From: Squalus acanthias
Lineage: Eukaryota
DNA: 64,000 nucleotides
Reading direction: 5' to 3'
NCBI GenBank assembly: GCA_030390025.1
Contig: JASTWF010000331.1
Coordinates: 186,001 to 250,000, forward strand
Shown: one piece after another, positions 1-64,000 of the stretch
How the letters are laid out: the number at the start of each line of letters is the position of its first letter
Position numbering within the stretch: the stretch's first letter is position 1
Position numbers and translations under genes: made by a program
The notes under the pieces: model-generated
Seen by the model: only the letters and a program-made list of their open reading frames with translations
Told to the model about the DNA's origin: nothing
Databases searched by the model: none

Positions 1-3000
1 AGGGGGAGGGTATCTGGGCCAGTGAGGTGGCGGGGGGCTGGGCCAGTGGAGGGGGAGGTTATCTGGTCCAGTGAGGTGGCGGGGGGCTGGGCCAGTGGAG
101 GGGGAGGGTATCTGGGCCAGTGAGGTGGCGGGGGGCTGGGCCAGTGGAGTGGGTGGGTATCTGGGCCAGTGAGGTGGTGGGGGCTGGGCCGGTGGAGGGG
201 GCGGGTATCTGGGCCAGTGAGGTGTCGGGCGGAAGGGGCGGGTATCTGGGCTAGTGAGGTGGCCATGGGCTGGGCCGGTGGAGGGGGCGGGTATCTGGGC
301 CAGTGAGGTGGCGGGGGGCTGGGCCAGTGGAGGGGGTGGGTATCTGGGACAGTGAGGTGGCCGGGGGCTGGGCCGGTGGAGTGGGCGGGTATCTGGGCCA
401 GTGAGGTGTCGGGGGGCTGGGCCAGTGGAGGGGGAGGGTATCTGGTCCAGTGAGGTGGCGGGGGCTGGGCCAGTGGAGGGGGAGGGTATCTGGGCCAGTG
501 AGGTGGCGGGGGGCTGGGCCAGTGGAGTGGGTGGGTATCTGGGCCAGTGAGGTGGCGGGGGGCTGGGCCGGTGGTGGGGGCGGGTATCTGGGCCAGTGAG
601 GTGTCGGGGGGCTGGGCCAGTGGAGGGGGCGGGTATCTGGGACAGTGAGGTGTCGGGGGGCTGGCCAGTGGAGGGGGCGGGTATCTGGGACAGTGAGGTG
701 TCGGGGGCTGGGCCAGTGGTGGGGGTGGGTATCTGGGCCAGTGAGGTGTCGGGGGCCTGGGCCAGTGGAGGGGTGGGTATCTGGGACAGTGAGGTGACGG
801 GGGCCTGGGCCAGTGGAGGGGGTGGGTATCTGGGAAAGTGAGGTGTCGGGGGCCTGGGCCAGTGGAGGGGGTGGGTATCTGGGACAGTGAGGTGGCGGGG
901 GGCTGGGCCAGTGGAGGGGGAGGGTATCTGGGCCAGTGAGGTGGCGGGGGGCTGGGCCAGTGGAGGGGGAGGGTATCTGGTCCAGTGAGGTGGCGGGGGG
1001 CTGGGCCAGTGGAGGGGGAGGGTATCTGGGCCAGTGAGGTGGCGGGGGGCTGGGCCAGTGGAGGGGGAGGGTATCTGGGCCAGTGAGGTGGTGGGGGCTG
1101 GGCCGGTGGAGGGGGCGGGTATCTGGGCCAGTGAGGTGTCGGGGGGCTGGGCCGGTGGAGGGGGCGGGTATCTGGGCCAGTGAGGTGTCGGGGGGCTGGG
1201 CCAGTGGAGGGGGCGGGTATCTGGGACAGTGAGGTGTCGGGGGGCTGGGCCAGTGGAGGGGGTGGGTATCTGGGCCAGTGAGGTGTCGGGGGCCTGGGCC
1301 AGTGGAGGGGGTGGGTATCTGGGACAGTGAGGTGTCGGGGGCCTGGGCCAGTGGAGGGGGTGGGTATCTGGAACAGTGAGGTGGCGGGGGGCTGGGCCAG
1401 TGGAGGGGGAGGGTATCTGGTCCAGTGAGGTGCGGGCGGCTGGGCCAGTGGAGGGGGAGGGTATCTGGGCCAGTGAGGTGGCGGGGGGCTGGGCCAGTGG
1501 AGGGGGAGGTTATCTGGTCCAGTGAGGTGGCGGGGGGCTGGGCCAGTGGAGGGGGAGGGTATCTGGGCCAGTGAGGTGGCGGGGGGCTGGGCCAGTGGAG
1601 TGGGTGGGTATCTGGGCCAGTGAGGTGGTGGGGGCTGGGCCGGTGGAGGGGGCGGGTATCTGGGCCAGTGAGGTGTCGGGCGGAAGGGGCGGGTATCTGG
1701 GCTAGTGAGGTGGCCATGGGCTGGGCCGGTGGAGGGGGCGGGTATCTGGGCCAGTGAGGTGGCGGGGGGCTGGGCCAGTGGAGGGGGTGGGTATCTGGGA
1801 CAGTGAGGTGGCCGGGGGCTGGGCCGGTGGAGGGGGCGGGTATCTGGGCCAGTGAGGTGTCGGGGGCTGGGCCAGTGGAGGGGGTGGGTATCTGGGCCAG
1901 TGAGGTGGCGGGGGGCTGGGCCAGTGGAGGGGGAGGGTATCTGGGCCAGTGAGGTGGCGGGGGGCTGGGCCAGTGGAGTGGGTGGGTATCTGGGCCAGTG
2001 AGGTGGCGGGGGGCTGGGCCGGTGGTGGGGGCGGGTATCTGGGCCAGTGAGGTGGCGGGGGGCTGGGCCGGTGGAGGGGGGCGGGTATCTGGGCCAGTGA
2101 GGTGAGGTGGCGGGGGCTGGGCCGGTGGAGGGGGCGGGTATCTGGGCCAGTGAGGTGTCGGGCGGCTGGGCCAGTGGAGGGGGCTGGTATCTGGGCCAAT
2201 GAGGTGGTGGGGGCTGGGCCGGTGGAGGGGGTGGCTATCTGGGCCATTGGAGGTGGTGGGTATCTGGGACAGTGAGGTGGCGGGTATCTGGGCCATTGGA
2301 GGTGGTGGGGGCTGGGCCAGTGGAGGGGGAGGGTATCTGGGACAGTGAGGTGGCGGGGGGCTGGACCAGTGAGGTGGCCGGGGGCTGGGCCGGTGGAGGT
2401 GGTGAGGGCTGGGCCAGTGGAGGGGGTGGGTATCTGGGCCAGTGAGGTGGTGGGGGCTGGGCCGGTGGAGGGGGTGGGTATATGGGACAGTGAGGTGGTG
2501 GGGGCTGGGCTGGTGGAGGGGGCGGGTATCTGGGCTAGTGAGGTGGTGGGGGGCTGGGCCGGTGGAGGGGGTGGGTATCTGGGCCAGTGAGCTGGCCGTG
2601 GGCTGGGCCGGTGGAGGGGGCAGGTATCTGGACCAGTGAGGTGGTGGGGGCTGGGCCAGTGGAGGGGGTGGGTATCTGGGCCAGTGGAGGGGATGGGTAT
2701 CTGGGCCAGTGGAGGGGGTGGGTATCTGGGACAGTGAGGTGGGCGTGGGCTGGGCCGGTGGAGGGGGCGGGTATCTGGGCTAGTGAGGTGGCGGGGGGCT
2801 GGGCCGGTGGAGGGGGTGGGTATCTGGTCCAGTGAGGTGGCGGGGGGCTGGGCCAGTGGAGGGGAGGGTATCTGGGCCATTGGAGGGGATGGGTATCTGG
2901 GCCATTGGAGGGGGTGGGGGGCCAGTGGAGGGGGTGGGTATCTGGGCCATTGGAGGGGGTGGTGGGGCCTGGGCCAGTGAGGTGGTGGGTAGCTGGGCCA

Positions 3001-3197
3001 TTGGAGGTGGTGGTGGGGGCTGGGCCAGTGGAGGGAGTGGGTATCTGGGCCATTGGAGGTGGTGGTGGGGGCTGGGCCAGTGGAGGTGGTGGTGGGGGCT
3101 GGGCCAGTGGAGGGGATGGGTATCTGGGCCATTGGAGGTGGTGGTGGGGGCTGGGCCAGTGGAGGTGGTGGTGGGGGCTGGGCCAGTGGAGGGGGCG
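1..3197. repeat. G-rich minisatellite, ~49-bp unit (GGTATCTGGGCCAGTGAGGTGGCGGGGGGCTGGGCCAGTGGAGGGGGAG), truncated by window start
   Basis: TATCTGG recurs at 11 and 60 (period 49). The unit contains CTGGGCCAGTG twice. It decays to shorter ~25-27-bp units after ~2200 and ends against a CR1 fragment. Confidence 0.97.
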
Positions 3198-3920
3198 GGA
3201 AAAACTGTTGCAGATAAAGTTCAATGTGGGAAAGTGTGAGGTCATTCAATGTTGAACTAAGAACGATAGATCAGTGTATTTTCTAAATGACGAGAAATTA
3301 GAAACTGTGGATGAGCAGAGAGATTCGGGATTCCAGATACAGAAATCAGGAAAAGCTAGTGGACACGTGCAAAATTTTATTTAAAATGCTACTAGAATGT
3401 TGGTCTTTATCGCAGGAAAGCTGGAATACAAAGGGGTGGAACTTGTGTTAAAACTGGACGCCGCTCTGGTTAGACTCCATTTAGAGCACTGTGTTCAGTT
3501 CTGGGCTCCACACATCAGGAAGTATACATTGACCTTGGAGTTGTCCACCACTGATTCGCCAGAATTATACCGAGGATAAAAGGATTACATTAGTGGAACA
3601 GAAACCTATTTCATCTGGAGGGTGAGTCCAGACTAAGGGGGCATAGACTTAAAAAGAGCTAGGCCATTCAGTACTTATGGCAGAAAGCATTCCTTCACAC
3701 AAAAGGTACTGAAAATCTGAACTCTTAAACCCAAAAATGCTATGGAGCCTGGGGGTCAATTGACAATTTCCAAACTGACATTGATATTGTTTTGTTAGGC
3801 AAGGGCATTAAGGGTTAGGGGACCATGGCGGGGAGATTGGTTTAAAATACAGATTGGCCACGATATCATTGAATGGTGGAACATTCTCGAGGGGCTGAAA
3901 ACTGTTCTTATGTTCCTATG
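3198..3920 (+). mobile_element. CR1-type LINE, 5'-truncated degenerate 3' fragment
   Basis: Translates to RT C-terminal CR1 motifs (LQIKFNVGKCEVI; LVRLHLEHCVQFWAPH) and ends in a TTCTTATGTTCCTATG tail. Confidence 0.9.
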
Positions 3921-4312
3921 CCTCTGTTTAAAATGCCAAGTATGCTTTTCTAACAGCCTTATCAACTTGTCCTAACAATTTATTTTTTATTGCCTCTCCT
4001 CATTTTTCTTTCCAAACTGCATCACTTCACACTTCTCTCTATTCAATTTCATCTGCCAAGGACCTGCCCATTTCACCAGTCTGCCTACGACCTCCTGAAG
4101 TCTGCTACTATCCTCATCACTGTTTGTTACCTTTCCGAGATTCGTATCAGCAGAAAGATTTGAAATTATGCCCCGTACACCCAAGTCACTTCATCAATAT
4201 AGATCAAAAACTGCAGTGGTCCTAATACCGACCTGGGGGACATCAGAGTATATTTCCATCCAGTCTGAAAAACTTCCCTTAACCAATACTCTGCTTTCTG
4301 CCCCTTAACCAG
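3921..4312 (-). mobile_element. CR1-type LINE RT fragment
   Basis: ORF 3987-4184: ISNLSADTNLG...RLQE...LVKWAGPWQMKLNREKCEVMQFGKKN (decayed FADD region plus thumb). Confidence 0.88.
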
Positions 4313-4349
4313 TGTTACTGCTAATCTTTTCTCAAGCAATTTCCTTGCA

Positions 4350-4650
4350 CGGTTATTTCAATTTTCAGTTCTCCTTTCAGTTGCATGCAGGGATCAATAC
4401 TCTGTATTCAGTTTGTTTCCCTACTGTACTGTTGCTGTTGTGAGTTTATTGTACCAGTGTTAGCGCGAGTGAAACAGCAGATACATGAATTTTACAAGGT
4501 CTCAAACTTGGTTATAAATTATTGCCAGAGAATAACGCTAACTAATGTTTGGAGAAATTACTGATCCGAGACTGAATCGCATTTACATTTCCACAGTAGG
4601 GAAAGGAAAGGTCACTGACTGAGAGTTTGATTGGACGCACGTGCGTGGAC
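4350..4650. promoter_or_regulatory. Candidate promoter/enhancer upstream of the NLR gene
   Basis: Non-TE island with an IRF-E-like GGGAAAGGAAAGG (~4599-4612), TTTC repeats at ~4355-4380, a reverse CCAAT (GATTGG ~4629-4634) and the palindrome ACGCACGTGCGT (4635-4646) containing a CACGTG E-box. Motif evidence only. Confidence 0.25.
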
Positions 4651-4701
4651 ACACACACAGCGAGACACAATTGGATAATTGTGATTGTAAAACAGCAGTC
4701 A

Positions 4702-5244
4702 AATCTACCGCTCTACTCCCACTCTGGCTTCTCTGCCCTCGGCCTCTTACACTGTTCCAAAAAGCTCAAGGTAAGCTCGAGGAACAGCACCTCATCTTTC
4801 TATTACGAACTTTACAGCCTTCCGGACTTAACATCGAGTTCAACAATTTCGGACCATAACCTCTGACCCTATTTTTCAGATGGCAGCTGTTGATTCTGCC
4901 CTAATATTTAAACCTCTTCCAGACCCGTTTTTTGTTTCTTTATTTGTCCATTACCAAGAGTCCTTGTGCTTTGTACAATCATCCCTTTTGTCATTTTATC
5001 TCCCCTGCCTTCCACCCTATCACAGACCTTCACTTTTGTACTTTCCTCCCCTCCCCCCTATCATTGCCCCCACACTTGCTTAATATCTGTCACATCTTTA
5101 ACTTTTTCCAGATCTGACGAAAGGTCATCGACCGGAAACGTTAACTCTGGTTCTCTCTCCACAGAGGCTGCCTGACCTGCTGAGTATTTCCAGCGTTTTC
5201 TGTTTTTATTTCAGATTTCCAGCCTCCACAGTACTTTGCTTTTG
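4702..5244 (+). mobile_element. Penelope-like element (PLE), 3' fragment with terminal repeat
   Basis: Endonuclease C-terminus KLEEQHLIFLLRTLQPSGLNIEFNNF, followed by a 3' region closely similar to 14500-14893 and 63020-63428. Confidence 0.9.
5110..5146 (+). ncRNA. Minimal type I hammerhead ribozyme motif (PLE-associated), copy 1
   Basis: AGAT-CTGACGA(5114-5120)-AAGGTC atc GACCG-GAAA(5135-5138)-CGTT-AACT. Core boxes intact, GGTC/GACC stem II, palindromic ACGT in place of stem III, one mismatch in stem I. Confidence 0.7.
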
Positions 5245-5715
5245 TATATATTTATGGTGTTTTCTAAGATTGTAAGAGTCGTAAAGATATTCCAAACATA
5301 AATGTTGTGCAAAAGCTCTGTGTTTAAAGTGACATGATTCAGTACATTCTACATTAGTGTTAATATTAGTGGAACAGCGAGAAATGTCCTCACCTCCTAC
5401 AGTGCTCATTAGTCAGGTGCTGACACCATGAGAAATATGGTCAATATATTCAAATAGAAACACCAGCTAGGTCACATCTCCATGAACACACGGACAATGT
5501 CACTGCCCATAGAGACCAGAGGAATCATACCCACATTGTGTATGTGGATTAATATTACAGTAATAAATTACCAGAATTAGACATTTAAACTTAACAGCTG
5601 AAAAGATATTCAGCAGAATTTGTGAATAACAATACAACAGCGTCAGACTGTGTAAAAAACTATTGAACGATCTTTTAATTCATCAGTGGTGACCCCGCTC
5701 CATATTTCCCTGCAG

Positions 5716-5760
5716 AATATTCTCTACTCCAGGAATAAGTCTGCTTTTGGCCTGCACTGT
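5716..5760 (+). other. Possible 5'-UTR exon of the NLR gene
   Basis: Preceded by TTTCCCTGCAG (acceptor-like, ends 5715) and followed by GTGAGT (5761). An upstream exon is expected because the ATG exon has its own acceptor at 6565. A longer form ending near 5987 is also possible. Confidence 0.3.
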
Positions 5761-6072
5761 GTGAGTAAATCCCACCAATAGACGCTCCCAGTGCAGAGTC
5801 TCAGCCGACGGGAGCCGGTCTGGAACTCGGTTGTGGAGATCAGCGGGAATCACTGGGTTTCACTGGGCAGCTGTCTGTGTCACACCTGATATGGAGAGTC
5901 GATCGTAACACTCGGGAAATGCTCGATCCCGGAGCTAACAGCTGTTGTACTGATGGGGAGGAGGGACTCGATGTCATGTTTAACAAGGCAACGTCCTCCT
6001 TCTCATTTTAATATTTTCCTCTCATCCTTCAATTACAGACCTTATGTACGGTTCCAATTATCATCTCCTGTC

Positions 6073-6555
6073 ACAGAGGATATTTGCGAAGATGTTGCCA
6101 GGACTGGGGATTTTAGCTATCAGGAAAGGTTGGCTAGTCTGTGGTTGTCTTCTTTGAAACAGAGGAGGCCGAGGGGAGATGTAATTGAGGAGTATAAATT
6201 ATGAGGGGTCTAGAAAGAGCGGATAGGAAGTACCTATTTCCTTAGCAGAGAGCTCAATAATCAAGGCACATATATTTAAAGTGATTGCTAGAAGGATTAT
6301 AGCGGATTTGAGGAACAATTTTTGCACCCATAGGGCGGTGGGGGTCTGGAACTCACTGCCTGACAGGGCGGTAGCGGCAGAAACCCTCATCGCATTTAAA
6401 AAGTATTTTTTTATGCCATGGAGGTGCAATAACCTACAAGGCTACAGACCATGAGCTGGAAAGTGGGATAGCTCTTTTTCGGCCGGCACAGACACAGTGG
6501 GCCGATTAAACTCGTTCTGTGCTGTAAATGTCTATGAATTTATGACTATTCTATA
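6073..6555 (+). mobile_element. CR1-type LINE 3' fragment
   Basis: FSYQERLASLWLSSLKQRRPRGDVIEEYK followed by the VGVWNSLP region; CTATGA-type tail. Confidence 0.9.
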
Positions 6556-6597
6556 ATTATTACAGAAAATCAGAATCTTGGAACGCCTATCACCGCC

Positions 6598-6661
6598 ATG
6601 GCTGAAGGTCCAAACAAGGGAGAAGATCCAACATCTTCAACAAGAATGAGAATGGACACAG
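6598..6661 (+). CDS. NLR gene coding exon 1 (MAEGPNKGEDPTSSTRMRMDT; ends phase 1)
   Basis: Acceptor TTACAG at 6565, strong Kozak ACCGCC-ATG-G at 6598, donor CAG|GTAGGT at 6662. Phase matches exon 2. Confidence 0.7.
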
Positions 6662-7149
6662 GTAGGTTCACAAAATTATTTGCAATATAATTTCTGTCCT
6701 GACAAAGGGTCCAGATCGCGCGCAAGAATTTGAAGCTCACACAGGAAGAGGGAACAGGACAGTGGCTGAGTAGAAAGAAGTAAATGACCATGTAGAGTGG
6801 CATCACAGTCACAGGTGGAGGGAGCCCCTGAGTACTGGAACTGTCCAATAGATACCTGGTATTGGGGACTGTAAGGTGGATAAAGACAGTGACTGAGAGG
6901 AGGGTCTTCCTGAGCAGCATTGTGACACCAGAGAGCAGGAGGCCACCCCGAGCGTTGGGTGCAGGAGGTTGAGAACAGTTTCCCACAGGAATAGGAAAAC
7001 GATTTGCTGTCTGATGCTATATATAGCGGAATAGGCTGCTTCTGGTGCCAGAGGGAAGAGCATATTGGACTGGATGAGACCACTTCTTGGAAGACAAGGA
7101 AAGCAGAAAATATTCGCGATCAAAACCAATAACAAATATCGGTTTACTA

Positions 7150-8118
7150 AATGATTTTCGGGACGCATGTGTCGCTGGCAAGGCCAGAATTTACTGGCAA
7201 TCCCTACTTGCCCTTGAATAGGTGCTGTTGGATCGCCTTCCTGAAGCACTGCAATCCACTTGGTGAAGGTGATCCCTCAGTGCTGTTAGGTAGGGAGTTC
7301 CAAGGTTTTGTCATAGTGACAATGAAGGAGTGGCGATGAATTTCAAAGTTAGGATGTTCTGTGGTTTGAAGGGGAAATTGCAGAGGTGGTGGTGCTCCCA
7401 TGCACCTGCTACCCGTGTCCTCCTAGATGGTGGCTATCGTGGGTTTGGGAGGCGCTTTCGAAGACATCTAGGCGAGTTGCTGCAGTGCATCCTGTAGACA
7501 ACACACTGTAGCCACGGTGAGTCAATGGTTGAGGGAGTGAATATTTAACCCAATAGATGCAGTGTCGATCAAGCAGACTGATTTGTCCTGGTTGATGTCG
7601 AGCTTCTTAAGTGTTGTTGCAACTGTACTAATCCAGACAGATAGAGAGCATTCCATCACACTCCTGAACGGTGCCTTATATTTGGTGGAGAGGCTTTGGG
7701 CAGTCAGGAGGTGAGCCACTTGCAGCAGATTAACCAGGCCCTAACAGTGGACAGCGCACTTATGTGGCTGGTTCCGGTTCTATTTCTGGCTAGCTGTAAA
7801 CCCCAGGATTTTGATGTGGTGGACTTGGCGATGGTAATGCCATTAGCTGTCAAGGAGAGGTCGTTATGCTGTCTTGTTGGAGATTGTCATTGCCTGACAC
7901 ATGTGTGGTGCAAATATTATTTGCCACATATCAGCCCAAATCCCAATGTTAACCACGTCTTGCTGCATGCGGTCATGGACTGGTTGATTATCTGAGGAAT
8001 TGCGAATGGAGCCGAAGACATCGTAATCATTATCGAGCAACGCCACTTCTGACCTTATGATGGAGTGAAGGTCATTGTTGAAGAAGCGGGAGATAGTTGG
8101 GTCTAGGATGCACCCCTG
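7150..8118 (-). mobile_element. CR1/L2-group LINE 3' fragment (different family from the other CR1s)
   Basis: Minus-strand peptides DRMQQDVVNIGIWADMWQIIFAPHMCQAMTISNK, YKAPFRSVMECS and RHSFIVTMTKPWNSLPNS. Its 3' tail matches the SINE at 9590-10029. Confidence 0.85.
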
Positions 8119-8129
8119 GTTTGAGGGCT

Positions 8130-9589
8130 ATATTCAGGGAATTTAAAGTCAGGCAATAGATTGAAAAACAAGGCCTCAAGCTCCCCGTATTGTTTTGCAC
8201 TGGAACGTTTAATGAGTGAAACATGAGGCTGGTCAATGTGCGGCTGCAGGGCTGCAGCAGGAGGGAGGGGTTCACGTTATTTGGGCATGAGGTTGAGTTC
8301 AGGGATAAGGGAAGGGACGGTCGCGATCTGAACTGACCAACAGCAATGATTTTACAGAAAAGGTGAATAGAGCAGTGGGATGCTAGCAATTAATATAAAT
8401 GAAGGGTGTGAACTATCCGGATCGGAGACGAGAAAGCGGAATTAATAATACTGTTGGAGCTGAAACAGAAGGCTTATAAAACAGTGAAAAGATTTTAGCA
8501 GGACAAAGTGGGAGATTTTGAAGCAGTGAGTTATAAAGTTACTTTATTTGCTTTAAAAGAAAGGAACAGAAAGTGCGCATTAAAAAAAACATCTCTTGAA
8601 TGTTTCTTTTGTGAATGCAAAAATCATTCGAAACAAACGTGAAAATTAAAAGCACCAGTGACCGGGCCTAGTAACCAGGTGACGTGACATTTGTGAAGGA
8701 CTCGGAGCGAAATGTTCCTTATTAGAACATTGTCACTGGAGAGAAAAAATGTTTGTGGGTGGCTGTATTAATAACGGGTTTGTATCTGTCCTAAAATCAG
8801 ACCAGAGCAATCAATATTCCATGAAATCATGAGGAATGTAAAACATGTAGTAGGAAGTTGAAAAGGGAGATAGGGCGGGGGTTAAAAGCGAATATGCAAC
8901 AAAGCCAGCGGATAAAAGAAAAAGTCAGTGTTTATAAAAAATAAATGTTTGACTTGGGATGAAGGGAGAGGATGAAGATTTGAGGAGATACAATATAGAT
9001 TCTTTAGTGTCAAAACGCTCATCCTGGTAGTGAGAATGCCGGTGTACTGGAGGAGGATGTGGGACCACAGTTGGAGTTAGCTGCACAGAATGATTTGGAT
9101 CTGAAAAAATAGCCATGGTGGATAAGTCACTCAACCCAGTTATGACGCACCCCGGGCTGTTAAAGGAAGTTACAGAGAAGATAGGAGAGACTCTGATCAC
9201 AATTATTCAATCTTCTTTAGATATAAACAATATACCTGAGCACTGAATCGGCCCAAGTAACATCTCTGTTGAAGAATGCAGGAGGGAGGATAAATCTGGT
9301 AACACCAATTAGTCTACGGCTGTTATGGGCAGACTCCTCGAATCGTAATTTCAGGTTGAAAGGTTAACGTTAAGGGGATGATGAGGAGAGGCTGGAACGG
9401 ATTAGCTGTAGACAAGTCTTGTTTGAGAAATTTACACAATGTTTTTAAGAAGTGACAATAAGAATTGATGGAATGTTGCACGTGCGGTATATATGGGTTT
9501 TCAGAAGCTGTTTGATAATGTGGCTCACAGGAGGTGTCAGCCGTTTGGTATAATAGAAAATTTAGCAGCCTAGCTAGAAAGTGGATATT
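8130..9589 (+). mobile_element. Old, heavily deleted CR1 LINE (ORF1 esterase, endonuclease start and RT N-terminal remnants)
   Basis: Remnants: GCSREGFTLFG (~8250-8285, ORF1-like), CFFCECKNHSKQ in one frame and VNAKIIRNK in another (~8600-8640, NARSIRNK-like), DKS...HPGLLKEVTEKIGETLITIIQSSLD (~9120-9225). Confidence 0.65.
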
Positions 9590-10029
9590 TTTGTTATTTA
9601 TTCGTACATGGGATGTGGACAAGGCTGGCAAAGCCAGCATTTATTGCTCATCCCTAATTGCCCTTGAAGAAGGTGATGGTGAGCCGCCTTGTTCAACTGA
9701 GTGACTTGCAAGGCGATTTCAGAGGGCATTTAAGGGTCAACCACATTGTTGTGGGTCTGGAGTCACAAAAAGGCCAGACCAGGTAAGGACGGCAAGTTTC
9801 CTTCCCTAAAGGACATTACTGAACCAGATGAGCTTTTACGACAATCAAGTAGATTCATGGTCACCATTACTGATACTAGCTTTCTATTCCAGATCTTTTT
9901 TTAATTTAATAACTGAATTTAAATTCCCCAGCTGCCATGATGGGATTTGAACTCATGTTCCATTCCAGATCATTAGTCCAGGCCTCTGATTTACTCGTCC
10001 AGTAGCATAAACACTATGCTACTCTACTC
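9590..10029 (-). mobile_element. tRNA-derived SINE, DeuSINE/SacSINE1-like
   Basis: Minus strand has an A-box-like TAGCATAGTG (~10012-10021) and a B box GAGTTCAAATCCC (9942-9954). The central GGTGACCATGAA...CTGGTTCAGTAATGTCCTTTAGGGAAGGAAAC core resembles the Deu domain (from recall). LINE-derived tail and A-rich end. Confidence 0.8.
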
Positions 10030-10386
10030 AGCATTTTCTGTTTTTATTTGAAGAAGTTCTGCTCTTCTATCCGATGGGCTTTCTTTTTCTCTCTTTTACC
10101 TTATTTATCTTCATTTATTTCTGTTTCCCTTCTCGTGTTTGATCAGGTATCTACCAAAACTCGCTTTCACAGCCACATATCTTTCTTCAGCAACTGTCCC
10201 CGACTCCCACTTATTCCACCTCGATTTCAATTGAAATTCCACCCTTCATCTTTTGGATTCACCCAGATATCTCCGAGACATTCAGCCGCCCCTCGAGCCA
10301 CTGCTGTCGCCGCATCCTGAGATCCACGCTCAACGCCATGCCCCGCCACAAGCACACTCTCCACCTCTCTCTGCTGAAGCACCGAC

Positions 10387-12138
10387 ATTTTCCAATCCTC
10401 TCTGGCTGCAGGACTGGTGCCAGAGGGTTGGAGAGCTGCTAAACGTTGTACTATTGTTTAAAATTGGATGAAGGGATAAACCAAGCAATTACAGGCCAGT
10501 TAGTTTAACTTCGGTGGTGGGCAAATTACTGGAATCAATTCTGAGGGACAGTATAAACCTTCATTTACAAAGACACAGATTGATCAAGGACTGTCAGCAT
10601 GGTTTTGTTAAGGGACAGTCGTGTCTGACTACCTTGATTGATTTTTTTGAGGAGCTAACAAGGAGGGTCGATGAGGGCAGTGCGTTTGATGTAGACTACA
10701 TGGATTTTAGCAAAGCTTTTGACAAGGTACCACATGGCAGGCTGATCAAAAAAGTAAACGCCCATGTGATCGAAGGGAGAGTGGCAAATTGTATCCAAAA
10801 TTGGCCCAGTGGCAGGACGCAAAGTGTAATGGTTGAAGGGAGTTTTTGCGACTGTAAGGCTGTTTTCAGTGGGGTTCCACAGGGCTCAGTACTTGGCCCC
10901 TTACTTTTTGTAGTATATATTAAAGATTTAGACTTATATATATGGGGCATGATAAAGAAATTTGCAGATTATACAAAATTTGGCCGTGTGGTTGACAATG
11001 AGGTGGAAAGTGTTAGACTGCAGGAAGATATCGATGAACTGGTTAGTTGGGCATAAAAGTGGGAAATGCAATTTAATTCGGAAAAGTGTGAGGTAATGAA
11101 TTTGGGGAGGGGCAATAAGGCAATTAATGGGAGGATACAGAGAGGTGTGCAGAAAGAAGGGACCTTGGAGTATATGTCCACAGATCCTTAAAGGAAGGAG
11201 GACAGGTCGATAAAGTAGTTAAAAAGGCATACGGAATCCTTTCCTTTATAGGCCGAGGCATAGAATATAAGAGCAGGGAAGTTATGCTAGAACAGTATAA
11301 AACATTAATTAGGCCACAGCTTGAGTACTGAGTTCAGTTCTGGTCACCACATTACAGGAAGGATCTGATTGCACTGGTGAGGGAACAGAGGAGATTTACA
11401 AGGATGTTGATAGGGCTGGAAAACATTAACTATGAGGAAGCTACTTCATTAAATAAATTTAAAACAGAAATAGACCGTTTCCTAGAAGTAAAGGGAATCA
11501 GGGGTTACGGGGAGCGGGCTGGAAATTGGACATGAGTTTGAGTTCGGATCGGTCAAGGCCCTGTGGGTGACGGAGCGGGCCGAGTGGCCTGGTCCTGCTC
11601 CTACTTCTTGTGTTCTTTAGAGTTGAGGTTGGATCAGATCAGCCATGATCTCATTGAATGGCGGAGCAGGCTCGAGGGGCCGATTGGTCTACTCCTGCTC
11701 CTATTTCTTATGTTCTTATGAAAGTTTGGATATGCTGGGATATTTTCCTTGGAGCAGAGGAGGCTGAGGGGAGATTTAATTGAGATGTATATCATTATGA
11801 GGGGCCTAGATAGATTGGATAGGAAGAACCTATTTCCCTTCGGAGGGGTTCAAGAACCAGGGGGCTAGATTAAAATAGTTTGTAGAAGGATTACAAGGGA
11901 GATAAGGGAAAAATATGCACCAATTGGGTAGTGGTGAGCTGGAACTCTGCCAGAAAGGGTGGTAGAGGGAGAAACACTCATCACATTTAAAAATTACTTG
12001 GATGTGCACATGAAGAGCCGTAACCTACAGGCCTACGGACCTAGTGCTGGAAGTTGGGATTCGCTCTTTGATGGCCGGTGCGGACACGATGGGCTGAACG
12101 GCCTCCTTCTGTGCTGTAATTTTTCTATGATTCTATGA
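10387..12138 (+). mobile_element. CR1 LINE, 5'-truncated, with whole RT domain (inactive)
   Basis: NYRPVSLTSVVGKLLESIL, QHGFVKGQSCLTTL, YMDFSKAFDKVPH, GVPQGSVLGPLLF, FADYTK (FADD mutated); in-frame stops; (TTCTATGA)2 tail at 12123-12138. Confidence 0.95.
11438..11720 (+). mobile_element. Short CR1 3'-end insertion nested within the CR1
   Basis: Encodes EATSLNKFKTEIDRFLEVKGIRGYGERAGNWT* and ends in (TTCTTATG)2. Removing it restores the host frame ...NYEE|SLDMLG. Confidence 0.85.
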
Positions 12139-14793
12139 CTCACTCTATCTCACAACTGTCCTGGTCCACAGTTCCATTTCATCCTTCGCCTCTTCCGGCG
12201 CTTTAACAAAAAAGCTTTTTTCTACCTTTCAGGTGTCAAGGATCGTAAGCTTCAACAACTCTTGGACACCAACGCCCCTTCGGAACCTTCTTCCCCTTCA
12301 CTTTTCTCTGACCCTATCTCTCCTTTCAATCTCACCCCCTGCCGTGTTTTCACTATCCCCTCTGACCTTCCCCTCTCTGACCCCGAGCGATCAGCCCTTA
12401 GCAAAGGCCTGAGCTTCATTCCCTTACGCACCCAACTCAATGAATTTCGAGCTCGTCACGATGCTGTGCTCTTTGGCCACCGCGTTCGTCTCCGTGCCCT
12501 CTTCTTTGGCCAGGAGTCTTCCCTCTGCACAGCGGACCCTTTCTCCCGCTTTCAGATTTCTCAGTCCACCTGTACCCCTCCCTCTGGCCTCTAACCCTCT
12601 CTAGATCTTTTCATTGCAAACTGCCGGCGTGATATCGGCCGTCTCCATTTCTCTGCTCCCCTCACTCACTCCAACCTACCTCCCTCTGAACTTGCAGCAC
12701 TCCATTCTCTCAGATCGAACCCCAACATTGTCATTAAACCTGCTGACAAGTGTGGTGCTGTTGTTGTTTGGCGAACCGATCTCTACCTAGCGGAGGCTGG
12801 ACGCCAAATCTCCGACACCTCCTCCTACCTCCGCCTGGACCATAACCCCATAACCAAACATCAAGCCATTGTTTCCAAGACCGTCACTGACCTCATCTCC
12901 TCTGGAGATCTTCCCTCCATGGCTGTCCACCTCATAATTCCCCAACACCGCACAGCCCGCTTCTACCTCCTTCTCTATATCCACAGACGGGGTTGCTCGG
13001 GTAGACCCATCATTTCAGCCTGTTCTTGCCCCACGGAACTTATCTCTTACTATCTTTACACAATTTTTCTCCCTTTGTCAAGTCTCTTCCCACCTACATC
13101 CGTGATTCTTCCGACACCCTCCGCAACTTTAACAGTTTCCAGTTTCCCGGCCGCAACCGTTTCCTTTTCACTATGGACGTACAGTCCCACTACACCTCCA
13201 TCCCGCACCAGGATGGCCTAAGGGCGCACCGCTTCTTCCTTGAACAGAGGCCCAACCAGTCCCCATCCACCACCACCCTCCTCCGCCTACCTGAACTTGT
13301 TCTCATATTGAACAAATACTCCTTTGACTCCGCTCACTTCCTCCAAATTAAAGGTGTTGCTATGGGAACCCGCATGGGCCCTAGCTAGGCCTGCCCTTTC
13401 GTGGGATATTTGGAACATTCTTTGTTCCAGTCCTACTCGGGTCCCCTCCCTTACCTCTTTTTCCGGTACATTGATGACTTCTCTCGCCCTGAACTAGAAA
13501 ATGTCATCACTTTTTCCTTCCTATTTCCACCCTTCCCTCACCTTCACATGGTCCATCTCCGACTATTCCCTGCCGTTCCTCGACTTCTCTGACTCTATTT
13601 CTGGGGATAGGCTATTGACAAACATTCTCTATAAGCCCACTGACTCCTACAGCTACCTGTAATACACTTCCTCCAACCTCGCTTCCTGTAAGTACGCTGG
13701 TCCATTCTCCCAGTTCCTCCGTCTCCGTCGCTTCTGCTCTGAAGATGCCACCTTCCATACAAGTGCTTCTGACATGTCTTCCTTTTTCCTCAACCGAAGA
13801 TTCACCTCTACCGTGGTGACATGGCCCTTGACCGTGTCCATTCTATTTCCCGCACTTCTGCCCTCACCCCTGCCCCTCCCTCCCAGGACCACGATCGGGT
13901 TCGCCTTGTCCTCACCTTTCACCCCTCCAGCCTCCACATTCAACGGACCATCCTCCGCCACCTCCAGCGTGAACCCACCACCAAACACTTCATCCCCTCC
14001 CATCCCCTTTCAGCATTCCGAAGGGACCGCTCCCTCCGCGACACCCTGGTCCACTCCTTTATCACCCCCAGCACCCCTTCCTCTTCCCACGGCACCTTCC
14101 CATGCAAGCGCAGGAGATGCAACACCTGCCCTTTTACCACTTCCCTTCCCTCTGTCCAGGGCCCAAACACTCCTTCCGGGTAAAACAGCGATTTCCTTTT
14201 ACTTCTTGCAATTTAGTATCCTGTATTCGCTGCTCACGATGTGGTCTCCTCTAAATTGTGGACGCAAAACGTTGATTGCGTGACCACTTTGCGGAACACC
14301 TCCGCTCAGTCCGTAAGGGGGACCCTGAGCTTCCGGTCGGCTGTCAATTTAATTCGCTGCTCCTCTCCCACTCTGATCTCTCCGTCCTCGACGTCTTACA
14401 TTGTACCAGTGAAGCTCAACTTAAGCTCGAGAAACAGATCCTCATCATTCGATGAAGCACTTTACAGCCTTCTGGACTCAACATCGAGTTCAACAATTTC
14501 AGATTTTAACCTCGGCCACTATCTTTTCTTTAAATGTCCTTGCCTTTTTTTTGTCTCTCAGGTGGCAGCTGTTGATGATTCTGTCATTGCCATTTACACC
14601 TCATCTAGAGTCAGCTTTTGTTTCTTACTTTGTTCCATTACCATCTGTATTTGCCTTGCACCATCATCCCTTTATTCTTTTAATCTCTCCTCCCTTCCAT
14701 CCTATCACAGACCTTCCCTTTTATTCTTTTACCTCCTCCCCCTTTCCCTGCCTCTGTACTTGTCTAAAACCTGTTACATATCTAAACTTTTCA

Positions 14794-14830
14794 AGTTCTG
14801 ACGAAGTGTCATCGACCTGAAACGTCACCT
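14794..14830 (+). ncRNA. Minimal type I hammerhead ribozyme motif, copy 2 (NLR intron 1)
   Basis: AGTT-CTGACGA(14798-14804)-AGTGTC atc GACCT-GAAA(14819-14822)-CGTC-ACCT; GUC cleavage triplet; weakened stems I and II. Confidence 0.65.
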
Positions 14831-14920
14831 CTGTGTCTCACTCTGCAGATGCTGCCTGACCTGCTGAACATTTCCAGCATTTTCTGCTTTAATTTTATCT
14901 TTCTCCATTTGTGTTCACAG

Positions 14921-15087
14921 ATCCGAACTCTGCAATCACTGAGTTCTTGAAAAAGTGCAAAGCTTACCAGCTGTTCCAGTTGACGACATTCTACCGGGAC
15001 AGACTGGAACAGGCGATTGAAGAGGGTGTGGACGGAGTCAGCTTGTTGTTAACATACGAGAAGCATTTCAGTGGACAAGAACATCGG
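14921..15087 (+). CDS. NLR gene coding exon 2 (first half of CARD-like domain)
   Basis: Acceptor TTTGTGTTCACAG (14920), donor CGG|GTGAGT (15088); 167 nt, phase 1 to 0. DPNSAITEFLKKCKAYQLFQLTTFYRDRLEQAIEEGVDGVSLLLTYEKHFSGQEHR. Confidence 0.85.
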
Positions 15088-15199
15088 GTGAGTGGGAGGG
15101 ACACAGAATGAGTTTGGATTATTCAAACATCACAGAACTGAAAGGAGATCAGATCTTAGAATCATAGAATGTCACAGAACAGATAAAGGCTAAATAATA

Positions 15200-15420
15200 A
15201 AGAAATGGATAAAACTGAAAATGTTGTGAATCTGAAACAACACAAAAGGCGAAAATACCCAGCGGATCGGCCAGTCTCTGTACAAGGAAAGGACAGGGTA
15301 ACGGGTATGATAAAGCTCCTCATGGACTGAAATCAAAGGGAACTAAGAATTTTAGTCGCACTGGGAAAAAGAGAGGAGAAACAACAGACAGGAGTTGGAG
15401 GGAAGGTCTTGTGTTTACTG
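15200..15420 (-). mobile_element. Degenerate Penelope terminal-repeat remnant, inverted
   Basis: AATCTGAAACAACACAAAAGGCGAAAATACCCAGCGGATCGGCCAGTCTCTGT resembles the reverse complement of the PLE tail at 5160-5220. Confidence 0.5.
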
Positions 15421-15805
15421 ACCTACAAACTACTTAAAGTAAATCGAGGAACTGTGAGATGACAACAAAATCTGCGCGGTAAATGAGAGATATTTAAAAA
15501 AAGCTAAACTGGTGAACATTTATTTGAAAGCAGAAGCAACCCAGAACACCTGTAGGGAGTGTTGGGTCAAGCAAATAGATTAATCCAAACTATATTGATT
15601 CCGATACCGGAGATAAATCAACTTCTTGGATTTATTAATATCCTCAAGATGTTCCAGCAAATTACACGTCAGTACTTACTGGCGGATATCCTTGGAGTCT
15701 GTGAAAACTAACCAATCCAGGCGAGTTCTCAGCACAGGATATCAAAGAATTACTGAAAGTGACTCTATTTATTCACCTAGATTAGGGGAGTCAAACAGAC
15801 CGGAA

Positions 15806-18065
15806 TAGTTCAATCTGGAAAGTTGCTCATCCCTGGTACAATTCTTGAAAATCTCCTCTGCACCCAATCCAAACCTGGACATACTTCCGACCGTGTGGTT
15901 CACAGAATTAGACACCATACTGAGTCCTAACCAGTGTTTTATACATGTTTAGCATAACTTCCTTCCATTTGTATGTCTCTATTTATAAAGCCAAAAAATC
16001 CCGTATGATTAATTAACAGCCTTCTCAACTTGTTCTGCCACCTTCAAGAACTCTGTGCCGAAACCTCCAGGTCTCCCTGTTCCGGAATCCTCTTTAAAAT
16101 TGTAACATTTAGTATATTTTGCCTCTCCTTATATTTCCTTCCAAAATTGTGTCACATCACACTTCTCCGCATTAAATTTCAACTGCATGTGTCTGCCCAT
16201 TTCACCAGTCTGCCTATGCCCTCCTGAAGTTTGCTACTATCCTTCTCACTGTTTACTACCTTCCGAGATTCGTATCATCAGCAAGCTTTGAAATTATGCC
16301 TCGTACCCCCAAATACAGTTTATTAATATAGATTAAAAACAGCAGCGGTCCTAATAATGACGCCTGTTGAACACCACTGCTCAGTTCATTCCAGATAGAA
16401 AAATAACCATTCACCTCTACTCCCTGCTGTCTGGCCCTCAGCCATTTTGCTACCATGCGGCCACGACCCATTTAATCCCGTGGGCTTCAATTTTGCAAAC
16501 AAGTCTATTATGTGGCACTTGATCAAACGACTTTTGAAAGTCCACAAACACTACATCGACCGCACTATCGCCATCAACATTCCCGGTTAATTCATTAAAG
16601 AACTCAGTCAAGTTTGTCAGCCACGATTTGCCTTTATCAAGACATTAGTCTGACTGGCCTGTAGTTGCTGGGTTTACCCCTCTCCCCTTTTTTGAACAGG
16701 TCGAAATATTTGCAACCCTCCAGTCCTCTGGCATCACTCACGTGTCTAAGGAAGATTAAAAGATTGTGCCTAGAGCGTCCGCTATCTCCAACTTTACTAC
16801 CCTTAGCAACCAAGGCTGCATCCCATCCGGTCCGCGTGACTTTTCTAGTTTGAATGCTAACACCATTTTAAGTACCTCCCTTTTATCTATTTTCATCCTA
16901 TCAAATTTATCTACTGCCTCCTCCTTCACTGTGAAATTGGCCGCACCCTCTTCTTTTGCGAATGCAGATGAAAAGTATTAATTTAGTACCGCAGCCATGC
17001 TCTCTGCCTCCACAAGAAGATCTAATTGTTGGTCCTTAACCGATCCTCCCTTCCTTTGCTCATTCTTTTACGATTTAAATGAGTGTACTGTTCCCTTTTA
17101 TGTAACCCGATGATATTTTCTCATCTATTCTCTTTGCCCATCTTATTTCCCTGTTCGGTTCTCCTCTGCAATTCTATGTTATTCTTGAATCTCTACTGTA
17201 TTGTGAATCTGAAATTGATCATAAGCCTTATTTTCTGTTTAATTTGAATCTCTATATCTTTACTCATCCCGGGATCTCCAGCTTTGTTTGCCCTTCCTTT
17301 TTCTTCCTCATAGGAACGTGTCTCGTCTGTACCTGTGATATCTCCTCTTTGAATGCTTCACATTATTCAATTTACTGTTTTACCTGCCAATCTCTGTTTC
17401 CAATACAACTGATCCTTTTACAGTTCACTGGAGTAAGCCCTCTTTCAGTTAAGCATCTTCACCTTAGATTGTTCATTGTCCCTTTCCATTACCACTGGAA
17501 ACCTAATGATATTATGATCGCTGTTCCCCAAATACTCTCCCACTGAAACATGCTCCATTTTCCCCATTTCATTTCCCAGAAGTAGATCCAGCCGTTTTTC
17601 CTTCCTCGCTGAGCTGGAAACGAACTAATTAAGAAAGATTTCCTGTAAAAAAAAAAAATCAGGAATTCCTCACCCACCTTGGCCATTACAGATTTCCCAC
17701 CAGTCTACTGTCACTCTTCCACCCCACCCGATATTTTCTCTTCCCTATTCCCCCTGAACACATTGTTAAGTTTCCATTCCTGCCCTTGGTTGAGACAGGT
17801 CTCCGTTATTGCCATTACTTCATAAACCAAGTGGCAACGTGTGCCTGCAGCTCACCAACTTTATTGATCACGCTCCGTGCATTTATGCACATGCACTCCA
17901 AACCTGCCTAAGTATGCTTTGCATTTCATCCACGTCTGATCCGGTCTTCTTCTGGACTGCTACTTATTCTAATGCCGTTTGTCTCTCTCAATATTATAGA
18001 AATTTTGGTTGTCCTCTTTGATGCTACCTCCAGGTTCCCCTCCCCATACCGCATTAGTTTAACAC
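15806..18065 (-). mobile_element. Fragmented CR1 LINE (ORF2 remnants)
   Basis: SGVQQASLLGPLLFLIYINKL...KLADDTNLGR (16256-16471) and DKSRGPDGMQPWLLR (16766-16981), with endonuclease remnants towards 17900. Confidence 0.85.
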
Positions 18066-19423
18066 CACCCCTCCATGGAAATGTTACCTGATCGTTGTAT
18101 AGACAATTGCTGAGGTCACAACCGGATTGACCGGGTATGGGCCCCCTAACATCAGAATGCACCAATATCGCAGAGTGGGTTCAGAGCAGGGCAGAACAGA
18201 TAATATCAGGACCGAGTGCCCTCGGTTATAAAACAGAGTCACAGAGCTGAATTTATTACGTTGCAGAAAAAAAATCGGGGCTAATGTGTAGCAGCCCATC
18301 CAGCTTGAACAACATTAATAATGTGTCCCACATATATCACAAACAAATGGGTGCCAAGTTTGTAGGAAATGTGGATTTAGAAATAAAAATAGAATGAAAC
18401 AAATCAAATACTGGAGGAAACACGATGTTGCTACATCAGCAGAAATAAGTAGAAATAAGCCAACCACGGTTAATTAGTGGAGATATCAATGCACTTCTCT
18501 TGACAGTATTTGATGGAGTCAGACAGCTCTATTCAGATTAATGTGGGGAGATTGAGGTGTGGAGATTAAATGCATGAAGTACAGTCCCTGGAGGGGTGGG
18601 GTCTACATGGTTTTAGCAGGAGCAGGCATTCTAGGGAAAATGGCCTCACATATTCCCATGGAAAAGGGATTTATCCCACCGCTTCAGTAAATCCCTGCAC
18701 GAATCATTGAGATTTCATGGACCTCAGAGTATCTGCACTTCCTGAGAAAGAGTCAAATTCTTGTGTTAGTATTTTTAATCTGCTGCGCAATATTCTGCTG
18801 AACAGCGTCATTGACCCATTGTAAACAGACTGGCGAAGTTAGTGTCAACTGATTAATCAATCGGTAACTAATATTCACGTCAATTAAATTAATTACCGTC
18901 CTCCTGCTGTTGAACTTAATCAAAAAGTATCGAATTCAATAAACTGGGTGAACATGGAGTGAAAGTGATCTTATCGTGAAACGGGCTCAGAGAGAATCAG
19001 CGCCTATTTTACGCTGCGCCCGATTTTCCTTTCCGTTGATGAACCAGTGTCGGGGTGAACTCAGCAGCAACAAGAACAGTGTCTGTGTTCAAATTGCTCA
19101 AGATGGTCGGTGATTCTACACATTGTTCCGAGATTGATTATAGATACTTGAAAGAAAACACCACACAATTGTGCCACAGACGGGTGTGATGGGGGTTGGG
19201 GGTGGAGAGTGTGAGGGTGAGGGGACATATTGTGAGAATGTATGGGGCTGAAAGCAGGCAGGCTCCGATACTTGTGGGAAATCAACGCCGCCTGTTTTGC
19301 TCTTCCTGCTCCACCCAGGCTGTCCTCACGCCCAAGCGCAATAAGAGGAAAATCTCTTCCAGTTCATTAACCCTGCAGTCCCTTCACTCCACTCATCAAT
19401 ACATTCATTATTATTCTGTACAG

Positions 19424-19595
19424 AAAGTCTTTGAGCTGACGGAGAAGGGAAACCGGACGGATAGTTCCAAACTTCTCCTAAATCTGGTGATGGAGAAAGG
19501 CTCTGGGGCCCGGAGGGCGATGTGGGAATCCTTTGTGAAAATGCGCCACAGGTTACCAAAGCTGGACAAAATACTGAAAGAAATACAGGAACTTG
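19424..19595 (+). CDS. NLR gene coding exon 3 (second half of CARD-like domain)
   Basis: Acceptor TTCTGTACAG (19423), donor TTG|GTACGG (19596); 172 nt, phase 0 to 1. KVFELTEKGNRTDSSKLLLNLVMEKGSGARRAMWESFVKMRHRLPKLDKILKEIQEL. Confidence 0.85.
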
Positions 19596-19697
19596 GTACG
19601 GTAAAATCACACTGAATTCAAATTCACATCTAAAATTACATATTTTACTAAAGTAGTGCACAGATTTGCTTTCATGAAAGCTAATTTATTTAAACAG

Positions 19698-19763
19698 GTT
19701 TCTTGAGATTTAATGACATGAAGGCCACAGAATGTTTATCCGAAGTTCCCAGTCAGCTGAAAG
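19698..19763 (+). CDS. NLR gene coding exon 4 (66-nt linker)
   Basis: Acceptor TTTAAACAG (19697), donor AAG|GTAGGT (19764); phase 1 to 1. GFLRFNDMKATECLSEVPSQLK. Confidence 0.8.
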
Positions 19764-20485
19764 GTAGGTGATGGACTGAAGATTTCAAACAGATTATTTC
19801 GGTTCTGATTACCAGAGGCTTAAACTCTGACCATTGGTTTAGAGATTTCCAAAAACTGGGGGTGAAAAGTTCAAGTGCTGGGCAAACAAAATTCAACTTC
19901 ATTTTCACTTGTCACTGATACTGAAATGTGTCATTGAAATTTGTGGGATAAAGTTACAATTCACACCAGGCTTGGGATTATCTGTAAATTTGCAGATGTT
20001 GTCATTACTCCAGTTGTTTATCCAGCTGTTCATGCGACTGGTCTTTGCTGCCAGTGCACGTCACTGACCGTCAAACACCCAGTGGTCAGTCGGTCTAATA
20101 CAGCGATTAATCAGCAGAGAAAATTAATTTATTGGGGCTTCCCTGGATGAGCCAAATGGATGATGTCCCAATGGGCGGAGTGCTAAGCCATTGGCGTAGA
20201 TATTCGATCGCGCACTGCCGGTTTTTCGGAAGGAAGAGAATGTGTTCGCAACAGTCTTGTGATGGTGTTTGAGAATGTGGCTGTCAAGGTGGAAGAGCTG
20301 GTATGCAGCGTGTACGATGTCAGATTTGGGGTGTGTGACTTTGTGGGGAGGATATACAGTGAAGTGTGGTGCAGTGAGTGTAGGGGGATGAAGAGAAGTG
20401 GGTAGGGGAGTATTATGAGTATAGTGAGTAGTGAGGCTGGAGATGGGGAAGCTGTGAGCAGAGAGTAAGAGAGCGGTATTCTTAC

Positions 20486-21094
20486 CTTGACCACTCCAAT
20501 GAGGTCACTACGGAACTGCAGACATGTCCTGGGAGCTAAACCTCCCGCACTGCTAAAATTATGAGGCAGATGTATAAAATTATATGGGGCCGAGATAGAA
20601 TGGATAGGAAGGACCTATTTCCCAAAGGAGAGAGGTCAATAATCAGGGGGCGTAGATTTAAAGTAATTGGTAGAAGGATTAGAGGGAAGTTGAGGAGACA
20701 TGTTTTCACCCAGAAGGTAGTGGGTGTCTTGAACTCACTGCCTGAAAGGGTGGTAGAGGCAGAAACCCTCATCACATTTAAAAAGTACATGGATATTCAC
20801 TTGAAGCGCTGTAAACGACAGGGCTACGGGACAAAAATTGGGAAGTGGAATTAGGCTAGGTAGTTCTTTTTCGACCAGCACGATGGGCCAAATGGCCTCC
20901 TTCTGTGCCGTAAAGTTCAATGGTTTCTTGACTTGCTCGGCCACCTCTTCGCACTGTCGATGGTGTTGATGACTGGAGGGTTTCTTGCCCACTAGGGGAC
21001 AGAAAATGTCCCTCGTCCTGTCCAATACCTCTACCAGGGATTCCAGGGCAGTGTTTGTGAATCTAGGGGCATGATCTGTAGCTCTAGCAGCCAT
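20486..21094 (-). pseudogene. Myb/SANT-like (trihelix-type) DNA-binding exon split by a CR1 insertion
   Basis: MAARATDHAPRFTNTALESLVEVLDRTRDIFCPLVGKKPSSHQHHRQCEEVAEQV joins in frame to SAGGLAPRTCLQFRSDLIGVVK once the CR1 is removed, then donor AAG|GTAAG (20485-20481). Confidence 0.7.
20553..20930 (+). mobile_element. CR1 LINE 3' fragment
   Basis: MYKIIWGRDRMDRKDLFP...FTQKVVGVLNSLPERVVEAETLITFKKYMD; same family as 6073-6555 and 11721-12138. Confidence 0.92.
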
Positions 21095-21904
21095 TGGACC
21101 AATTCTCAATTGTCTCCCTATTCTCTGTACCTGAAGGGTACATTTACAAAGTGCTGATTACCTTTTAATTGGCGTCGAGGAGGCCCGATATCTAGCACCC
21201 ATCCCGCCCAAAGGAAAACACAGGCGCATAGACAGTGAATAACATGGGTAGCGCTAATTGCACCACTGGCTCCTTACAATCAGAACAAATAATACCTGCT
21301 GCCTGAGTCAACACTGAAAGGCATGTGCAGTGCACGCTCCGTTCACTGCACGCCCGATCAAATTCTAGGCCATGCAGTCTATATGTGCAACACCACTCAA
21401 ACACTGTTAGTATTTTCTGAAACAAAATTACAGCAGGAAAATTCTGAGAAGCAGAATAAATCCACTTGGCCCAAACAGGTCTGTTCCTGTAACAGTGAAG
21501 ATCTCACCTGTCGATCTGCTCAGTGTCGCCACAGAAACTTACCGAATTGTCTCTCGGTCCCATTTACATTGCCCCAAATGCCCTTCCCTGGTAATTTGAT
21601 CCCCTATTGTATTACCCTTTGGGTGAAATAATTGAACCTCAATTCCATCTTAATCCTTACCTCCTAATTGGAACTTTCTGTTAGTACCTGATTCCCTTCT
21701 CAGTGAGCCTGTTCCTGCAGCAATGATGTTAATTCCATTAAAAATCGGAATCACTTGAATTTCAGGACTCTGAAGTCACTTCAATAAAGGAAGCTAATCA
21801 AATTTCCTCGACCTTTCCTCATCTTAATTTCCCGATGCCCTTAATAATCTTTCTTAATTCCATTCCATTCCTATTCATCCAATCGTAGCAAGAGAATGGA
21901 ATCT

Positions 21905-22985
21905 GCTCCACTGGCTTCTCTACCCGCTCCCGCTCTGTTATCTCTGGTATCCCCAAGGATCTATCCTTGTCCCCTCCTATTTATCATCTAAATGCTGCCC
22001 CTTGGCGACATCATCCGAAAATACAACGTCAGGTTCCACTGAGGAGACTCAGCTCTACCTCATCACCATCTCTCTCAGGCCCTCCACTGTCTCTGATGCG
22101 TCACGCAGCTTGTCCGACATGCAGTATTGGCTGAGCAAACACTTCCTCCTATTAGATTTTGGGCAGACCAAAGCCATTATCTTTGGTCGCGGCCATGAAC
22201 TCCATTCCCTAGCCATCGACTCCCTCCCTCTCCCTGGCAACAGTGTGACTCTGAACCAGACTGTTTGCAACCAATGCATCCTATTAGATCCTGAGCTGTC
22301 CTTTCGCCCCCATACCCTCTCCAGCAACAAAACCACCTACTTCCACCTCCGTAACATTCGCTGTCTGCGCCCCTGCCTCAGCCCATCTGATGCTGAAATC
22401 CTCATCTATGCCTTTGTTATCTCCAGTCTCACTTATTCCAACACGCTATGTCTTGCCAACCAACCACCTTCCATCCTCTGTCAATTTGAGCTTATCCAAA
22501 AGTCTGCTGTGCCTATCGGAACTCGCACCGAGTCCCGTTCACCCATCACCCATGTGCTCGCTGACCTACACCGGCTCCCGGTCTGGCAAAGCCTTGATTT
22601 TGAAATGATCATCCTTGTTTTCAAACCCTCCATGACCTCATCCTTCCTGAAATCTGTAAACTCCTCCAGACCTACAGCCCTGCGAGATCTCCGCACTCCT
22701 CAATTTTGGCCTTTGCGTATCCCTAATTTTCACCTCTCCATTATTGGCGGCTGTGTTCTCAGCAGCCTCGAGCCCGCACTCTGGAATTCCCTCTCTAAAA
22801 CTATCCGCCTCCACTTATCGCCTTTTCACTCTTAAAATTATATCTCTTCGACTAAGCTTTTGGTCACACGTTGTAATATCTCTTTATTTGGTTCGGTGTT
22901 TCATTTTCCTGATTACACTCCAATTAAGCGTCTTGGGACTTAATTACTACGTTAAAGGGGATGAATAAATTCAAGTCTTGTTGTT
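21905..22985 (+). mobile_element. L2-clade LINE 3' fragment
   Basis: SGIPQGSIL (~21945-21970), TQLYL, LSDMQYWLSKHFLLL, YFHLRNIRCLRPCLS, HVLADLHRLPV, LWNSL; tail AATAAATTCAAGTCTTGTTGTT. Confidence 0.9.
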
Positions 22986-23100
22986 AATCCCCTTTTTACC
23001 TTCACAATAACATTAACATTTCCCTGCGACATCTAAACCGGAAATGTATCGAATTTCCCAAGTACTCAGCCAAGATCTGATCAAATAATTGAGGTACATA

Positions 23101-26100
23101 AGTACATTGTGCGCCTGTCCCCCTCTCAGTGCTGGCCAATCAGTACATTGTGAGCCTGCAGCCATCTCAGTGCTGGTCAATCAGTACATTGTGAGCCTGT
23201 CCCTCTCTCAGTGCTGGTCAATCAGTACATTGTGAGCCTGTCCCTCTCTCAGTGCTGCCCAATCAGTAAATTGTGAGTCTGTCCCTCTTTCAGTGCTGGT
23301 CAATCAGTACATTGTGAGTCTGTCCCTCTCTCAGTGCTGCCCAATCAGTACATTGTGAGTCTGTCCCTCTCTCAGTGCTGGTCAATCAGTACATTGTGAG
23401 TCTGTCCCTCTCTCAGTGCTGGTCAATCAGTACATTGTGAGTCTGTCCCTCTCTCAGTGCTGGTCAATCAGTACATTGTGAGCCTGTCCCTCTCTCAGTG
23501 CTGGTCAATCAGTACATTGTGAGTCTGTCCCTCTCTCAGTGCTGGTCAATCAGTACATTGTGAGTCTGTCCCTCTCTCAGTGCTGGTCAATCAGTACATT
23601 GTGAGCCTGTCCCTCTCTCAGTGCTGGTCAATCAGTACATTGTGAGTCTGTCCCTCTCTCAGTGCTGGTCAATCAGTACATTGTGAGCCTGTCCCTCTCT
23701 CAGTGCTGGCCAATCAGTACATTGTGAGCCTGTCCCCCTCTCAGTGCTGGTCAATCAGTACATTGTGAGCCTGTCCCCTCTCAGTGCTGGTCAATCAGTA
23801 CATTGTGAGCCTGTCCCTCTCTCAGTGCTGGTCAATCAGTACATTGTGAGTCTGTCCCTCTCTCAGTGCTGGTCAATCAGTACATTGTGAGTCTGTCCCT
23901 CTCTCAGTGCTGGTCAATCAGTACATTGTGAGTCTGTCCCTCTCTCAGTGCTGGTCAATCAGTACATTGTGAGCCTGTCCCTCTCTCAGTGCTGCCCAAT
24001 CAGTACATTGTGAGTCTGTCCCTCTCTCAGTGCTGTCAATCAGTACATTGTGAGTCTGTCCCTCTCTCAGTGCTGGTCAATCAGTACATTGTGAGTCTGT
24101 CCCTCTCTCAGTGCTGGTCAATCAGTACATTGTGAGTCTGTCCCTCTCTCAGTGCTGGTCAATCAGTACATTGTGAGTCTGTCCCTCTCTCAGTGCTGGT
24201 CAATCAGTACATTGTGAGCCTGTCCCTCTCTCAGTGCTGGTCAATCAGTACATTGTGAGTCTGTCCCTCTCTCAGTGCTGGTCAATCAGTACATTGTGAG
24301 TCTGTCCCTCTCTCAGTGCTGGTCAATCAGTACATTGTGAGTCTGTCCCTCTCTCAGTGCTGGTCAATCAGTACATTGTGAGCCTGTCCCTCTCTCAGTG
24401 CTGGTCAATCAGTACATTGTGAGCCTGTCCCTCTCTCAGTGCTGGTCAATCAGTACATTGTGAGCCTGTCCCTCTCTCAGTGCTGGTCAATCAGTACATT
24501 GTGAGTCTGTCCCTCTCTCAGTGCTGGTCAATCAGTACATTGTGAGCCTGTCCCTCTCTCAGTGCTGGTCAATCAGTACATTGTGAGTCTGTCCCTCTCT
24601 CAGTGCTGTCAATCAGTACATTGTGAGTCTGTCCCTCTCTCAGTGCTGGTCAATCAGTACATTGTGAGCCTGTCCCTCTCTCAGTGCTGGTCAATCAGTA
24701 CATTGTGAGTCTGTCCCTCTCTCAGTGCTGTCAATCAGTACATTGTGAGTCTGTCCCTCTCTCAGTGCTGGTCAATCAGTACATTGTGAGTCTGTCCCTC
24801 TCTCAGTGCTGGTCAATCAGTACATTGTGAGCCTGTCCCTCTCTCAGTGCTGTCAATCAGTACATTGTGAGTCTGTCCCTCTCTCAGTGCTGGTCAATCA
24901 GTACATTGTGAGTCTGTCCCTCTCTCAGAGCTGCCCAATCAGTACATTGTGAGCTGTCCCTCTCTCAGTGCTGGTCAATCAGTACATTGTGAGTCTGTCC
25001 CACTCTCAGTGCTGGCTCAATCAGTACATTGTGAGCCTGTCCCTCTCTCAGGTGCTGGTCAATCAGTACATTGTGAGTCTGTCCCTCTCTCAGTGCTGGT
25101 CAATCAGTACATTGTGAGTCTGTCCCACTCTCAGTGCTGGTCAATCAGTACATTGTGAGCTCTGTCCCTCTCTCAGTGCTGGTCAATCAGTACATTGTGA
25201 GCCTGTCCCTCTCTCAGTGCTGCCCAATCAGTACATTGTTGAGACTGTCCCTCTCTCAGTGCTGGTCAATCAGTACATTGTGAGTCTGTCCCTCTCTCAG
25301 TGCTGGTCAATCAGTACATTGTGAGTCTGTCCCTCTCTCAGTGCTGGCCCAATCAGTACATTGTGAGTCTGTCCCTCTCTCAGTGCTGGTCCAATCAGTA
25401 CATTGTGAGTCTGTCCCTCTCTCAGTGCTGGTCAATCAGTACATTGTGAGCCTGTCCCTCTCTCAGTGCTGGTCAATCAGTACATTGTGAGCCTGTCCCT
25501 CTCTCAGTGCTGGTCAATCAGTACATTGTGAGTCTGTCCCTCTCTCAGTGCTGGTCAATCAGTACATTGTGAGCCTGTCCCTCTCTCAGTGCTGGTCAAT
25601 CAGTACATTGTGAGCCTGTCCCTCTCTCAGTGCTGGTCAATCAGTACATTGTGAGTCTGTCCCTCTCTCAGTGCTGGTCAATCAGTACATTGTGAGTCTG
25701 TCCCTCTCTCAGTGCTGGTCAATCAGTACATTGTGAGTCTGTCCCTCTCTCAGTGCTGGTCAATCAGTACATTGTGAGCCTGTCCCTCTCTCAGTGCTGG
25801 TCAATCAGTACATTGTGAGTCTGTCCCTCTCTCAGTGCTGGTCAATCAGTACATTGTGAGTCTGTCCCTCTCTCAGTGCTGGTCAATCAGTACATTGTGA
25901 GTCTGTCCCTCTCTCAGTGCTGGTCAATCAGTACATTGTGAGCCTGTCCCTCTCTCAGTGCTGGTCAATCAGTACATTGTGAGCCTGTCCCTCTCTCAGT
26001 GCTGGTCAATCAGTACATTGTGAGTCTGTCCCTCTCTCAGTGCTGGTCAATCAGTACATTGTGAGTCTGTCCCTCTCTCAGTGCTGGTCAATCAGTACAT

Positions 26101-29100
26101 TGTGAGCCTGTCCCTCTCTCAGTGCTGGTCAATCAGTACATTGTGAGTCTGTCCCTCTCTCAGTGCTGGTCAATCAGTACATTGTGAGCCTGTCCCTCTC
26201 TCAGTGCTGGTCAATCAGTACATTGTGAGTCTGTCCCTCTCTCAGTGCTGGTCAATCAGTACATTGTGAGTCTGTCCCTCTCTCAGTGCTGGTCAATCAG
26301 TACATTGTGAGTCTGTCCCTCTCTCAGTGCTGTCAATCAGTACATTGTGAGCCTGTCCCTCTCTCAGTGCTGGTCAATCAGTACATTGTGAGTCTGTCCC
26401 TCTCTCAGTGCTGGTCAATCAGTACATTGTGAGTCTGTCCCTCTCTCAGTGCTGGTCAATCAGTACATTGTGAGTCTGTCCCTCTCTCAGTGCTGCCCAA
26501 TCAGTACATTGTGAGTCTGTCCCTCTCTCAGTGCTGGTCAATCAGTACATTGTGAGTCTGTCCCTCTCTCAGTGCTGGTCAATCAGTACATTGTGAGTCT
26601 GTCCCTCTCTCAGTGCTGCCAATCAGTACATTGTGAGCCTGTCCCTCTCTCAGTGCTGGTCAATCAGTACATTGTGAGCCTGTCCCTCTCTCAGTGCTGG
26701 TCAATCAGTACATTGTGAGCCTGTCCCTCTCTCAGTGCTGGTCAATCAGTACATTGTGAGCCTGTCCCTCTCTCAGTGCTGGTCAATCAGTACATTGTGA
26801 GCCTGTCCCTCTCTCAGTGCTGCCAATCAGTACATTGTGAGCCTGTCCCTCTCTCAGTGCTGCCCAATCAGTACATTGTGAGCCTGTCCCTCTCTCAGTG
26901 CTGGTCAATCAGTACATTGTGAGTCTGTCCCTCTCTCAGTGCTGGTCAATCAGTACATTGTGAGTCTGTCCCTCTCTCAGTGCTGGTCAATCAGTACATT
27001 GTGAGTCTGTCCCTCTCTCAGTGCTGCCAATCAGTACATTGTGAGCTGTCCCTCTCTCAGTGCTGGTCAATCAGTACATTGTGAGTCTGTCCCTCTCTCA
27101 GTGCTGGCCAATCAGTACATTGTGAGTCTGTCCCTCTCTCAGTGCTGGTCAATCAGTACATTGTGAGCCTGTCCCTCTCTCAGTGCTGGTCAATCAGTAC
27201 ATTGTGAGCCTGTCCCTCTCTCAGTGCTGGTCAATCAGTACATTGTGAGCCTGTCCCTCTCTCAGTGCTGGTCAATCAGTACATTGTGAGTCTGTCCCTC
27301 TCTCAGTGCTGGTCAATCAGTACATTGTGAGTCTGTCCCTCTCTCAGTGCTGGTCAATCAGTACATTGTGAGTCTGTCCCTCTCTCAGTGCTGGTCAATC
27401 AGTACATTGTGAGTCTGTCCCTCTCTCAGTGCTGGTCAATCAGTACATTGTGAGTCTGTCCCTCTCTCAGTGCTGGTCAATCAGTACATTGTGAGTCTGT
27501 CCCTCTCTCAGTGCTGGTCAATCAGTACATTGTGAGTCTGTCCCTCTCTCAGTGCTGTCAATCAGTACATTGTGAGCCTGTCCCTCTCTCAGTGCTGGTC
27601 AATCAGTACATTGTGAGCCTGTCCCTCTCTCAGTGCTGCCAATCAGTACATTGTGAGTCTGTCCCTCTCTCAGTGCTGGTCAATCAGTACATTGTGAGCC
27701 TGTCCCTCTCTCAGTGCTGGTCAATCAGTACATTGTGAGCCTGTCCCTCTCTCAGTGCTGGTCAATCAGTACATTGTGAGTCTGTCCCTCTCTCAGTGCT
27801 GGTCAATCAGTACATTGTGAGTCTGTCCCTCTCTCAGTGCTGGTCAATCAGTACATTGTGAGCCTGTCCCTCTCTCAGTGCTGGTCAATCAGTACATTGT
27901 GAGTCTGTCCCTCTCTCAGTGCTGGTCAATCAGTACATTGTGAGCCTGTCCCTCTCTCAGTGCTGGTCAATCAGTACATTGTGAGTCTGTCCCTCTCTCA
28001 GTGCTGGTCAATCAGTACATTGTGAGCCTGTCCCCCTCTCAGTGCTGGTCAATCAGTACATTGTGAGCCTGTCCCTCTCTCAGTGCTGGTCAATCAGTAC
28101 ATTGTGAGCCTGTCCCTCTCTCAGTGCTGGTCAATCAGTACATTGTGAGTCTGTCCCTCTCTCAGTGCTGGTCAATCAGTACATTGTGAGTCTGTCCCTC
28201 TCTCAGTGCTGGTCAATCAGTACATTGTGAGTCTGTCCCTCTCTCAGTGCTGCCCAATCAGTACATTGTGTGTCTGTCCCTCTCTCAGTGCTGGTCAATC
28301 AGTACATTGTGAGTCTGTCCCTCTCTCAGTGCTGCCCAATCAGTACATTGTGAGTCTGTCCCTCTCTCAGTGCTGGTCAATCAGTACATTGTGAGCCTGT
28401 CACTCTCTCAGTGCTGGTCAATCAGTACATTGTGAGTCTGTCCCTCTCTCAGTGCTGGTCAATCAGTACATTGTGAGTCTGTCCCTCTCTCAGTGCTGCC
28501 CAATCAGTACATTGTGAGTCTGTCCCTCTCTCAGTGCTGGTCAATCAGTACATTGTGAGCCTGTCCCTCTCTCAGTGCTGGTCAATCAGTACATTGTGAG
28601 CCTGTCCCTCTCTCAGTGCTGCCCAATCAGTACATTGTGAGCCTGTCCCTCTCTCAGTGCTGCCCAATCAGTACATTGTGAGCCTGTCCCTCTCTCAGTG
28701 CTGGTCAATCAGTACATTGTGAGCCTGTCCCTCTCTCAGTGCTGGTCAATCAGTACATTGTGAGCCTGTCCCTCTCTCAGTGCTGCCCAATCAGTACATT
28801 GTGAGCCTGTCCCTCTCTCAGTGCTGGTCAATCAGTACATTGTGAGCCTGTCCCTCTCTCAGTGCTGCCCAATCAGTACATTGTGAGTCTGTCCCTCTCT
28901 CAGTGCTGGTCAATCAGTACATTGTGAGCCTGTCCCTCTCTCAGTGCTGGTCAATCAGTACATTGTGAGCCTGTCCCTCTCTCAGTGCTGGTCAATCAGT
29001 ACATTGTGAGCCTGTCCCTCTCTCAGTGCTGGTCAATCAGTACATTGTGAGTCTGTCCCTCTCTCAGTGCTGGTCAATCAGTACATTGTGAGTCTGTCCC

Positions 29101-32100
29101 TCTCTCAGTGCTGGTCAATCAGTACATTGTGAGTCTGTCCCTCTCTCAGTGCTGCCCAATCAGTACATTGTGAGTCTGTCCCTCTCTCAGTGCTGGACAA
29201 TCAGTACATTGTGAGCCTGTCCCTCTCTCAGTGCTGCCCAATCAGTACATTGTGAGTCTGTCCCTCTCTCAGTGCTGGTCAATCAGTACATTGTGAGCCT
29301 GTCCCCTCTCAGTGCTGGTCAATCAGTACATTGTGAGCCTGTCCCTCTCTCAGTGCTGCTCAATCAGTACATTGTGAGCCTGTCCCTCTCTCAGTGCTGG
29401 TCAATCAGTACATTGTGAGTCTGTCCCTCTCTCAGTGCTGGTCAATCAGTACATTGTGAGCCTGTCCCTCTCTCAGTGCTGGTCAATCAGTACATTGTGA
29501 GTCTGTCCCTCTCTCAGTGCTGGTCAATCAGTACATTGTGAGCCTGTCCCCTCTCTCAGTGCTGGTCAATCAGTACATTGTGAGCCTGTCCCTCTCTCAG
29601 TGCTGGTCAATCAGTACATTGTGAGCCTGTCCCTCTCTCAGTGCTGGTCAATCAGTACATTGTGAGTCTGTCCCTCTCTCAGTGCTGGTCAATCAGTACA
29701 TTGTGAGTCTGTCCCTCTCTCAGTGCTGCCCAATCAGTACATTGTGAGCCTGTCCCTCTCTCAGTGCTGCCCAATCAGTACATTGTGAGTCTGTCCCTCT
29801 CTCAGTGCTGGTCAATCAGTACATTGTGAGTCTGTCCCTCTCTCAGTGCTGGTCAATCAGTACATTGTGAGTCTGTCCCTCTCTCAGTGCTGGTCAATCA
29901 GTACATTGTGAGCCTGTCCCTCTCTCAGTGCTGGTCAATCAGTACATTGTGAGCCTGTCCCTCTCTCAGTGCTGCCCAATCAGTACATTGTGAGTCTGTC
30001 CCTCTCTCAGTGCTGGTCAATCAGTACATTGTGAGTCTGTCCCTCTCTCAGTGCTGCCCAATCAGTACATTGTGAGTCTGTCCCTCTCTCAGTGCTGGTC
30101 AATCAGTACATTGTGAGCCTGTCCCTCTCTCAGTGCTGGTCAATCAGTACATTGTGAGTCTGTCCCTCTCTCAGTGCTGGTCAATCAGTACATTGTGAGT
30201 CTGTCCCTCTCTCAGTGCTGCCCAATCAGTACATTGTGAGTCTGTCCCTCTCTCAGTGCTGGTCAATCAGTACATTGTGAGTCTGTCCCTCTCTCAGTGC
30301 TGGTCAATCAGTACATTGTGAGTCTGTCCCTCTCTCAGTGCTGCCCAATCAGTACATTGTGAGCCTGTCCCTCTCTCAGTGCTGCCCAATCAGTACATTG
30401 TGAGCCTGTCCCTCTCTCAGTGCTGGTCAATCAGTACATTGTGAGCCTGTCCCTCTCTCAGTGCTGGTCAATCAGTACATTGTGAGCCTGTCCCTCTCTC
30501 AGTGCTGGTCAATCAGTACATTGTGAGTCTGTCCCTCTCTCAGTGCTGGTCAATCAGTACATTGTGAGCCTGTCCCTCTCTCAGTGCTGGTCAATCAGTA
30601 CATTGTGAGCCTGTCCCTCTCTCAGTGCTGCCCAATCAGTACATTGTGAGCCTGTCCCTCTCTCAGTGCTGGTCAATCAGTACATTGTGAGTCTGTCCCT
30701 CTCTCAGTGCTGCCCAATCAGTACATTGTGAGTCTGTCCCTCTCTCAGTGCTGGTCAATCAGTACATTGTGAGCCTGTCCCTCTCTCAGTGCTGGTCAAT
30801 CAGTACATTGTGAGCCTGTCCCTCTCTCAGTGCTGCCCAATCAGTACATTGTGAGCCTGTCCCTCTCTCAGTGCTGCCCAATCAGTACATTGTGAGCCTG
30901 TCCCTCTCTCAGTGCTGGTCAATCAGTACATTGTGCGCCTGTCCCTCTCTCAGTGCTGGTCAATCAGTACATTGTGAGCCTGTCCCTCTCTCAGTGCTGC
31001 CCAATCAGTACATTGTGAGCCTGTCCCTCTCTCAGTGCTGGTCAATCAGTACATTGTGAGCCTGTCCCTCTCTCAGTGCTGCCCAATCAGTACATTGTGA
31101 GTCTGTCCCTCTCTCAGTGCTGGTCAATCAGCACATTGTGCGCCTGTACCACTCTCAGCGCTGGTCAATCAGTACATTGTGAGCCTGTCCCCCTCTCAGT
31201 GCTGGTCAATCAGTACATTGTGAGCCTGTCACTCTCTCAGTGCTGGTCAATCAGTAGATTGTGAGTCTGTCCCTCTCACAGTGCTGGTCAATCAGTACAT
31301 TGTGAGTCTTTCCCTCTCTCAGTGCTGGTCAATCAGTACATTGTGAGTCTGTCCCTCTCTCAGTGCTGCCCAATCAGTACATTGTGAGTCTGTCCCTCTC
31401 TCAGTGCTGGACAATCAGTACATTGTGAGCCTGTCCCTCTCTCAGTGCTGCCCAATCAGTACATTGTGAGTCTGTCCCTCTCTCAGTGCTGGTCAATTAG
31501 CACATTGTGAGCCTGTACACCTCTCAGCTTTGGTCAATCAGTACATTGTGAGCCTGTACCTCTCTCAGTGCTTGTCAATCAGTACATTGTGAGCCTGTCC
31601 CTCTCTCAGTGCTGGTCAATCAGTACATTGTGAGTCTGTCCCTCTCTCTGTGCTGGTCAATCAGTACATTGTGAGCCTGTCCCTCTCTCAGTGCTGGTCA
31701 ATCAGTACATTGTGAGTCTGTCCCTCTCTCAGTGCTGGTCAATCAGTACATTGTGAGCCTGTCCCCCCCTCAGTGCTGGTCAATCAGTACATTGTGAGCC
31801 TGTCACTCTCTCAGCGCTGGTCAATCAGTACATTGTGAGCCTGTCCCTCTCTCAGTGCTGGTCAATCAGTACATTGTGAGTCTGTCCCTCTCTCAGTGCT
31901 GGTCAATCAGTACATTGTGAGTCTGTCCCTCTCTCAGTGCTGCCCAATGAGCAAATTGTGAGCCTGTCCCTCTCTCAATGCTGCCCAATCAGTACATTGT
32001 GAGTCTGTCCCTCTCTCAGTGCTGGTCAATCAGTACATTGTGAGTCTGTCCCTCTCTCAGTGCTGGTCAATCAGTACATTGTGAGTCTGTCCCTCTCTCA

Positions 32101-35100
32101 GTGCTGGTCAATCAGTACATTGTGAGCCTGTCCCTCTCTCAGTGCTGGTCAATCAGTACATTGTGAGCCTGTCCCTCTCTTAGTGCTGCCCAATCAGTAC
32201 ATTGTGTGTCTGTCCCTCTCTCAGTGCTGGTCAATCAGTACATTGTGAGTCTGTGCCTCTCTCAGTGCTGCCCAATCAGTACATTGTGAGTCTGTCCCTC
32301 TCTCAGCGCTGGTCAATCAGTACACTGTGAGCCTGTCACTCTCTCAGTGCTGGTCAATCAGTACATTGTGTGTCTGTCCCTCTCTCAGTGCTGGTCAATC
32401 AGTACATTGTGAGTCTGTCCCTCTCTCAGTGCTGCCCAATCAGTACATTGTGAGTCTGTCCCTCTCTCAGTGCTGGTCTATCAGTACATTGTGAGTCTGT
32501 CCCTCTCTCAGTGCTGGTCAATCAGTACATTGTGAGTCTGTCCCTCTCTCAGTGCTGCCCAATCAGTACATTGTGAGCCTGTCCCTCTCTCAGAGCTGCC
32601 CAATCAGTACATTGTGAGCCTGTCCCCCTCTCAGTGCTGGTCAATCAGTACATTGTGCGCCTGTCCCTCTCTCAGTGCTGGTCAATCTGTACATTGTGAG
32701 CCTGTCCCTCTCTCTCTGCTGGTCAATCAGTACATTGTGAGTCTGTCCCTCTCTCTGTGCAGGTCAATCAGTATATTGTGAGCCTGTCCCTCTCTCTGTG
32801 CTGGTCAATCAGTACATTGTGAGCCTGTCCCTCTCTCAGTGCTGCCCAATCAGTACATTGTGAGCCTGTCCCTCTCTCAGTGCTGGTCAATCAGTACATT
32901 GTGAGCCTGTCCCTCTCTCAGTGCTGCCCAATCAGTACATTGTGAGTCTGTCCCTCTCTCAGTGCTGGTCAATCAGCACATTGTGAGCCTGTACACCTCT
33001 CAGCGCTGGTCAATCAGTACATTGTGAGCCTGTCCCCCTCTCAGTGCTGGTCAATCAGTACATTGTGAGTCTGTCACTCTCTCAGTGCTGCCCAATCAGT
33101 ACATTGTGAGCCTGTCCCTCTCTCAGTGCTGGTCAATCAGTACATTGTGCGCCTGTCCCTCTCTCAGTGCTGGTCAATCTGTACATTGTGAGCCTGTCCC
33201 TCTCTCAGTGCTGGTCAATCAGTACATTGTGAGTCTGTCCCTCTCTCTGTGCTGGTCAATCAGTACATTGTGAGCCTGTCCCTCTCTCAGTGCTGGTCAA
33301 TCAGTACATTGTGAGTCTGTCCCTCTCTCAGTGCTGCCCAAACAGTACATTGTGAGTCTGTCCCTCTCTCAGTGCTGCCCAATCAGTACATTGTGAGTCT
33401 GTCCCTCTCCCAGTGCTGCCCAATGTTTACATTGTGAGCCTGTCCCTCTCAGTGCTGGTCAGTCAGTACATTGTGAGTCTGTCCCTCTCTCAGTGCTGCC
33501 CAATGTTTACATTGTGAGTCTGTCCCTCTCTCAGTGCTGGTCAATCAGTACATTGTGAGTCTGTCCCTCTCTCAGTGCTGGTCAATCAGTACATTGTGAG
33601 CCTGTCCCCCTCTCAGTGCTGGTCAATCAGTACATTGTGAGCCTCTCCCTCTCTCAGTGCTGGTCAATCAGTACATTGTGAGCCTGTCCCCCTCTCAGTG
33701 CTGCCCAATCAGTACATTGTGAGCCTGTCCCTCTCTCAGTGCTGCTCAATCAGTACATTGTGAGCCTGTCCCCCTCTCAGTGCTCGTCAATCAGTACATT
33801 GTGAGTCTGTCCCTCTCTTAGAGCTGCCCAATCAGTACATTGTGAGTCTGTCCCTCTCTCAGTGCTGCCCAATCAGTACATTGTGAGTCTGTCCCTCTCT
33901 CAGTGCTGGCCAATCAGTACATTGTGAGCCTGTCCCCCTCTCAGTGCTGGCCAATCAGTACATTGTGAGCCTGTCCCCCTCTCAGTGCTGGCCAATCAGT
34001 ACATTGTGAGCCTGTCCCCCTCTCAGTGCTGGTCAATCAGTACATTGTGAGCCTGTCACTCTCTCAGCGCTGGTCAATCAGTACATTGTGAGCCTGTCCC
34101 CCTCTCAGTGCTGGTCAATCAGTACATTGTGAGCCTGTCACTCTCTCAGCGCTGGTCAATCAGTACATTGTGAGCCTGTCCCTCTCTCAGTGCTGGTCAA
34201 TCAGTACATTGTGAGTCTGTCCCTCTCTCAGTGCTGGTCAATCAGTACATTGTGAGTCTTTCCCTCTCTCAGTGCTGGTCAATCAGTACATTGTGAGTCT
34301 GTCCCTCACTCAGTGCTGCCCAATCAGTACATTGTGAGCCTGTCCCCCTCTCAGTGCTGGTCAATCAGTACATTGTGAGTCTGTCCCTCTCTCAGTGCTG
34401 GTCAATCAGTACATTGTGAGCCTGTCCCTCTCTCAGTGATGCCCAATCAGTACATTGTGAGTCTGTCCCCCTCTCAGTGCTGGTCAATCAGTACATTGTG
34501 TGTCTGTCCCTCTCTCAGTGCTGGTCAATCAGTACATTGTGAGTCTGTCCCTCTCTCAGTGCTGCCCAATCAGTACATTGTGAGCCTCTCCCTCTCTCAG
34601 TGCTGGTCAATCAGTACATTGTGAGTCTGTCCCTCTCTCAGTGCTGGCCAATCAGTACATTGTGAGCCTGTCCCCCTCTCAGTGCTGGTCAATCAGTACA
34701 TTGTGAGCCTGTCCCTCTCTCAGTGCTGGTCAATCAGTAAATTGTGAGTCTGTCCCTCTCTCAGTGCTGGTCAATCAGTACATTGTGAGCCTGTCACTCT
34801 CTCAGCGCTGGTCAATCAGTACATTGTGAGCCTGTCCCCCTCTCAGTGCTGGTCAATCAGTACATTGTGAGCCTGTCACTCTCTCAGCGCTGGTCAATCA
34901 GTACATTGTGAGCCTGTCCCTCTCTCAGTGCTGGTCAATCAGTACATTGTGAGTCTGTCCCTCTCTCAGTGCTGGTCAATCAGTACATTGTGAGTCTGTC
35001 CCTCTCTCAGTGCTGGTCAATCAGTACATTGTGAGTCTGTCCCTCACTCAGTGCTGCCCAATCAGTACATTGTGAGCCTGTCCCCTCTCAGTGCTGGTCA

Positions 35101-38100
35101 ATCAGTACATTGTGAGTCTGTCCCTCTCTCAGTGCTGGTCAATCAGTACATTGTGAGCCTGTCCCTCTCTCAGTGCTGCCCAATCAGTACATTGTGAGTC
35201 TGTCCCCTCTCAGTGCTGGTCAATCAGTACATTGTGAGCCTGTCCCTCTCTCAGTGCTGGTCAATCAGTACATTGTGAGCCTGTCCCTCTCTCAGTGCTG
35301 GTCAATCAGTACATTGTGAGTCTGTCCCTCTCTCAGTGCTGGTCAATCAGTACATTGTGAGCCTGTCCCTCTCTCAGTGCTGCCCAATCAGTACATTGTG
35401 AGCCTGTCCCTCTCTCAGTGCTGGTCAATCAGTACATTGTGAGCCTGTCCCTCTCTCAGTGCTGCCCAATCAGTACATTGTGAGTCTGTCCCTCTCTCAG
35501 TGCTGGTCAATCAGTACATTGTGAGTCTGTCCCTCTCTCAGTGCTGGTCAATCAGTACATTGTGAGTCTGTCCCTCTCTCAGTGCTGCCCAATCAGTACA
35601 TTGTGAGCCTGTCCCTCTCAGTGCTGGTCAATCAGTACATTGTGAGTCTGTCCCTCTCTCAGTGCTGCCCAATCAGTACATTGTGAGTCTGTCCCCCTCT
35701 CAGTGCTGGTCAATCAGTACATTGTGAGTCTGTCCCTCTCTCAGTGCTGCTCAATCAGTACATTGTGAGCCTGTCCCTCTCTCAGTGCTGGTCAATCAGT
35801 ACATTGTGAGCCTGTCCCTCTCTCAGTGCTGGTCAATCAGTACATTGTGAGCCTGTCCCTCTCTCAGTGCTGCCCAATCAGTACATTGTGAGCCTGTCCC
35901 TCTCTCAGTGCTGCTCAATCAGTACATTGTGAGCCTGTCCCTCTCTCAGTGCTCGTCAATCAGTACATTGTGAGTCTGTCCCTCTCTCAGTGCTGCCCAA
36001 TCAGTACATTGTGAGTCTGTCCCTCTCTCAGTGCTGCCCAATCAGTACATTGTGAGCCTGTCCCTCTCTCAGTGCTGGTCAATCAGTACATTGTGAGTCT
36101 GTCCCTCTCTCAGTGCTGCCCAATCAGTACATTGTGAGCCTGTCCCTCTCTCAGTGCTGCCCAATCAGTACATTGTGAGACTGTCCCTCTCTCAGTGCTG
36201 GTCAATCAGTACATTGTGAGCCTGTCCCTCTCTCAGTGCTGGTCAATCAGTACATTGTGAGTCTGTCCCTCTCTCAGTGCTGGTCAATCAGTACATTGTG
36301 AGCCTGTCCCTCTCTCAGTGCTGCCCAATCAGTACATTGTGAGTCTGTCCCTCTCTCAGTGCTGCCCAATCAGTACATTGTGAGTCTGTCCCTCTCTCAG
36401 TGCTGGTCAATCAGTACATTGTGAGCCTGTCCCCTCTCAGTGCTGCCCAATCAGTACATTGTGAGCCTGTCCCTCTCTCAGTGCTGCCCAATCAGTACAT
36501 TGTGAGTCTGTCCCTCTCTCAGTGCTGGTCAATCAGTACATTGTGAGCCTGTCCCTCTCTCAGTGCTGCCCAATCAGTACATTGTGAGTCTGTCCCTCTC
36601 TCAGTGCTGCCCAATCAGTACATTGTGAGTCTGTCCCTCTCTCAGTGCTGCCCAATCAGTACATTGTGAGTCTGTCCCTCTCTCAGTGCTGGTCAATCAG
36701 TACATTGTGAGCCTGTCCCTCTCTCAGTGCTGGTCAATCAGTACATTGTGAGTCTGTCCCTCTCTCAGTGCTGGTCAATCAGTACATTGTGAGCCTGTCC
36801 CTCTCTCAGTGCTGGTCAATCAGTACATTGTGAGCCTGTCCCTCTCTCAGTGCTGGTCAATCAGTACATTGTGAGCCTGTCCCTCTCTCAGTGCTGGTCA
36901 ATCAGTACATTGTGAGTCTGTCCCTCTCTCAGTGCTGGTCAATCAGTACATTGTGAGCCTGTGCCTCTCTCAGTGCTGCCCAATCAGTACATTGTGAGCC
37001 TGTCCCTCTCTCAGTGCTGGTCAATCAGTACATTGTGTGTCTGTCCCTCTCTCAGTGCTGGTCAATCAGTACATTGTGAGTCTGTCCCTCTCTCAGTGCT
37101 GCCCAATCAGTACATTGTGAGCCTCTCCCTCTCTCAGTGCTGGTCAATCAGTACATTGTGAGTCTGTCCCTCTCTCAGTGCTGGCCAATCAGTACATTGT
37201 GAGCCTGTCCCTCTCTCAGTGCTGGTCAATCAGTACATTGTGAGCCTGTCCCTCTCTCAGTGCTGGTCAATCAGTACATTGTGAGCCTGTCCCTCTCTCA
37301 GTGCTGCCCAATCAGTACATTGTGAGCCTGTCCCTCTCTCAGTGCTGCTCAATCAGTACATTGTGAGCCTGTCCCTCTCTCAGTGCTGCTCAATCAGTAC
37401 ATTTTGAGTCTGTCCCTCTCTCAGCGCTGGTCAATCAGTACATTGTGAGTCAGTCCCTCTCTCAGTGCTGGTCAATCAGTACATTGTGAGCCTGTCCCTC
37501 TCTCAGTGCTGTCAATCAGTACATTGTGAGCCTGTCCCTCTCTCAGTGCTGGTCAATCAGTACATTGTGAGCCTGTCCCTCTCTCAGTGCTGGTCAATCA
37601 GTACATTGTGAGCCTGTCCCTCTCTCAGTGCTGCCCAATCAGTACATTGTGAGTCTGTCCCTCTCTCAGTGCTGGTCAATCAGTACATTGTGAGCCTGTC
37701 CCTCTCTCAGTGCTGGTCAATCAGTACATTGTGAGCCTGTCCCTCTCTCAGTGCTGGTCAATCAGTACATTGTGAGCCTGTCACTCTCTCAGTGCTGGTC
37801 AATCAGTACATTGTGAGTCTGTCCCTCTCTCAGTGCTGTCAATCAGTACATTGTGAGTCTGTCCCTCTCTCAGTGCTGGTCAATCAGTACATTGTGAGCC
37901 TGTCCCTCTCTCAGTGCTGCCCAATCAGTACATTGTGAGTCTGTCCCTCTCTCAGTGCTGGTCAATCAGTACATTGTGAGCCTGTCCCTCTCTCAGTGCT
38001 GGTCAATCAGTACATTGTGAGCCTGTACCTCTCTCAGTGCTGTCAATCAGTACATTGTGAGCCTGTCCCTCTCTCAGTGCTGGTCAATCAGTACATTGTG

Positions 38101-41100
38101 AGTCTGTCCCTCTCTCAGTGCTGCCCAATCAGTACATTGTGAGCCTGTCCCTCTCTCAGTGCTGGTCAATCAGTACATTGTGTGTCTGTCCCTCTCTCAG
38201 TGCTGGTCAATCAGTACATTGTGAGTCTGTCCCTCTCTCAGTGCTGCCCAATCAGTACATTGTGAGCCTGTCCCTCTCTCAGTGCTGGTCAATCAGTACA
38301 TTGTGAGTCTGTCCCTCTCTCAGTGCTGGCCAATCAGTACATTGTGAGCCTGTCCCTCTCTCAGTGCTGGTCAATCAGTACATTGTGAGCCTGTCCCTCT
38401 CTCAGTGCTGGTCAATCAGTACATTGTGAGCCTGTCCCTCTCTCAGTGCTGCCCAATCAGTACATTGTGAGCCTGTCCCTCTCTCAGTGCTGCTCAATCA
38501 GTACATTGTGAGCCTGTCCCTCTCTCAGTGCTGCCCAATCAGTACATTGTGAGTCTGTCCCTCTCTCAGTGCTGGTCAATCAGTACATTGTGAGTCTGTC
38601 CCTCTCTCAGTGCTGGTCAATCAGTACATTGTGAGCCTGTCCCTCTCTCAGTGCTTGTCAATCAGTACATTGTGAGCCTGTCCCTCTCTCAGTGCTGGTC
38701 AATCAGTACATTGTGAGTCTGTCCCTCTCTCAGTGCTGCCCAATCAGTACATTGTGAGTCTGTCCCTCTCTCAGTGCTGCCCAATCAGTACATTGTGAGT
38801 CTGTCCCTCTCTCAGTGCTGGTCAATCAGTACATTGTGAGCCTGTCCCTCTCTCAGTGCTGCCCAATCAGTACATTGTGAGCCTGTCCCTCTCTCAGTGC
38901 TGGTCAATCAGTACATTGTGAGCCTGTCCCTCTCTCAGTGCTGGTCAATTAGCACATTGTGAGCCTGTACCTCTCTCAGTGCTTGTCAATCAGTACATTG
39001 TGAGCCTGTCCCTCTCTCTGTGCTGGTCAATCAGTACATTGTGAGTCTGTGCCTCTCTCAGTGCTGCCCAATCAGTACATTGTGAGCCTGTCCCTCTCTC
39101 TGTGCTGGTCAATCAGTACATTGTGAGCCTGTCCCTCTCTCAGTGCTGCCCAATCAGTACATTGTGAGCCTGTCCCTCTCTCAGTGCTGGTCAATTAGCA
39201 CATTGTGAGTCTGTCCCTCTCTCAGTGCTGGTCAATAATTACATTGTGAGTCAGTCCCTCTCTCAGTGCTGGTCAATCAGTACATTGTGAGCCTGTGCCT
39301 CTCTCAGTGCTGCCCAATCAGTACATTGTGAGCCTGTCCCTCTCTCAGTGCTGCCCAATCAGTACATTGTGAGTCTGTCCCTCACTCAGTGCTGATCAAT
39401 CAGTACATTGTGAGTCTGTCCCTCTCTCAGTGCTGGTCAATCAGTACATTGTGAGTCTGTCCCTCTCTCAGTGCTGGTCAATCAGTACATTGTGAGTCTG
39501 TCCCTCTCTCAGTGCTGCCCAATCAGTACATTGTGAGTCTGTCCCTCTCTCAGTGCTGGTCAATCAGTACATTGTGAGCCTGTCCCTCTCTCAGTGCTGG
39601 TCAATCAGTACATTGTGAGCCTGTCCCTCTCTCAGTGCTGCTCAATCAGTACATTGTGAGCCTGTCCCTCTCTCAGTGCTGGTCAATCAGTACATTGTGA
39701 GTCTGTCCCTCTCTCAGTGCTGCTCAATCAGTACATTGTGAGCCTGTCCCTCTCTCAGTGCTGGTCAATCAGTACATTGTGAGCCTGTCCCTCTCTCAGT
39801 GCTGGTCAATCAGTACATTGTGAGCCTGTCCCTCTCTCAGTGCTGGTCAATCAGTACATTGTGAGCCTGTCCCTCTCTCAGTGCTGTTCAATCAGTACAT
39901 TGTGAGCCTGTCCCTCTCTCAGTGCTGCCCAATCAGTACATTGTGAGCCTGTCCTCTCTCAGTGCTGCCCAATCAGTACATTGTGAGTCTGTCCCTCTCT
40001 CAGTGCTGCCCAATCAGTACATTGTGAGTCTGTCCCTCTCTCAGTGCTGGTCAATCAGTACATTGTGAGCCTGTCCCTCTCTCAGTGCTGCCCAATCAGT
40101 ACATTGTGAGTCTGTCCCTCTCTCAGTGCTGGTCAATCAGTACATTGTGAGTCTGTCCCTCTCTCAGTGCTGGTCAATCAGTACATTGTGAGTCTGTCCC
40201 TCTCTCAGTGCTGATCAATCAGTACATTGTGAGTCTGTCCCTCTCTCAGTGCTGGTCAATCAGTACATTGTGAGTCTGTCCCTCTCTCAGTGCTGGTCAA
40301 TCAGTACATTGTGAGTCTGTCCCTCTCTCAGTGCTGGTCAATCAGTACATTGTGAGTCTGTCCCTCTCTCAGTGCTGGTCAATCAGTACATTGTGAGTCT
40401 GTCCCTCTCTCAGTGCTGGTCAATCAGTACATTGTGAGCCTGTCCCTCTCTCAGTGCTGGTCAATCAGTACATTGTGAGTCTGTCCCTCTCTCAGTGCTG
40501 GTCAATCAGTACATTGTGAGTCTGTCCCTCTCTCAGTGCTGGTCAATCAGTACATTGTGAGTCTGTCCCTCTCTCAGTGCTGATCAGTCAGTACATTGTG
40601 AGTCTGTCCCTCTCTCAGTGCTGGTCAATCAGTACATTGTGAGTCTGTCCCTCTCTCAGTGCTGGTCAATCAGTACATTGTGAGCCTGTCCCTCTCTCAG
40701 TGCTGGTCAATCAGTACATTGTGAGCCTGTCCCTCTCTCAGTGCTGGTCAATCAGTACATTGTGAGTCTGTCCCTCTCTCAGTGCTGCCCAATCAGTACA
40801 TTGTGAGTCTGTCCCTCTCTCAGTGCTGGTCAATCAGTACATTGTGAGTCTGTCCCTCTCTCAGTGCTGCCCAATCAGTACATTGTGAGTCTGTCCCTCT
40901 CTCAGTGCTGGTCAATCAGTACATTGTGAGTCTGTCCCTCTCTCAGTGCTGCCCAATCAGTACATTGTGAGTCTGTCCCTCTCTCAGTGCTGGTCAATCA
41001 GTACATTGTGAGCCTGTCCCTCTCTCAGTGCTGGTCAATCAGTACATTGTGAGTCTGTCCCTCTCTCAGTGCTGGTCAATCAGTACATTGTGAGCCTGTC

Positions 41101-44100
41101 CCCCTCTCAGTGCTGGTCAATCAGTACATTGTGAGTCTGTCCCTCTCTCAGTGCTGGTCAATCAGTACATTGTGAGTCTGTCCCTCTCTCAGTGCTGGTC
41201 AATCAGTACATTGTGAGTCTGTCCCTCTCTCAGTGCTGGTCAATCAGTACATTGTGAGTCTGTCCCTCTCTCAGTGCTGGTCAATCAGTACATTGTGAGT
41301 CTGTCCCTCTCTCAGTGCTGCCCAATCAGTACATTGTGAGACTGTCCCTCTCTCAGTGCTGATCAATCAGTACATTGTGAGTCTGTCCCTCTCTCAGTGC
41401 TGGTCAATCAGTACATTGTGAGTCTGTCCCTGTCTCAGTGCTGCCCAATCAGTACATTGTGAGTCTGGACCTCTCTCAATGCTGGTCAATCAGTACATTG
41501 TGAGCCTGTCCCCCTCTCAGTGCTGGTCAATCAGTACATTGTGAGCCTGTCCCTCTCTCAGTGCTGGTCAATCAGTACATTGTGAGTCTGTCTCTCTCTC
41601 AGTGCTGGTTAATCAGTACATTGCGAGTCTGTCCCCCTCTCAGTGCTGGTCTATCAGTACATTGTGAGCCTGTCCCTCTCTCAGTGCTGGTCAATCAGTA
41701 CATTGTGAGCCTGTCCCTCTCTCAGTGCTGGTCAATCAGTACATTGTGAGCCTGTCCCTCTCTCAGTGCTGGTCAATCAGTACATTGTGAGTCTGTCTCT
41801 CTCTCTGTGCTGCCCAATCAGTACATTGTGAGACTGTCCCTCTCTCAGTGCTGATCAATCAGTACATTGTGAGTCTGTCCCTGTCTCAGTGCTGGTCAAT
41901 CAGTACATTGTGAGACTGTCCCTCTCTCAGTGCTGATCAATCAGTACATTGTGAGTCTGTCCCTCTCTCAGTGCTGGCCAATCAGTACATTGTGAGTCTG
42001 TCCCTCTCTCAGTGCTGGCTATCAGTACATTGTGAGTCTGTCCCTCTCTCAGTGCTGGTCAATCAGTACATTGTGAGCCTGTCCCTCTCTCAGTGCTGGT
42101 CAATCAGTACATTGTGAGCCTGTCCCTCTCTCAGTGCTGGTCAATCAGTACATTGTGAGTCTGTCCCTCTCTCAGTGCTGGTCAATCAGTACATTGTGAG
42201 TCTGTCCCTCTCTCAGTGCTGTCAATCAGTACATTGTGAGCCTGTCCCTCTCTCAGTGCTGGTCAATCAGTACATTGTGAGTCTGTCCCTCTCTCAGTGC
42301 TGGTCAATCAGTACATTGTGAGCCTGTCCCTCTCTCAGTGCTGGTCAATCAGTACATTGTGAGTCTGTCCCTCTCTCAGTGCTGGTCAATCAGTACATTG
42401 TGAGTCTGTCCCTCTCTCAGTGCTGGTCAATCAGTACATTGTGAGCCTGTCCCCCTCTCAGTGCTGGTCAATCAGTACATTGTGAGTCTGTCCCTCTCTC
42501 AGTGCTGGTCAATCAGTACATTGTGAGTCTGTCCCTCTCTCAGTGCTGGTCAATCAGTACATTGTGAGTCTGTCCCTCTCTCAGTGCTGGTCAATCAGTA
42601 CATTGTGAGTCTGTCCCTCTCTCAGTGCTGGTCAATCAGTACATTGTGAGACTGTCCCTCTCTCAGTGCTGGTCAATCAGTACATTGTGAGCCTGTCCCC
42701 TCTCTCAGTGCTGGTCAATCAGTACATTGTGAGTCTGTCCCTCTCTCAGTGCTGGTCAATCAGTACATTGTGAGTCTGTCCCTCTCTCAGTGCTGGTCAA
42801 TCAGTACATTGTGAGCCTGTCCCCCTCTCAGTGCTGGTCAATCAGTACATTGTGAGTCTGTCCCTCTCTCAGTGCTGCCCAATCAGTACATTGTGAGTCT
42901 GTCCCTCTCTCAGTGCTGGTCAATCAGTACTTTGTGAGTCTGTCCCTCTCTCAGTGCTGGTCAATCAGTACATTGTGAGCCTGTCCCTCTCTCAGTGATG
43001 CCCAATCAGTACATTGTGAGTCTGTCCCTCTCTCAGTGCTGCCCAATCAGTACATTGTGAGTCTGTCCCTCTCTCAGTGCTGGTCAATCAGTACATTGTG
43101 AGTCTGTCCCTCTCTCAGTGCTGCCCAATCAGTACATTGTGAGCCTGTCCCCTCTCAGTGCTGGTCAATCAGTACATTGTGAGTCTGTCCCTCTCTCAGT
43201 GCTGCCCAATCAGTACATTGTGAGTCTGTCCCTCTCTCAGTGCTGGTCAATCAGTACATTGTGAGCCTGTCCCTCTCTCAGTGCTGCCCAATCAGTACAT
43301 TGTGAGCCTGTCCCTCTCTCAGTGCTGACAATCAGTACATTGTGAGTCTGTCCCTCTCTCAGTGCTGGTCAATCAGTACATTGTGAGTCTGTCCCTCTCT
43401 CAGTGCTGGTCAATCAGTACATTGTGAGCCTGTCCCTCTCTCAGTGCTGCCCAATCAGTACATTGTGAGTCTGTCCCTCTCTCAGTGCTGCCCAATCAGT
43501 ACATTGTGAGTCTGTCCCTCTCTCAGTGCTGCCCAATCAGTACATTGTGAGTCTGTCCCTCTCTCAGTGCTGGTCAATCAGTACATTGTGAGCCTGTCCC
43601 TCTCTCAGTGCTGGTCAATCAGTACATTGTGAGCCTGTCCCTCTCTCAGTGCTGGTCAATCAGTACATTGTGAGTCTGTCCCTCTCTCAGTGCTGCCCAA
43701 TCAGTACATTGTGAGTCTGTCCCTCTCTCAGTGCTGGTCAATCAGTACATTGTGAGTCTGTCCCTCTCTCAGTGCTGCCCAATCAGTACATTGTGAGTCT
43801 GTCCCTCTCTCAGTGCTGGTCAATCAGTACATTGTGAGTCTGTCCCTCTCTCAGTGCTGGTCAATCAGTACATTGTGAGTCTGTCCCTCTCTCAGTGCTG
43901 ATCAATCAGTACATTGTGAGTCTGTCCCTCTCTCAGTGCTGGTCAATCAGTACATTGTGAGCCTGTCCCTCTCTCAGTGCTGGTCAATCAGTACATTGTG
44001 AGCCTGTCCCTCTCTCAGTGCTGGTCAATCAGTACATTGTGAGCCTGTCCCTCTCTCAGTGCTGTCAATCAGTACATTGTGAGTCTGTCCCTCTCTCAGT

Positions 44101-47100
44101 GCTGGTCAATCAGTACATTGTGAGTCTGTCCCTCTCTCAGTGCTGGTCAATCAGTACATTGTGAGTCTGTCCCTCTCTCAGTGCTGGTCAATCAGTACAT
44201 TGTGAGCCTGTCCCTCTCTCAGTGCTGGTCAATCAGTACATTGTGAGTCTGTCCCTCTCTCAGTGCTGGTCAATCAGTACATTGTGAGTCTGTCCCTCTC
44301 TCAGTGCTGGTCAATCAGTACATTGTGAGTCTGTCCCTCTCTCAGTGCTGGTCAATCAGTACATTGTGAGCCTGTCCCTCTCTCAGTGCTGGTCAATCAG
44401 TACATTGTGAGTCTGTCCCTCTCTCAGTGCTGGTCAATCAGTACATTGTGAGCCTGTCCCTCTCTCAGTGCTGGTCAATCAGTACATTGTGAGTCTGTCC
44501 CTCTCTCAGTGCTGGTCAATCAGTACATTGTGAGTCTGTCCCTCTCTCAGTGCTGGTCAATCAGTACATTGTGAGCCTGTCCCTCTCTCAGTGCTGGTCA
44601 ATCAGTACATTGTGAGTCTGTCCCTCTCTCAGTGCTGGTCAATCAGTACATTGTGAGTCTGTCCCTCTCTCAGTGCTGGTCAATCAGTACATTGTGAGTC
44701 TGTCCCTCTCTCAGTGCTGGTCAATCAGTACATTGTGAGTCTGTCCCTCTCTCAGTGCTGGTCAATCAGTACATTGTGAGTCTGTCCCTCTCTCAGTGCT
44801 GGTCAATCAGTACATTGTGAGCCTGTCCCTCTCTCAGTGCTGGTCAATCAGTACATTGTGAGTCTGTCCCTCTCTCAGTGCTGCCCAATCAGTACATTGT
44901 GAGTCTGTCCCTCTCTCAGTGCTGCCCAATCAGTACATTGTGAGCCTGTCCCTCTCTCAGTGCTGCCCAATCAGTACATTGTGAGACTGTCCCTCTCTCA
45001 GTGCTGATCAATCAGTACATTGTGAGCCTGTCCCTCTCTCAGTGCTGTCAATCAGTACATTGTGAGCCTGTCCCTCTCTCAGTGCTGGTCAATCAGTACA
45101 TTGTGAGTCTGTCCCTCTCTCAGTGCTGCCCAATCAGTACATTGTGAGACTGTCCCTCTCTCAGTGCTGGTCAATCAGTACATTGTGAGTCTGTCCCTCT
45201 CTCAGTGCTGCCCAATCAGTACATTGTGAGACTGTCCCTCTCTCAGTGCTGGTCAATCAGTACATTGTGAGACTGTCCCTCTCTCAGTGCTGGCCAATCA
45301 GTACATTGTGAGTCTGTCCCTCTCTCAGTGCTGCTCAATCAGTACATTGTGAGTCTGTCCCTCTCTCAGTGCTGGCCAATCAGTACATTGTGAGCCTGTC
45401 CCTCTCTCAGTGCTGTCAATCAGTACATTGTGAGCCTGTCCCTCTCTCAGTGCTGGTCAATCAGTACATTGTGAGTCTGTCCCTCTCTCAGTGCTGGCCA
45501 ATCAGTACATTGTGAGCCTGTCCCTCTCTCAGTGCTGGTCAATCAGTACATTGTGAGTCTGTCCCTCTCTCAGTGCTGTCCAATCAGTACATTGTGAGTC
45601 TGTCCCTCTCTCAGTGCTGGTCAATCAGTACATTGTGAGTCTGTCCCTCTCTCAGTGCTGCCAATCAGTACATTGTGAGTCTGTCCCTCTCTCAGTGCTG
45701 GTCAATCAGTACATTGTGAGTCTGTCCCTCTCTCAGTGCTGGTCAATCAGTACATTGTGAGCCTGTCCCTCTCTCAGTGCTGGTCAATCAGTACATTGTG
45801 AGTCTGTCCCTCTCTCAGTGCTGGTCAATCAGTACATTGTGAGCCTGTCCCTCTCTCAGTGCTGCCCAATCAGTACATTGTGAGTCTGTCCCTCTCTCAG
45901 TGCTGCCCAATCAGTACATTGTGAGTCTGTCCCTCTCTCAGTGCTGGTCAATCAGTACATTGTGAGCTGTCCCTCTCTCAGTGCTGCCCAATCAGTACAT
46001 TGTGAGTCTGTCCCTCTCTCAGTGCTGCCCAATCAGTACATTGTGAGCCTGTCCCTCTCTCAGTGCTGCCCAATCAGTACATTGTGAGCCTGTCCCTCTC
46101 TCAGTGCTGGTCAATCAGTACATTGTGAGCCTGTCCCTCTCTCAGTGCTGGTCAATCAGTACATTGTGAGCCTGTCCCTCTCTCAGTGCTGGTCAATCAG
46201 TACATTGTGAGTCTGTCCCTCTCTCAGTGCTGCCCAATCAGTACATTGTGAGACTGTCCCTCTCTCAGTGCTGCTCAATCAGTACATTGTGAGTCTGTCC
46301 CTCTCTCAGTGCTGTCAATCAGTACATTGTGAGTCTGTCCCTCTCTCAGTGCTGCCCAATCAGTACATTGTGAGTCTGTCCCTCTCTCAGTGCTGCCCAA
46401 TCAGTACATTGTGAGTCTGTCCCTCTCTCAGTGCTGTCCAATCAGTACATTGTGAGTCTGTCCCTCTCTCAGTGCTGCCCAATCAGTACATTGTGAGTCT
46501 GTCCCTCTCTCAGTGCTGGTCAATCAGTACATTGTGAGTCTGTCCCTCTCTCAGTGCTGTCAATCAGTACATTGTGAGTCTGTCCCTCTCTCAGTGCTGC
46601 TCAATCAGTACATTGTGAGTCTGTCCCTCTCTCAGTGCTGTCCAATCAGTACATTGTGAGTCTGTCCCTCTCTCAGTGCTGGTCAATCAGTACATTGTGA
46701 GTCTGTCCCTCTCTCAGTGCTGGTCCAATCAGTACATTGTGAGTCTGTCCCTCTCTCAGTGCTGTCAATCAGTACATTGTGAGCCTGTCCCCTCTCAGTG
46801 CTGGTCAATCAGTACATTGTGAGTCTGTCCCTCTCTCAGTGCTGGTCAATCAGTACATTGTGAGTCTGTCCCTCTCTCAGTGCTGGTCAATCAGTACATT
46901 GTGAGTCTGTCCCTCTCTCAGTGCTGCCCAATCAGTACATTGTGAGTCTGTCCCTCTCTCAGTGCTGCCAATCAGTACATTGTGAGCCTGTCCCTCTCTC
47001 AGTGCTGCCCAATCAGTACATTGTGAGCCTGTCCCTCTCTCAGTGCTGCCCAATCAGTACATTGTGAGCCTGTCCCTCTCTCAGTGCTGCCAATCAGTAC

Positions 47101-50100
47101 ATTGTGAGCCTGTCCCTCTCTCAGTGCTGCCAATCAGTACATTGTGAGCCTGTCCCTCTCTCAGTGCTGTCAATCAGTACATTGTGAGTCTGTCCCTCTC
47201 TCAGTGCTGCCAATCAGTACATTGTGAGTCTGTCCCTCTCTCAGTGCTGCCAATCAGTACATTGTGAGTCTGTCCCTCTCTCAGTGCTGCCAATCAGTAC
47301 ATTGTGAGTCTGTCCCTCTCTCAGTGCTGCCAATCAGTACATTGTGAGTCTGTCCCTCTCTCAGTGCTGCCCAATCAGTACATTGTGAGCCTGTCCCTCT
47401 CTCAGTGCTGCCAATCAGTACATTGTGAGTCTGTCCCTCTCTCAGTGCTGTCCAATCAGTACATTGTGAGCCTGTCCCTCTCTCAGTGCTGCCCAATCAG
47501 TACATTGTGAGTCTGTCCCTCTCTCAGTGCTGCCAATCAGTACATTGTGAGCCTGTCCCTCTCTCAGTGCTGCCAATCAGTACATTGTGAGCCTGTCCCT
47601 CTCTCAGTGCTGCCAATCAGTACATTGTGAGTCTGTCCCTCTCTCAGTGCTGGTCAATCAGTACATTGTGAGTCTGTCCCTCTCTCAGTGCTGGTCAATC
47701 AGTACATTGTGAGTCTGTCCCTCTCTCAGTGCTGCCAATCAGTACATTGTGAGTCTGTCCCTCTCTCAGTGCTGCCAATCAGTACATTGTGAGCCTGTCC
47801 CTCTCTCAGTGCTGTCAATCAGTACATTGTGAGTCTGTCCCTCTCTCAGTGCTGCCCAATCAGTACATTGTGAGCCTGTCCCTCTCTCAGTGCTGGTCAA
47901 TCAGTACATTGTGAGCCTGTCCCTCTCTCAGTGCTGGTCAATCAGTACATTGTGAGTCTGTCCCTCTCTCAGTGCTGCCCAATCAGTACATTGTGAGTCT
48001 GTCCCTCTCTCAGTGCTGCTCAATCAGTACATTGTGAGTCTGTCCCTCTCTCAGTGCTGGTCAATCAGTACATTGTGAGCCTGTCCCTCTCTCAGTGCTG
48101 TCAATCAGTACATTGTGAGTCTGTCCCTCTCTCAGTGCTGGCAATCAGTACATTGTGAGTCTGCCCCTCTCTCAGTGCTGGCCAATCAGTACATTGTGAG
48201 TCTGTCCCTCTCTCAGTGCTGTCAATCAGTACATTGTGAGCCTGTCCCTCTCTCAGTGCTGGTCAATCAGTACATTGTGAGCCTGTCCCTCTCTCAGTGC
48301 TGGTCAATCAGTACATTGTGAGCCTGTCCCTCTCTCAGTGCTGGTCAATCAGTACATTGTGAGTCTGTCCCTCTCTCAGTGCTGGTCAATCAGTACATTG
48401 TGAGTCTGTCCCTCTCTCAGTGCTGCCAATCAGTACATTGTGAGTCTGTCCCTCTCTCAGTGCTGTCAATCAGTACATTGTGAGCCTGTCCCTCTCTCAG
48501 TGCTGTCAATCAGTACATTGTGAGCCTGTCCCTCTCTCAGTGCTGCCAATCAGTACATTGTGAGTCTGTCCCTCTCTCAGTGCTGCCAATCAGTACATTG
48601 TGAGTCTGTCCCTCTCTCAGTGCTGCCAATCAGTACATTGTGAGCCTGTCCCTCTCTCAGTGCTGTCAATCAGTACATTGTGAGTCTGTCCCTCTCTCAG
48701 TGCTGCCAATCAGTACATTGTGAGTCTGTCCCTCTCTCAGTGCTGCCAATCAGTACATTGTGAGTCTGTCCCTCTCTCAGTGCTGCCAATCAGTACATTG
48801 TGAGTCTGTCCCTCTCTCAGTGCTGTCCAATCAGTACATTGTGAGCCTGTCCCTCTCTCAGTGCTGCCCAATCAGTACATTGTGAGTCTGTCCCTCTCTC
48901 AGTGCTGCCCAATCAGTACATTGTGAGTCTGTCCCTCTCTCAGTGCTGCCCAATCAGTACATTGTGAGCCTGTCCCTCTCTCAGTGCTGTCAATCAGTAC
49001 ATTGTGAGTCTGTCCCTCTCTCAGTGCTGCCCAATCAGTACATTGTGAGTCTGTCCCTCTCTCAGTGCTGTCCAATCAGTACATTGTGAGCCTGTCCCTC
49101 TCTCAGTGCTGCCCAATCAGTACATTGTGAGCCTGTCCCTCTCTCAGTGCTGCCCAATCAGTACATTGTGAGTCTGTCCCTCTCTCAGTGCTGGTCAATC
49201 AGTACATTGTGAGTCTGTCCCTCTCTCAGTGCTGGTCAATCAGTACATTGTGAGCCTGTCCCTCTCTCAGTGCTGCCCAATCAGTACATTGTGAGTCTGT
49301 CCCTCTCTCAGTGCTGCCCAATCAGTACATTGTGAGTCTGTCCCTCTCTCAGTGCTGCCCAATCAGTACATTGTGAGTCTGTCCCTCTCTCAGTGCTGGT
49401 CAATCAGTACATTGTGAGCCTGTCCCTCTCTCAGTGCTGGTCAATCAGTACATTGTGAGCCTGTCCCTCTCTCAGTGCTGGTCAATCAGTACATTGTGAG
49501 TCTGTCCCTCTCTCAGTGCTGGTCAATCAGTACATTGTGAGCCTGTCCCCTCTCAGTGCTGTCAATCAGTACATTGTGAGTCTGTCCCTCTCTCAGTGCT
49601 GCCCAATCAGTACATTGTGAGTCTGTCCCTCTCTCAGTGCTGGTCAATCAGTACATTGTGAGTCTGTCCCTCTCTCAGTGCTGCCCAATCAGTACATTGT
49701 GAGTCTGTCCCTCTCTCAGTGCTGGTCAATCAGTACATTGTGAGTCTGTCCCTCTCTCAGTGCTGGTCCAATCAGTACATTGTGAGTCTGTCCCTCTCTC
49801 AGTGCTGCTCAATCAGTACATTGTGAGTCTGTCCCTCTCTCAGTGCTGTCAATCAGTACATTGTGAGCCTGTCCCTCTCTCAGTGCTGGTCAATCAGTAC
49901 ATTGTGAGTCTGTCCCTCTCTCAGTGCTGTCAATCAGTACATTGTGAGTCTGTCCCTCTCTCAGTGCTGGTCAATCAGTACATTGTGAGCCTGTCCCTCT
50001 CTCAGTGCTGCCAATCAGTACATTGTGAGTCTGTCCCTCTCTCAGTGCTGTCCAATCAGTACATTGTGAGTCTGTCCCTCTCTCAGTGCTGCCCAATCAG

Positions 50101-53100
50101 TACATTGTGAGTCTGTCCCTCTCTCAGTGCTGTCAATCAGTACATTGTGAGCCTGTCCCTCTCTCAGTGCTGGTCAATCAGTACATTGTGAGCCTGTCCC
50201 TCTCTCAGTGCTGGTCAATCAGTACATTGTGAGCCTGTCCCTCTCTCAGTGCTGGTCAATCAGTACATTGTGAGTCTGTCCCTCTCTCAGTGCTGCCCAA
50301 TCAGTACATTGTGAGCCTGTCCCTCTCTCAGTGCTGTCAATCAGTACATTGTGAGTCTGTCCCTCTCTCAGTGCTGCCCAATCAGTACATTGTGAGCCTG
50401 TCCCTCTCTCAGTGCTGCCCAATCAGTACATTGTGAGTCTGTCCCTCTCTCAGTGCTGCCAATCAGTACATTGTGAGCCTGTCCCTCTCTCAGTGCTGAC
50501 CAATCAGTACATTGTGAGTCTGTCCCTCTCTCAGTGCTGCCCAATCAGTACATTGTGAGCCTGTCCCTCTCTCAGTGCTGCTCAATCAGTACATTGTGAG
50601 TCTGTCCCTCTCTCAGTGCTGCCCAATCAGTACATTGTGAGTCTGTCCCTCTCTCAGTGCTGTCAATCAGTACATTGTGAGTCTGTCCCTCTCTCAGTGC
50701 TGCCAATCAGTACATTGTGAGTCTGTCCCTCTCTCAGTGCTGTCAATCAGTACATTGTGAGCCTGTCCCTCTCTCAGTGCTGTCAATCAGTACATTGTGA
50801 GTCTGTCCCTCTCTCAGTGCTGTCAATCAGTACATTGTGAGTCTGTCCCTCTCTCAGTGCTGCCAATCAGTACATTGTGAGTCTGTCCCTCTCTCAGTGC
50901 TGCCAATCAGTACATTGTGAGTCTGTCCCTCTCTCAGTGCTGCCCAATCAGTACATTGTGAGCCTGTCCCTCTCTCAGTGCTGCCCAATCAGTACATTGT
51001 GAGTCTGTCCCTCTCTCAGTGCTGCCCAATCAGTACATTGTGAGCCTGTCCCTCTCTCAGTGCTGTCCAATCAGTACATTGTGAGCCTGTCCCTCTCTCA
51101 GTGCTGCCAATCAGTACATTGTGAGTCTGTCCCTCTCTCAGTGCTGGTCAATCAGTACATTGTGAGCCTGTCCCTCTCTCAGTGCTGTCCAATCAGTACA
51201 TTGTGAGTCTGTCCCTCTCTCAGTGCTGCCCAATCAGTACATTGTGAGTCTGTCCCTCTCTCAGTGCTGCCAATCAGTACATTGTGAGTCTGTCCCTCTC
51301 TCAGTGCTGCCCAATCAGTACATTGTGAGCCTGTCCCTCTCTCAGTGCTGCCAATCAGTACATTGTGAGTCTGTCCCTCTCTCAGTGCTGTCAATCAGTA
51401 CATTGTGAGTCTGTCCCTCTCTCAGTGCTGGTCAATCAGTACATTGTGAGTCTGTCCCTCTCTCAGTGCTGGTCAATCAGTACATTGTGAGCCTGTCCCT
51501 CTCTCAGTGCTGTCAATCAGTACATTGTGAGTCTGTCCCTCTCTCAGTGCTGCCAATCAGTACATTGTGAGTCTGTCCCTCTCTCAGTGCTGGTCAATCA
51601 GTACATTGTGAGTCTGTCCCTCTCTCAGTGCTGGTCAATCAGTACATTGTGAGTCTGTCCCTCTCTCAGTGCTGCCAATCAGTACATTGTGAGTCTGTCC
51701 CTCTCTCAGTGCTGGTCAATCAGTACATTGTGAGACTGTCCCTCTCTCAGTGCTGGTCAATCAGTACATTGTGAGCCTGTCCCTCTCTCAGTGCTGGTCA
51801 ATCAGTACATTGTGAGTCTGTCCCTCTCTCAGTGCTGGTCAATCAGTACATTGTGAGCCTGTCCCTCTCTCAGTGCTGGTCAATCAGTACATTGTGAGTC
51901 TGTCCCTCTCTCAGTGCTGTCAATCAGTACATTGTGAGCCTGTCCCTCTCTCAGTGCTGGTCAATCAGTACATTGTGAGCCTGTCCCTCTCTCAGTGCTG
52001 CCCAATCAGTACATTGTGAGTCTGTCCCTCTCTCAGTGCTGTCAATCAGTACATTGTGAGTCTGTCCCTCTCTCAGTGCTGCCCAATCAGTACATTGTGA
52101 GCCTGTCCCTCTCTCAGTGCTGCCAATCAGTACATTGTGAGTCTGTCCCTCTCTCAGTGCTGCCAATCAGTACATTGTGAGTCTGTCCCTCTCTCAGTGC
52201 TGCCCAATCAGTACATTGTGAGCCTGTCCCTCTCTCAGTGCTGGTCAATCAGTACATTGTGAGCCTGTCCCTCTCTCAGTGCTGGTCAATCAGTACATTG
52301 TGAGCCTGTCCCTCTCTCAGTGCTGGTCAATCAGTACATTGTGAGTCTGTCCCTCTCTCAGTGCTGCCAATCAGTACATTGTGAGCCTGTCCCTCTCTCA
52401 GTGCTGCCAATCAGTACATTGTGAGCCTGTCCCTCTCTCAGTGCTGCCAATCAGTACATTGTGAGCCTGTCCCTCTCTCAGTGCTGCCCAATCAGTACAT
52501 TGTGAGCCTGTCCCTCTCTCAGTGCTGCCAATCAGTACATTGTGAGTCTGTCCCTCTCTCAGTGCTGCCCAATCAGTACATTGTGAGACTGTCCCTCTCT
52601 CAGTGCTGCCCAATCAGTACATTGTGAGTCTGTCCCTCTCTCAGTGCTGCCAATCAGTACATTGTGAGCTGTCCCTCTCTCAGTGCTGCCAATCAGTACA
52701 TTGTGAGTCTGTCCCTCTCTCAGTGCTGCCAATCAGTACATTGTGAGTCTGTCCCTCTCTCAGTGCTGCCCAATCAGTACATTGTGAGTCTGTCCCTCTC
52801 TCAGTGCTGCCAATCAGTACATTGTGAGCCTGTCCCTCTCTCAGTGCTGGCCAATCAGTACATTGTGAGCCTGTCCCTCTCTCAGTGCTGGTCAATCAGT
52901 ACATTGTGAGTCTGTCCCTCTCTCAGTGCTGGTCCAATCAGTACATTGTGAGTCTGTCCCTCTCTCAGTGCTGTCCAATCAGTACATTGTGAGCCTGTCC
53001 CTCTCTCAGTGCTGGTCAATCAGTACATTGTGAGCCTGTCCCTCTCTCAGTGCTGGTCAATCAGTACATTGTGAGTCTGTCCCTCTCTCAGTGCTGGTCA

Positions 53101-56100
53101 ATCAGTACATTGTGAGCCTGTCCCTCTCTCAGTGCTGGTCAATCAGTACATTGTGAGTCTGTCCCTCTCTCAGTGCTGGTCAATCAGTACATTGTGAGCC
53201 TGTCCCTCTCTCAGTGCTGGTCAATCAGTACATTGTGAGTCTGTCCCTCTCTCAGTGCTGGTCAATCAGTACATTGTGAGTCTGTCCCTCTCTCAGTGCT
53301 GGTCAATCAGTACATTGTGAGCCTGTCCCTCTCTCAGTGCTGTCAATCAGTACATTGTGAGTCTGTCCCTCTCTCAGTGCTGGCCAATCAGTACATTGTG
53401 AGTCTGTCCCTCTCTCAGTGCTGCCAATCAGTACATTGTGAGCCTGTCCCTCTCTCAGTGCTGCCCAATCAGTACATTGTGAGTCTGTCCCTCTCTCAGT
53501 GCTGTCAATCAGTACATTGTGAGTCTGTCCCTCTCTCAGTGCTGGTCAATCAGTACATTGTGAGTCTGTCCCTCTCTCAGTGCTGGTCAATCAGTACATT
53601 GTGAGCCTGTCCCTCTCTCAGTGCTGGTCAATCAGTACATTGTGAGCCTGTCCCTCTCTCAGTGCTGCCCAATCAGTACATTGTGAGTCTGTCCCTCTCT
53701 CAGTGCTGCCCAATCAGTACATTGTGAGTCTGTCCCTCTCTCAGTGCTGCCCAATCAGTACATTGTGAGCCTGTCCCTCTCTCAGTGCTGCCAATCAGTA
53801 CATTGTGAGCCTGTCCCTCTCTCAGTGCTGCCCAATCAGTACATTGTGAGCCTGTCCCTCTCTCAGTGCTGCCCAATCAGTACATTGTGAGTCTGTCCCT
53901 CTCTCAGTGCTGGTCAATCAGTACATTGTGAGCCTGTCCCTCTCTCAGTGCTGTCAATCAGTACATTGTGAGCCTGTCCCTCTCTCAGTGCTGCCCAATC
54001 AGTACATTGTGAGTCTGTCCCTCTCTCAGTGCTGCCCAATCAGTACATTGTGAGTCTGTCCCTCTCTCAGTGCTGCCCAATCAGTACATTGTGAGCCTGT
54101 CCCTCTCTCAGTGCTGTCAATCAGTACATTGTGAGCCTGTCCCTCTCTCAGTGCTGCCAATCAGTACATTGTGAGCCTGTCCCTCTCTCAGTGCTGTCAA
54201 TCAGTACATTGTGAGTCTGTCCCTCTCTCAGTGCTGCCCAATCAGTACATTGTGAGTCTGTCCCTCTCTCAGTGCTGGTCAATCAGTACATTGTGAGTCT
54301 GTCCCTCTCTCAGTGCTGCCCAATCAGTACATTGTGAGTCTGTCCCTCTCTCAGTGCTGGCCAATCAGTACATTGTGAGCCTGTCCCTCTCTCAGTGCTG
54401 GTCAATCAGTACATTGTGAGTCTGTCCCTCTCTCAGTGCATGCCAATCAGTACATTGTGAGTCTGTCCCTCTCTCAGTGCTGGTCCAATCAGTACATTGT
54501 GAGCCTGTCCCTCTCTCAGTGCTGGTCAATCAGTACATTGTGAGTCTGTCCCTCTCTCAGTGCTGGTCAATCAGTACATTGTGAGTCTGTCCCTCTCTCA
54601 GTGCTGGTCAATCAGTACATTGTGAGTCTGTCCCTCTCTCAGTGCTGCTCAATCAGTACATTGTGAGTCTGTCCCTCTCTCAGTGCTGGTCAATCAGTAC
54701 ATTGTGAGTCTGTCCCTCTCTCAGTGCTGGTCAATCAGTACATTGTGAGTCTGTCCCTCTCTCAGTGCTGGTCAATCAGTACATTGTGAGTCTGTCCCTC
54801 TCTCAGTGCTGGTCAATCAGTACATTGTGAGTCTGTCCCTCTCTCAGTGCTGGTCAATCAGTACATTGTGAGCCTGTCCCTCTCTCAGTGCTGGCCAATC
54901 AGTACATTGTGAGTCTGTCCCTCTCTCAGTGCTGGTCAATCAGTACATTGTGAGACTGTCCCTCTCTCAGTGCTGGTCAATCAGTACATTGTGAGTCTGT
55001 CCCTCTCTCAGTGCTGGTCAATCAGTACATTGTGAGTCTGTCCCTCTCTCAGTGCTGGTCAATCAGTACATTGTGAGTCTGTCCCTCTCTCAGTGCTGGT
55101 CAATCAGTACATTGTGAGCCTGTCCCTCTCTCAGTGCTGGTCAATCAGTACATTGTGAGTCTGTCCCTCTCTCAGTGCTGTTCAATCAGTACATTGTGAG
55201 TCTGTCCCTCTCTCAGTGCTGGTCAATCAGTACATTGTGAGTCTGTCCCTCTCTCAGTGCTGGTCAATCAGTACATTGTGAGTCTGTCCCTCTCTCAGTG
55301 CTGGTCAATCAGTACATTGTGAGCCTGTCCCTCTCTCAGTGCTGCCCAATCAGTACATTGTGAGTCTGTCCCTCTCTCAGTGCTGCCCAATCAGTACATT
55401 GTGAGTCTGTCCCTCTCTCAGTGCTGCCCAATCAGTACATTGTGAGCCTGTCCCTCTCTCAGTGCTGGTCAATCAGTACATTGTGAGCCTGTCCCTCTCT
55501 CAGTGCTGCCCAATCAGTACATTGTGAGCCTGTCCCTCTCTCAGTGCTGCCCAATCAGTACATTGTGAGTCTGTCCCTCTCTCAGTGCTGTCAATCAGTA
55601 CATTGTGAGTCTGTCCCTCTCTCAGTGCTGGTCAATCAGTACATTGTGAGCCTGTCCCTCTCTCAGTGCTGCCCAATCAGTACATTGTGAGTCTGTCCCT
55701 CTCTCAGTGCTGCCCAATCAGTACATTGTGAGTCTGTCCCTCTCTCAGTGCTGCCCAATCAGTACATTGTGAGTCTGTCCCTCTCTCAGTGCTGGTCAAT
55801 CAGTACATTGTGAGCCTGTCCCTCTCTCAGTGCTGGTCAATCAGTACATTGTGAGCCTGTCCCTCTCTCAGTGCTGCCCAATCAGTACATTGTGAGTCTG
55901 TCCCTCTCTCAGTGCTGCCCAATCAGTACATTGTGAGTCTGTCCCTCTCTCAGTGCTGGTCAATCAGTACATTGTGAGTCTGTCCCTCTCTCAGTGCTGC
56001 CCAATCAGTACATTGTGAGTCTGTCCCTCTCTCAGTGCTGGTCAATCAGTACATTGTGAGTCTGTCCCTCTCTCAGTGCTGGTCAATCAGTACATTGTGA

Positions 56101-59100
56101 GTCTGTCCCTCTCTCAGTGCTGCCCAATCAGTACATTGTGAGTCTGTCCCTCTCTCAGTGCTGGTCAATCAGTACATTGTGAGCCTGTCCCTCTCTCAGT
56201 GCTGGTCAATCAGTACATTGTGAGTCTGTCCCTCTCTCAGTGCTGGTCAATCAGTACATTGTGAGTCTGTCCCTCTCTCAGTGCTGCCAATCAGTACATT
56301 GTGAGCCTGTCCCTCTCTCAGTGCTGTCAATCAGTACATTGTGAGTCTGTCCCTCTCTCAGTGCTGGTCAATCAGTACATTGTGAGTCTGTCCCTCTCTC
56401 AGTGCTGGTCAATCAGTACATTGTGAGTCTGTCCCTCTCTCAGTGCTGCTCAATCAGTACATTGTGAGTCTGTCCCTCTCTCAGTGCTGGTCAATCAGTA
56501 CATTGTGAGTCTGTCCCTCTCTCAGTGCTGGTCAATCAGTACATTGTGAGTCTGTCCCTCTCTCAGTGCTGGTCAATCAGTACATTGTGAGTCTGTCCCT
56601 CTCTCAGTGCTGGTCAATCAGTACATTGTGAGTCTGTCCCTCTCTCAGTGCTGGTCAATCAGTACATTGTGAGCCTGTCCCCCTCTCAGTGCTGGTCAAT
56701 CAGTACATTGTGAGTCTGTCCCTCTCTCAGTGCTGGTCAATCAGTACATTGTGAGACTGTCCCTCTCTCAGTGCTGGTCAATCAGTACATTGTGAGTCTG
56801 TCCCTCTCTCAGTGCTGGTCAATCAGTACATTGTGAGTCTGTCCCTCTCTCAGTGCTGGTCAATCAGTACATTGTGAGTCTGTCCCTCTCTCAGTGCTGG
56901 TCAATCAGTACATTGTGAGCCTGTCCCTCTCTCAGTGCTGGTCAATCAGTACATTGTGAGTCTGTCCCTCTCTCAGTGCTGGTCAATCAGTACATTGTGA
57001 GCCTGTCCCTCTCTCAGTGCTGGTCAATCAGTACATTGTGAGTCTGTCCCTCTCTCAGTGCTGCCCAATCAGTACATTGTGAGCCTGTCCCTCTCTCAGT
57101 GCTGGTCAATCAGTACATTGTGAGTCTGTCCCTCTCTCAGTGCTGCCCAATCAGTACATTGTGAGACTGTCCCTCTCTCAGTGCTGCTCAATCAGTACAT
57201 TGTGAGTCTGTCCCTCTCTCAGTGCTGGTCAATCAGTACATTGTGAGCCTGTCCCCTCTCAGTGCTGGTCAATCAGTACATTGTGAGTCTGTCCCTCTCT
57301 CAGTGCTGGTCAATCAGTACATTGTGAGTCTGTCCCTCTCTCAGTGCTGGTCAATCAGTACATTGTGAGCCTGTCCCTCTCTCAGTGCTGGTCAATCAGT
57401 ACATTGTGAGTCTGTCCCTCTCTCAGTGCTGGTCAATCAGTACATTGTGAGTCTGTCCCTCTCTCAGTGCTGGTCAATCAGTACATTGTGAGTCTGTCCC
57501 TCTCTCAGTGCTGATCAATCAGTACATTGTGAGTCTGTCCCTCTCTCAGTGCTGGTCAATCAGTACATTGTGAGTCTGTCCCTCTCTCAGTGCTGGTCAA
57601 TCAGTACATTGTGAGTCTGTCCCTCTCTCAGTGCTGGTCAATCAGTACATTGTGAGTCTGTCCCTCTCTCAGTGCTGGTCAATCAGTACATTGTGAGTCT
57701 GTCCCTCTCTCAGTGCTGGTCAATCAGTACATTGTGAGCCTGTCCCCTCTCAGTGCTGGTCAATCAGTACATTGTGAGTCTGTCCCTCTCTCAGTGCTGG
57801 TCAATCAGTACATTGTGAGACTGTCCCTCTCTCAGTGCTGGTCAATCAGTACATTGTGAGTCTGTCCCTCTCTCAGTGCTGGTCAATCAGTACATTGTGA
57901 GTCTGTCCCTCTCTCAGTGCTGGTCAATCAGTACATTGTGAGTCTGTCCCTCTCTCAGTGCTGGTCAATCAGTACATTGTGAGCCTGTCCCTCTCTCAGT
58001 GCTGGTCAGTCAGTACATTGTGAGTCTGTCCCTCTCTCAGTGCTGGTCAATCAGTACATTGTGAGCCTGTCCCTCTCTCAGTGCTGGTCAATCAGTACAT
58101 TGTGAGTCTGTTCCTCTCTCTGTGCTGCCCAATCAGTACATTGTGAGCCTGTCCCTCTCTCAGTGCTGGTCAATCAGTACATTGTGAGTCTGTCTCTCTC
58201 TCTCTGTGCTGCCCAATCAGTACATTGTGAGACTGTCCCTCTCTCAGTGCTGATCAATCAGTACATTGTGAGTCTGTCCCTCTCTCAGTGCTGATCAATC
58301 AGTACATTGTGAGTCTGTCCCTCTCTCAGTGCTGCCCAATCAGTACATTGTGAGTCTGTCCCTCTCTCAGTGCTGGTCAATCAATACATTGTGAGTCTGT
58401 CCCTCTCTCAGTGCTGATCAATCAGTACATTGTGAGTCTGTCCCTCTCTCAGTGCTGGTCAATCAGTACATAGTGAGCCTGTCCCTCTCTCAGTGCTGGT
58501 CAGTCACTACATTGTGAGTCTGTCCCTCTCTCAGTGCTGGTCAGTCAGTACATTGTGAGTCTGTCCCTCTCTCAGTGCTGGTCAATCAGTACATTGTGAG
58601 TCTGTCCCTCTCTCAGTGCTGGTCAATCAGTACATTGTGAGTCTGTCCCTCTCTCAGTGCTGGTCAATCAGTACATTGTGAGCCTGTCCCCCTCTCAGTG
58701 CTGGTCAATCAGTACATTGTGAGTCTGTCCCTCTCTCAGTGCTGGTCAATCAGTACATTGTGAGTCTGTCCCTCACTCAGTGCTGGTCAATCACTACATT
58801 GTGAGTCTGTCCCTCTCTCAGTGCTGGTCAGTCAGTACATTGTGAGTCTGTCCCTCTCTCAGTGCTGGTCAATCAGTACATTGTGAGTCTGTCCCTCACT
58901 CAGTGCTGGTCAATCAGTACATTGTGAGACTGTCCCTCTCTCAGTGCTGGTCAATCAGTACATTGTGAGCCTGTCCCTCTCTCAGTGCTGGTCAATCAGT
59001 ACATTGTGAGTCTGTCCCTCTCTCAGTGCTGGTCAATCAGTACATTGTGAGCCTGTCCCTCTCTCAGTGTTGGTCAATCAGTAAATTGTGAGTCTGTCCC

Positions 59101-59119
59101 TCTCTCAGTGCTGCCCAAT
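23101..59119. repeat. 41-bp tandem satellite, ~36 kb, ~880 copies: AATCAGTACATTGTGAG(T/C)CTGTCCCTCTCTCAGTGCTG(GT/CC)C
   Basis: Uninterrupted head-to-tail array with no spacers or TE insertions seen. Copy number estimated as length/41. Confidence 0.99.
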
Positions 59120-59497
59120 TCCCGATTTGCTGTTTGTTCTAGCGCTCCGCTCTGCTGGGTGGGAGTTTCAATCATTTATCCATTATTACGACTACAGCCT
59201 TATAACCAGAATCACCTGTGGATTTGTAATGTGATGTCTGCAGTAAATTGTGTGACAGATAGTTTTCACCATCAGAAAGAACATTTGTCCTTCTCCCAGC
59301 TCGCCATGTTAAGTAAATATTGGTGTCCCATGTAGATTTGGAACTTCTCTCAGACATTTCCTGTCAACCAAGATTCACATGAACTGTTTTGGTTTTCTAA
59401 CTGTCTACGATTTTACTGAAAAGCAGTGCAGTATATCGGAGCTTTCTGTGACAATATAATGAACATTGAAACCACTTTCTCTCTGTTCTAATTGAAG

Positions 59498-61235
59498 ATC
59501 TTCAACAGAAACACAAGGAAACACTCCGGGTACAAACTGAAACACTGAGAGTGAACACTATCCTAATAAAGGAGAAGGTTAAGATTTTTCAGCTGGTTGA
59601 TCGATACGCTAAGCTGACGGTCATTTCTTCTGTTCGAGATCGGACACTTGTAGAACATGAACTGCTGGCAAGAGGCCGAGACCATGAAGAGTGCAGAAAG
59701 AAACTCCTCCGGAAAAGGCTGGAAAAAATCCGAACTGATCAATTGTTCCACAGCAGTTTTTCACGGAGAAAGTCCAAATCTGGGAATTCAGGAGCAGTGA
59801 GCGGAGTCCCGGGGATTGGAAAAACAACAATGGTACAAAAGATTGTTCATGACTGGGCCACTGGGAAAATATACCCACACTTTCAATTTGTTTTCAGCTT
59901 TAAATTCCGGGATTTGAACGCTATTAACTGTAGAATAAACCTGAGGAATCTGATACTCTTTTTTTATCCTTACTTGAGCAATATTCTGGGAGAGCTCTGG
60001 AAGAACCCAGAGGGATTGCTGTTTATATTCGATGGTTTGGATGAATTCAATGAGAGTATCGATTTTGCTGACAATCGGAGAAATACAGAACCTCAGCACA
60101 TGTGCACAGATCCTGAAGACTGGTGTGAAGTGTCTGACATTGTGTACAGTTTAATACAGCACAAGCTGCTCCCAGGATGTTCAGTGCTAGTGACCAGCCG
60201 CCCCACTGCATTACATTTATTGCAAAAGGCTGATATCAGTGTCTGGGCTGAAATCCTGGGATTTGTTGGAAAAGAACGGAAGGAATATTTCAACAAGTTT
60301 TTTGAAGATCAGACGGTGGCAGCAGCTGTTTTCAAACACGTGGAGGAGAACGACATCCTGTACACCATGTGCTACAACCCTTCTTACTGCTTGATCCTCG
60401 GCCTCTCACTGGGCCCCTTCTTTACACAAAGAGACAGGAATCAGCAGCGAGTTCCCAAGACCATCACCCAATTATATTCCTACTATATTTACAACATTCT
60501 GAAAAACCATGGCCGAGAGATTGAAAGCCCCCGTGATGTGTTACTGAATCTTGGTGAGATGGCCTTCACAGGAGTCTCCGAGAAGAAGATTGTGTTTAAA
60601 AATGGAGAATTGATCAAGTACAATCTGCAACCTTCCCAGTTCCTGTCTGGGTTCATGATGGAACTTTTGGAGAGAGATGATTCTGCCCAGAGCGTGGTGT
60701 ACACATTCCCGCACCTCACCATCCAAGAGTTTGTAGCCGCACTAGCACAATTCCTGACTCCAGATCCCGGGGACATCCTGAAACTCCTCCGGGAATCCCA
60801 CGGCAAGGAAGATGGGCGATTTGAGATATTTCTCCGTTTTGTTGCTGGTCTCTCCTCCCCACAGGCAGCTCGGCCCCTGGAGGAGTTTCTGGGTCCATTT
60901 CTTCATCAAACCACCTGCCGAGTGATTGACTGGGTGAAGGAGAAGATTGAAGGACAGATTGGGAACACAGGGAGTGAAACTGGGAAAAGGAACCTCCTGA
61001 ACACATTCCACTACCTGTTTGAGTCTCAGAATAAAGGTCTGGCTCGGAAAACAGTGGGATCTGTGGAATCACTTACATTTAGTGGATTGACATTGACCCC
61101 GATTGACTGTGCGGTCCTGTCTCACGTCATTGGACTCTGTGATACAATAAAAGAACTCGATCTAGAGAGCTGCAACATTCAGTGTGAGGGACTCCAGCGG
61201 CTGGGACCCGTACTGCACAAATGCCAGGTGTTGAG
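59498..61235 (+). CDS. NLR gene coding exon 5: NACHT NTPase, winged helix, HD2 and first LRR (NLRC3/NLRP-like family; gene presumably continues beyond the window)
   Basis: Acceptor TTCTAATTGAAG (59497, phase 1); 1738 nt open. Walker A GVPGIGKT (59803-59826), Walker B LLFIFDGLDE (60016-60045), sensor-1 LVTSRP, WH motif FPHLTIQEFVAA, LRR IKELDLESCNI. Phase-2 donor AG|GTAAC at 61236. Confidence 0.96.
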
Positions 61236-61849
61236 GTAACTGTTTATTTGTCTCTAACTGTTGGGCGAATTGTAGAACAGTCAGGGATTGTTTTGTTGCT
61301 CCGTAATGTAGGGAAACAAACAGTTCAGTTAAACCAGGGAGAAGCAGATTCAACACAAATATGACCAATAATAAGAGGCTCGGTCAGTAATTCCCTAAGG
61401 ACTGGAGAATCTAAAATGGATCCTTGTGAACAAGTAGGGATTTTACAATCTTTATCGGATCAGCAAATACAGGTCACTGAGAGTCTGATAATTTAATTAC
61501 AATAAATCATATTTAATAAGGCTGGACAGCGGAAGGTAAACATAAAATATAATCCGGCAGTAAAGATAAAATTAATTTAAATGTTTTCCACATACACCAT
61601 TTCAACTAGAAACAAGAGAGAAACCCGAGTTTAAATCACTATCAGTTCGATATTTACTCCAATACCGTGCAGAGTGTGTCCTGTCGAGGGGGTAGTTTCC
61701 TGTATTGGGAATATTGGGGAATCGGGAATTCTTTCAGCTGTAAATGTTTACAATTATTCACAGTCCTGAACATTGAGTTAAGATTGATATTCAGGATCTT
61801 AAACCTGCCGGTGAAAAGGTTCCAATCTAACCGGAGTACAGACACACAC

Positions 61850-62070
61850 CGGCCAGCGGTGGGGCCTCGCACACAGCGGGCGGCTCCTGGGTAAACCGGG
61901 GGCAGTGAACCCGGGAATTCCCCATAATCACCCCCTGTGTGTGAGGCCCCGCTCGGGGAGGGAACTTCCGAAAATTCCCCAAAACCTGTCGGGCCAGTTA
62001 CACCTGAAATAAATATAGAGCCAGTTTAATGGGGAATAAAGTGAGAGACTCCCCTCCCCTATAAACTAGG
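61850..62070. promoter_or_regulatory. GC-rich intronic cluster of NF-kB-like sites
   Basis: GGGAATTCCC (61913-61922), GGGAACTTCC (61960-61969), near-match GAAAATTCCC (61970-61979), TATAAA at 62060. Motif evidence only. Confidence 0.35.
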
Positions 62071-62109
62071 AGCACATGGACATTTAAAACTTGTAACGGG
62101 ACAGAATAA

Positions 62110-63428
62110 ACTCTATTGCTGCTATTGACAAACATTCACTATAAGCCCTCTGACTCCCACAGCTACCTGGAATACACTTCCTCCACCCGCTTCCTGTAAG
62201 GACGCTGCTCCATTCTCCCAGTCTTTCTGTCTCTGCTGCATCTGCTCTGACAATGCCACGTTCCATACTATTGCTTCCGACATGTCTTCCTTATTCCTCA
62301 ACCGAGGATTCCCCTCTGCCGTGGTGACACGGCTCTTGACCGTGTCCATTCTATTTCCCGCACTTCTGCCCTCACCCCTTCCCCTCCCTCCCGGAACCAC
62401 GATAGGGTTCCCCTTGTCCTCACCTTTCACCCCAGCAGCCTCCGCATTCAACGGATCATCCTCCGCCATTTCCGCCACCTCCAGCGTGATCCACCACCAA
62501 ACACATCTTCCCCTCACCTCCCCTTTCAGCATTCCGAAGGGCCCGCTCCCTCCGCGACACCCTGGTCCACTCCTCTATCACCCCCAACACCACTTCCCCT
62601 TCCCACAGCACCTTCCCGTGCAAGCGAAGGAGATGCTACACCTGCCCTTTTACCTCCTCCCTTCCCACTGCCCAGGGCCCCAAACACTCCTTTCAGTTAA
62701 AACAGCGATTTACTTGTACTTCTTGCAATTTAGTATACTGTATTCGCTGCTCACGATGCGGTCTCCTCTACATTGGGGAGACCAAACGCAGATTGGGTGA
62801 CCGCTTTGTGGAACACCTCCGTTCAGTCTGTAAGTGTTACCCCGAGCTTCTGGTCGCCTATCGCTTTAATTCTCTGCCCCACTCCCACTCTGATCTCTCC
62901 ATTCTCGGCCTTTTACACTCTAACAACAAAGTACAACATAAGATCGAGGAACAACACCTCATCTTTCAATTAGGCACTTTACAGCTTTCTGGACTCAACA
63001 TCGAGTTCAACAATTTCAGATTATAAACTCGGCCACTATTTTACTTTTCATTATTATTTTTCCTTTTCCCTTTTTTTCTCTCTCGCATGACAGCTGTTGA
63101 TGATTCTGACATTGCCATTCACACCTCATCTAGATTCATCTTTTGATTTTTAACTTGTCCCATTACCATCTCCTTTTGCTTGCACCATCATCCCTTTTGT
63201 CTTTTAATCTCTCCTGTCTTCCACCCTATCACAGACCTTCCCTTTTGTTCTTTCCTGCCCTCCCCCCACCTTTCCCGGCCCCGACACTTGTTTAAAAATC
63301 TGTTACATCTGTAACTTTTTCCAGTTCTGACGATGGGTCCTCGACCTGAAACATTAACACTGTTTCTCTCTCTATAGATGCTGCCTGACCTGCTGGGTAT
63401 TTCCAGCATTTCCTGTTTTTATTTCAGA
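62110..63428 (+). mobile_element. Penelope-like element, 5'-truncated
   Basis: Colinear with 13611-14893; clear GIY-YIG motif LVYCIRCSRCGLLYIGETKRRLGDRFVEH; ends in IFQLGTLQLSGLNIEFNNF plus terminal repeat. Confidence 0.93.
63323..63359 (+). ncRNA. Minimal type I hammerhead ribozyme motif, copy 3 (degenerate)
   Basis: AGTT-CTGACGA(63327-63333)-TGGGTC ctc GACCT-GAAA(63348-63351)-CATT-AACA; the ACGT palindrome is mutated to ACAT. Confidence 0.6.
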
Positions 63429-64000
63429 ATAAATTCTCCGTGTTTTATAAAATCCTGGGGGACTGATTTTACAGCAGCAGTTAGCGTTTCACAATATAAC
63501 TCACCCCGAGATATTCTACAGATTAATATAATGCACAGAGTATAAAGTACAGGGAATCACCGCTTCATCATTTAATTCTGGGGAAAATCGCCCCATTCCC
63601 ATAAAATCCGGGAATTAAGGAGCAGCAGAAATGAAACAAGTTTCTCCAAACATGACGAGGCCGGTCACTGAGCTCCAGGAGGGTAATTCTGATCATCAGA
63701 GAATGAGACAGGACTGAGGGACATTTAAAGGCTTCATACAGTTAACACATTATTTAATAAATACATTTACGGACAGTCCCTGAATATAGGGGCGGTTGGA
63801 CAGAGTGAGATACATTCCCAGTGAGGGGGGAATTTCGCAAGTGTCAGTGGGCGCGATCAGTGGTGGGTCAATTGGGAAAATGGATTTTTCCCCAGCAGGT
63901 CTGGACCCCGCTGTCAACCCGCCGCCACGCGCCTTTCCCAAATGTCGGGTCTGTCAGCGCTTGGCAGACCCGACACGTAGCGGCAGGGGAGACAATTCAA

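Follow-up and report, generated by a model that had tools for sequence, protein, structure and literature searches.

An open-frame gene of 11 coding exons, encoding a 1020-aa NLR of predicted CARD-NACHT-LRR layout, begins in the 64,000-nucleotide stretch of the Squalus acanthias genome analyzed here (the window; contig JASTWF010000331.1, positions 186,001 to 250,000) and is one of at least 150 copies in this shark. By analogy with NLRP3 and NLRC4, we regard it as an evenly balanced case that its product is a cytosolic sensor whose oligomerized CARDs would recruit caspase-1. The gene itself is one copy of a very large family that has already been described, with both the expansion and the CARD known.

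Gene structure and splicing

Five exons within the window total 2207 nt (64 + 167 + 172 + 66 + 1738) and read through 735 codons without a stop when spliced, with every intron bounded by GT..AG and phases of 1, 0, 1, 1 and 2 (Table 1). This recovers the five-exon model of a preliminary description made from the sequence alone, and both peptides quoted there occur in the spliced translation. That description placed an entire NACHT-LRR receptor between 6598 and 61235; the NACHT part stands, whereas nearly all of the LRR part lies beyond 61235, in six further exons 3.5-5.1 kb past the window's end (L011:3534-5119) that complete the full model. The boundaries of exons 3 and 4 were seen again in 10 of 10 loci examined, this copy included, and a linker peptide of the exon 4 type is present in paralogues L003 and L004. 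Moreover, spliced residues 1-165 were matched in 103 of 120 database homologues (over residues 1-160, in 69 of the 120), the best at 79% identity without a gap, and for this reason the spliced model is not a product of chance.

Where does the gene start? The coding part of exon 1 from 6598 is as first described, and the start of the exon is corrected to a splice acceptor at 6566; an acceptor 32 nt 5' of the ATG is present in 23 of the 25 loci examined. The acceptor indicates that a further upstream exon exists, probably untranslated, and the 32 nt before the ATG are probably untranslated as well; the ten codons upstream of the ATG have pN 0.070 and pS 0.075 across 23 loci. A search for an upstream coding exon or transmembrane segment, comparing 89 N-terminal extensions with the window and the 40 kb upstream, returned just the 32-nt stretch before the ATG plus repeat-like or off-target matches. 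TM-like segments occur only in the distant homologues P0135, P0224 and P0230, which form a separate clade. One exon 2/exon 3 pair was found in the window and none in the 40 kb upstream, the plain single-CARD form. Farther 5', each 100-bp bin of the block proposed as a promoter was matched upstream of 11-12 of 16 paralogues.

In related species, contigs of sequencing runs presumed to be RNA show all four exon joins, with the likeness threshold set at 85%. The join from 6661 to 14921 was seen in run X5, and relatives' contigs link exon-4-like sequence to 59498, the junction from 19763 on which the preliminary description had staked its model. Loose ends after 61235 in runs X1, X5 and X9 look like the start of an LRR exon. 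With exon 5 as query, no RNA run containing this copy came up (the highest share of words being 0.48), a result that says nothing on expression.

Table 1. Features of the gene and its surroundings. Positions are those of the window unless a contig is named; Walker A, Walker B and sensor-1 are named after the established NLR motifs.
Feature	Position	Strand	Description
Candidate promoter block	4430..4712	+	common to paralogues; contains GAAAGGAAA, reverse CCAAT and CACGTG motifs
Coding exon 1	6566..6661	+	acceptor 6566; ATG 6598 in ACCGCCATGG context; 64 nt coding; 21-aa variable tail
Coding exon 2	14921..15087	+	167 nt; predicted extra N-terminal helix and first half of CARD
Coding exon 3	19424..19595	+	172 nt; predicted second half of CARD, after phase-0 intron
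Coding exon 4	19698..19763	+	66 nt; 22-aa linker
41-bp satellite	23101..59113		~881 copies, 95% matches; inside intron 4
Coding exon 5	59498..61235	+	1738 nt; FISNA-like segment, NACHT, winged helix, HD2, first LRR
NACHT (Pfam)	59797-60309	+	inside exon 5
Walker A	59803-59826	+	exon 5
Walker B	60016-60045	+	exon 5
Sensor-1	60184-60201	+	exon 5
Winged helix	60535-60708	+	exon 5
HD2	60712-61047	+	exon 5
Start of intron 5	61236..64000	+	continues beyond the window's end to the LRR exons
LRR exons (outside window)	G000:C2573:253534-255119	+	87, 171, 171, 171, 168 and 88 nt; ends TAA

Family expansion and the state of this copy

Among 485 candidates in the genome, at least 150 scored NACHT copies reach an identity of 90% or higher, a count that may include haplotype duplicates, and exon 3 is present in all 150 (identity 81-100%), which bears out the earlier suggestion of a lineage-expanded family. 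RefSeq labels many such genes "NACHT, LRR and PYD domains-containing protein 3-like", a misleading name because the domain is predicted to be a CARD and not a PYD. Elasmobranch RefSeq/UniRef models from Heptranchias perlo (P0002), Pristiophorus japonicus (P0031) and Mustelus asterias (P0019) are 80-89% identical over exon 5 and up to 79% over residues 1-165, with identical domain order and in one clade with the gene (SH-aLRT 100 in a quick tree). The shark gene differs from the 963-aa models by one additional LRR unit of 57 aa and by its 36-kb satellite intron.

An NLRP-related expansion has been reported in the whale shark (Tan et al. 2021, PMC8455134), and shark NLRP3-like proteins have been reported to carry an N-terminal CARD (Billman 2024, PMC11258412). 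In their accessible portions, these papers agree with the present analysis on the NLRP-related NACHT, the expansion, the CARD and a proposed role as inflammasome activators; they list 17 and 21 members, as against at least 150 scored copies here, and those same portions give no structure, exon layout or LRR variability. Whale-shark P0316 (XP_048459341.1), a later annotation outside the 17 accessions, carries the domain and falls within the clade of the gene. The openly available literature contained no functional study of the family and no report of a CARD for its C. milii, lungfish or amphibian members. The preliminary description had proposed a candidate uncharacterised innate sensor: that label fits the function alone, and the novelty was overstated, since earlier papers describe the family, its expansion and its CARD.

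Selection on the family is purifying in the NACHT exon (pN/pS 0.45, 14 copies) and in exon 3 (pN/pS 0.41, 10 loci). The LRR exons were compared in a set of 67 from 27 loci, left from 78 captured after one with a stop, five duplicates and five mis-captured intron-containing sequences were dropped. Nine concave LRR positions, fixed from the LRR consensus after the per-site table was seen, have a mean entropy of 1.62 bits versus 0.28 elsewhere, and pN of 0.30 at these positions compares with an intron divergence of 0.04. Since pS is also raised there (0.22), positive selection on LRR codons is suggested at most.

It is unlikely that this particular copy is silent or decaying, its frame still open and its use ended by the satellite, the repeat in the upstream block and private substitutions. 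Such decay would be in keeping with the stops or frameshifts that interrupt 13 of the 30 NACHT exons closest to it and with a frame of at least 580 aa being open in 101 of the 150 scored copies. The distance from exon 3 to the NACHT exon is 40 kb, the longest among 24 hand-paired copies (median 5.6 kb), with the satellite array making up 36 of the gene's 55 kb; the upstream block is interrupted by ~530 nt at 4713-5246; and private changes have replaced otherwise conserved residues in this copy (E195K, W222C, K507N and D527E). However, the 11 exons have all kept an open frame, their splice sites are canonical and the motifs are intact; some of the 1-bp indels seen in paralogues could stem from assembly errors; and the satellite has parallels within the family: a neighboring paralogue has a large satellite of a 39-bp unit in the same intron, its NACHT exon lying 36 kb beyond exon 3. 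Shorter arrays of the 41-bp unit also precede the NACHT exon in paralogues.

An NLRP-type NACHT and LRR region

Exon 5 matches the Pfam NACHT (E 3e-35), HD2 (9e-17) and winged-helix (5e-13) families, each above cut-off, and its Walker A, Walker B, sensor-1 and winged-helix motifs are intact. Among solved structures the NACHT exon scores 174 bits to NLRP3, 130 to NLRP6, 107 to NLRP1 and 80 to the NOD2 entry 5irm, and NLRC4 is missing from the 38 matches. Together with LRRs that match ribonuclease inhibitor and NLRPs, and with 171-nt LRR exons, these scores place the NACHT and LRR regions in the NLRP type. Human/mouse NLRP3 is the best match, with an alignment that begins upstream of NACHT and LRRs of the same ribonuclease-inhibitor type; unlike the shark gene, NLRP3 is PYD-bearing, ASC-dependent and single-copy. 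A quick tree (midpoint root, without any PYD-NLRP) puts the gene in a 13-row shark/ray clade with the same N-terminal module (SH-aLRT 100).

The preliminary description judged the gene not obviously NOD1, NOD2 or NLRC4, and for NOD2 and NLRC4 the NACHT scores agree: orthology to either is rejected, with the NLRC4-like L152 far off in the tree. NLRC4 shares the CARD-NACHT-LRR layout and gives the top structural match of the CARD, whereas the NLRC4-like gene of this genome is a separate one that lies on C12 and encodes its CARD within a single exon, and the CARD of the shark gene is split by an intron. Zebrafish NLR-C/NLR-B30.2 genes are likewise a large clustered fish NLR expansion, according to the accessible part of bioRxiv 10.1101/022061, and the available text of PMC8455134 treats the zebrafish type as separate from that of sharks; the last exon of the shark gene stops after the LRRs, and B30.2 is absent in this reading frame.

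The N-terminal domain

The N-terminal domain is predicted to be a CARD with one extra helix. Its fold was taken from two models of homologues (one 78% identical; pLDDT 90 and 93) and not from the window's own sequence, and these match CARDs clearly, giving the CARD-like domain of the preliminary description a death-fold match; the phase-0 intron said to split the fold falls inside predicted helix 54-65. The shark model aligns with NLRC4 (Z 11.5, rmsd 2.7, 89 aligned), caspase-1 (Z 11.1, rmsd 1.8, 88 aligned), zebrafish ASC (Z 11.1) and ARC (Z 11.1), in a range where, by the structure tool's own note, Z under ~13 is commonplace for helical bundles. Ranks 1-34 are all CARD-containing chains save one de novo design, and death domains score Z 7.5 or less. 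Foldseek with the homologue models, including that of C. milii, gave no match at E 0.001. In the ESM Atlas, the best matches were CARD clusters at 0.88, a lead only.

Sequence searches see much less of this domain. Matches to PF00619 were weak, in 5 of 13 homologues (best E 9e-4) and 7 of 20 (best E 7e-5), and never above the gathering cut-off, for which reason annotation misses the CARD; exon 3 alone and three full-length homologues gave no Pfam death-fold match. This sub-threshold result does not outweigh the fold evidence. The domain's profile was weakly related to the genome's own caspase-1-like and NLRC4-like CARDs (probability 15% and 1%). The same CARD, again below the Pfam cut-off, was also found in NLRs of elephant shark (C. 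milii A0A4W3GKU6, P0256), lungfish, caecilian and newt; a search by the newt domain alone returned nothing but itself. An N-terminal PYD was rejected: homologues have no PYRIN match, the predicted fold matches CARDs, and none of the only 11 PYD matches in the genome lies at the locus.

Model for signaling

A fundamental question is which partner the CARD would engage, and the fold does not name one because its matches to NLRC4, ASC, caspase-1, ARC, CARD8 and NOD1 are level within 1 Z. Direct recruitment of caspase-1, as by NLRC4, is our working model, and the steps that follow are modeled on NLRP3 and NLRC4. Autoinhibition would be released once the variable LRR face senses a trigger; ADP would be exchanged for ATP, the NACHTs would oligomerize, and the clustered CARDs would nucleate filaments of caspase-1, either directly or via the ASC CARD, with IL-1 family proteins and gasdermin cleaved as a result. 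The same genome encodes, on C25, a caspase-1-like CARD (E 1e-9) with a QACRG exon ~12 kb downstream of it, and an ASC/NLRP1/CARD8-type CARD; the PYD-CARD linkage of an ASC gene was not found in the stretches examined. An expanded ARC-like CARD cluster on C21 was discarded as a partner, since it precedes URGCP-like GTPase exons and has no link to the gene. Pyroptosis through caspase-1 and GSDMA/B has been reported in a cartilaginous fish, per the accessible part of bioRxiv 10.64898/2026.07.03.736391.

One alternative, which we consider distinctly unlikely, is that the CARD would act as in NOD1 and NOD2, recruiting RIPK2 and driving NF-kB/MAPK transcription instead of caspase-1. NOD1 has the same layout of a single N-terminal CARD, NACHT and LRR, its CARD (Z 10.8-12.0) and that of RIP2 (Z 9.2-11.1) match the homologue models, and the genome contains a candidate RIPK2-like CARD (L118). 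However, the NACHT is far nearer NLRP3 than NOD2 and the LRRs are of the NLRP kind, and the available text of PMC8455134 describes NOD1 and NOD2 as separate genes in the whale shark.

It is similarly improbable that the protein is a negative regulator or decoy, in the manner of NLRC3, NLRP12 or CARD-only inhibitors, whose CARD, possibly capped by the extra helix, would sequester caspases or adaptors. Foldseek ranks ARC, an inhibitor, first (rmsd 1.2 over 72-75 columns), although activating CARDs match at a level with it. Profile searches of PDB sequences found no significant CARD, ICEBERG being the sole natural CARD match to the family profile (E 0.86), and one relative's contig suggests an in-frame isoform that skips NACHT. 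A family with candidate copies in the hundreds and a variable LRR face would better fit the recognition of diverse triggers than the role of a general brake.

Implications for the family

A single gene of a very large family, with its expansion and CARD in print, is of minor weight. We tentatively entertain a wider reading, possible yet the less probable side of the question, of a family of NLRP-type sensors that carry a CARD and date far back in jawed vertebrates, with an extra-helix CARD that escapes standard domain searches. The family would have persisted in elephant shark, lungfish, caecilians and newts, and would have grown here to hundreds of receptors with hypervariable LRR faces, wired directly to caspase-1. 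If true, Callorhinchus milii, which a 2026 preprint describes as lacking both CARD-NLRs and a canonical inflammasome, would have in this family its canonical, ASC-independent inflammasome sensors. For lungfish NLRs, a 2024 paper reported that an N-terminal domain was absent. With a CARD detectable in NLRs of C. milii, lungfish and amphibians, a direct link from NLR to caspase-1 becomes testable there. The family in this shark is at least several times larger than published counts for other sharks, and its size, together with variation on the usually ligand-binding LRR face, suggests that sharks may have, next to their adaptive immunity, an extensive set of germline-encoded sensors.

Gene structure and splicing

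The preliminary description had proposed five exons with canonical splice sites and compatible phases. Spliced translation of these exons (see table) gives 2207 nt and 735 codons with 0 stops, phases of 1,0,1,1,2 and GT..AG introns throughout. Of 120 database homologs, 103 match spliced residues 1-165 and 69 do so across residues 1-160 (best 79%, ungapped), which argues against a chance assembly, and the five-exon model can be taken as real. Pfam places NACHT (E 3e-35), winged helix and HD2 domains on exon 5, each above cut-off. The five exons do not, however, make up the whole gene, since six LRR exons follow past the window's end and extend the full frame to 1020 aa. The NLRP3-like model of Heptranchias perlo (P0002) is 77.5% identical to this protein over its whole length, although the window copy has one additional 57-aa LRR unit.

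An acceptor at 6566 opens the first coding exon and the ATG lies 32 nt further on in the context ACCGCCATGG, a layout found at 23 of 25 loci; a further exon, probably untranslated, must therefore lie upstream. The 10 codons preceding the ATG show no coding constraint (pN 0.070, pS 0.075, one stop among 23 loci), and therefore the ATG at 6598 is probably the translation start. The locus holds a single exon 2/exon 3 pair, and in a quick tree the gene falls outside the clade of TM-bearing relatives.

Features of the NLR locus and related loci (bare coordinates are window positions)
Feature	Position	Strand	Remarks
Coding exon 1	6598-6661	+	spliced translation
Coding exon 2	14921-15087	+	spliced translation
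Coding exon 3	19424-19595	+	spliced translation
Coding exon 4	19698-19763	+	spliced translation
Coding exon 5	59498-61235	+	spliced translation
Six LRR exons	3.5-5.1 kb beyond window's end	+	87, 171, 171, 171, 168, 88 nt; complete frame
41-bp satellite	23101-59113		~881 copies; inside intron 4
G-rich tandem array	1-3199		49-bp unit, ~66 copies in window; extends further upstream
RVT_1 fragment	10472-11053		decayed retroelement, intronic
GIY-YIG fragment	62490-63023, in 62100-63400		decayed retroelement, intronic
Other intron stretches	12100-14400, 21858-22832		decayed retroelements by likeness alone
Neighbour paralogue (L020-L025)	G000:C2573:346.5-398.5 kb	-	convergent; 39-bp satellite in equivalent intron
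GPCR-like sequence	L016:5440-5625 (G000:C2573, ~305.5 kb)		between the two NLR paralogues
Other CARD-NACHT gene	L148:5843-7519 (G000:C25, ~10.36 Mb)	-	CARD at L123; long branch, outside this family
PYD exons (L186-L188, L190-L193)	C7 141.95-144.49 Mb, C3741		eight, related; seven within C7 NLR cluster
ARC/NOL3-like CARD exons (L132-L142, L176, L181)	C21 12.1-13.3 Mb, C3389, C378, C3703		at least 11, near-identical; E 1.5e-9

A run search with exon 5 returned no listed run recorded as RNA (highest share of words 0.48), and splice joins were read at 85% likeness from contigs of probable RNA runs of related organisms. Joins match the introns 6661-14921 (run X5), 15087-19424 (X1, X5) and 19595-19698 (X1); ahead of 59497 (X9) and 59495 (X5), loose ends fit the 3' end of exon 4; those after 61235 (X1, X5, X9) look like an LRR exon start. 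These joins support the exon plan of the family, as judged by likeness, and not expression of the window copy. Three X5 contigs run from the last bases of the NACHT exon straight into its first ones (59496-61233; goes back 1738, depth 428), possibly a whole-exon circular RNA or a tandem exon duplication in the related species. In one X5 contig, sequence resembling exon 4 continues at an internal AG (61053-54; window 61053-61055), use of which would skip NACHT in frame (1557 nt) to give a CARD-LRR isoform; this AG is kept in 14 of 14 intact copies but lacks a pyrimidine tract.

The 40 kb between exon 3 and the NACHT exon is the longest such spacing among 24 hand-paired copies (median 5.6 kb). 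A 34-base piece of the intron 4 satellite has 2716 exact matches genome-wide (reversed control, 0), and several of the first 100 matches listed directly precede NACHT exons of paralogues. Between the gene and its convergent neighbour lies an 18-bp satellite with a flanking stretch, in inverted arrangement. Long proline-rich minus-strand frames result from the G-rich array.

N-terminal domain

The N-terminal fold was predicted on homologs rather than on the window's own sequence. P0002, which shares 78% identity with the window copy across residues 1-165, yields a seven-helix model for residues 20-140 (pLDDT 90). Foldseek gave no match with E < 0.001, its best rows being the ARC, NLRC4, CARD8 and caspase-1 CARDs. 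VIA-align against 48,161 chains ranked the NLRC4 CARD first (Z 11.5, rmsd 2.7, 89 aligned), followed by zebrafish ASC, caspase-1, ARC and CARD8 (Z 11.1), whereas death domains start at 7.5. Since the first helix (4-14) lies mostly beyond the matched region, the model comprises a CARD and an additional helix. The CARD-like character proposed earlier is thus borne out, as is the splitting of the fold by a phase-0 intron, which cuts within helix 54-65. Pfam CARD matches are weak and below cut-off (5 of 13 members; 7 of 20 in a second set), and for this reason annotation missed the domain and named the genes after PYD proteins. Nine relatives (P0003, P0106, P0116, P0122, P0136, P0147, P0157, P0166, P0225) start MGxxxS/C, which we take to resemble N-myristoylation signals; the window copy starts MAEG.

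Family, distribution and variability

All of the 120 best database matches to exon 5 come from sharks or rays (80-89% identity), and nearly all of these models bear an NLRP3-like or NLRP12-like name. The genome holds 442 exon 3 and 485 NACHT core candidates, which may include haplotype duplicates; all those scored were significant (150/150 exon 3 at 81-100% identity, 150/150 NACHT cores at 90-100%), many on C7 and C29, in agreement with the lineage expansion first suggested. Among the 30 nearest NACHT exons, the window's included, 17 are free of stops and frameshifts and 13 are broken. No NACHT match was found in the stretches examined behind four of the eight PYD exons. Two protein models fusing GPCR-like sequence to an NLR (P0303 of C. 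milii, PF00001; P0180) are probably mis-joined neighbours.

Among solved structures NLRP3 is closest to the NACHT exon (174 bits), ahead of NLRP6 (130), NLRP1 (107) and the NOD2 entry 5irm (80), and NLRC4 is absent from the 38 matches; the gene is, as initially judged, not obviously NOD2 or NLRC4. In the quick tree of 36 NACHT cores, built with no PYD-NLRP, the window copy sits in a 13-row shark/ray clade (SH-aLRT 100), and the amphibian and lungfish rows group together as a separate clade (100) placed among chondrichthyan ones. A search with a profile of this N-terminal domain found 110 representatives, including lungfish, caecilian and newt NLRs. The lungfish matches are at odds with Billman et al. 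(2024, PMC11258412), who report no N-terminal domain in lungfish, although the protein examined there may differ. Among the 11 proteins assigned to C. milii, 9 of them under that name, three carry the whole domain, three part of it and five, which look N-terminally short, none; the domain model of C. milii P0256 (pLDDT 93) again matches CARDs (Z 12.2-11.5). This conflicts with a 2026 preprint (10.64898/2026.07.03.736391), which counts 98 NLRs in C. milii, none of them with a CARD; it also reports ASC as absent there.

pN/pS is 0.45 for exon 5 (14 intact copies) and 0.41 for exon 3 (10 loci). Nine exposed concave positions, fixed after the per-site table had been seen, are hypervariable in a set of 67 different LRR exons of 171 nt taken from 27 loci (mean entropy 1.62 bits against 0.28 for the remainder, reached by 0 of 100,000 permutations). 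At these positions pN is 0.30, compared with 0.049 at other positions and 0.041 in intervening introns. This only suggests positive selection, since pS at the nine codons is likewise high (0.22), copies are non-independent and positions were chosen post hoc.

Proposed function

The protein has the build of a CARD-NLR, in which an NLRP-type engine is paired with a variable LRR face. With the working cycle of NLRP3 and NLRC4 as template, the protein would sense a trigger, exchange nucleotide, oligomerise and seed caspase-1 through CARD-CARD contacts, directly or via ASC; by this analogy, we regard a CARD-based caspase-1 sensor as an even prospect. Found in the genome are a caspase-1-like CARD with a QACRG exon downstream and an ASC/NLRP1/CARD8-type CARD; there is also a separate NLRC4-like gene, and PYD matches number only 11. 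The modelled CARD fold does not single out a signalling partner. Signalling through RIPK2 instead seems unlikely, a decoy role equally so, and we consider it rather improbable that this copy is silent. In two examined ARC/NOL3-like CARD exons, URGCP-like GTPase exons come next, and by sequence these exons would represent an expanded CARD-very-large-GTPase family.

Tan et al. (2021, PMC8455134) describe a whale shark expansion of NLRP-related genes, an apparently new family with 17 listed entries that they suggest supplies inflammasome activators. Billman et al. (2024, PMC11258412) state that shark NLRP3-like proteins have a CARD at the N terminus. The first reading of a real NLR with a CARD in an expanded family stands and its novelty does not: the window gene is an ordinary single-CARD member of an already described shark NLR expansion. 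We hold it possible, though on balance doubtful, that a family with a hidden CARD extends across jawed vertebrates and activates caspase-1 without ASC.

What the first reader, a model, noticed from the sequence alone, without database searches (positions are those of the whole stretch)
23101..59119. 36-kb homogeneous satellite occupying ~90% of the intron between effector and NACHT exons
Seen: intron 4 (19764-59497) holds ~880 near-identical 41-mers with no TE insertion, although flanking DNA is TE-saturated, and the NACHT exon ~380 bp downstream is intact. Inference: a very recent or continually homogenised expansion. Length variation could tune expression, or the array could promote recombination that swaps N-terminal and NACHT-LRR modules between paralogues if they share the repeat.
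Basis: partly seen in the sequence, partly recalled or inferred. Interest (0 to 1): 0.7.

Follow-up and report, generated by a model that had tools for sequence, protein, structure and literature searches.

The report
Giant intronic minisatellite in shark NLR
About 880 copies of a 41-base repeat fill most of one intron of a shark-type immune sensor gene, and the same repeat sits at the same spot in dozens of sister genes at 3 to over 1,700 copies, so it is likely ordinary passenger repeat growth rather than a device for swapping gene parts.

Summary
The array is real: 881 units of 41 bp (23101-59119), no insertion, 91% of intron 4 of an open NACHT-LRR gene. It is not special to this gene. Forty-four paralogous loci carry the same unit at the same intron position (3 to >1,700 units, median 17), and all 419 exact copies in the genome lie in NLR loci or their remnants. 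Both flanks adjoin short arrays in paralogues, so there is no misjoin. Other subfamilies carry a homologous 86-mer and a 39-mer there.

(1) Lack of TEs is expected: sister arrays hold 5 insertions in ~142 kb. (2) The homogeneity is likely partly an assembly artefact: 44-56 kb has almost no rare variants but 36% hybrid units. (3) Paralogue trees are no more discordant across the array than within the NACHT exon, so module swapping is unsupported.

Each unit carries acceptor-like and donor-like motifs that are not conserved; an effect on splicing or expression is untested. The scan noted similar giant intronic arrays before, in other shark genes. Verdict: new member of a known kind (intronic VNTR); low interest.

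The parts
6598..6661 (+). first coding exon (from ATG) of the NLR gene
   Evidence: joins in frame, GT donor
14921..15087 (+). exon 2, N-terminal domain (death-fold label comes from earlier notes, not shown here)
   Evidence: AG/GT ends, in frame; 91-93% matches in paralogues; no Pfam hit
19424..19595 (+). exon 3, N-terminal domain
   Evidence: exon 3-4 joint in family RNA-like contigs
19698..19763 (+). exon 4 (66 bp), typical of the 41-mer subfamily
   Evidence: one contig runs from its end into exon 5
19764..23100 (+). left part of intron 4; mostly absent from paralogue L029, which keeps only the last ~260 bp; holds repeat fragments
23101..59119 (+). 41-bp minisatellite, 881 units; main variants at unit positions 14 (T/C) and 35-36 (GT/CC)
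29000..35000 (+). variant-rich part of the array (1-2% rare variants, like sister arrays); approximate limits
44000..56000 (+). likely consensus-blurred part: 0-0.04% rare variants, 106 of 292 units with hybrid forms at positions 34-36; approximate limits
59120..59497 (+). right flank of the array, 378 bp, conserved next to the array in paralogues
59498..61235 (+). exon 5: NACHT, winged helix, HD2, first LRR; open
   Evidence: donor position

Best explanation
This is a 41-bp intronic minisatellite (VNTR) shared at one site by a whole subfamily of shark-type NLR genes; it was likely born once by local duplication of ordinary intron sequence, was inherited through gene duplication, and likely grew to about 36 kb in this copy as a near-neutral passenger that is spliced out. 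Shown: same unit, site and flanks in 44 loci; heavy-tailed lengths; homology to a stretch of the 86-bp repeat of other subfamilies. Inferred: growth by slippage and unequal exchange, favouring little-mutated tracts; TEs land in such arrays at random and this one has not been hit; the assembled interior is partly a majority vote of mis-piled reads or of two alleles, so its uniformity and exact length are uncertain.
For: 12 of 60 loci picked by NACHT similarity and 30 of 30 picked by the right flank carry the array next to that flank. Lengths 3-1,728 ungapped units, median 17; other giants: C2890 76 kb of repeat within 100 kb, C3497 about 25 kb, C29 11.6 kb. All 419 exact copies are in DNA I hold (400; 19). 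The unit and its left flank align to the 86-mer. Unit distance between loci at the 36 slow sites (5.4%) equals exon-5 fourfold non-CpG distance (5.7%; 861 pairs); no position-specific conservation within base class (p 0.09, 0.26). Short and giant arrays occur in both open and broken genes. Block duplications of the variant code occur in sister arrays. Comparable human case: TRACT, 3-30+ kb (PMC13131567).
Against: Units of the giant arrays are closer to the family consensus than their flanks (window 0.5% vs 7.5%; C2890 1.5% vs 6.6%; lower in 43 of 44 loci, with the five most variable unit positions left out), which needs biased expansion, conversion between loci or blur. Every unit has acceptor-like and donor-like motifs on the sense strand. 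The repeat occurs only in NLR loci. No locus-specific reads or transcripts could be obtained. The window array lacks the long block duplications expected from unequal exchange (longest exact repeat 409 bp).
Confidence: 0.75

Rival explanations
1. The array dampens expression in proportion to its length. Each unit offers a cryptic acceptor (pyrimidine tract + CAG) and donor (GTGAG[T/C]); any cassette spliced in would shift the frame or add a stop. A long repetitive intron could also slow transcription or attract heterochromatin.
For: 864 acceptor-like and 867 donor-like motifs on the sense strand, 0 and 6 on the antisense; both motifs occur in 0.6% of shuffled units; all 7 cassette lengths tried (20-266 nt) are frameshifting or carry a stop. 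Precedents: ABCA7 VNTR length affects splicing and expression (PMC5954066, passages); long TRACT alleles lower expression (abstract).
Against: The AG and GT positions vary as much as or more than others (G29 6.3%, G9/T10 about 3%). The 0.6% figure is post hoc, and other repeats in these genes also hold one motif. The one contig leaving exon 4 by splicing goes to exon 5. Splice-like repeats in amphioxus 'mirages' and F7 IVS7 normally stay silent.
Confidence: 0.12
2. The array is a recombination platform that swaps N-terminal and NACHT-LRR modules between paralogues.
For: The repeat is shared by paralogues at the module boundary. Trees from different parts of the gene reject each other in most AU tests. 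In several loci the array abuts a shortened left flank or another satellite. Shuffling and conversion are reported for zebrafish NLRs (10.1101/022061, passages).
Against: In 25 loci, sister pairs are the same on both sides of the array and the window groups with the same clade. Distance correlation left flank vs 5' half of exon 5 is 0.76, but 0.39 between the two halves of exon 5. Four-gamete incompatibility is 0.24-0.26 across the array and 0.24 across array-free intervals; trees share 9-11 of 22 splits either way. Caveats: short alignments, intron flanks as proxy for exons 2-4, most loci have short arrays.
Confidence: 0.07
3. The 36-kb size is largely an assembly artefact; the true array is much shorter or longer, though it sits at this site.
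For: Zones with no rare variants and many hybrid units in this array and in the longest uninterrupted C2890 segment; scrambled variant code, longest identical run 9 units as in shuffles.
Against: 29-43 kb holds its own rare variants, different from those of the three other large arrays compared. Other giant arrays with TE anchors exist, and C973 repeats two C2890 segments at almost the same lengths (6,556/6,559 and 14,395/14,353 bp). Both flanks are orthologous.
Confidence: 0.2
4. The unit is held constant across loci by selection on a motif, or by conversion between arrays of different genes.
For: No fixed differences at 36 sites in 42 of 44 loci; the same polymorphisms segregate in distant loci; unit distance 4.5% vs flank 8.1% in 300 pairs.
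Against: The gap closes against the right flank (5.9%) and exon-5 silent sites (5.7%). Rare multi-site variants are shared mostly by sister loci; the apparent window-C2890 sharing was a frame artefact of 40-bp units.
Confidence: 0.15

Closest known systems
TRACT, the 30-bp VNTR in an intron of human CACNA1C (PMC13131567; abstract and section 12 read)
   Same: Intronic, unit of tens of bases, arrays of tens of kb, a few one-base variants, expansion proposed to run from perfect tracts.
   Different: TRACT is a single locus with population data and expression links; here one site is shared by dozens of paralogues, arrays reach at least 76 kb, and no population or expression data exist.
ABCA7 intron 18 25-bp VNTR (PMC5954066; passages read) and F7 IVS7 37-bp VNTR (PMC1557585; abstract read)
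   Same: Intronic minisatellites whose units carry splice signals.
   Different: Those start at a real exon boundary; this unit lies about 400 bp from the nearest exon and carries acceptor-like plus donor-like motifs of no shown use.
Amphioxus 'mirage' minisatellites in Adh3 and globin genes (PMC3087553; passages read)
   Same: Length-unstable intragenic repeats with AG/GT signals, reported not to disturb normal splicing.
   Different: Mirages duplicate an exon-intron boundary and are short; this array does not include one.
Expanded fish NLR families: zebrafish NLR-B30.2 (10.1101/022061; passages) and the whale shark NLRP-related expansion (PMC8455134; passages)
   Same: Hundreds of similar NACHT exons (678 candidates), mosaic trees consistent with conversion; nearest solved structure NLRP3, E 3e-50.
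   Different: The passages I saw do not mention intronic minisatellites; orthology to either family was not tested.

Membership tests
Intronic minisatellite / VNTR | Head-to-tail unit of roughly 10-100 bp | tested here: met
   41-bp unit, 881 copies
Intronic minisatellite / VNTR | Lies in an intron that is spliced out | tested here: inconclusive
   Exon model open; exon 4-5 joint in one family contig, not locus-specific
Intronic minisatellite / VNTR | Copy number varies between homologous sites | tested here: met
   3 to 1,728 units among 44 paralogous loci
Intronic minisatellite / VNTR | Copy number varies between alleles of this locus | not testable with these tools
   No spanning reads; only contigs of short-read runs
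Dispersed or centromeric satellite family | Arrays independent of one gene family | tested here: not met
   All 419 exact copies lie in NLR intron-4 loci, a near-copy of one (C973) or an NLR remnant (C2793); diverged copies elsewhere not excluded
Recombination-promoting element | Excess of phylogenetic breakpoints at the element | tested here: not met
   (25 of 44 loci; limited power)
Exon-boundary ('mirage', F7-type) minisatellite | Unit includes a real exon-intron boundary | tested here: not met
   Array ends 378 bp before exon 5 and starts 3.3 kb after exon 4; no exon shown there
Vertebrate NLR (host gene) | NACHT, winged helix, HD2, LRR | tested here: met
Vertebrate NLR (host gene) | N-terminal death-fold domain | tested here: inconclusive
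   No Pfam hit for exons 2 and 3 singly, no PDB hit for exon 3; CARD label comes from earlier notes

The most novel reading that the evidence does not exclude
Each 41-bp unit is a decoy micro-exon (acceptor, 20 nt, donor), so array length, which spans about 600-fold among sister NLR genes, sets how often a poison cassette is spliced in. Repeat growth would then be a mutable dial that turns individual members of a several-hundred-gene immune sensor family down or off without touching their coding sequence.
Probability: 0.07. Interest if true: 0.7.

Novelty: new member of a known kind. Interest (0 to 1): 0.25.

Why it matters
As read, it matters modestly. It helps explain why these NLR clusters fragment in assemblies, warns that uniformity inside long assembled arrays can be a consensus artefact, and gives a natural series of 44+ paralogues sharing one minisatellite site in which repeat birth and growth can be studied. 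If length did tune splicing or expression, it would be a fast-mutating control on an expanded immune gene family, testable across dozens of genes at once.

Tried and rejected
1. Misjoin: rejected; both flanks adjoin short arrays in paralogues.
2. Repeat dispersed apart from NLRs: rejected for exact copies.
3. TE exclusion: rejected; 5 independent insertions in about 142 kb of sister arrays give about 1.3 expected in 36 kb, chance of none about 0.28 (my arithmetic).
4. 'Frozen unit' under selection: looked strong against flanks, mostly vanished against silent sites.
5. Direct transfer between the window and C2890 arrays: the shared runs were 40-bp frame artefacts.
6. Generic homopolymer errors as the cause of 40-bp units: unlikely, since the CCC at unit positions 19-21 is almost never shortened.
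7. Coding use: the tandem has a stop every 41 codons in each sense frame.
8. Pseudogene drift of the window gene: 7 silent and 10 replacement private changes in exon 5, like the family's 196 and 347.
10. Literature: four searches combining shark/elasmobranch or NLR with minisatellite, satellite, intron or expansion listed no paper on this repeat (listings only, open-access library); some searches gave only general listings and none. No supplements were read.
Full report
Observation. The array is there as described. TRF gives period 41 and 880.8 copies at 23101-59113. My alignment splits 23101-59119 into 881 units, all 39-43 bp, so nothing is inserted; 255 match the consensus, and most variation is at unit position 14 (T/C) and positions 34-36. 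Five exons (6598-6661, 14921-15087, 19424-19595, 19698-19763, 59498-61235) join without a stop (last donor corrected). Exon 5 has NACHT (E 3e-35), winged-helix and HD2 hits, and its nearest solved structure is NLRP3. Four open LRR exons follow beyond the window. The array is 91% of the 39,734-bp intron 4. RNA-like contigs of family members join exon 3 to 4 in 4 of 4 runs and exon 4 to 5 in one contig; they are not locus-specific. 'Shark-type' and 'CARD' are labels from earlier scan notes and recall; exons 2 and 3 singly gave no Pfam hit.

A subfamily-wide site. The genome has 678 NACHT candidates, of which 75 were scored; I fetched 60 of the 74 others. Twelve of 60 carry the 41-mer, always ending 370-420 bp before exon 5 or before the same right flank. 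A search with that flank scored 40 of 135 candidates; the 30 new loci I fetched from it all carry the array there. With the window and C2890 this makes 44 loci, with 3 to 1,728 ungapped units, median 17 (some arrays are cut by the fetched stretch). Many keep both of the window's flanks, so the window is no misjoin. All 419 exact consensus copies in the genome are in DNA I hold (400, 19). Two places lack a NACHT exon in the DNA fetched: C973, a 98% copy of part of the C2890 locus, and C2793, which lies beside sequence 93% like this gene's intron 5. Diverged copies elsewhere are not excluded. The window's array is not the largest: C2890 has 76 kb of repeat within 100 kb, C3497 about 25 kb, one C29 locus 11.6 kb.

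Origin. Many paralogues without the 41-mer carry a 39-mer (32 loci) and an 86-mer (27 loci) in the same intron. The 41-mer with its left flank aligns to one 86-bp unit. So the 41-mer likely arose by duplicating part of an ordinary intron stretch, or by trimming an older 86-mer. Paralogue L029 shows a minimal form: a roughly 850-bp intron with 5 units.

Absence of TEs. Sister arrays hold five independent insertions. Three are in C2890: a tandem LTR element, a Penelope-like element and a retrovirus-like element, all with long open frames. One is shared by L026/L056/L085 and one by L086/L087/L112. That is 5 in about 142 kb, about 1.3 expected in 36 kb, so none is unremarkable (my arithmetic). C2890 has its own uninterrupted 35.7-kb segment.

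Homogeneity. At 44-56 kb the 36 slow positions show 0-0.04% variants, against 1-2% at 29-35 kb and about 2% in most of C2890. In that same stretch 106 of 292 units carry hybrids of the two common forms at positions 34-36, against 38 of 533 elsewhere in the array and 37 of 838 in the L loci, where the 40-bp forms are 3 of 838. The same pairing of features occurs in the middle of the longest C2890 segment. The window array also lacks long block duplications (409 bp at most, against 4.4 kb in C2890 and 1.4 kb in L053), and its variant code is no more ordered than local shuffles. I infer majority voting over mis-piled reads or two alleles; a real, very recent burst is the alternative. A young expansion remains likely, but the assembled uniformity cannot date it.

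Module swapping. In the 25 of 44 loci with both flanks and exon 5, sister pairs are the same on both sides of the array and the window stays with one clade. Distance correlation is 0.76 between the left flank and the first half of exon 5, 0.46 between the two flanks, and 0.39 between the two halves of exon 5. Four-gamete incompatibility is 0.26 and 0.24 across the array, 0.24 and 0.24 across array-free intervals, and 0.26 within the left flank; trees share 9-11 of 22 splits in every single-part comparison and mostly reject each other. The genes are mosaic throughout, as reported for zebrafish NLRs (10.1101/022061, passages), with no excess at the array. Power is limited: alignments of 295-899 columns, flanks standing in for exons 2-4, mostly short arrays.

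Selection on the unit. The consensus at slow positions is the same in 42 of 44 loci, and units are closer to it than flanks are to theirs in 43 of 44 (2.8% vs 5.3%). But this leaves out the five most variable positions; between-locus unit distance (5.4%; 8.3% with all positions) matches exon-5 fourfold non-CpG distance (5.7%), and variants are spread evenly within base class. Apparent sharing of rare variants between the window and C2890 was an artefact. What remains, giant arrays on long branches with near-consensus units, fits expansion from little-mutated tracts as proposed for TRACT (PMC13131567, section 12), plus blur.

Splice-like motifs. Each unit has a pyrimidine tract with CAG and, 20 nt later, GTGAG[T/C] on the sense strand; all seven cassette lengths tried would frameshift or stop. 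The AG and GT are not conserved, and no contig was seen splicing into the array (very thin evidence). ABCA7 shows that such repeats can alter splicing (PMC5954066, passages); F7 and amphioxus mirages show they are often silent (PMC1557585, abstract; PMC3087553, passages). This is the most novel open reading, at about 7%.

Verdict. An ordinary intronic minisatellite in the long tail of its subfamily's length distribution: new member of a known kind, interest 0.25. Four searches listed no paper on this repeat. Earlier scan notes report similar giant intronic arrays in shark MHC and thyroglobulin genes; I did not test them.

Noticed in passing
window 1-3199: G-rich 49-bp minisatellite (66 copies seen, runs off the window start) about 3.4 kb upstream of the first coding exon.
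   Followed up: no
L002-L060 (paralogues without the 41-mer): 39-bp (32 loci) and 86-bp (27 loci) minisatellites in the same intron; the 86-mer is homologous to the 41-mer site and has subfamily variants. This intron is repeat-prone family-wide.
   Followed up: partly
G000:C2890:67184-184500: About 100 kb of 41-mer with three TE insertions, abutted directly by at least 17 kb of an unrelated 40-bp satellite; exons 3-4 not found in the DNA fetched.
   Followed up: partly
G000:C2890:140052-152626 (L069-L070); copy on C973: 12.6-kb LTR element with long gag-like, pol and env-like open frames inside the array; pol has RT, RNase H and integrase hits; the two copies are 98% alike. Described only.
   Followed up: partly
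L083 7353-7428; L084 5957-6975: Short inverted segments inside 41-mer arrays.
   Followed up: no
L021, L083, C3497; L026, L056, L085: The array abuts a shortened left flank (ends at intron position 494 or about 2150), suggesting deletions that end in the array.
   Followed up: no
L101 (about 67.5-68.9 kb from window start): Four LRR exons in a 312-bp tandem; further on, a 12.7-kb array of an 18-bp unit.
   Followed up: partly
window 12139-14908 and 62121-63430: Penelope-like elements (GIY-YIG hit for the second), about 81-84% like the open copy inserted in the C2890 array.
   Followed up: partly
window 19424, run X13: One RNA-like contig joins an exon-1-like sequence directly to exon 3, skipping exon 2, in some family member.
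   Followed up: no
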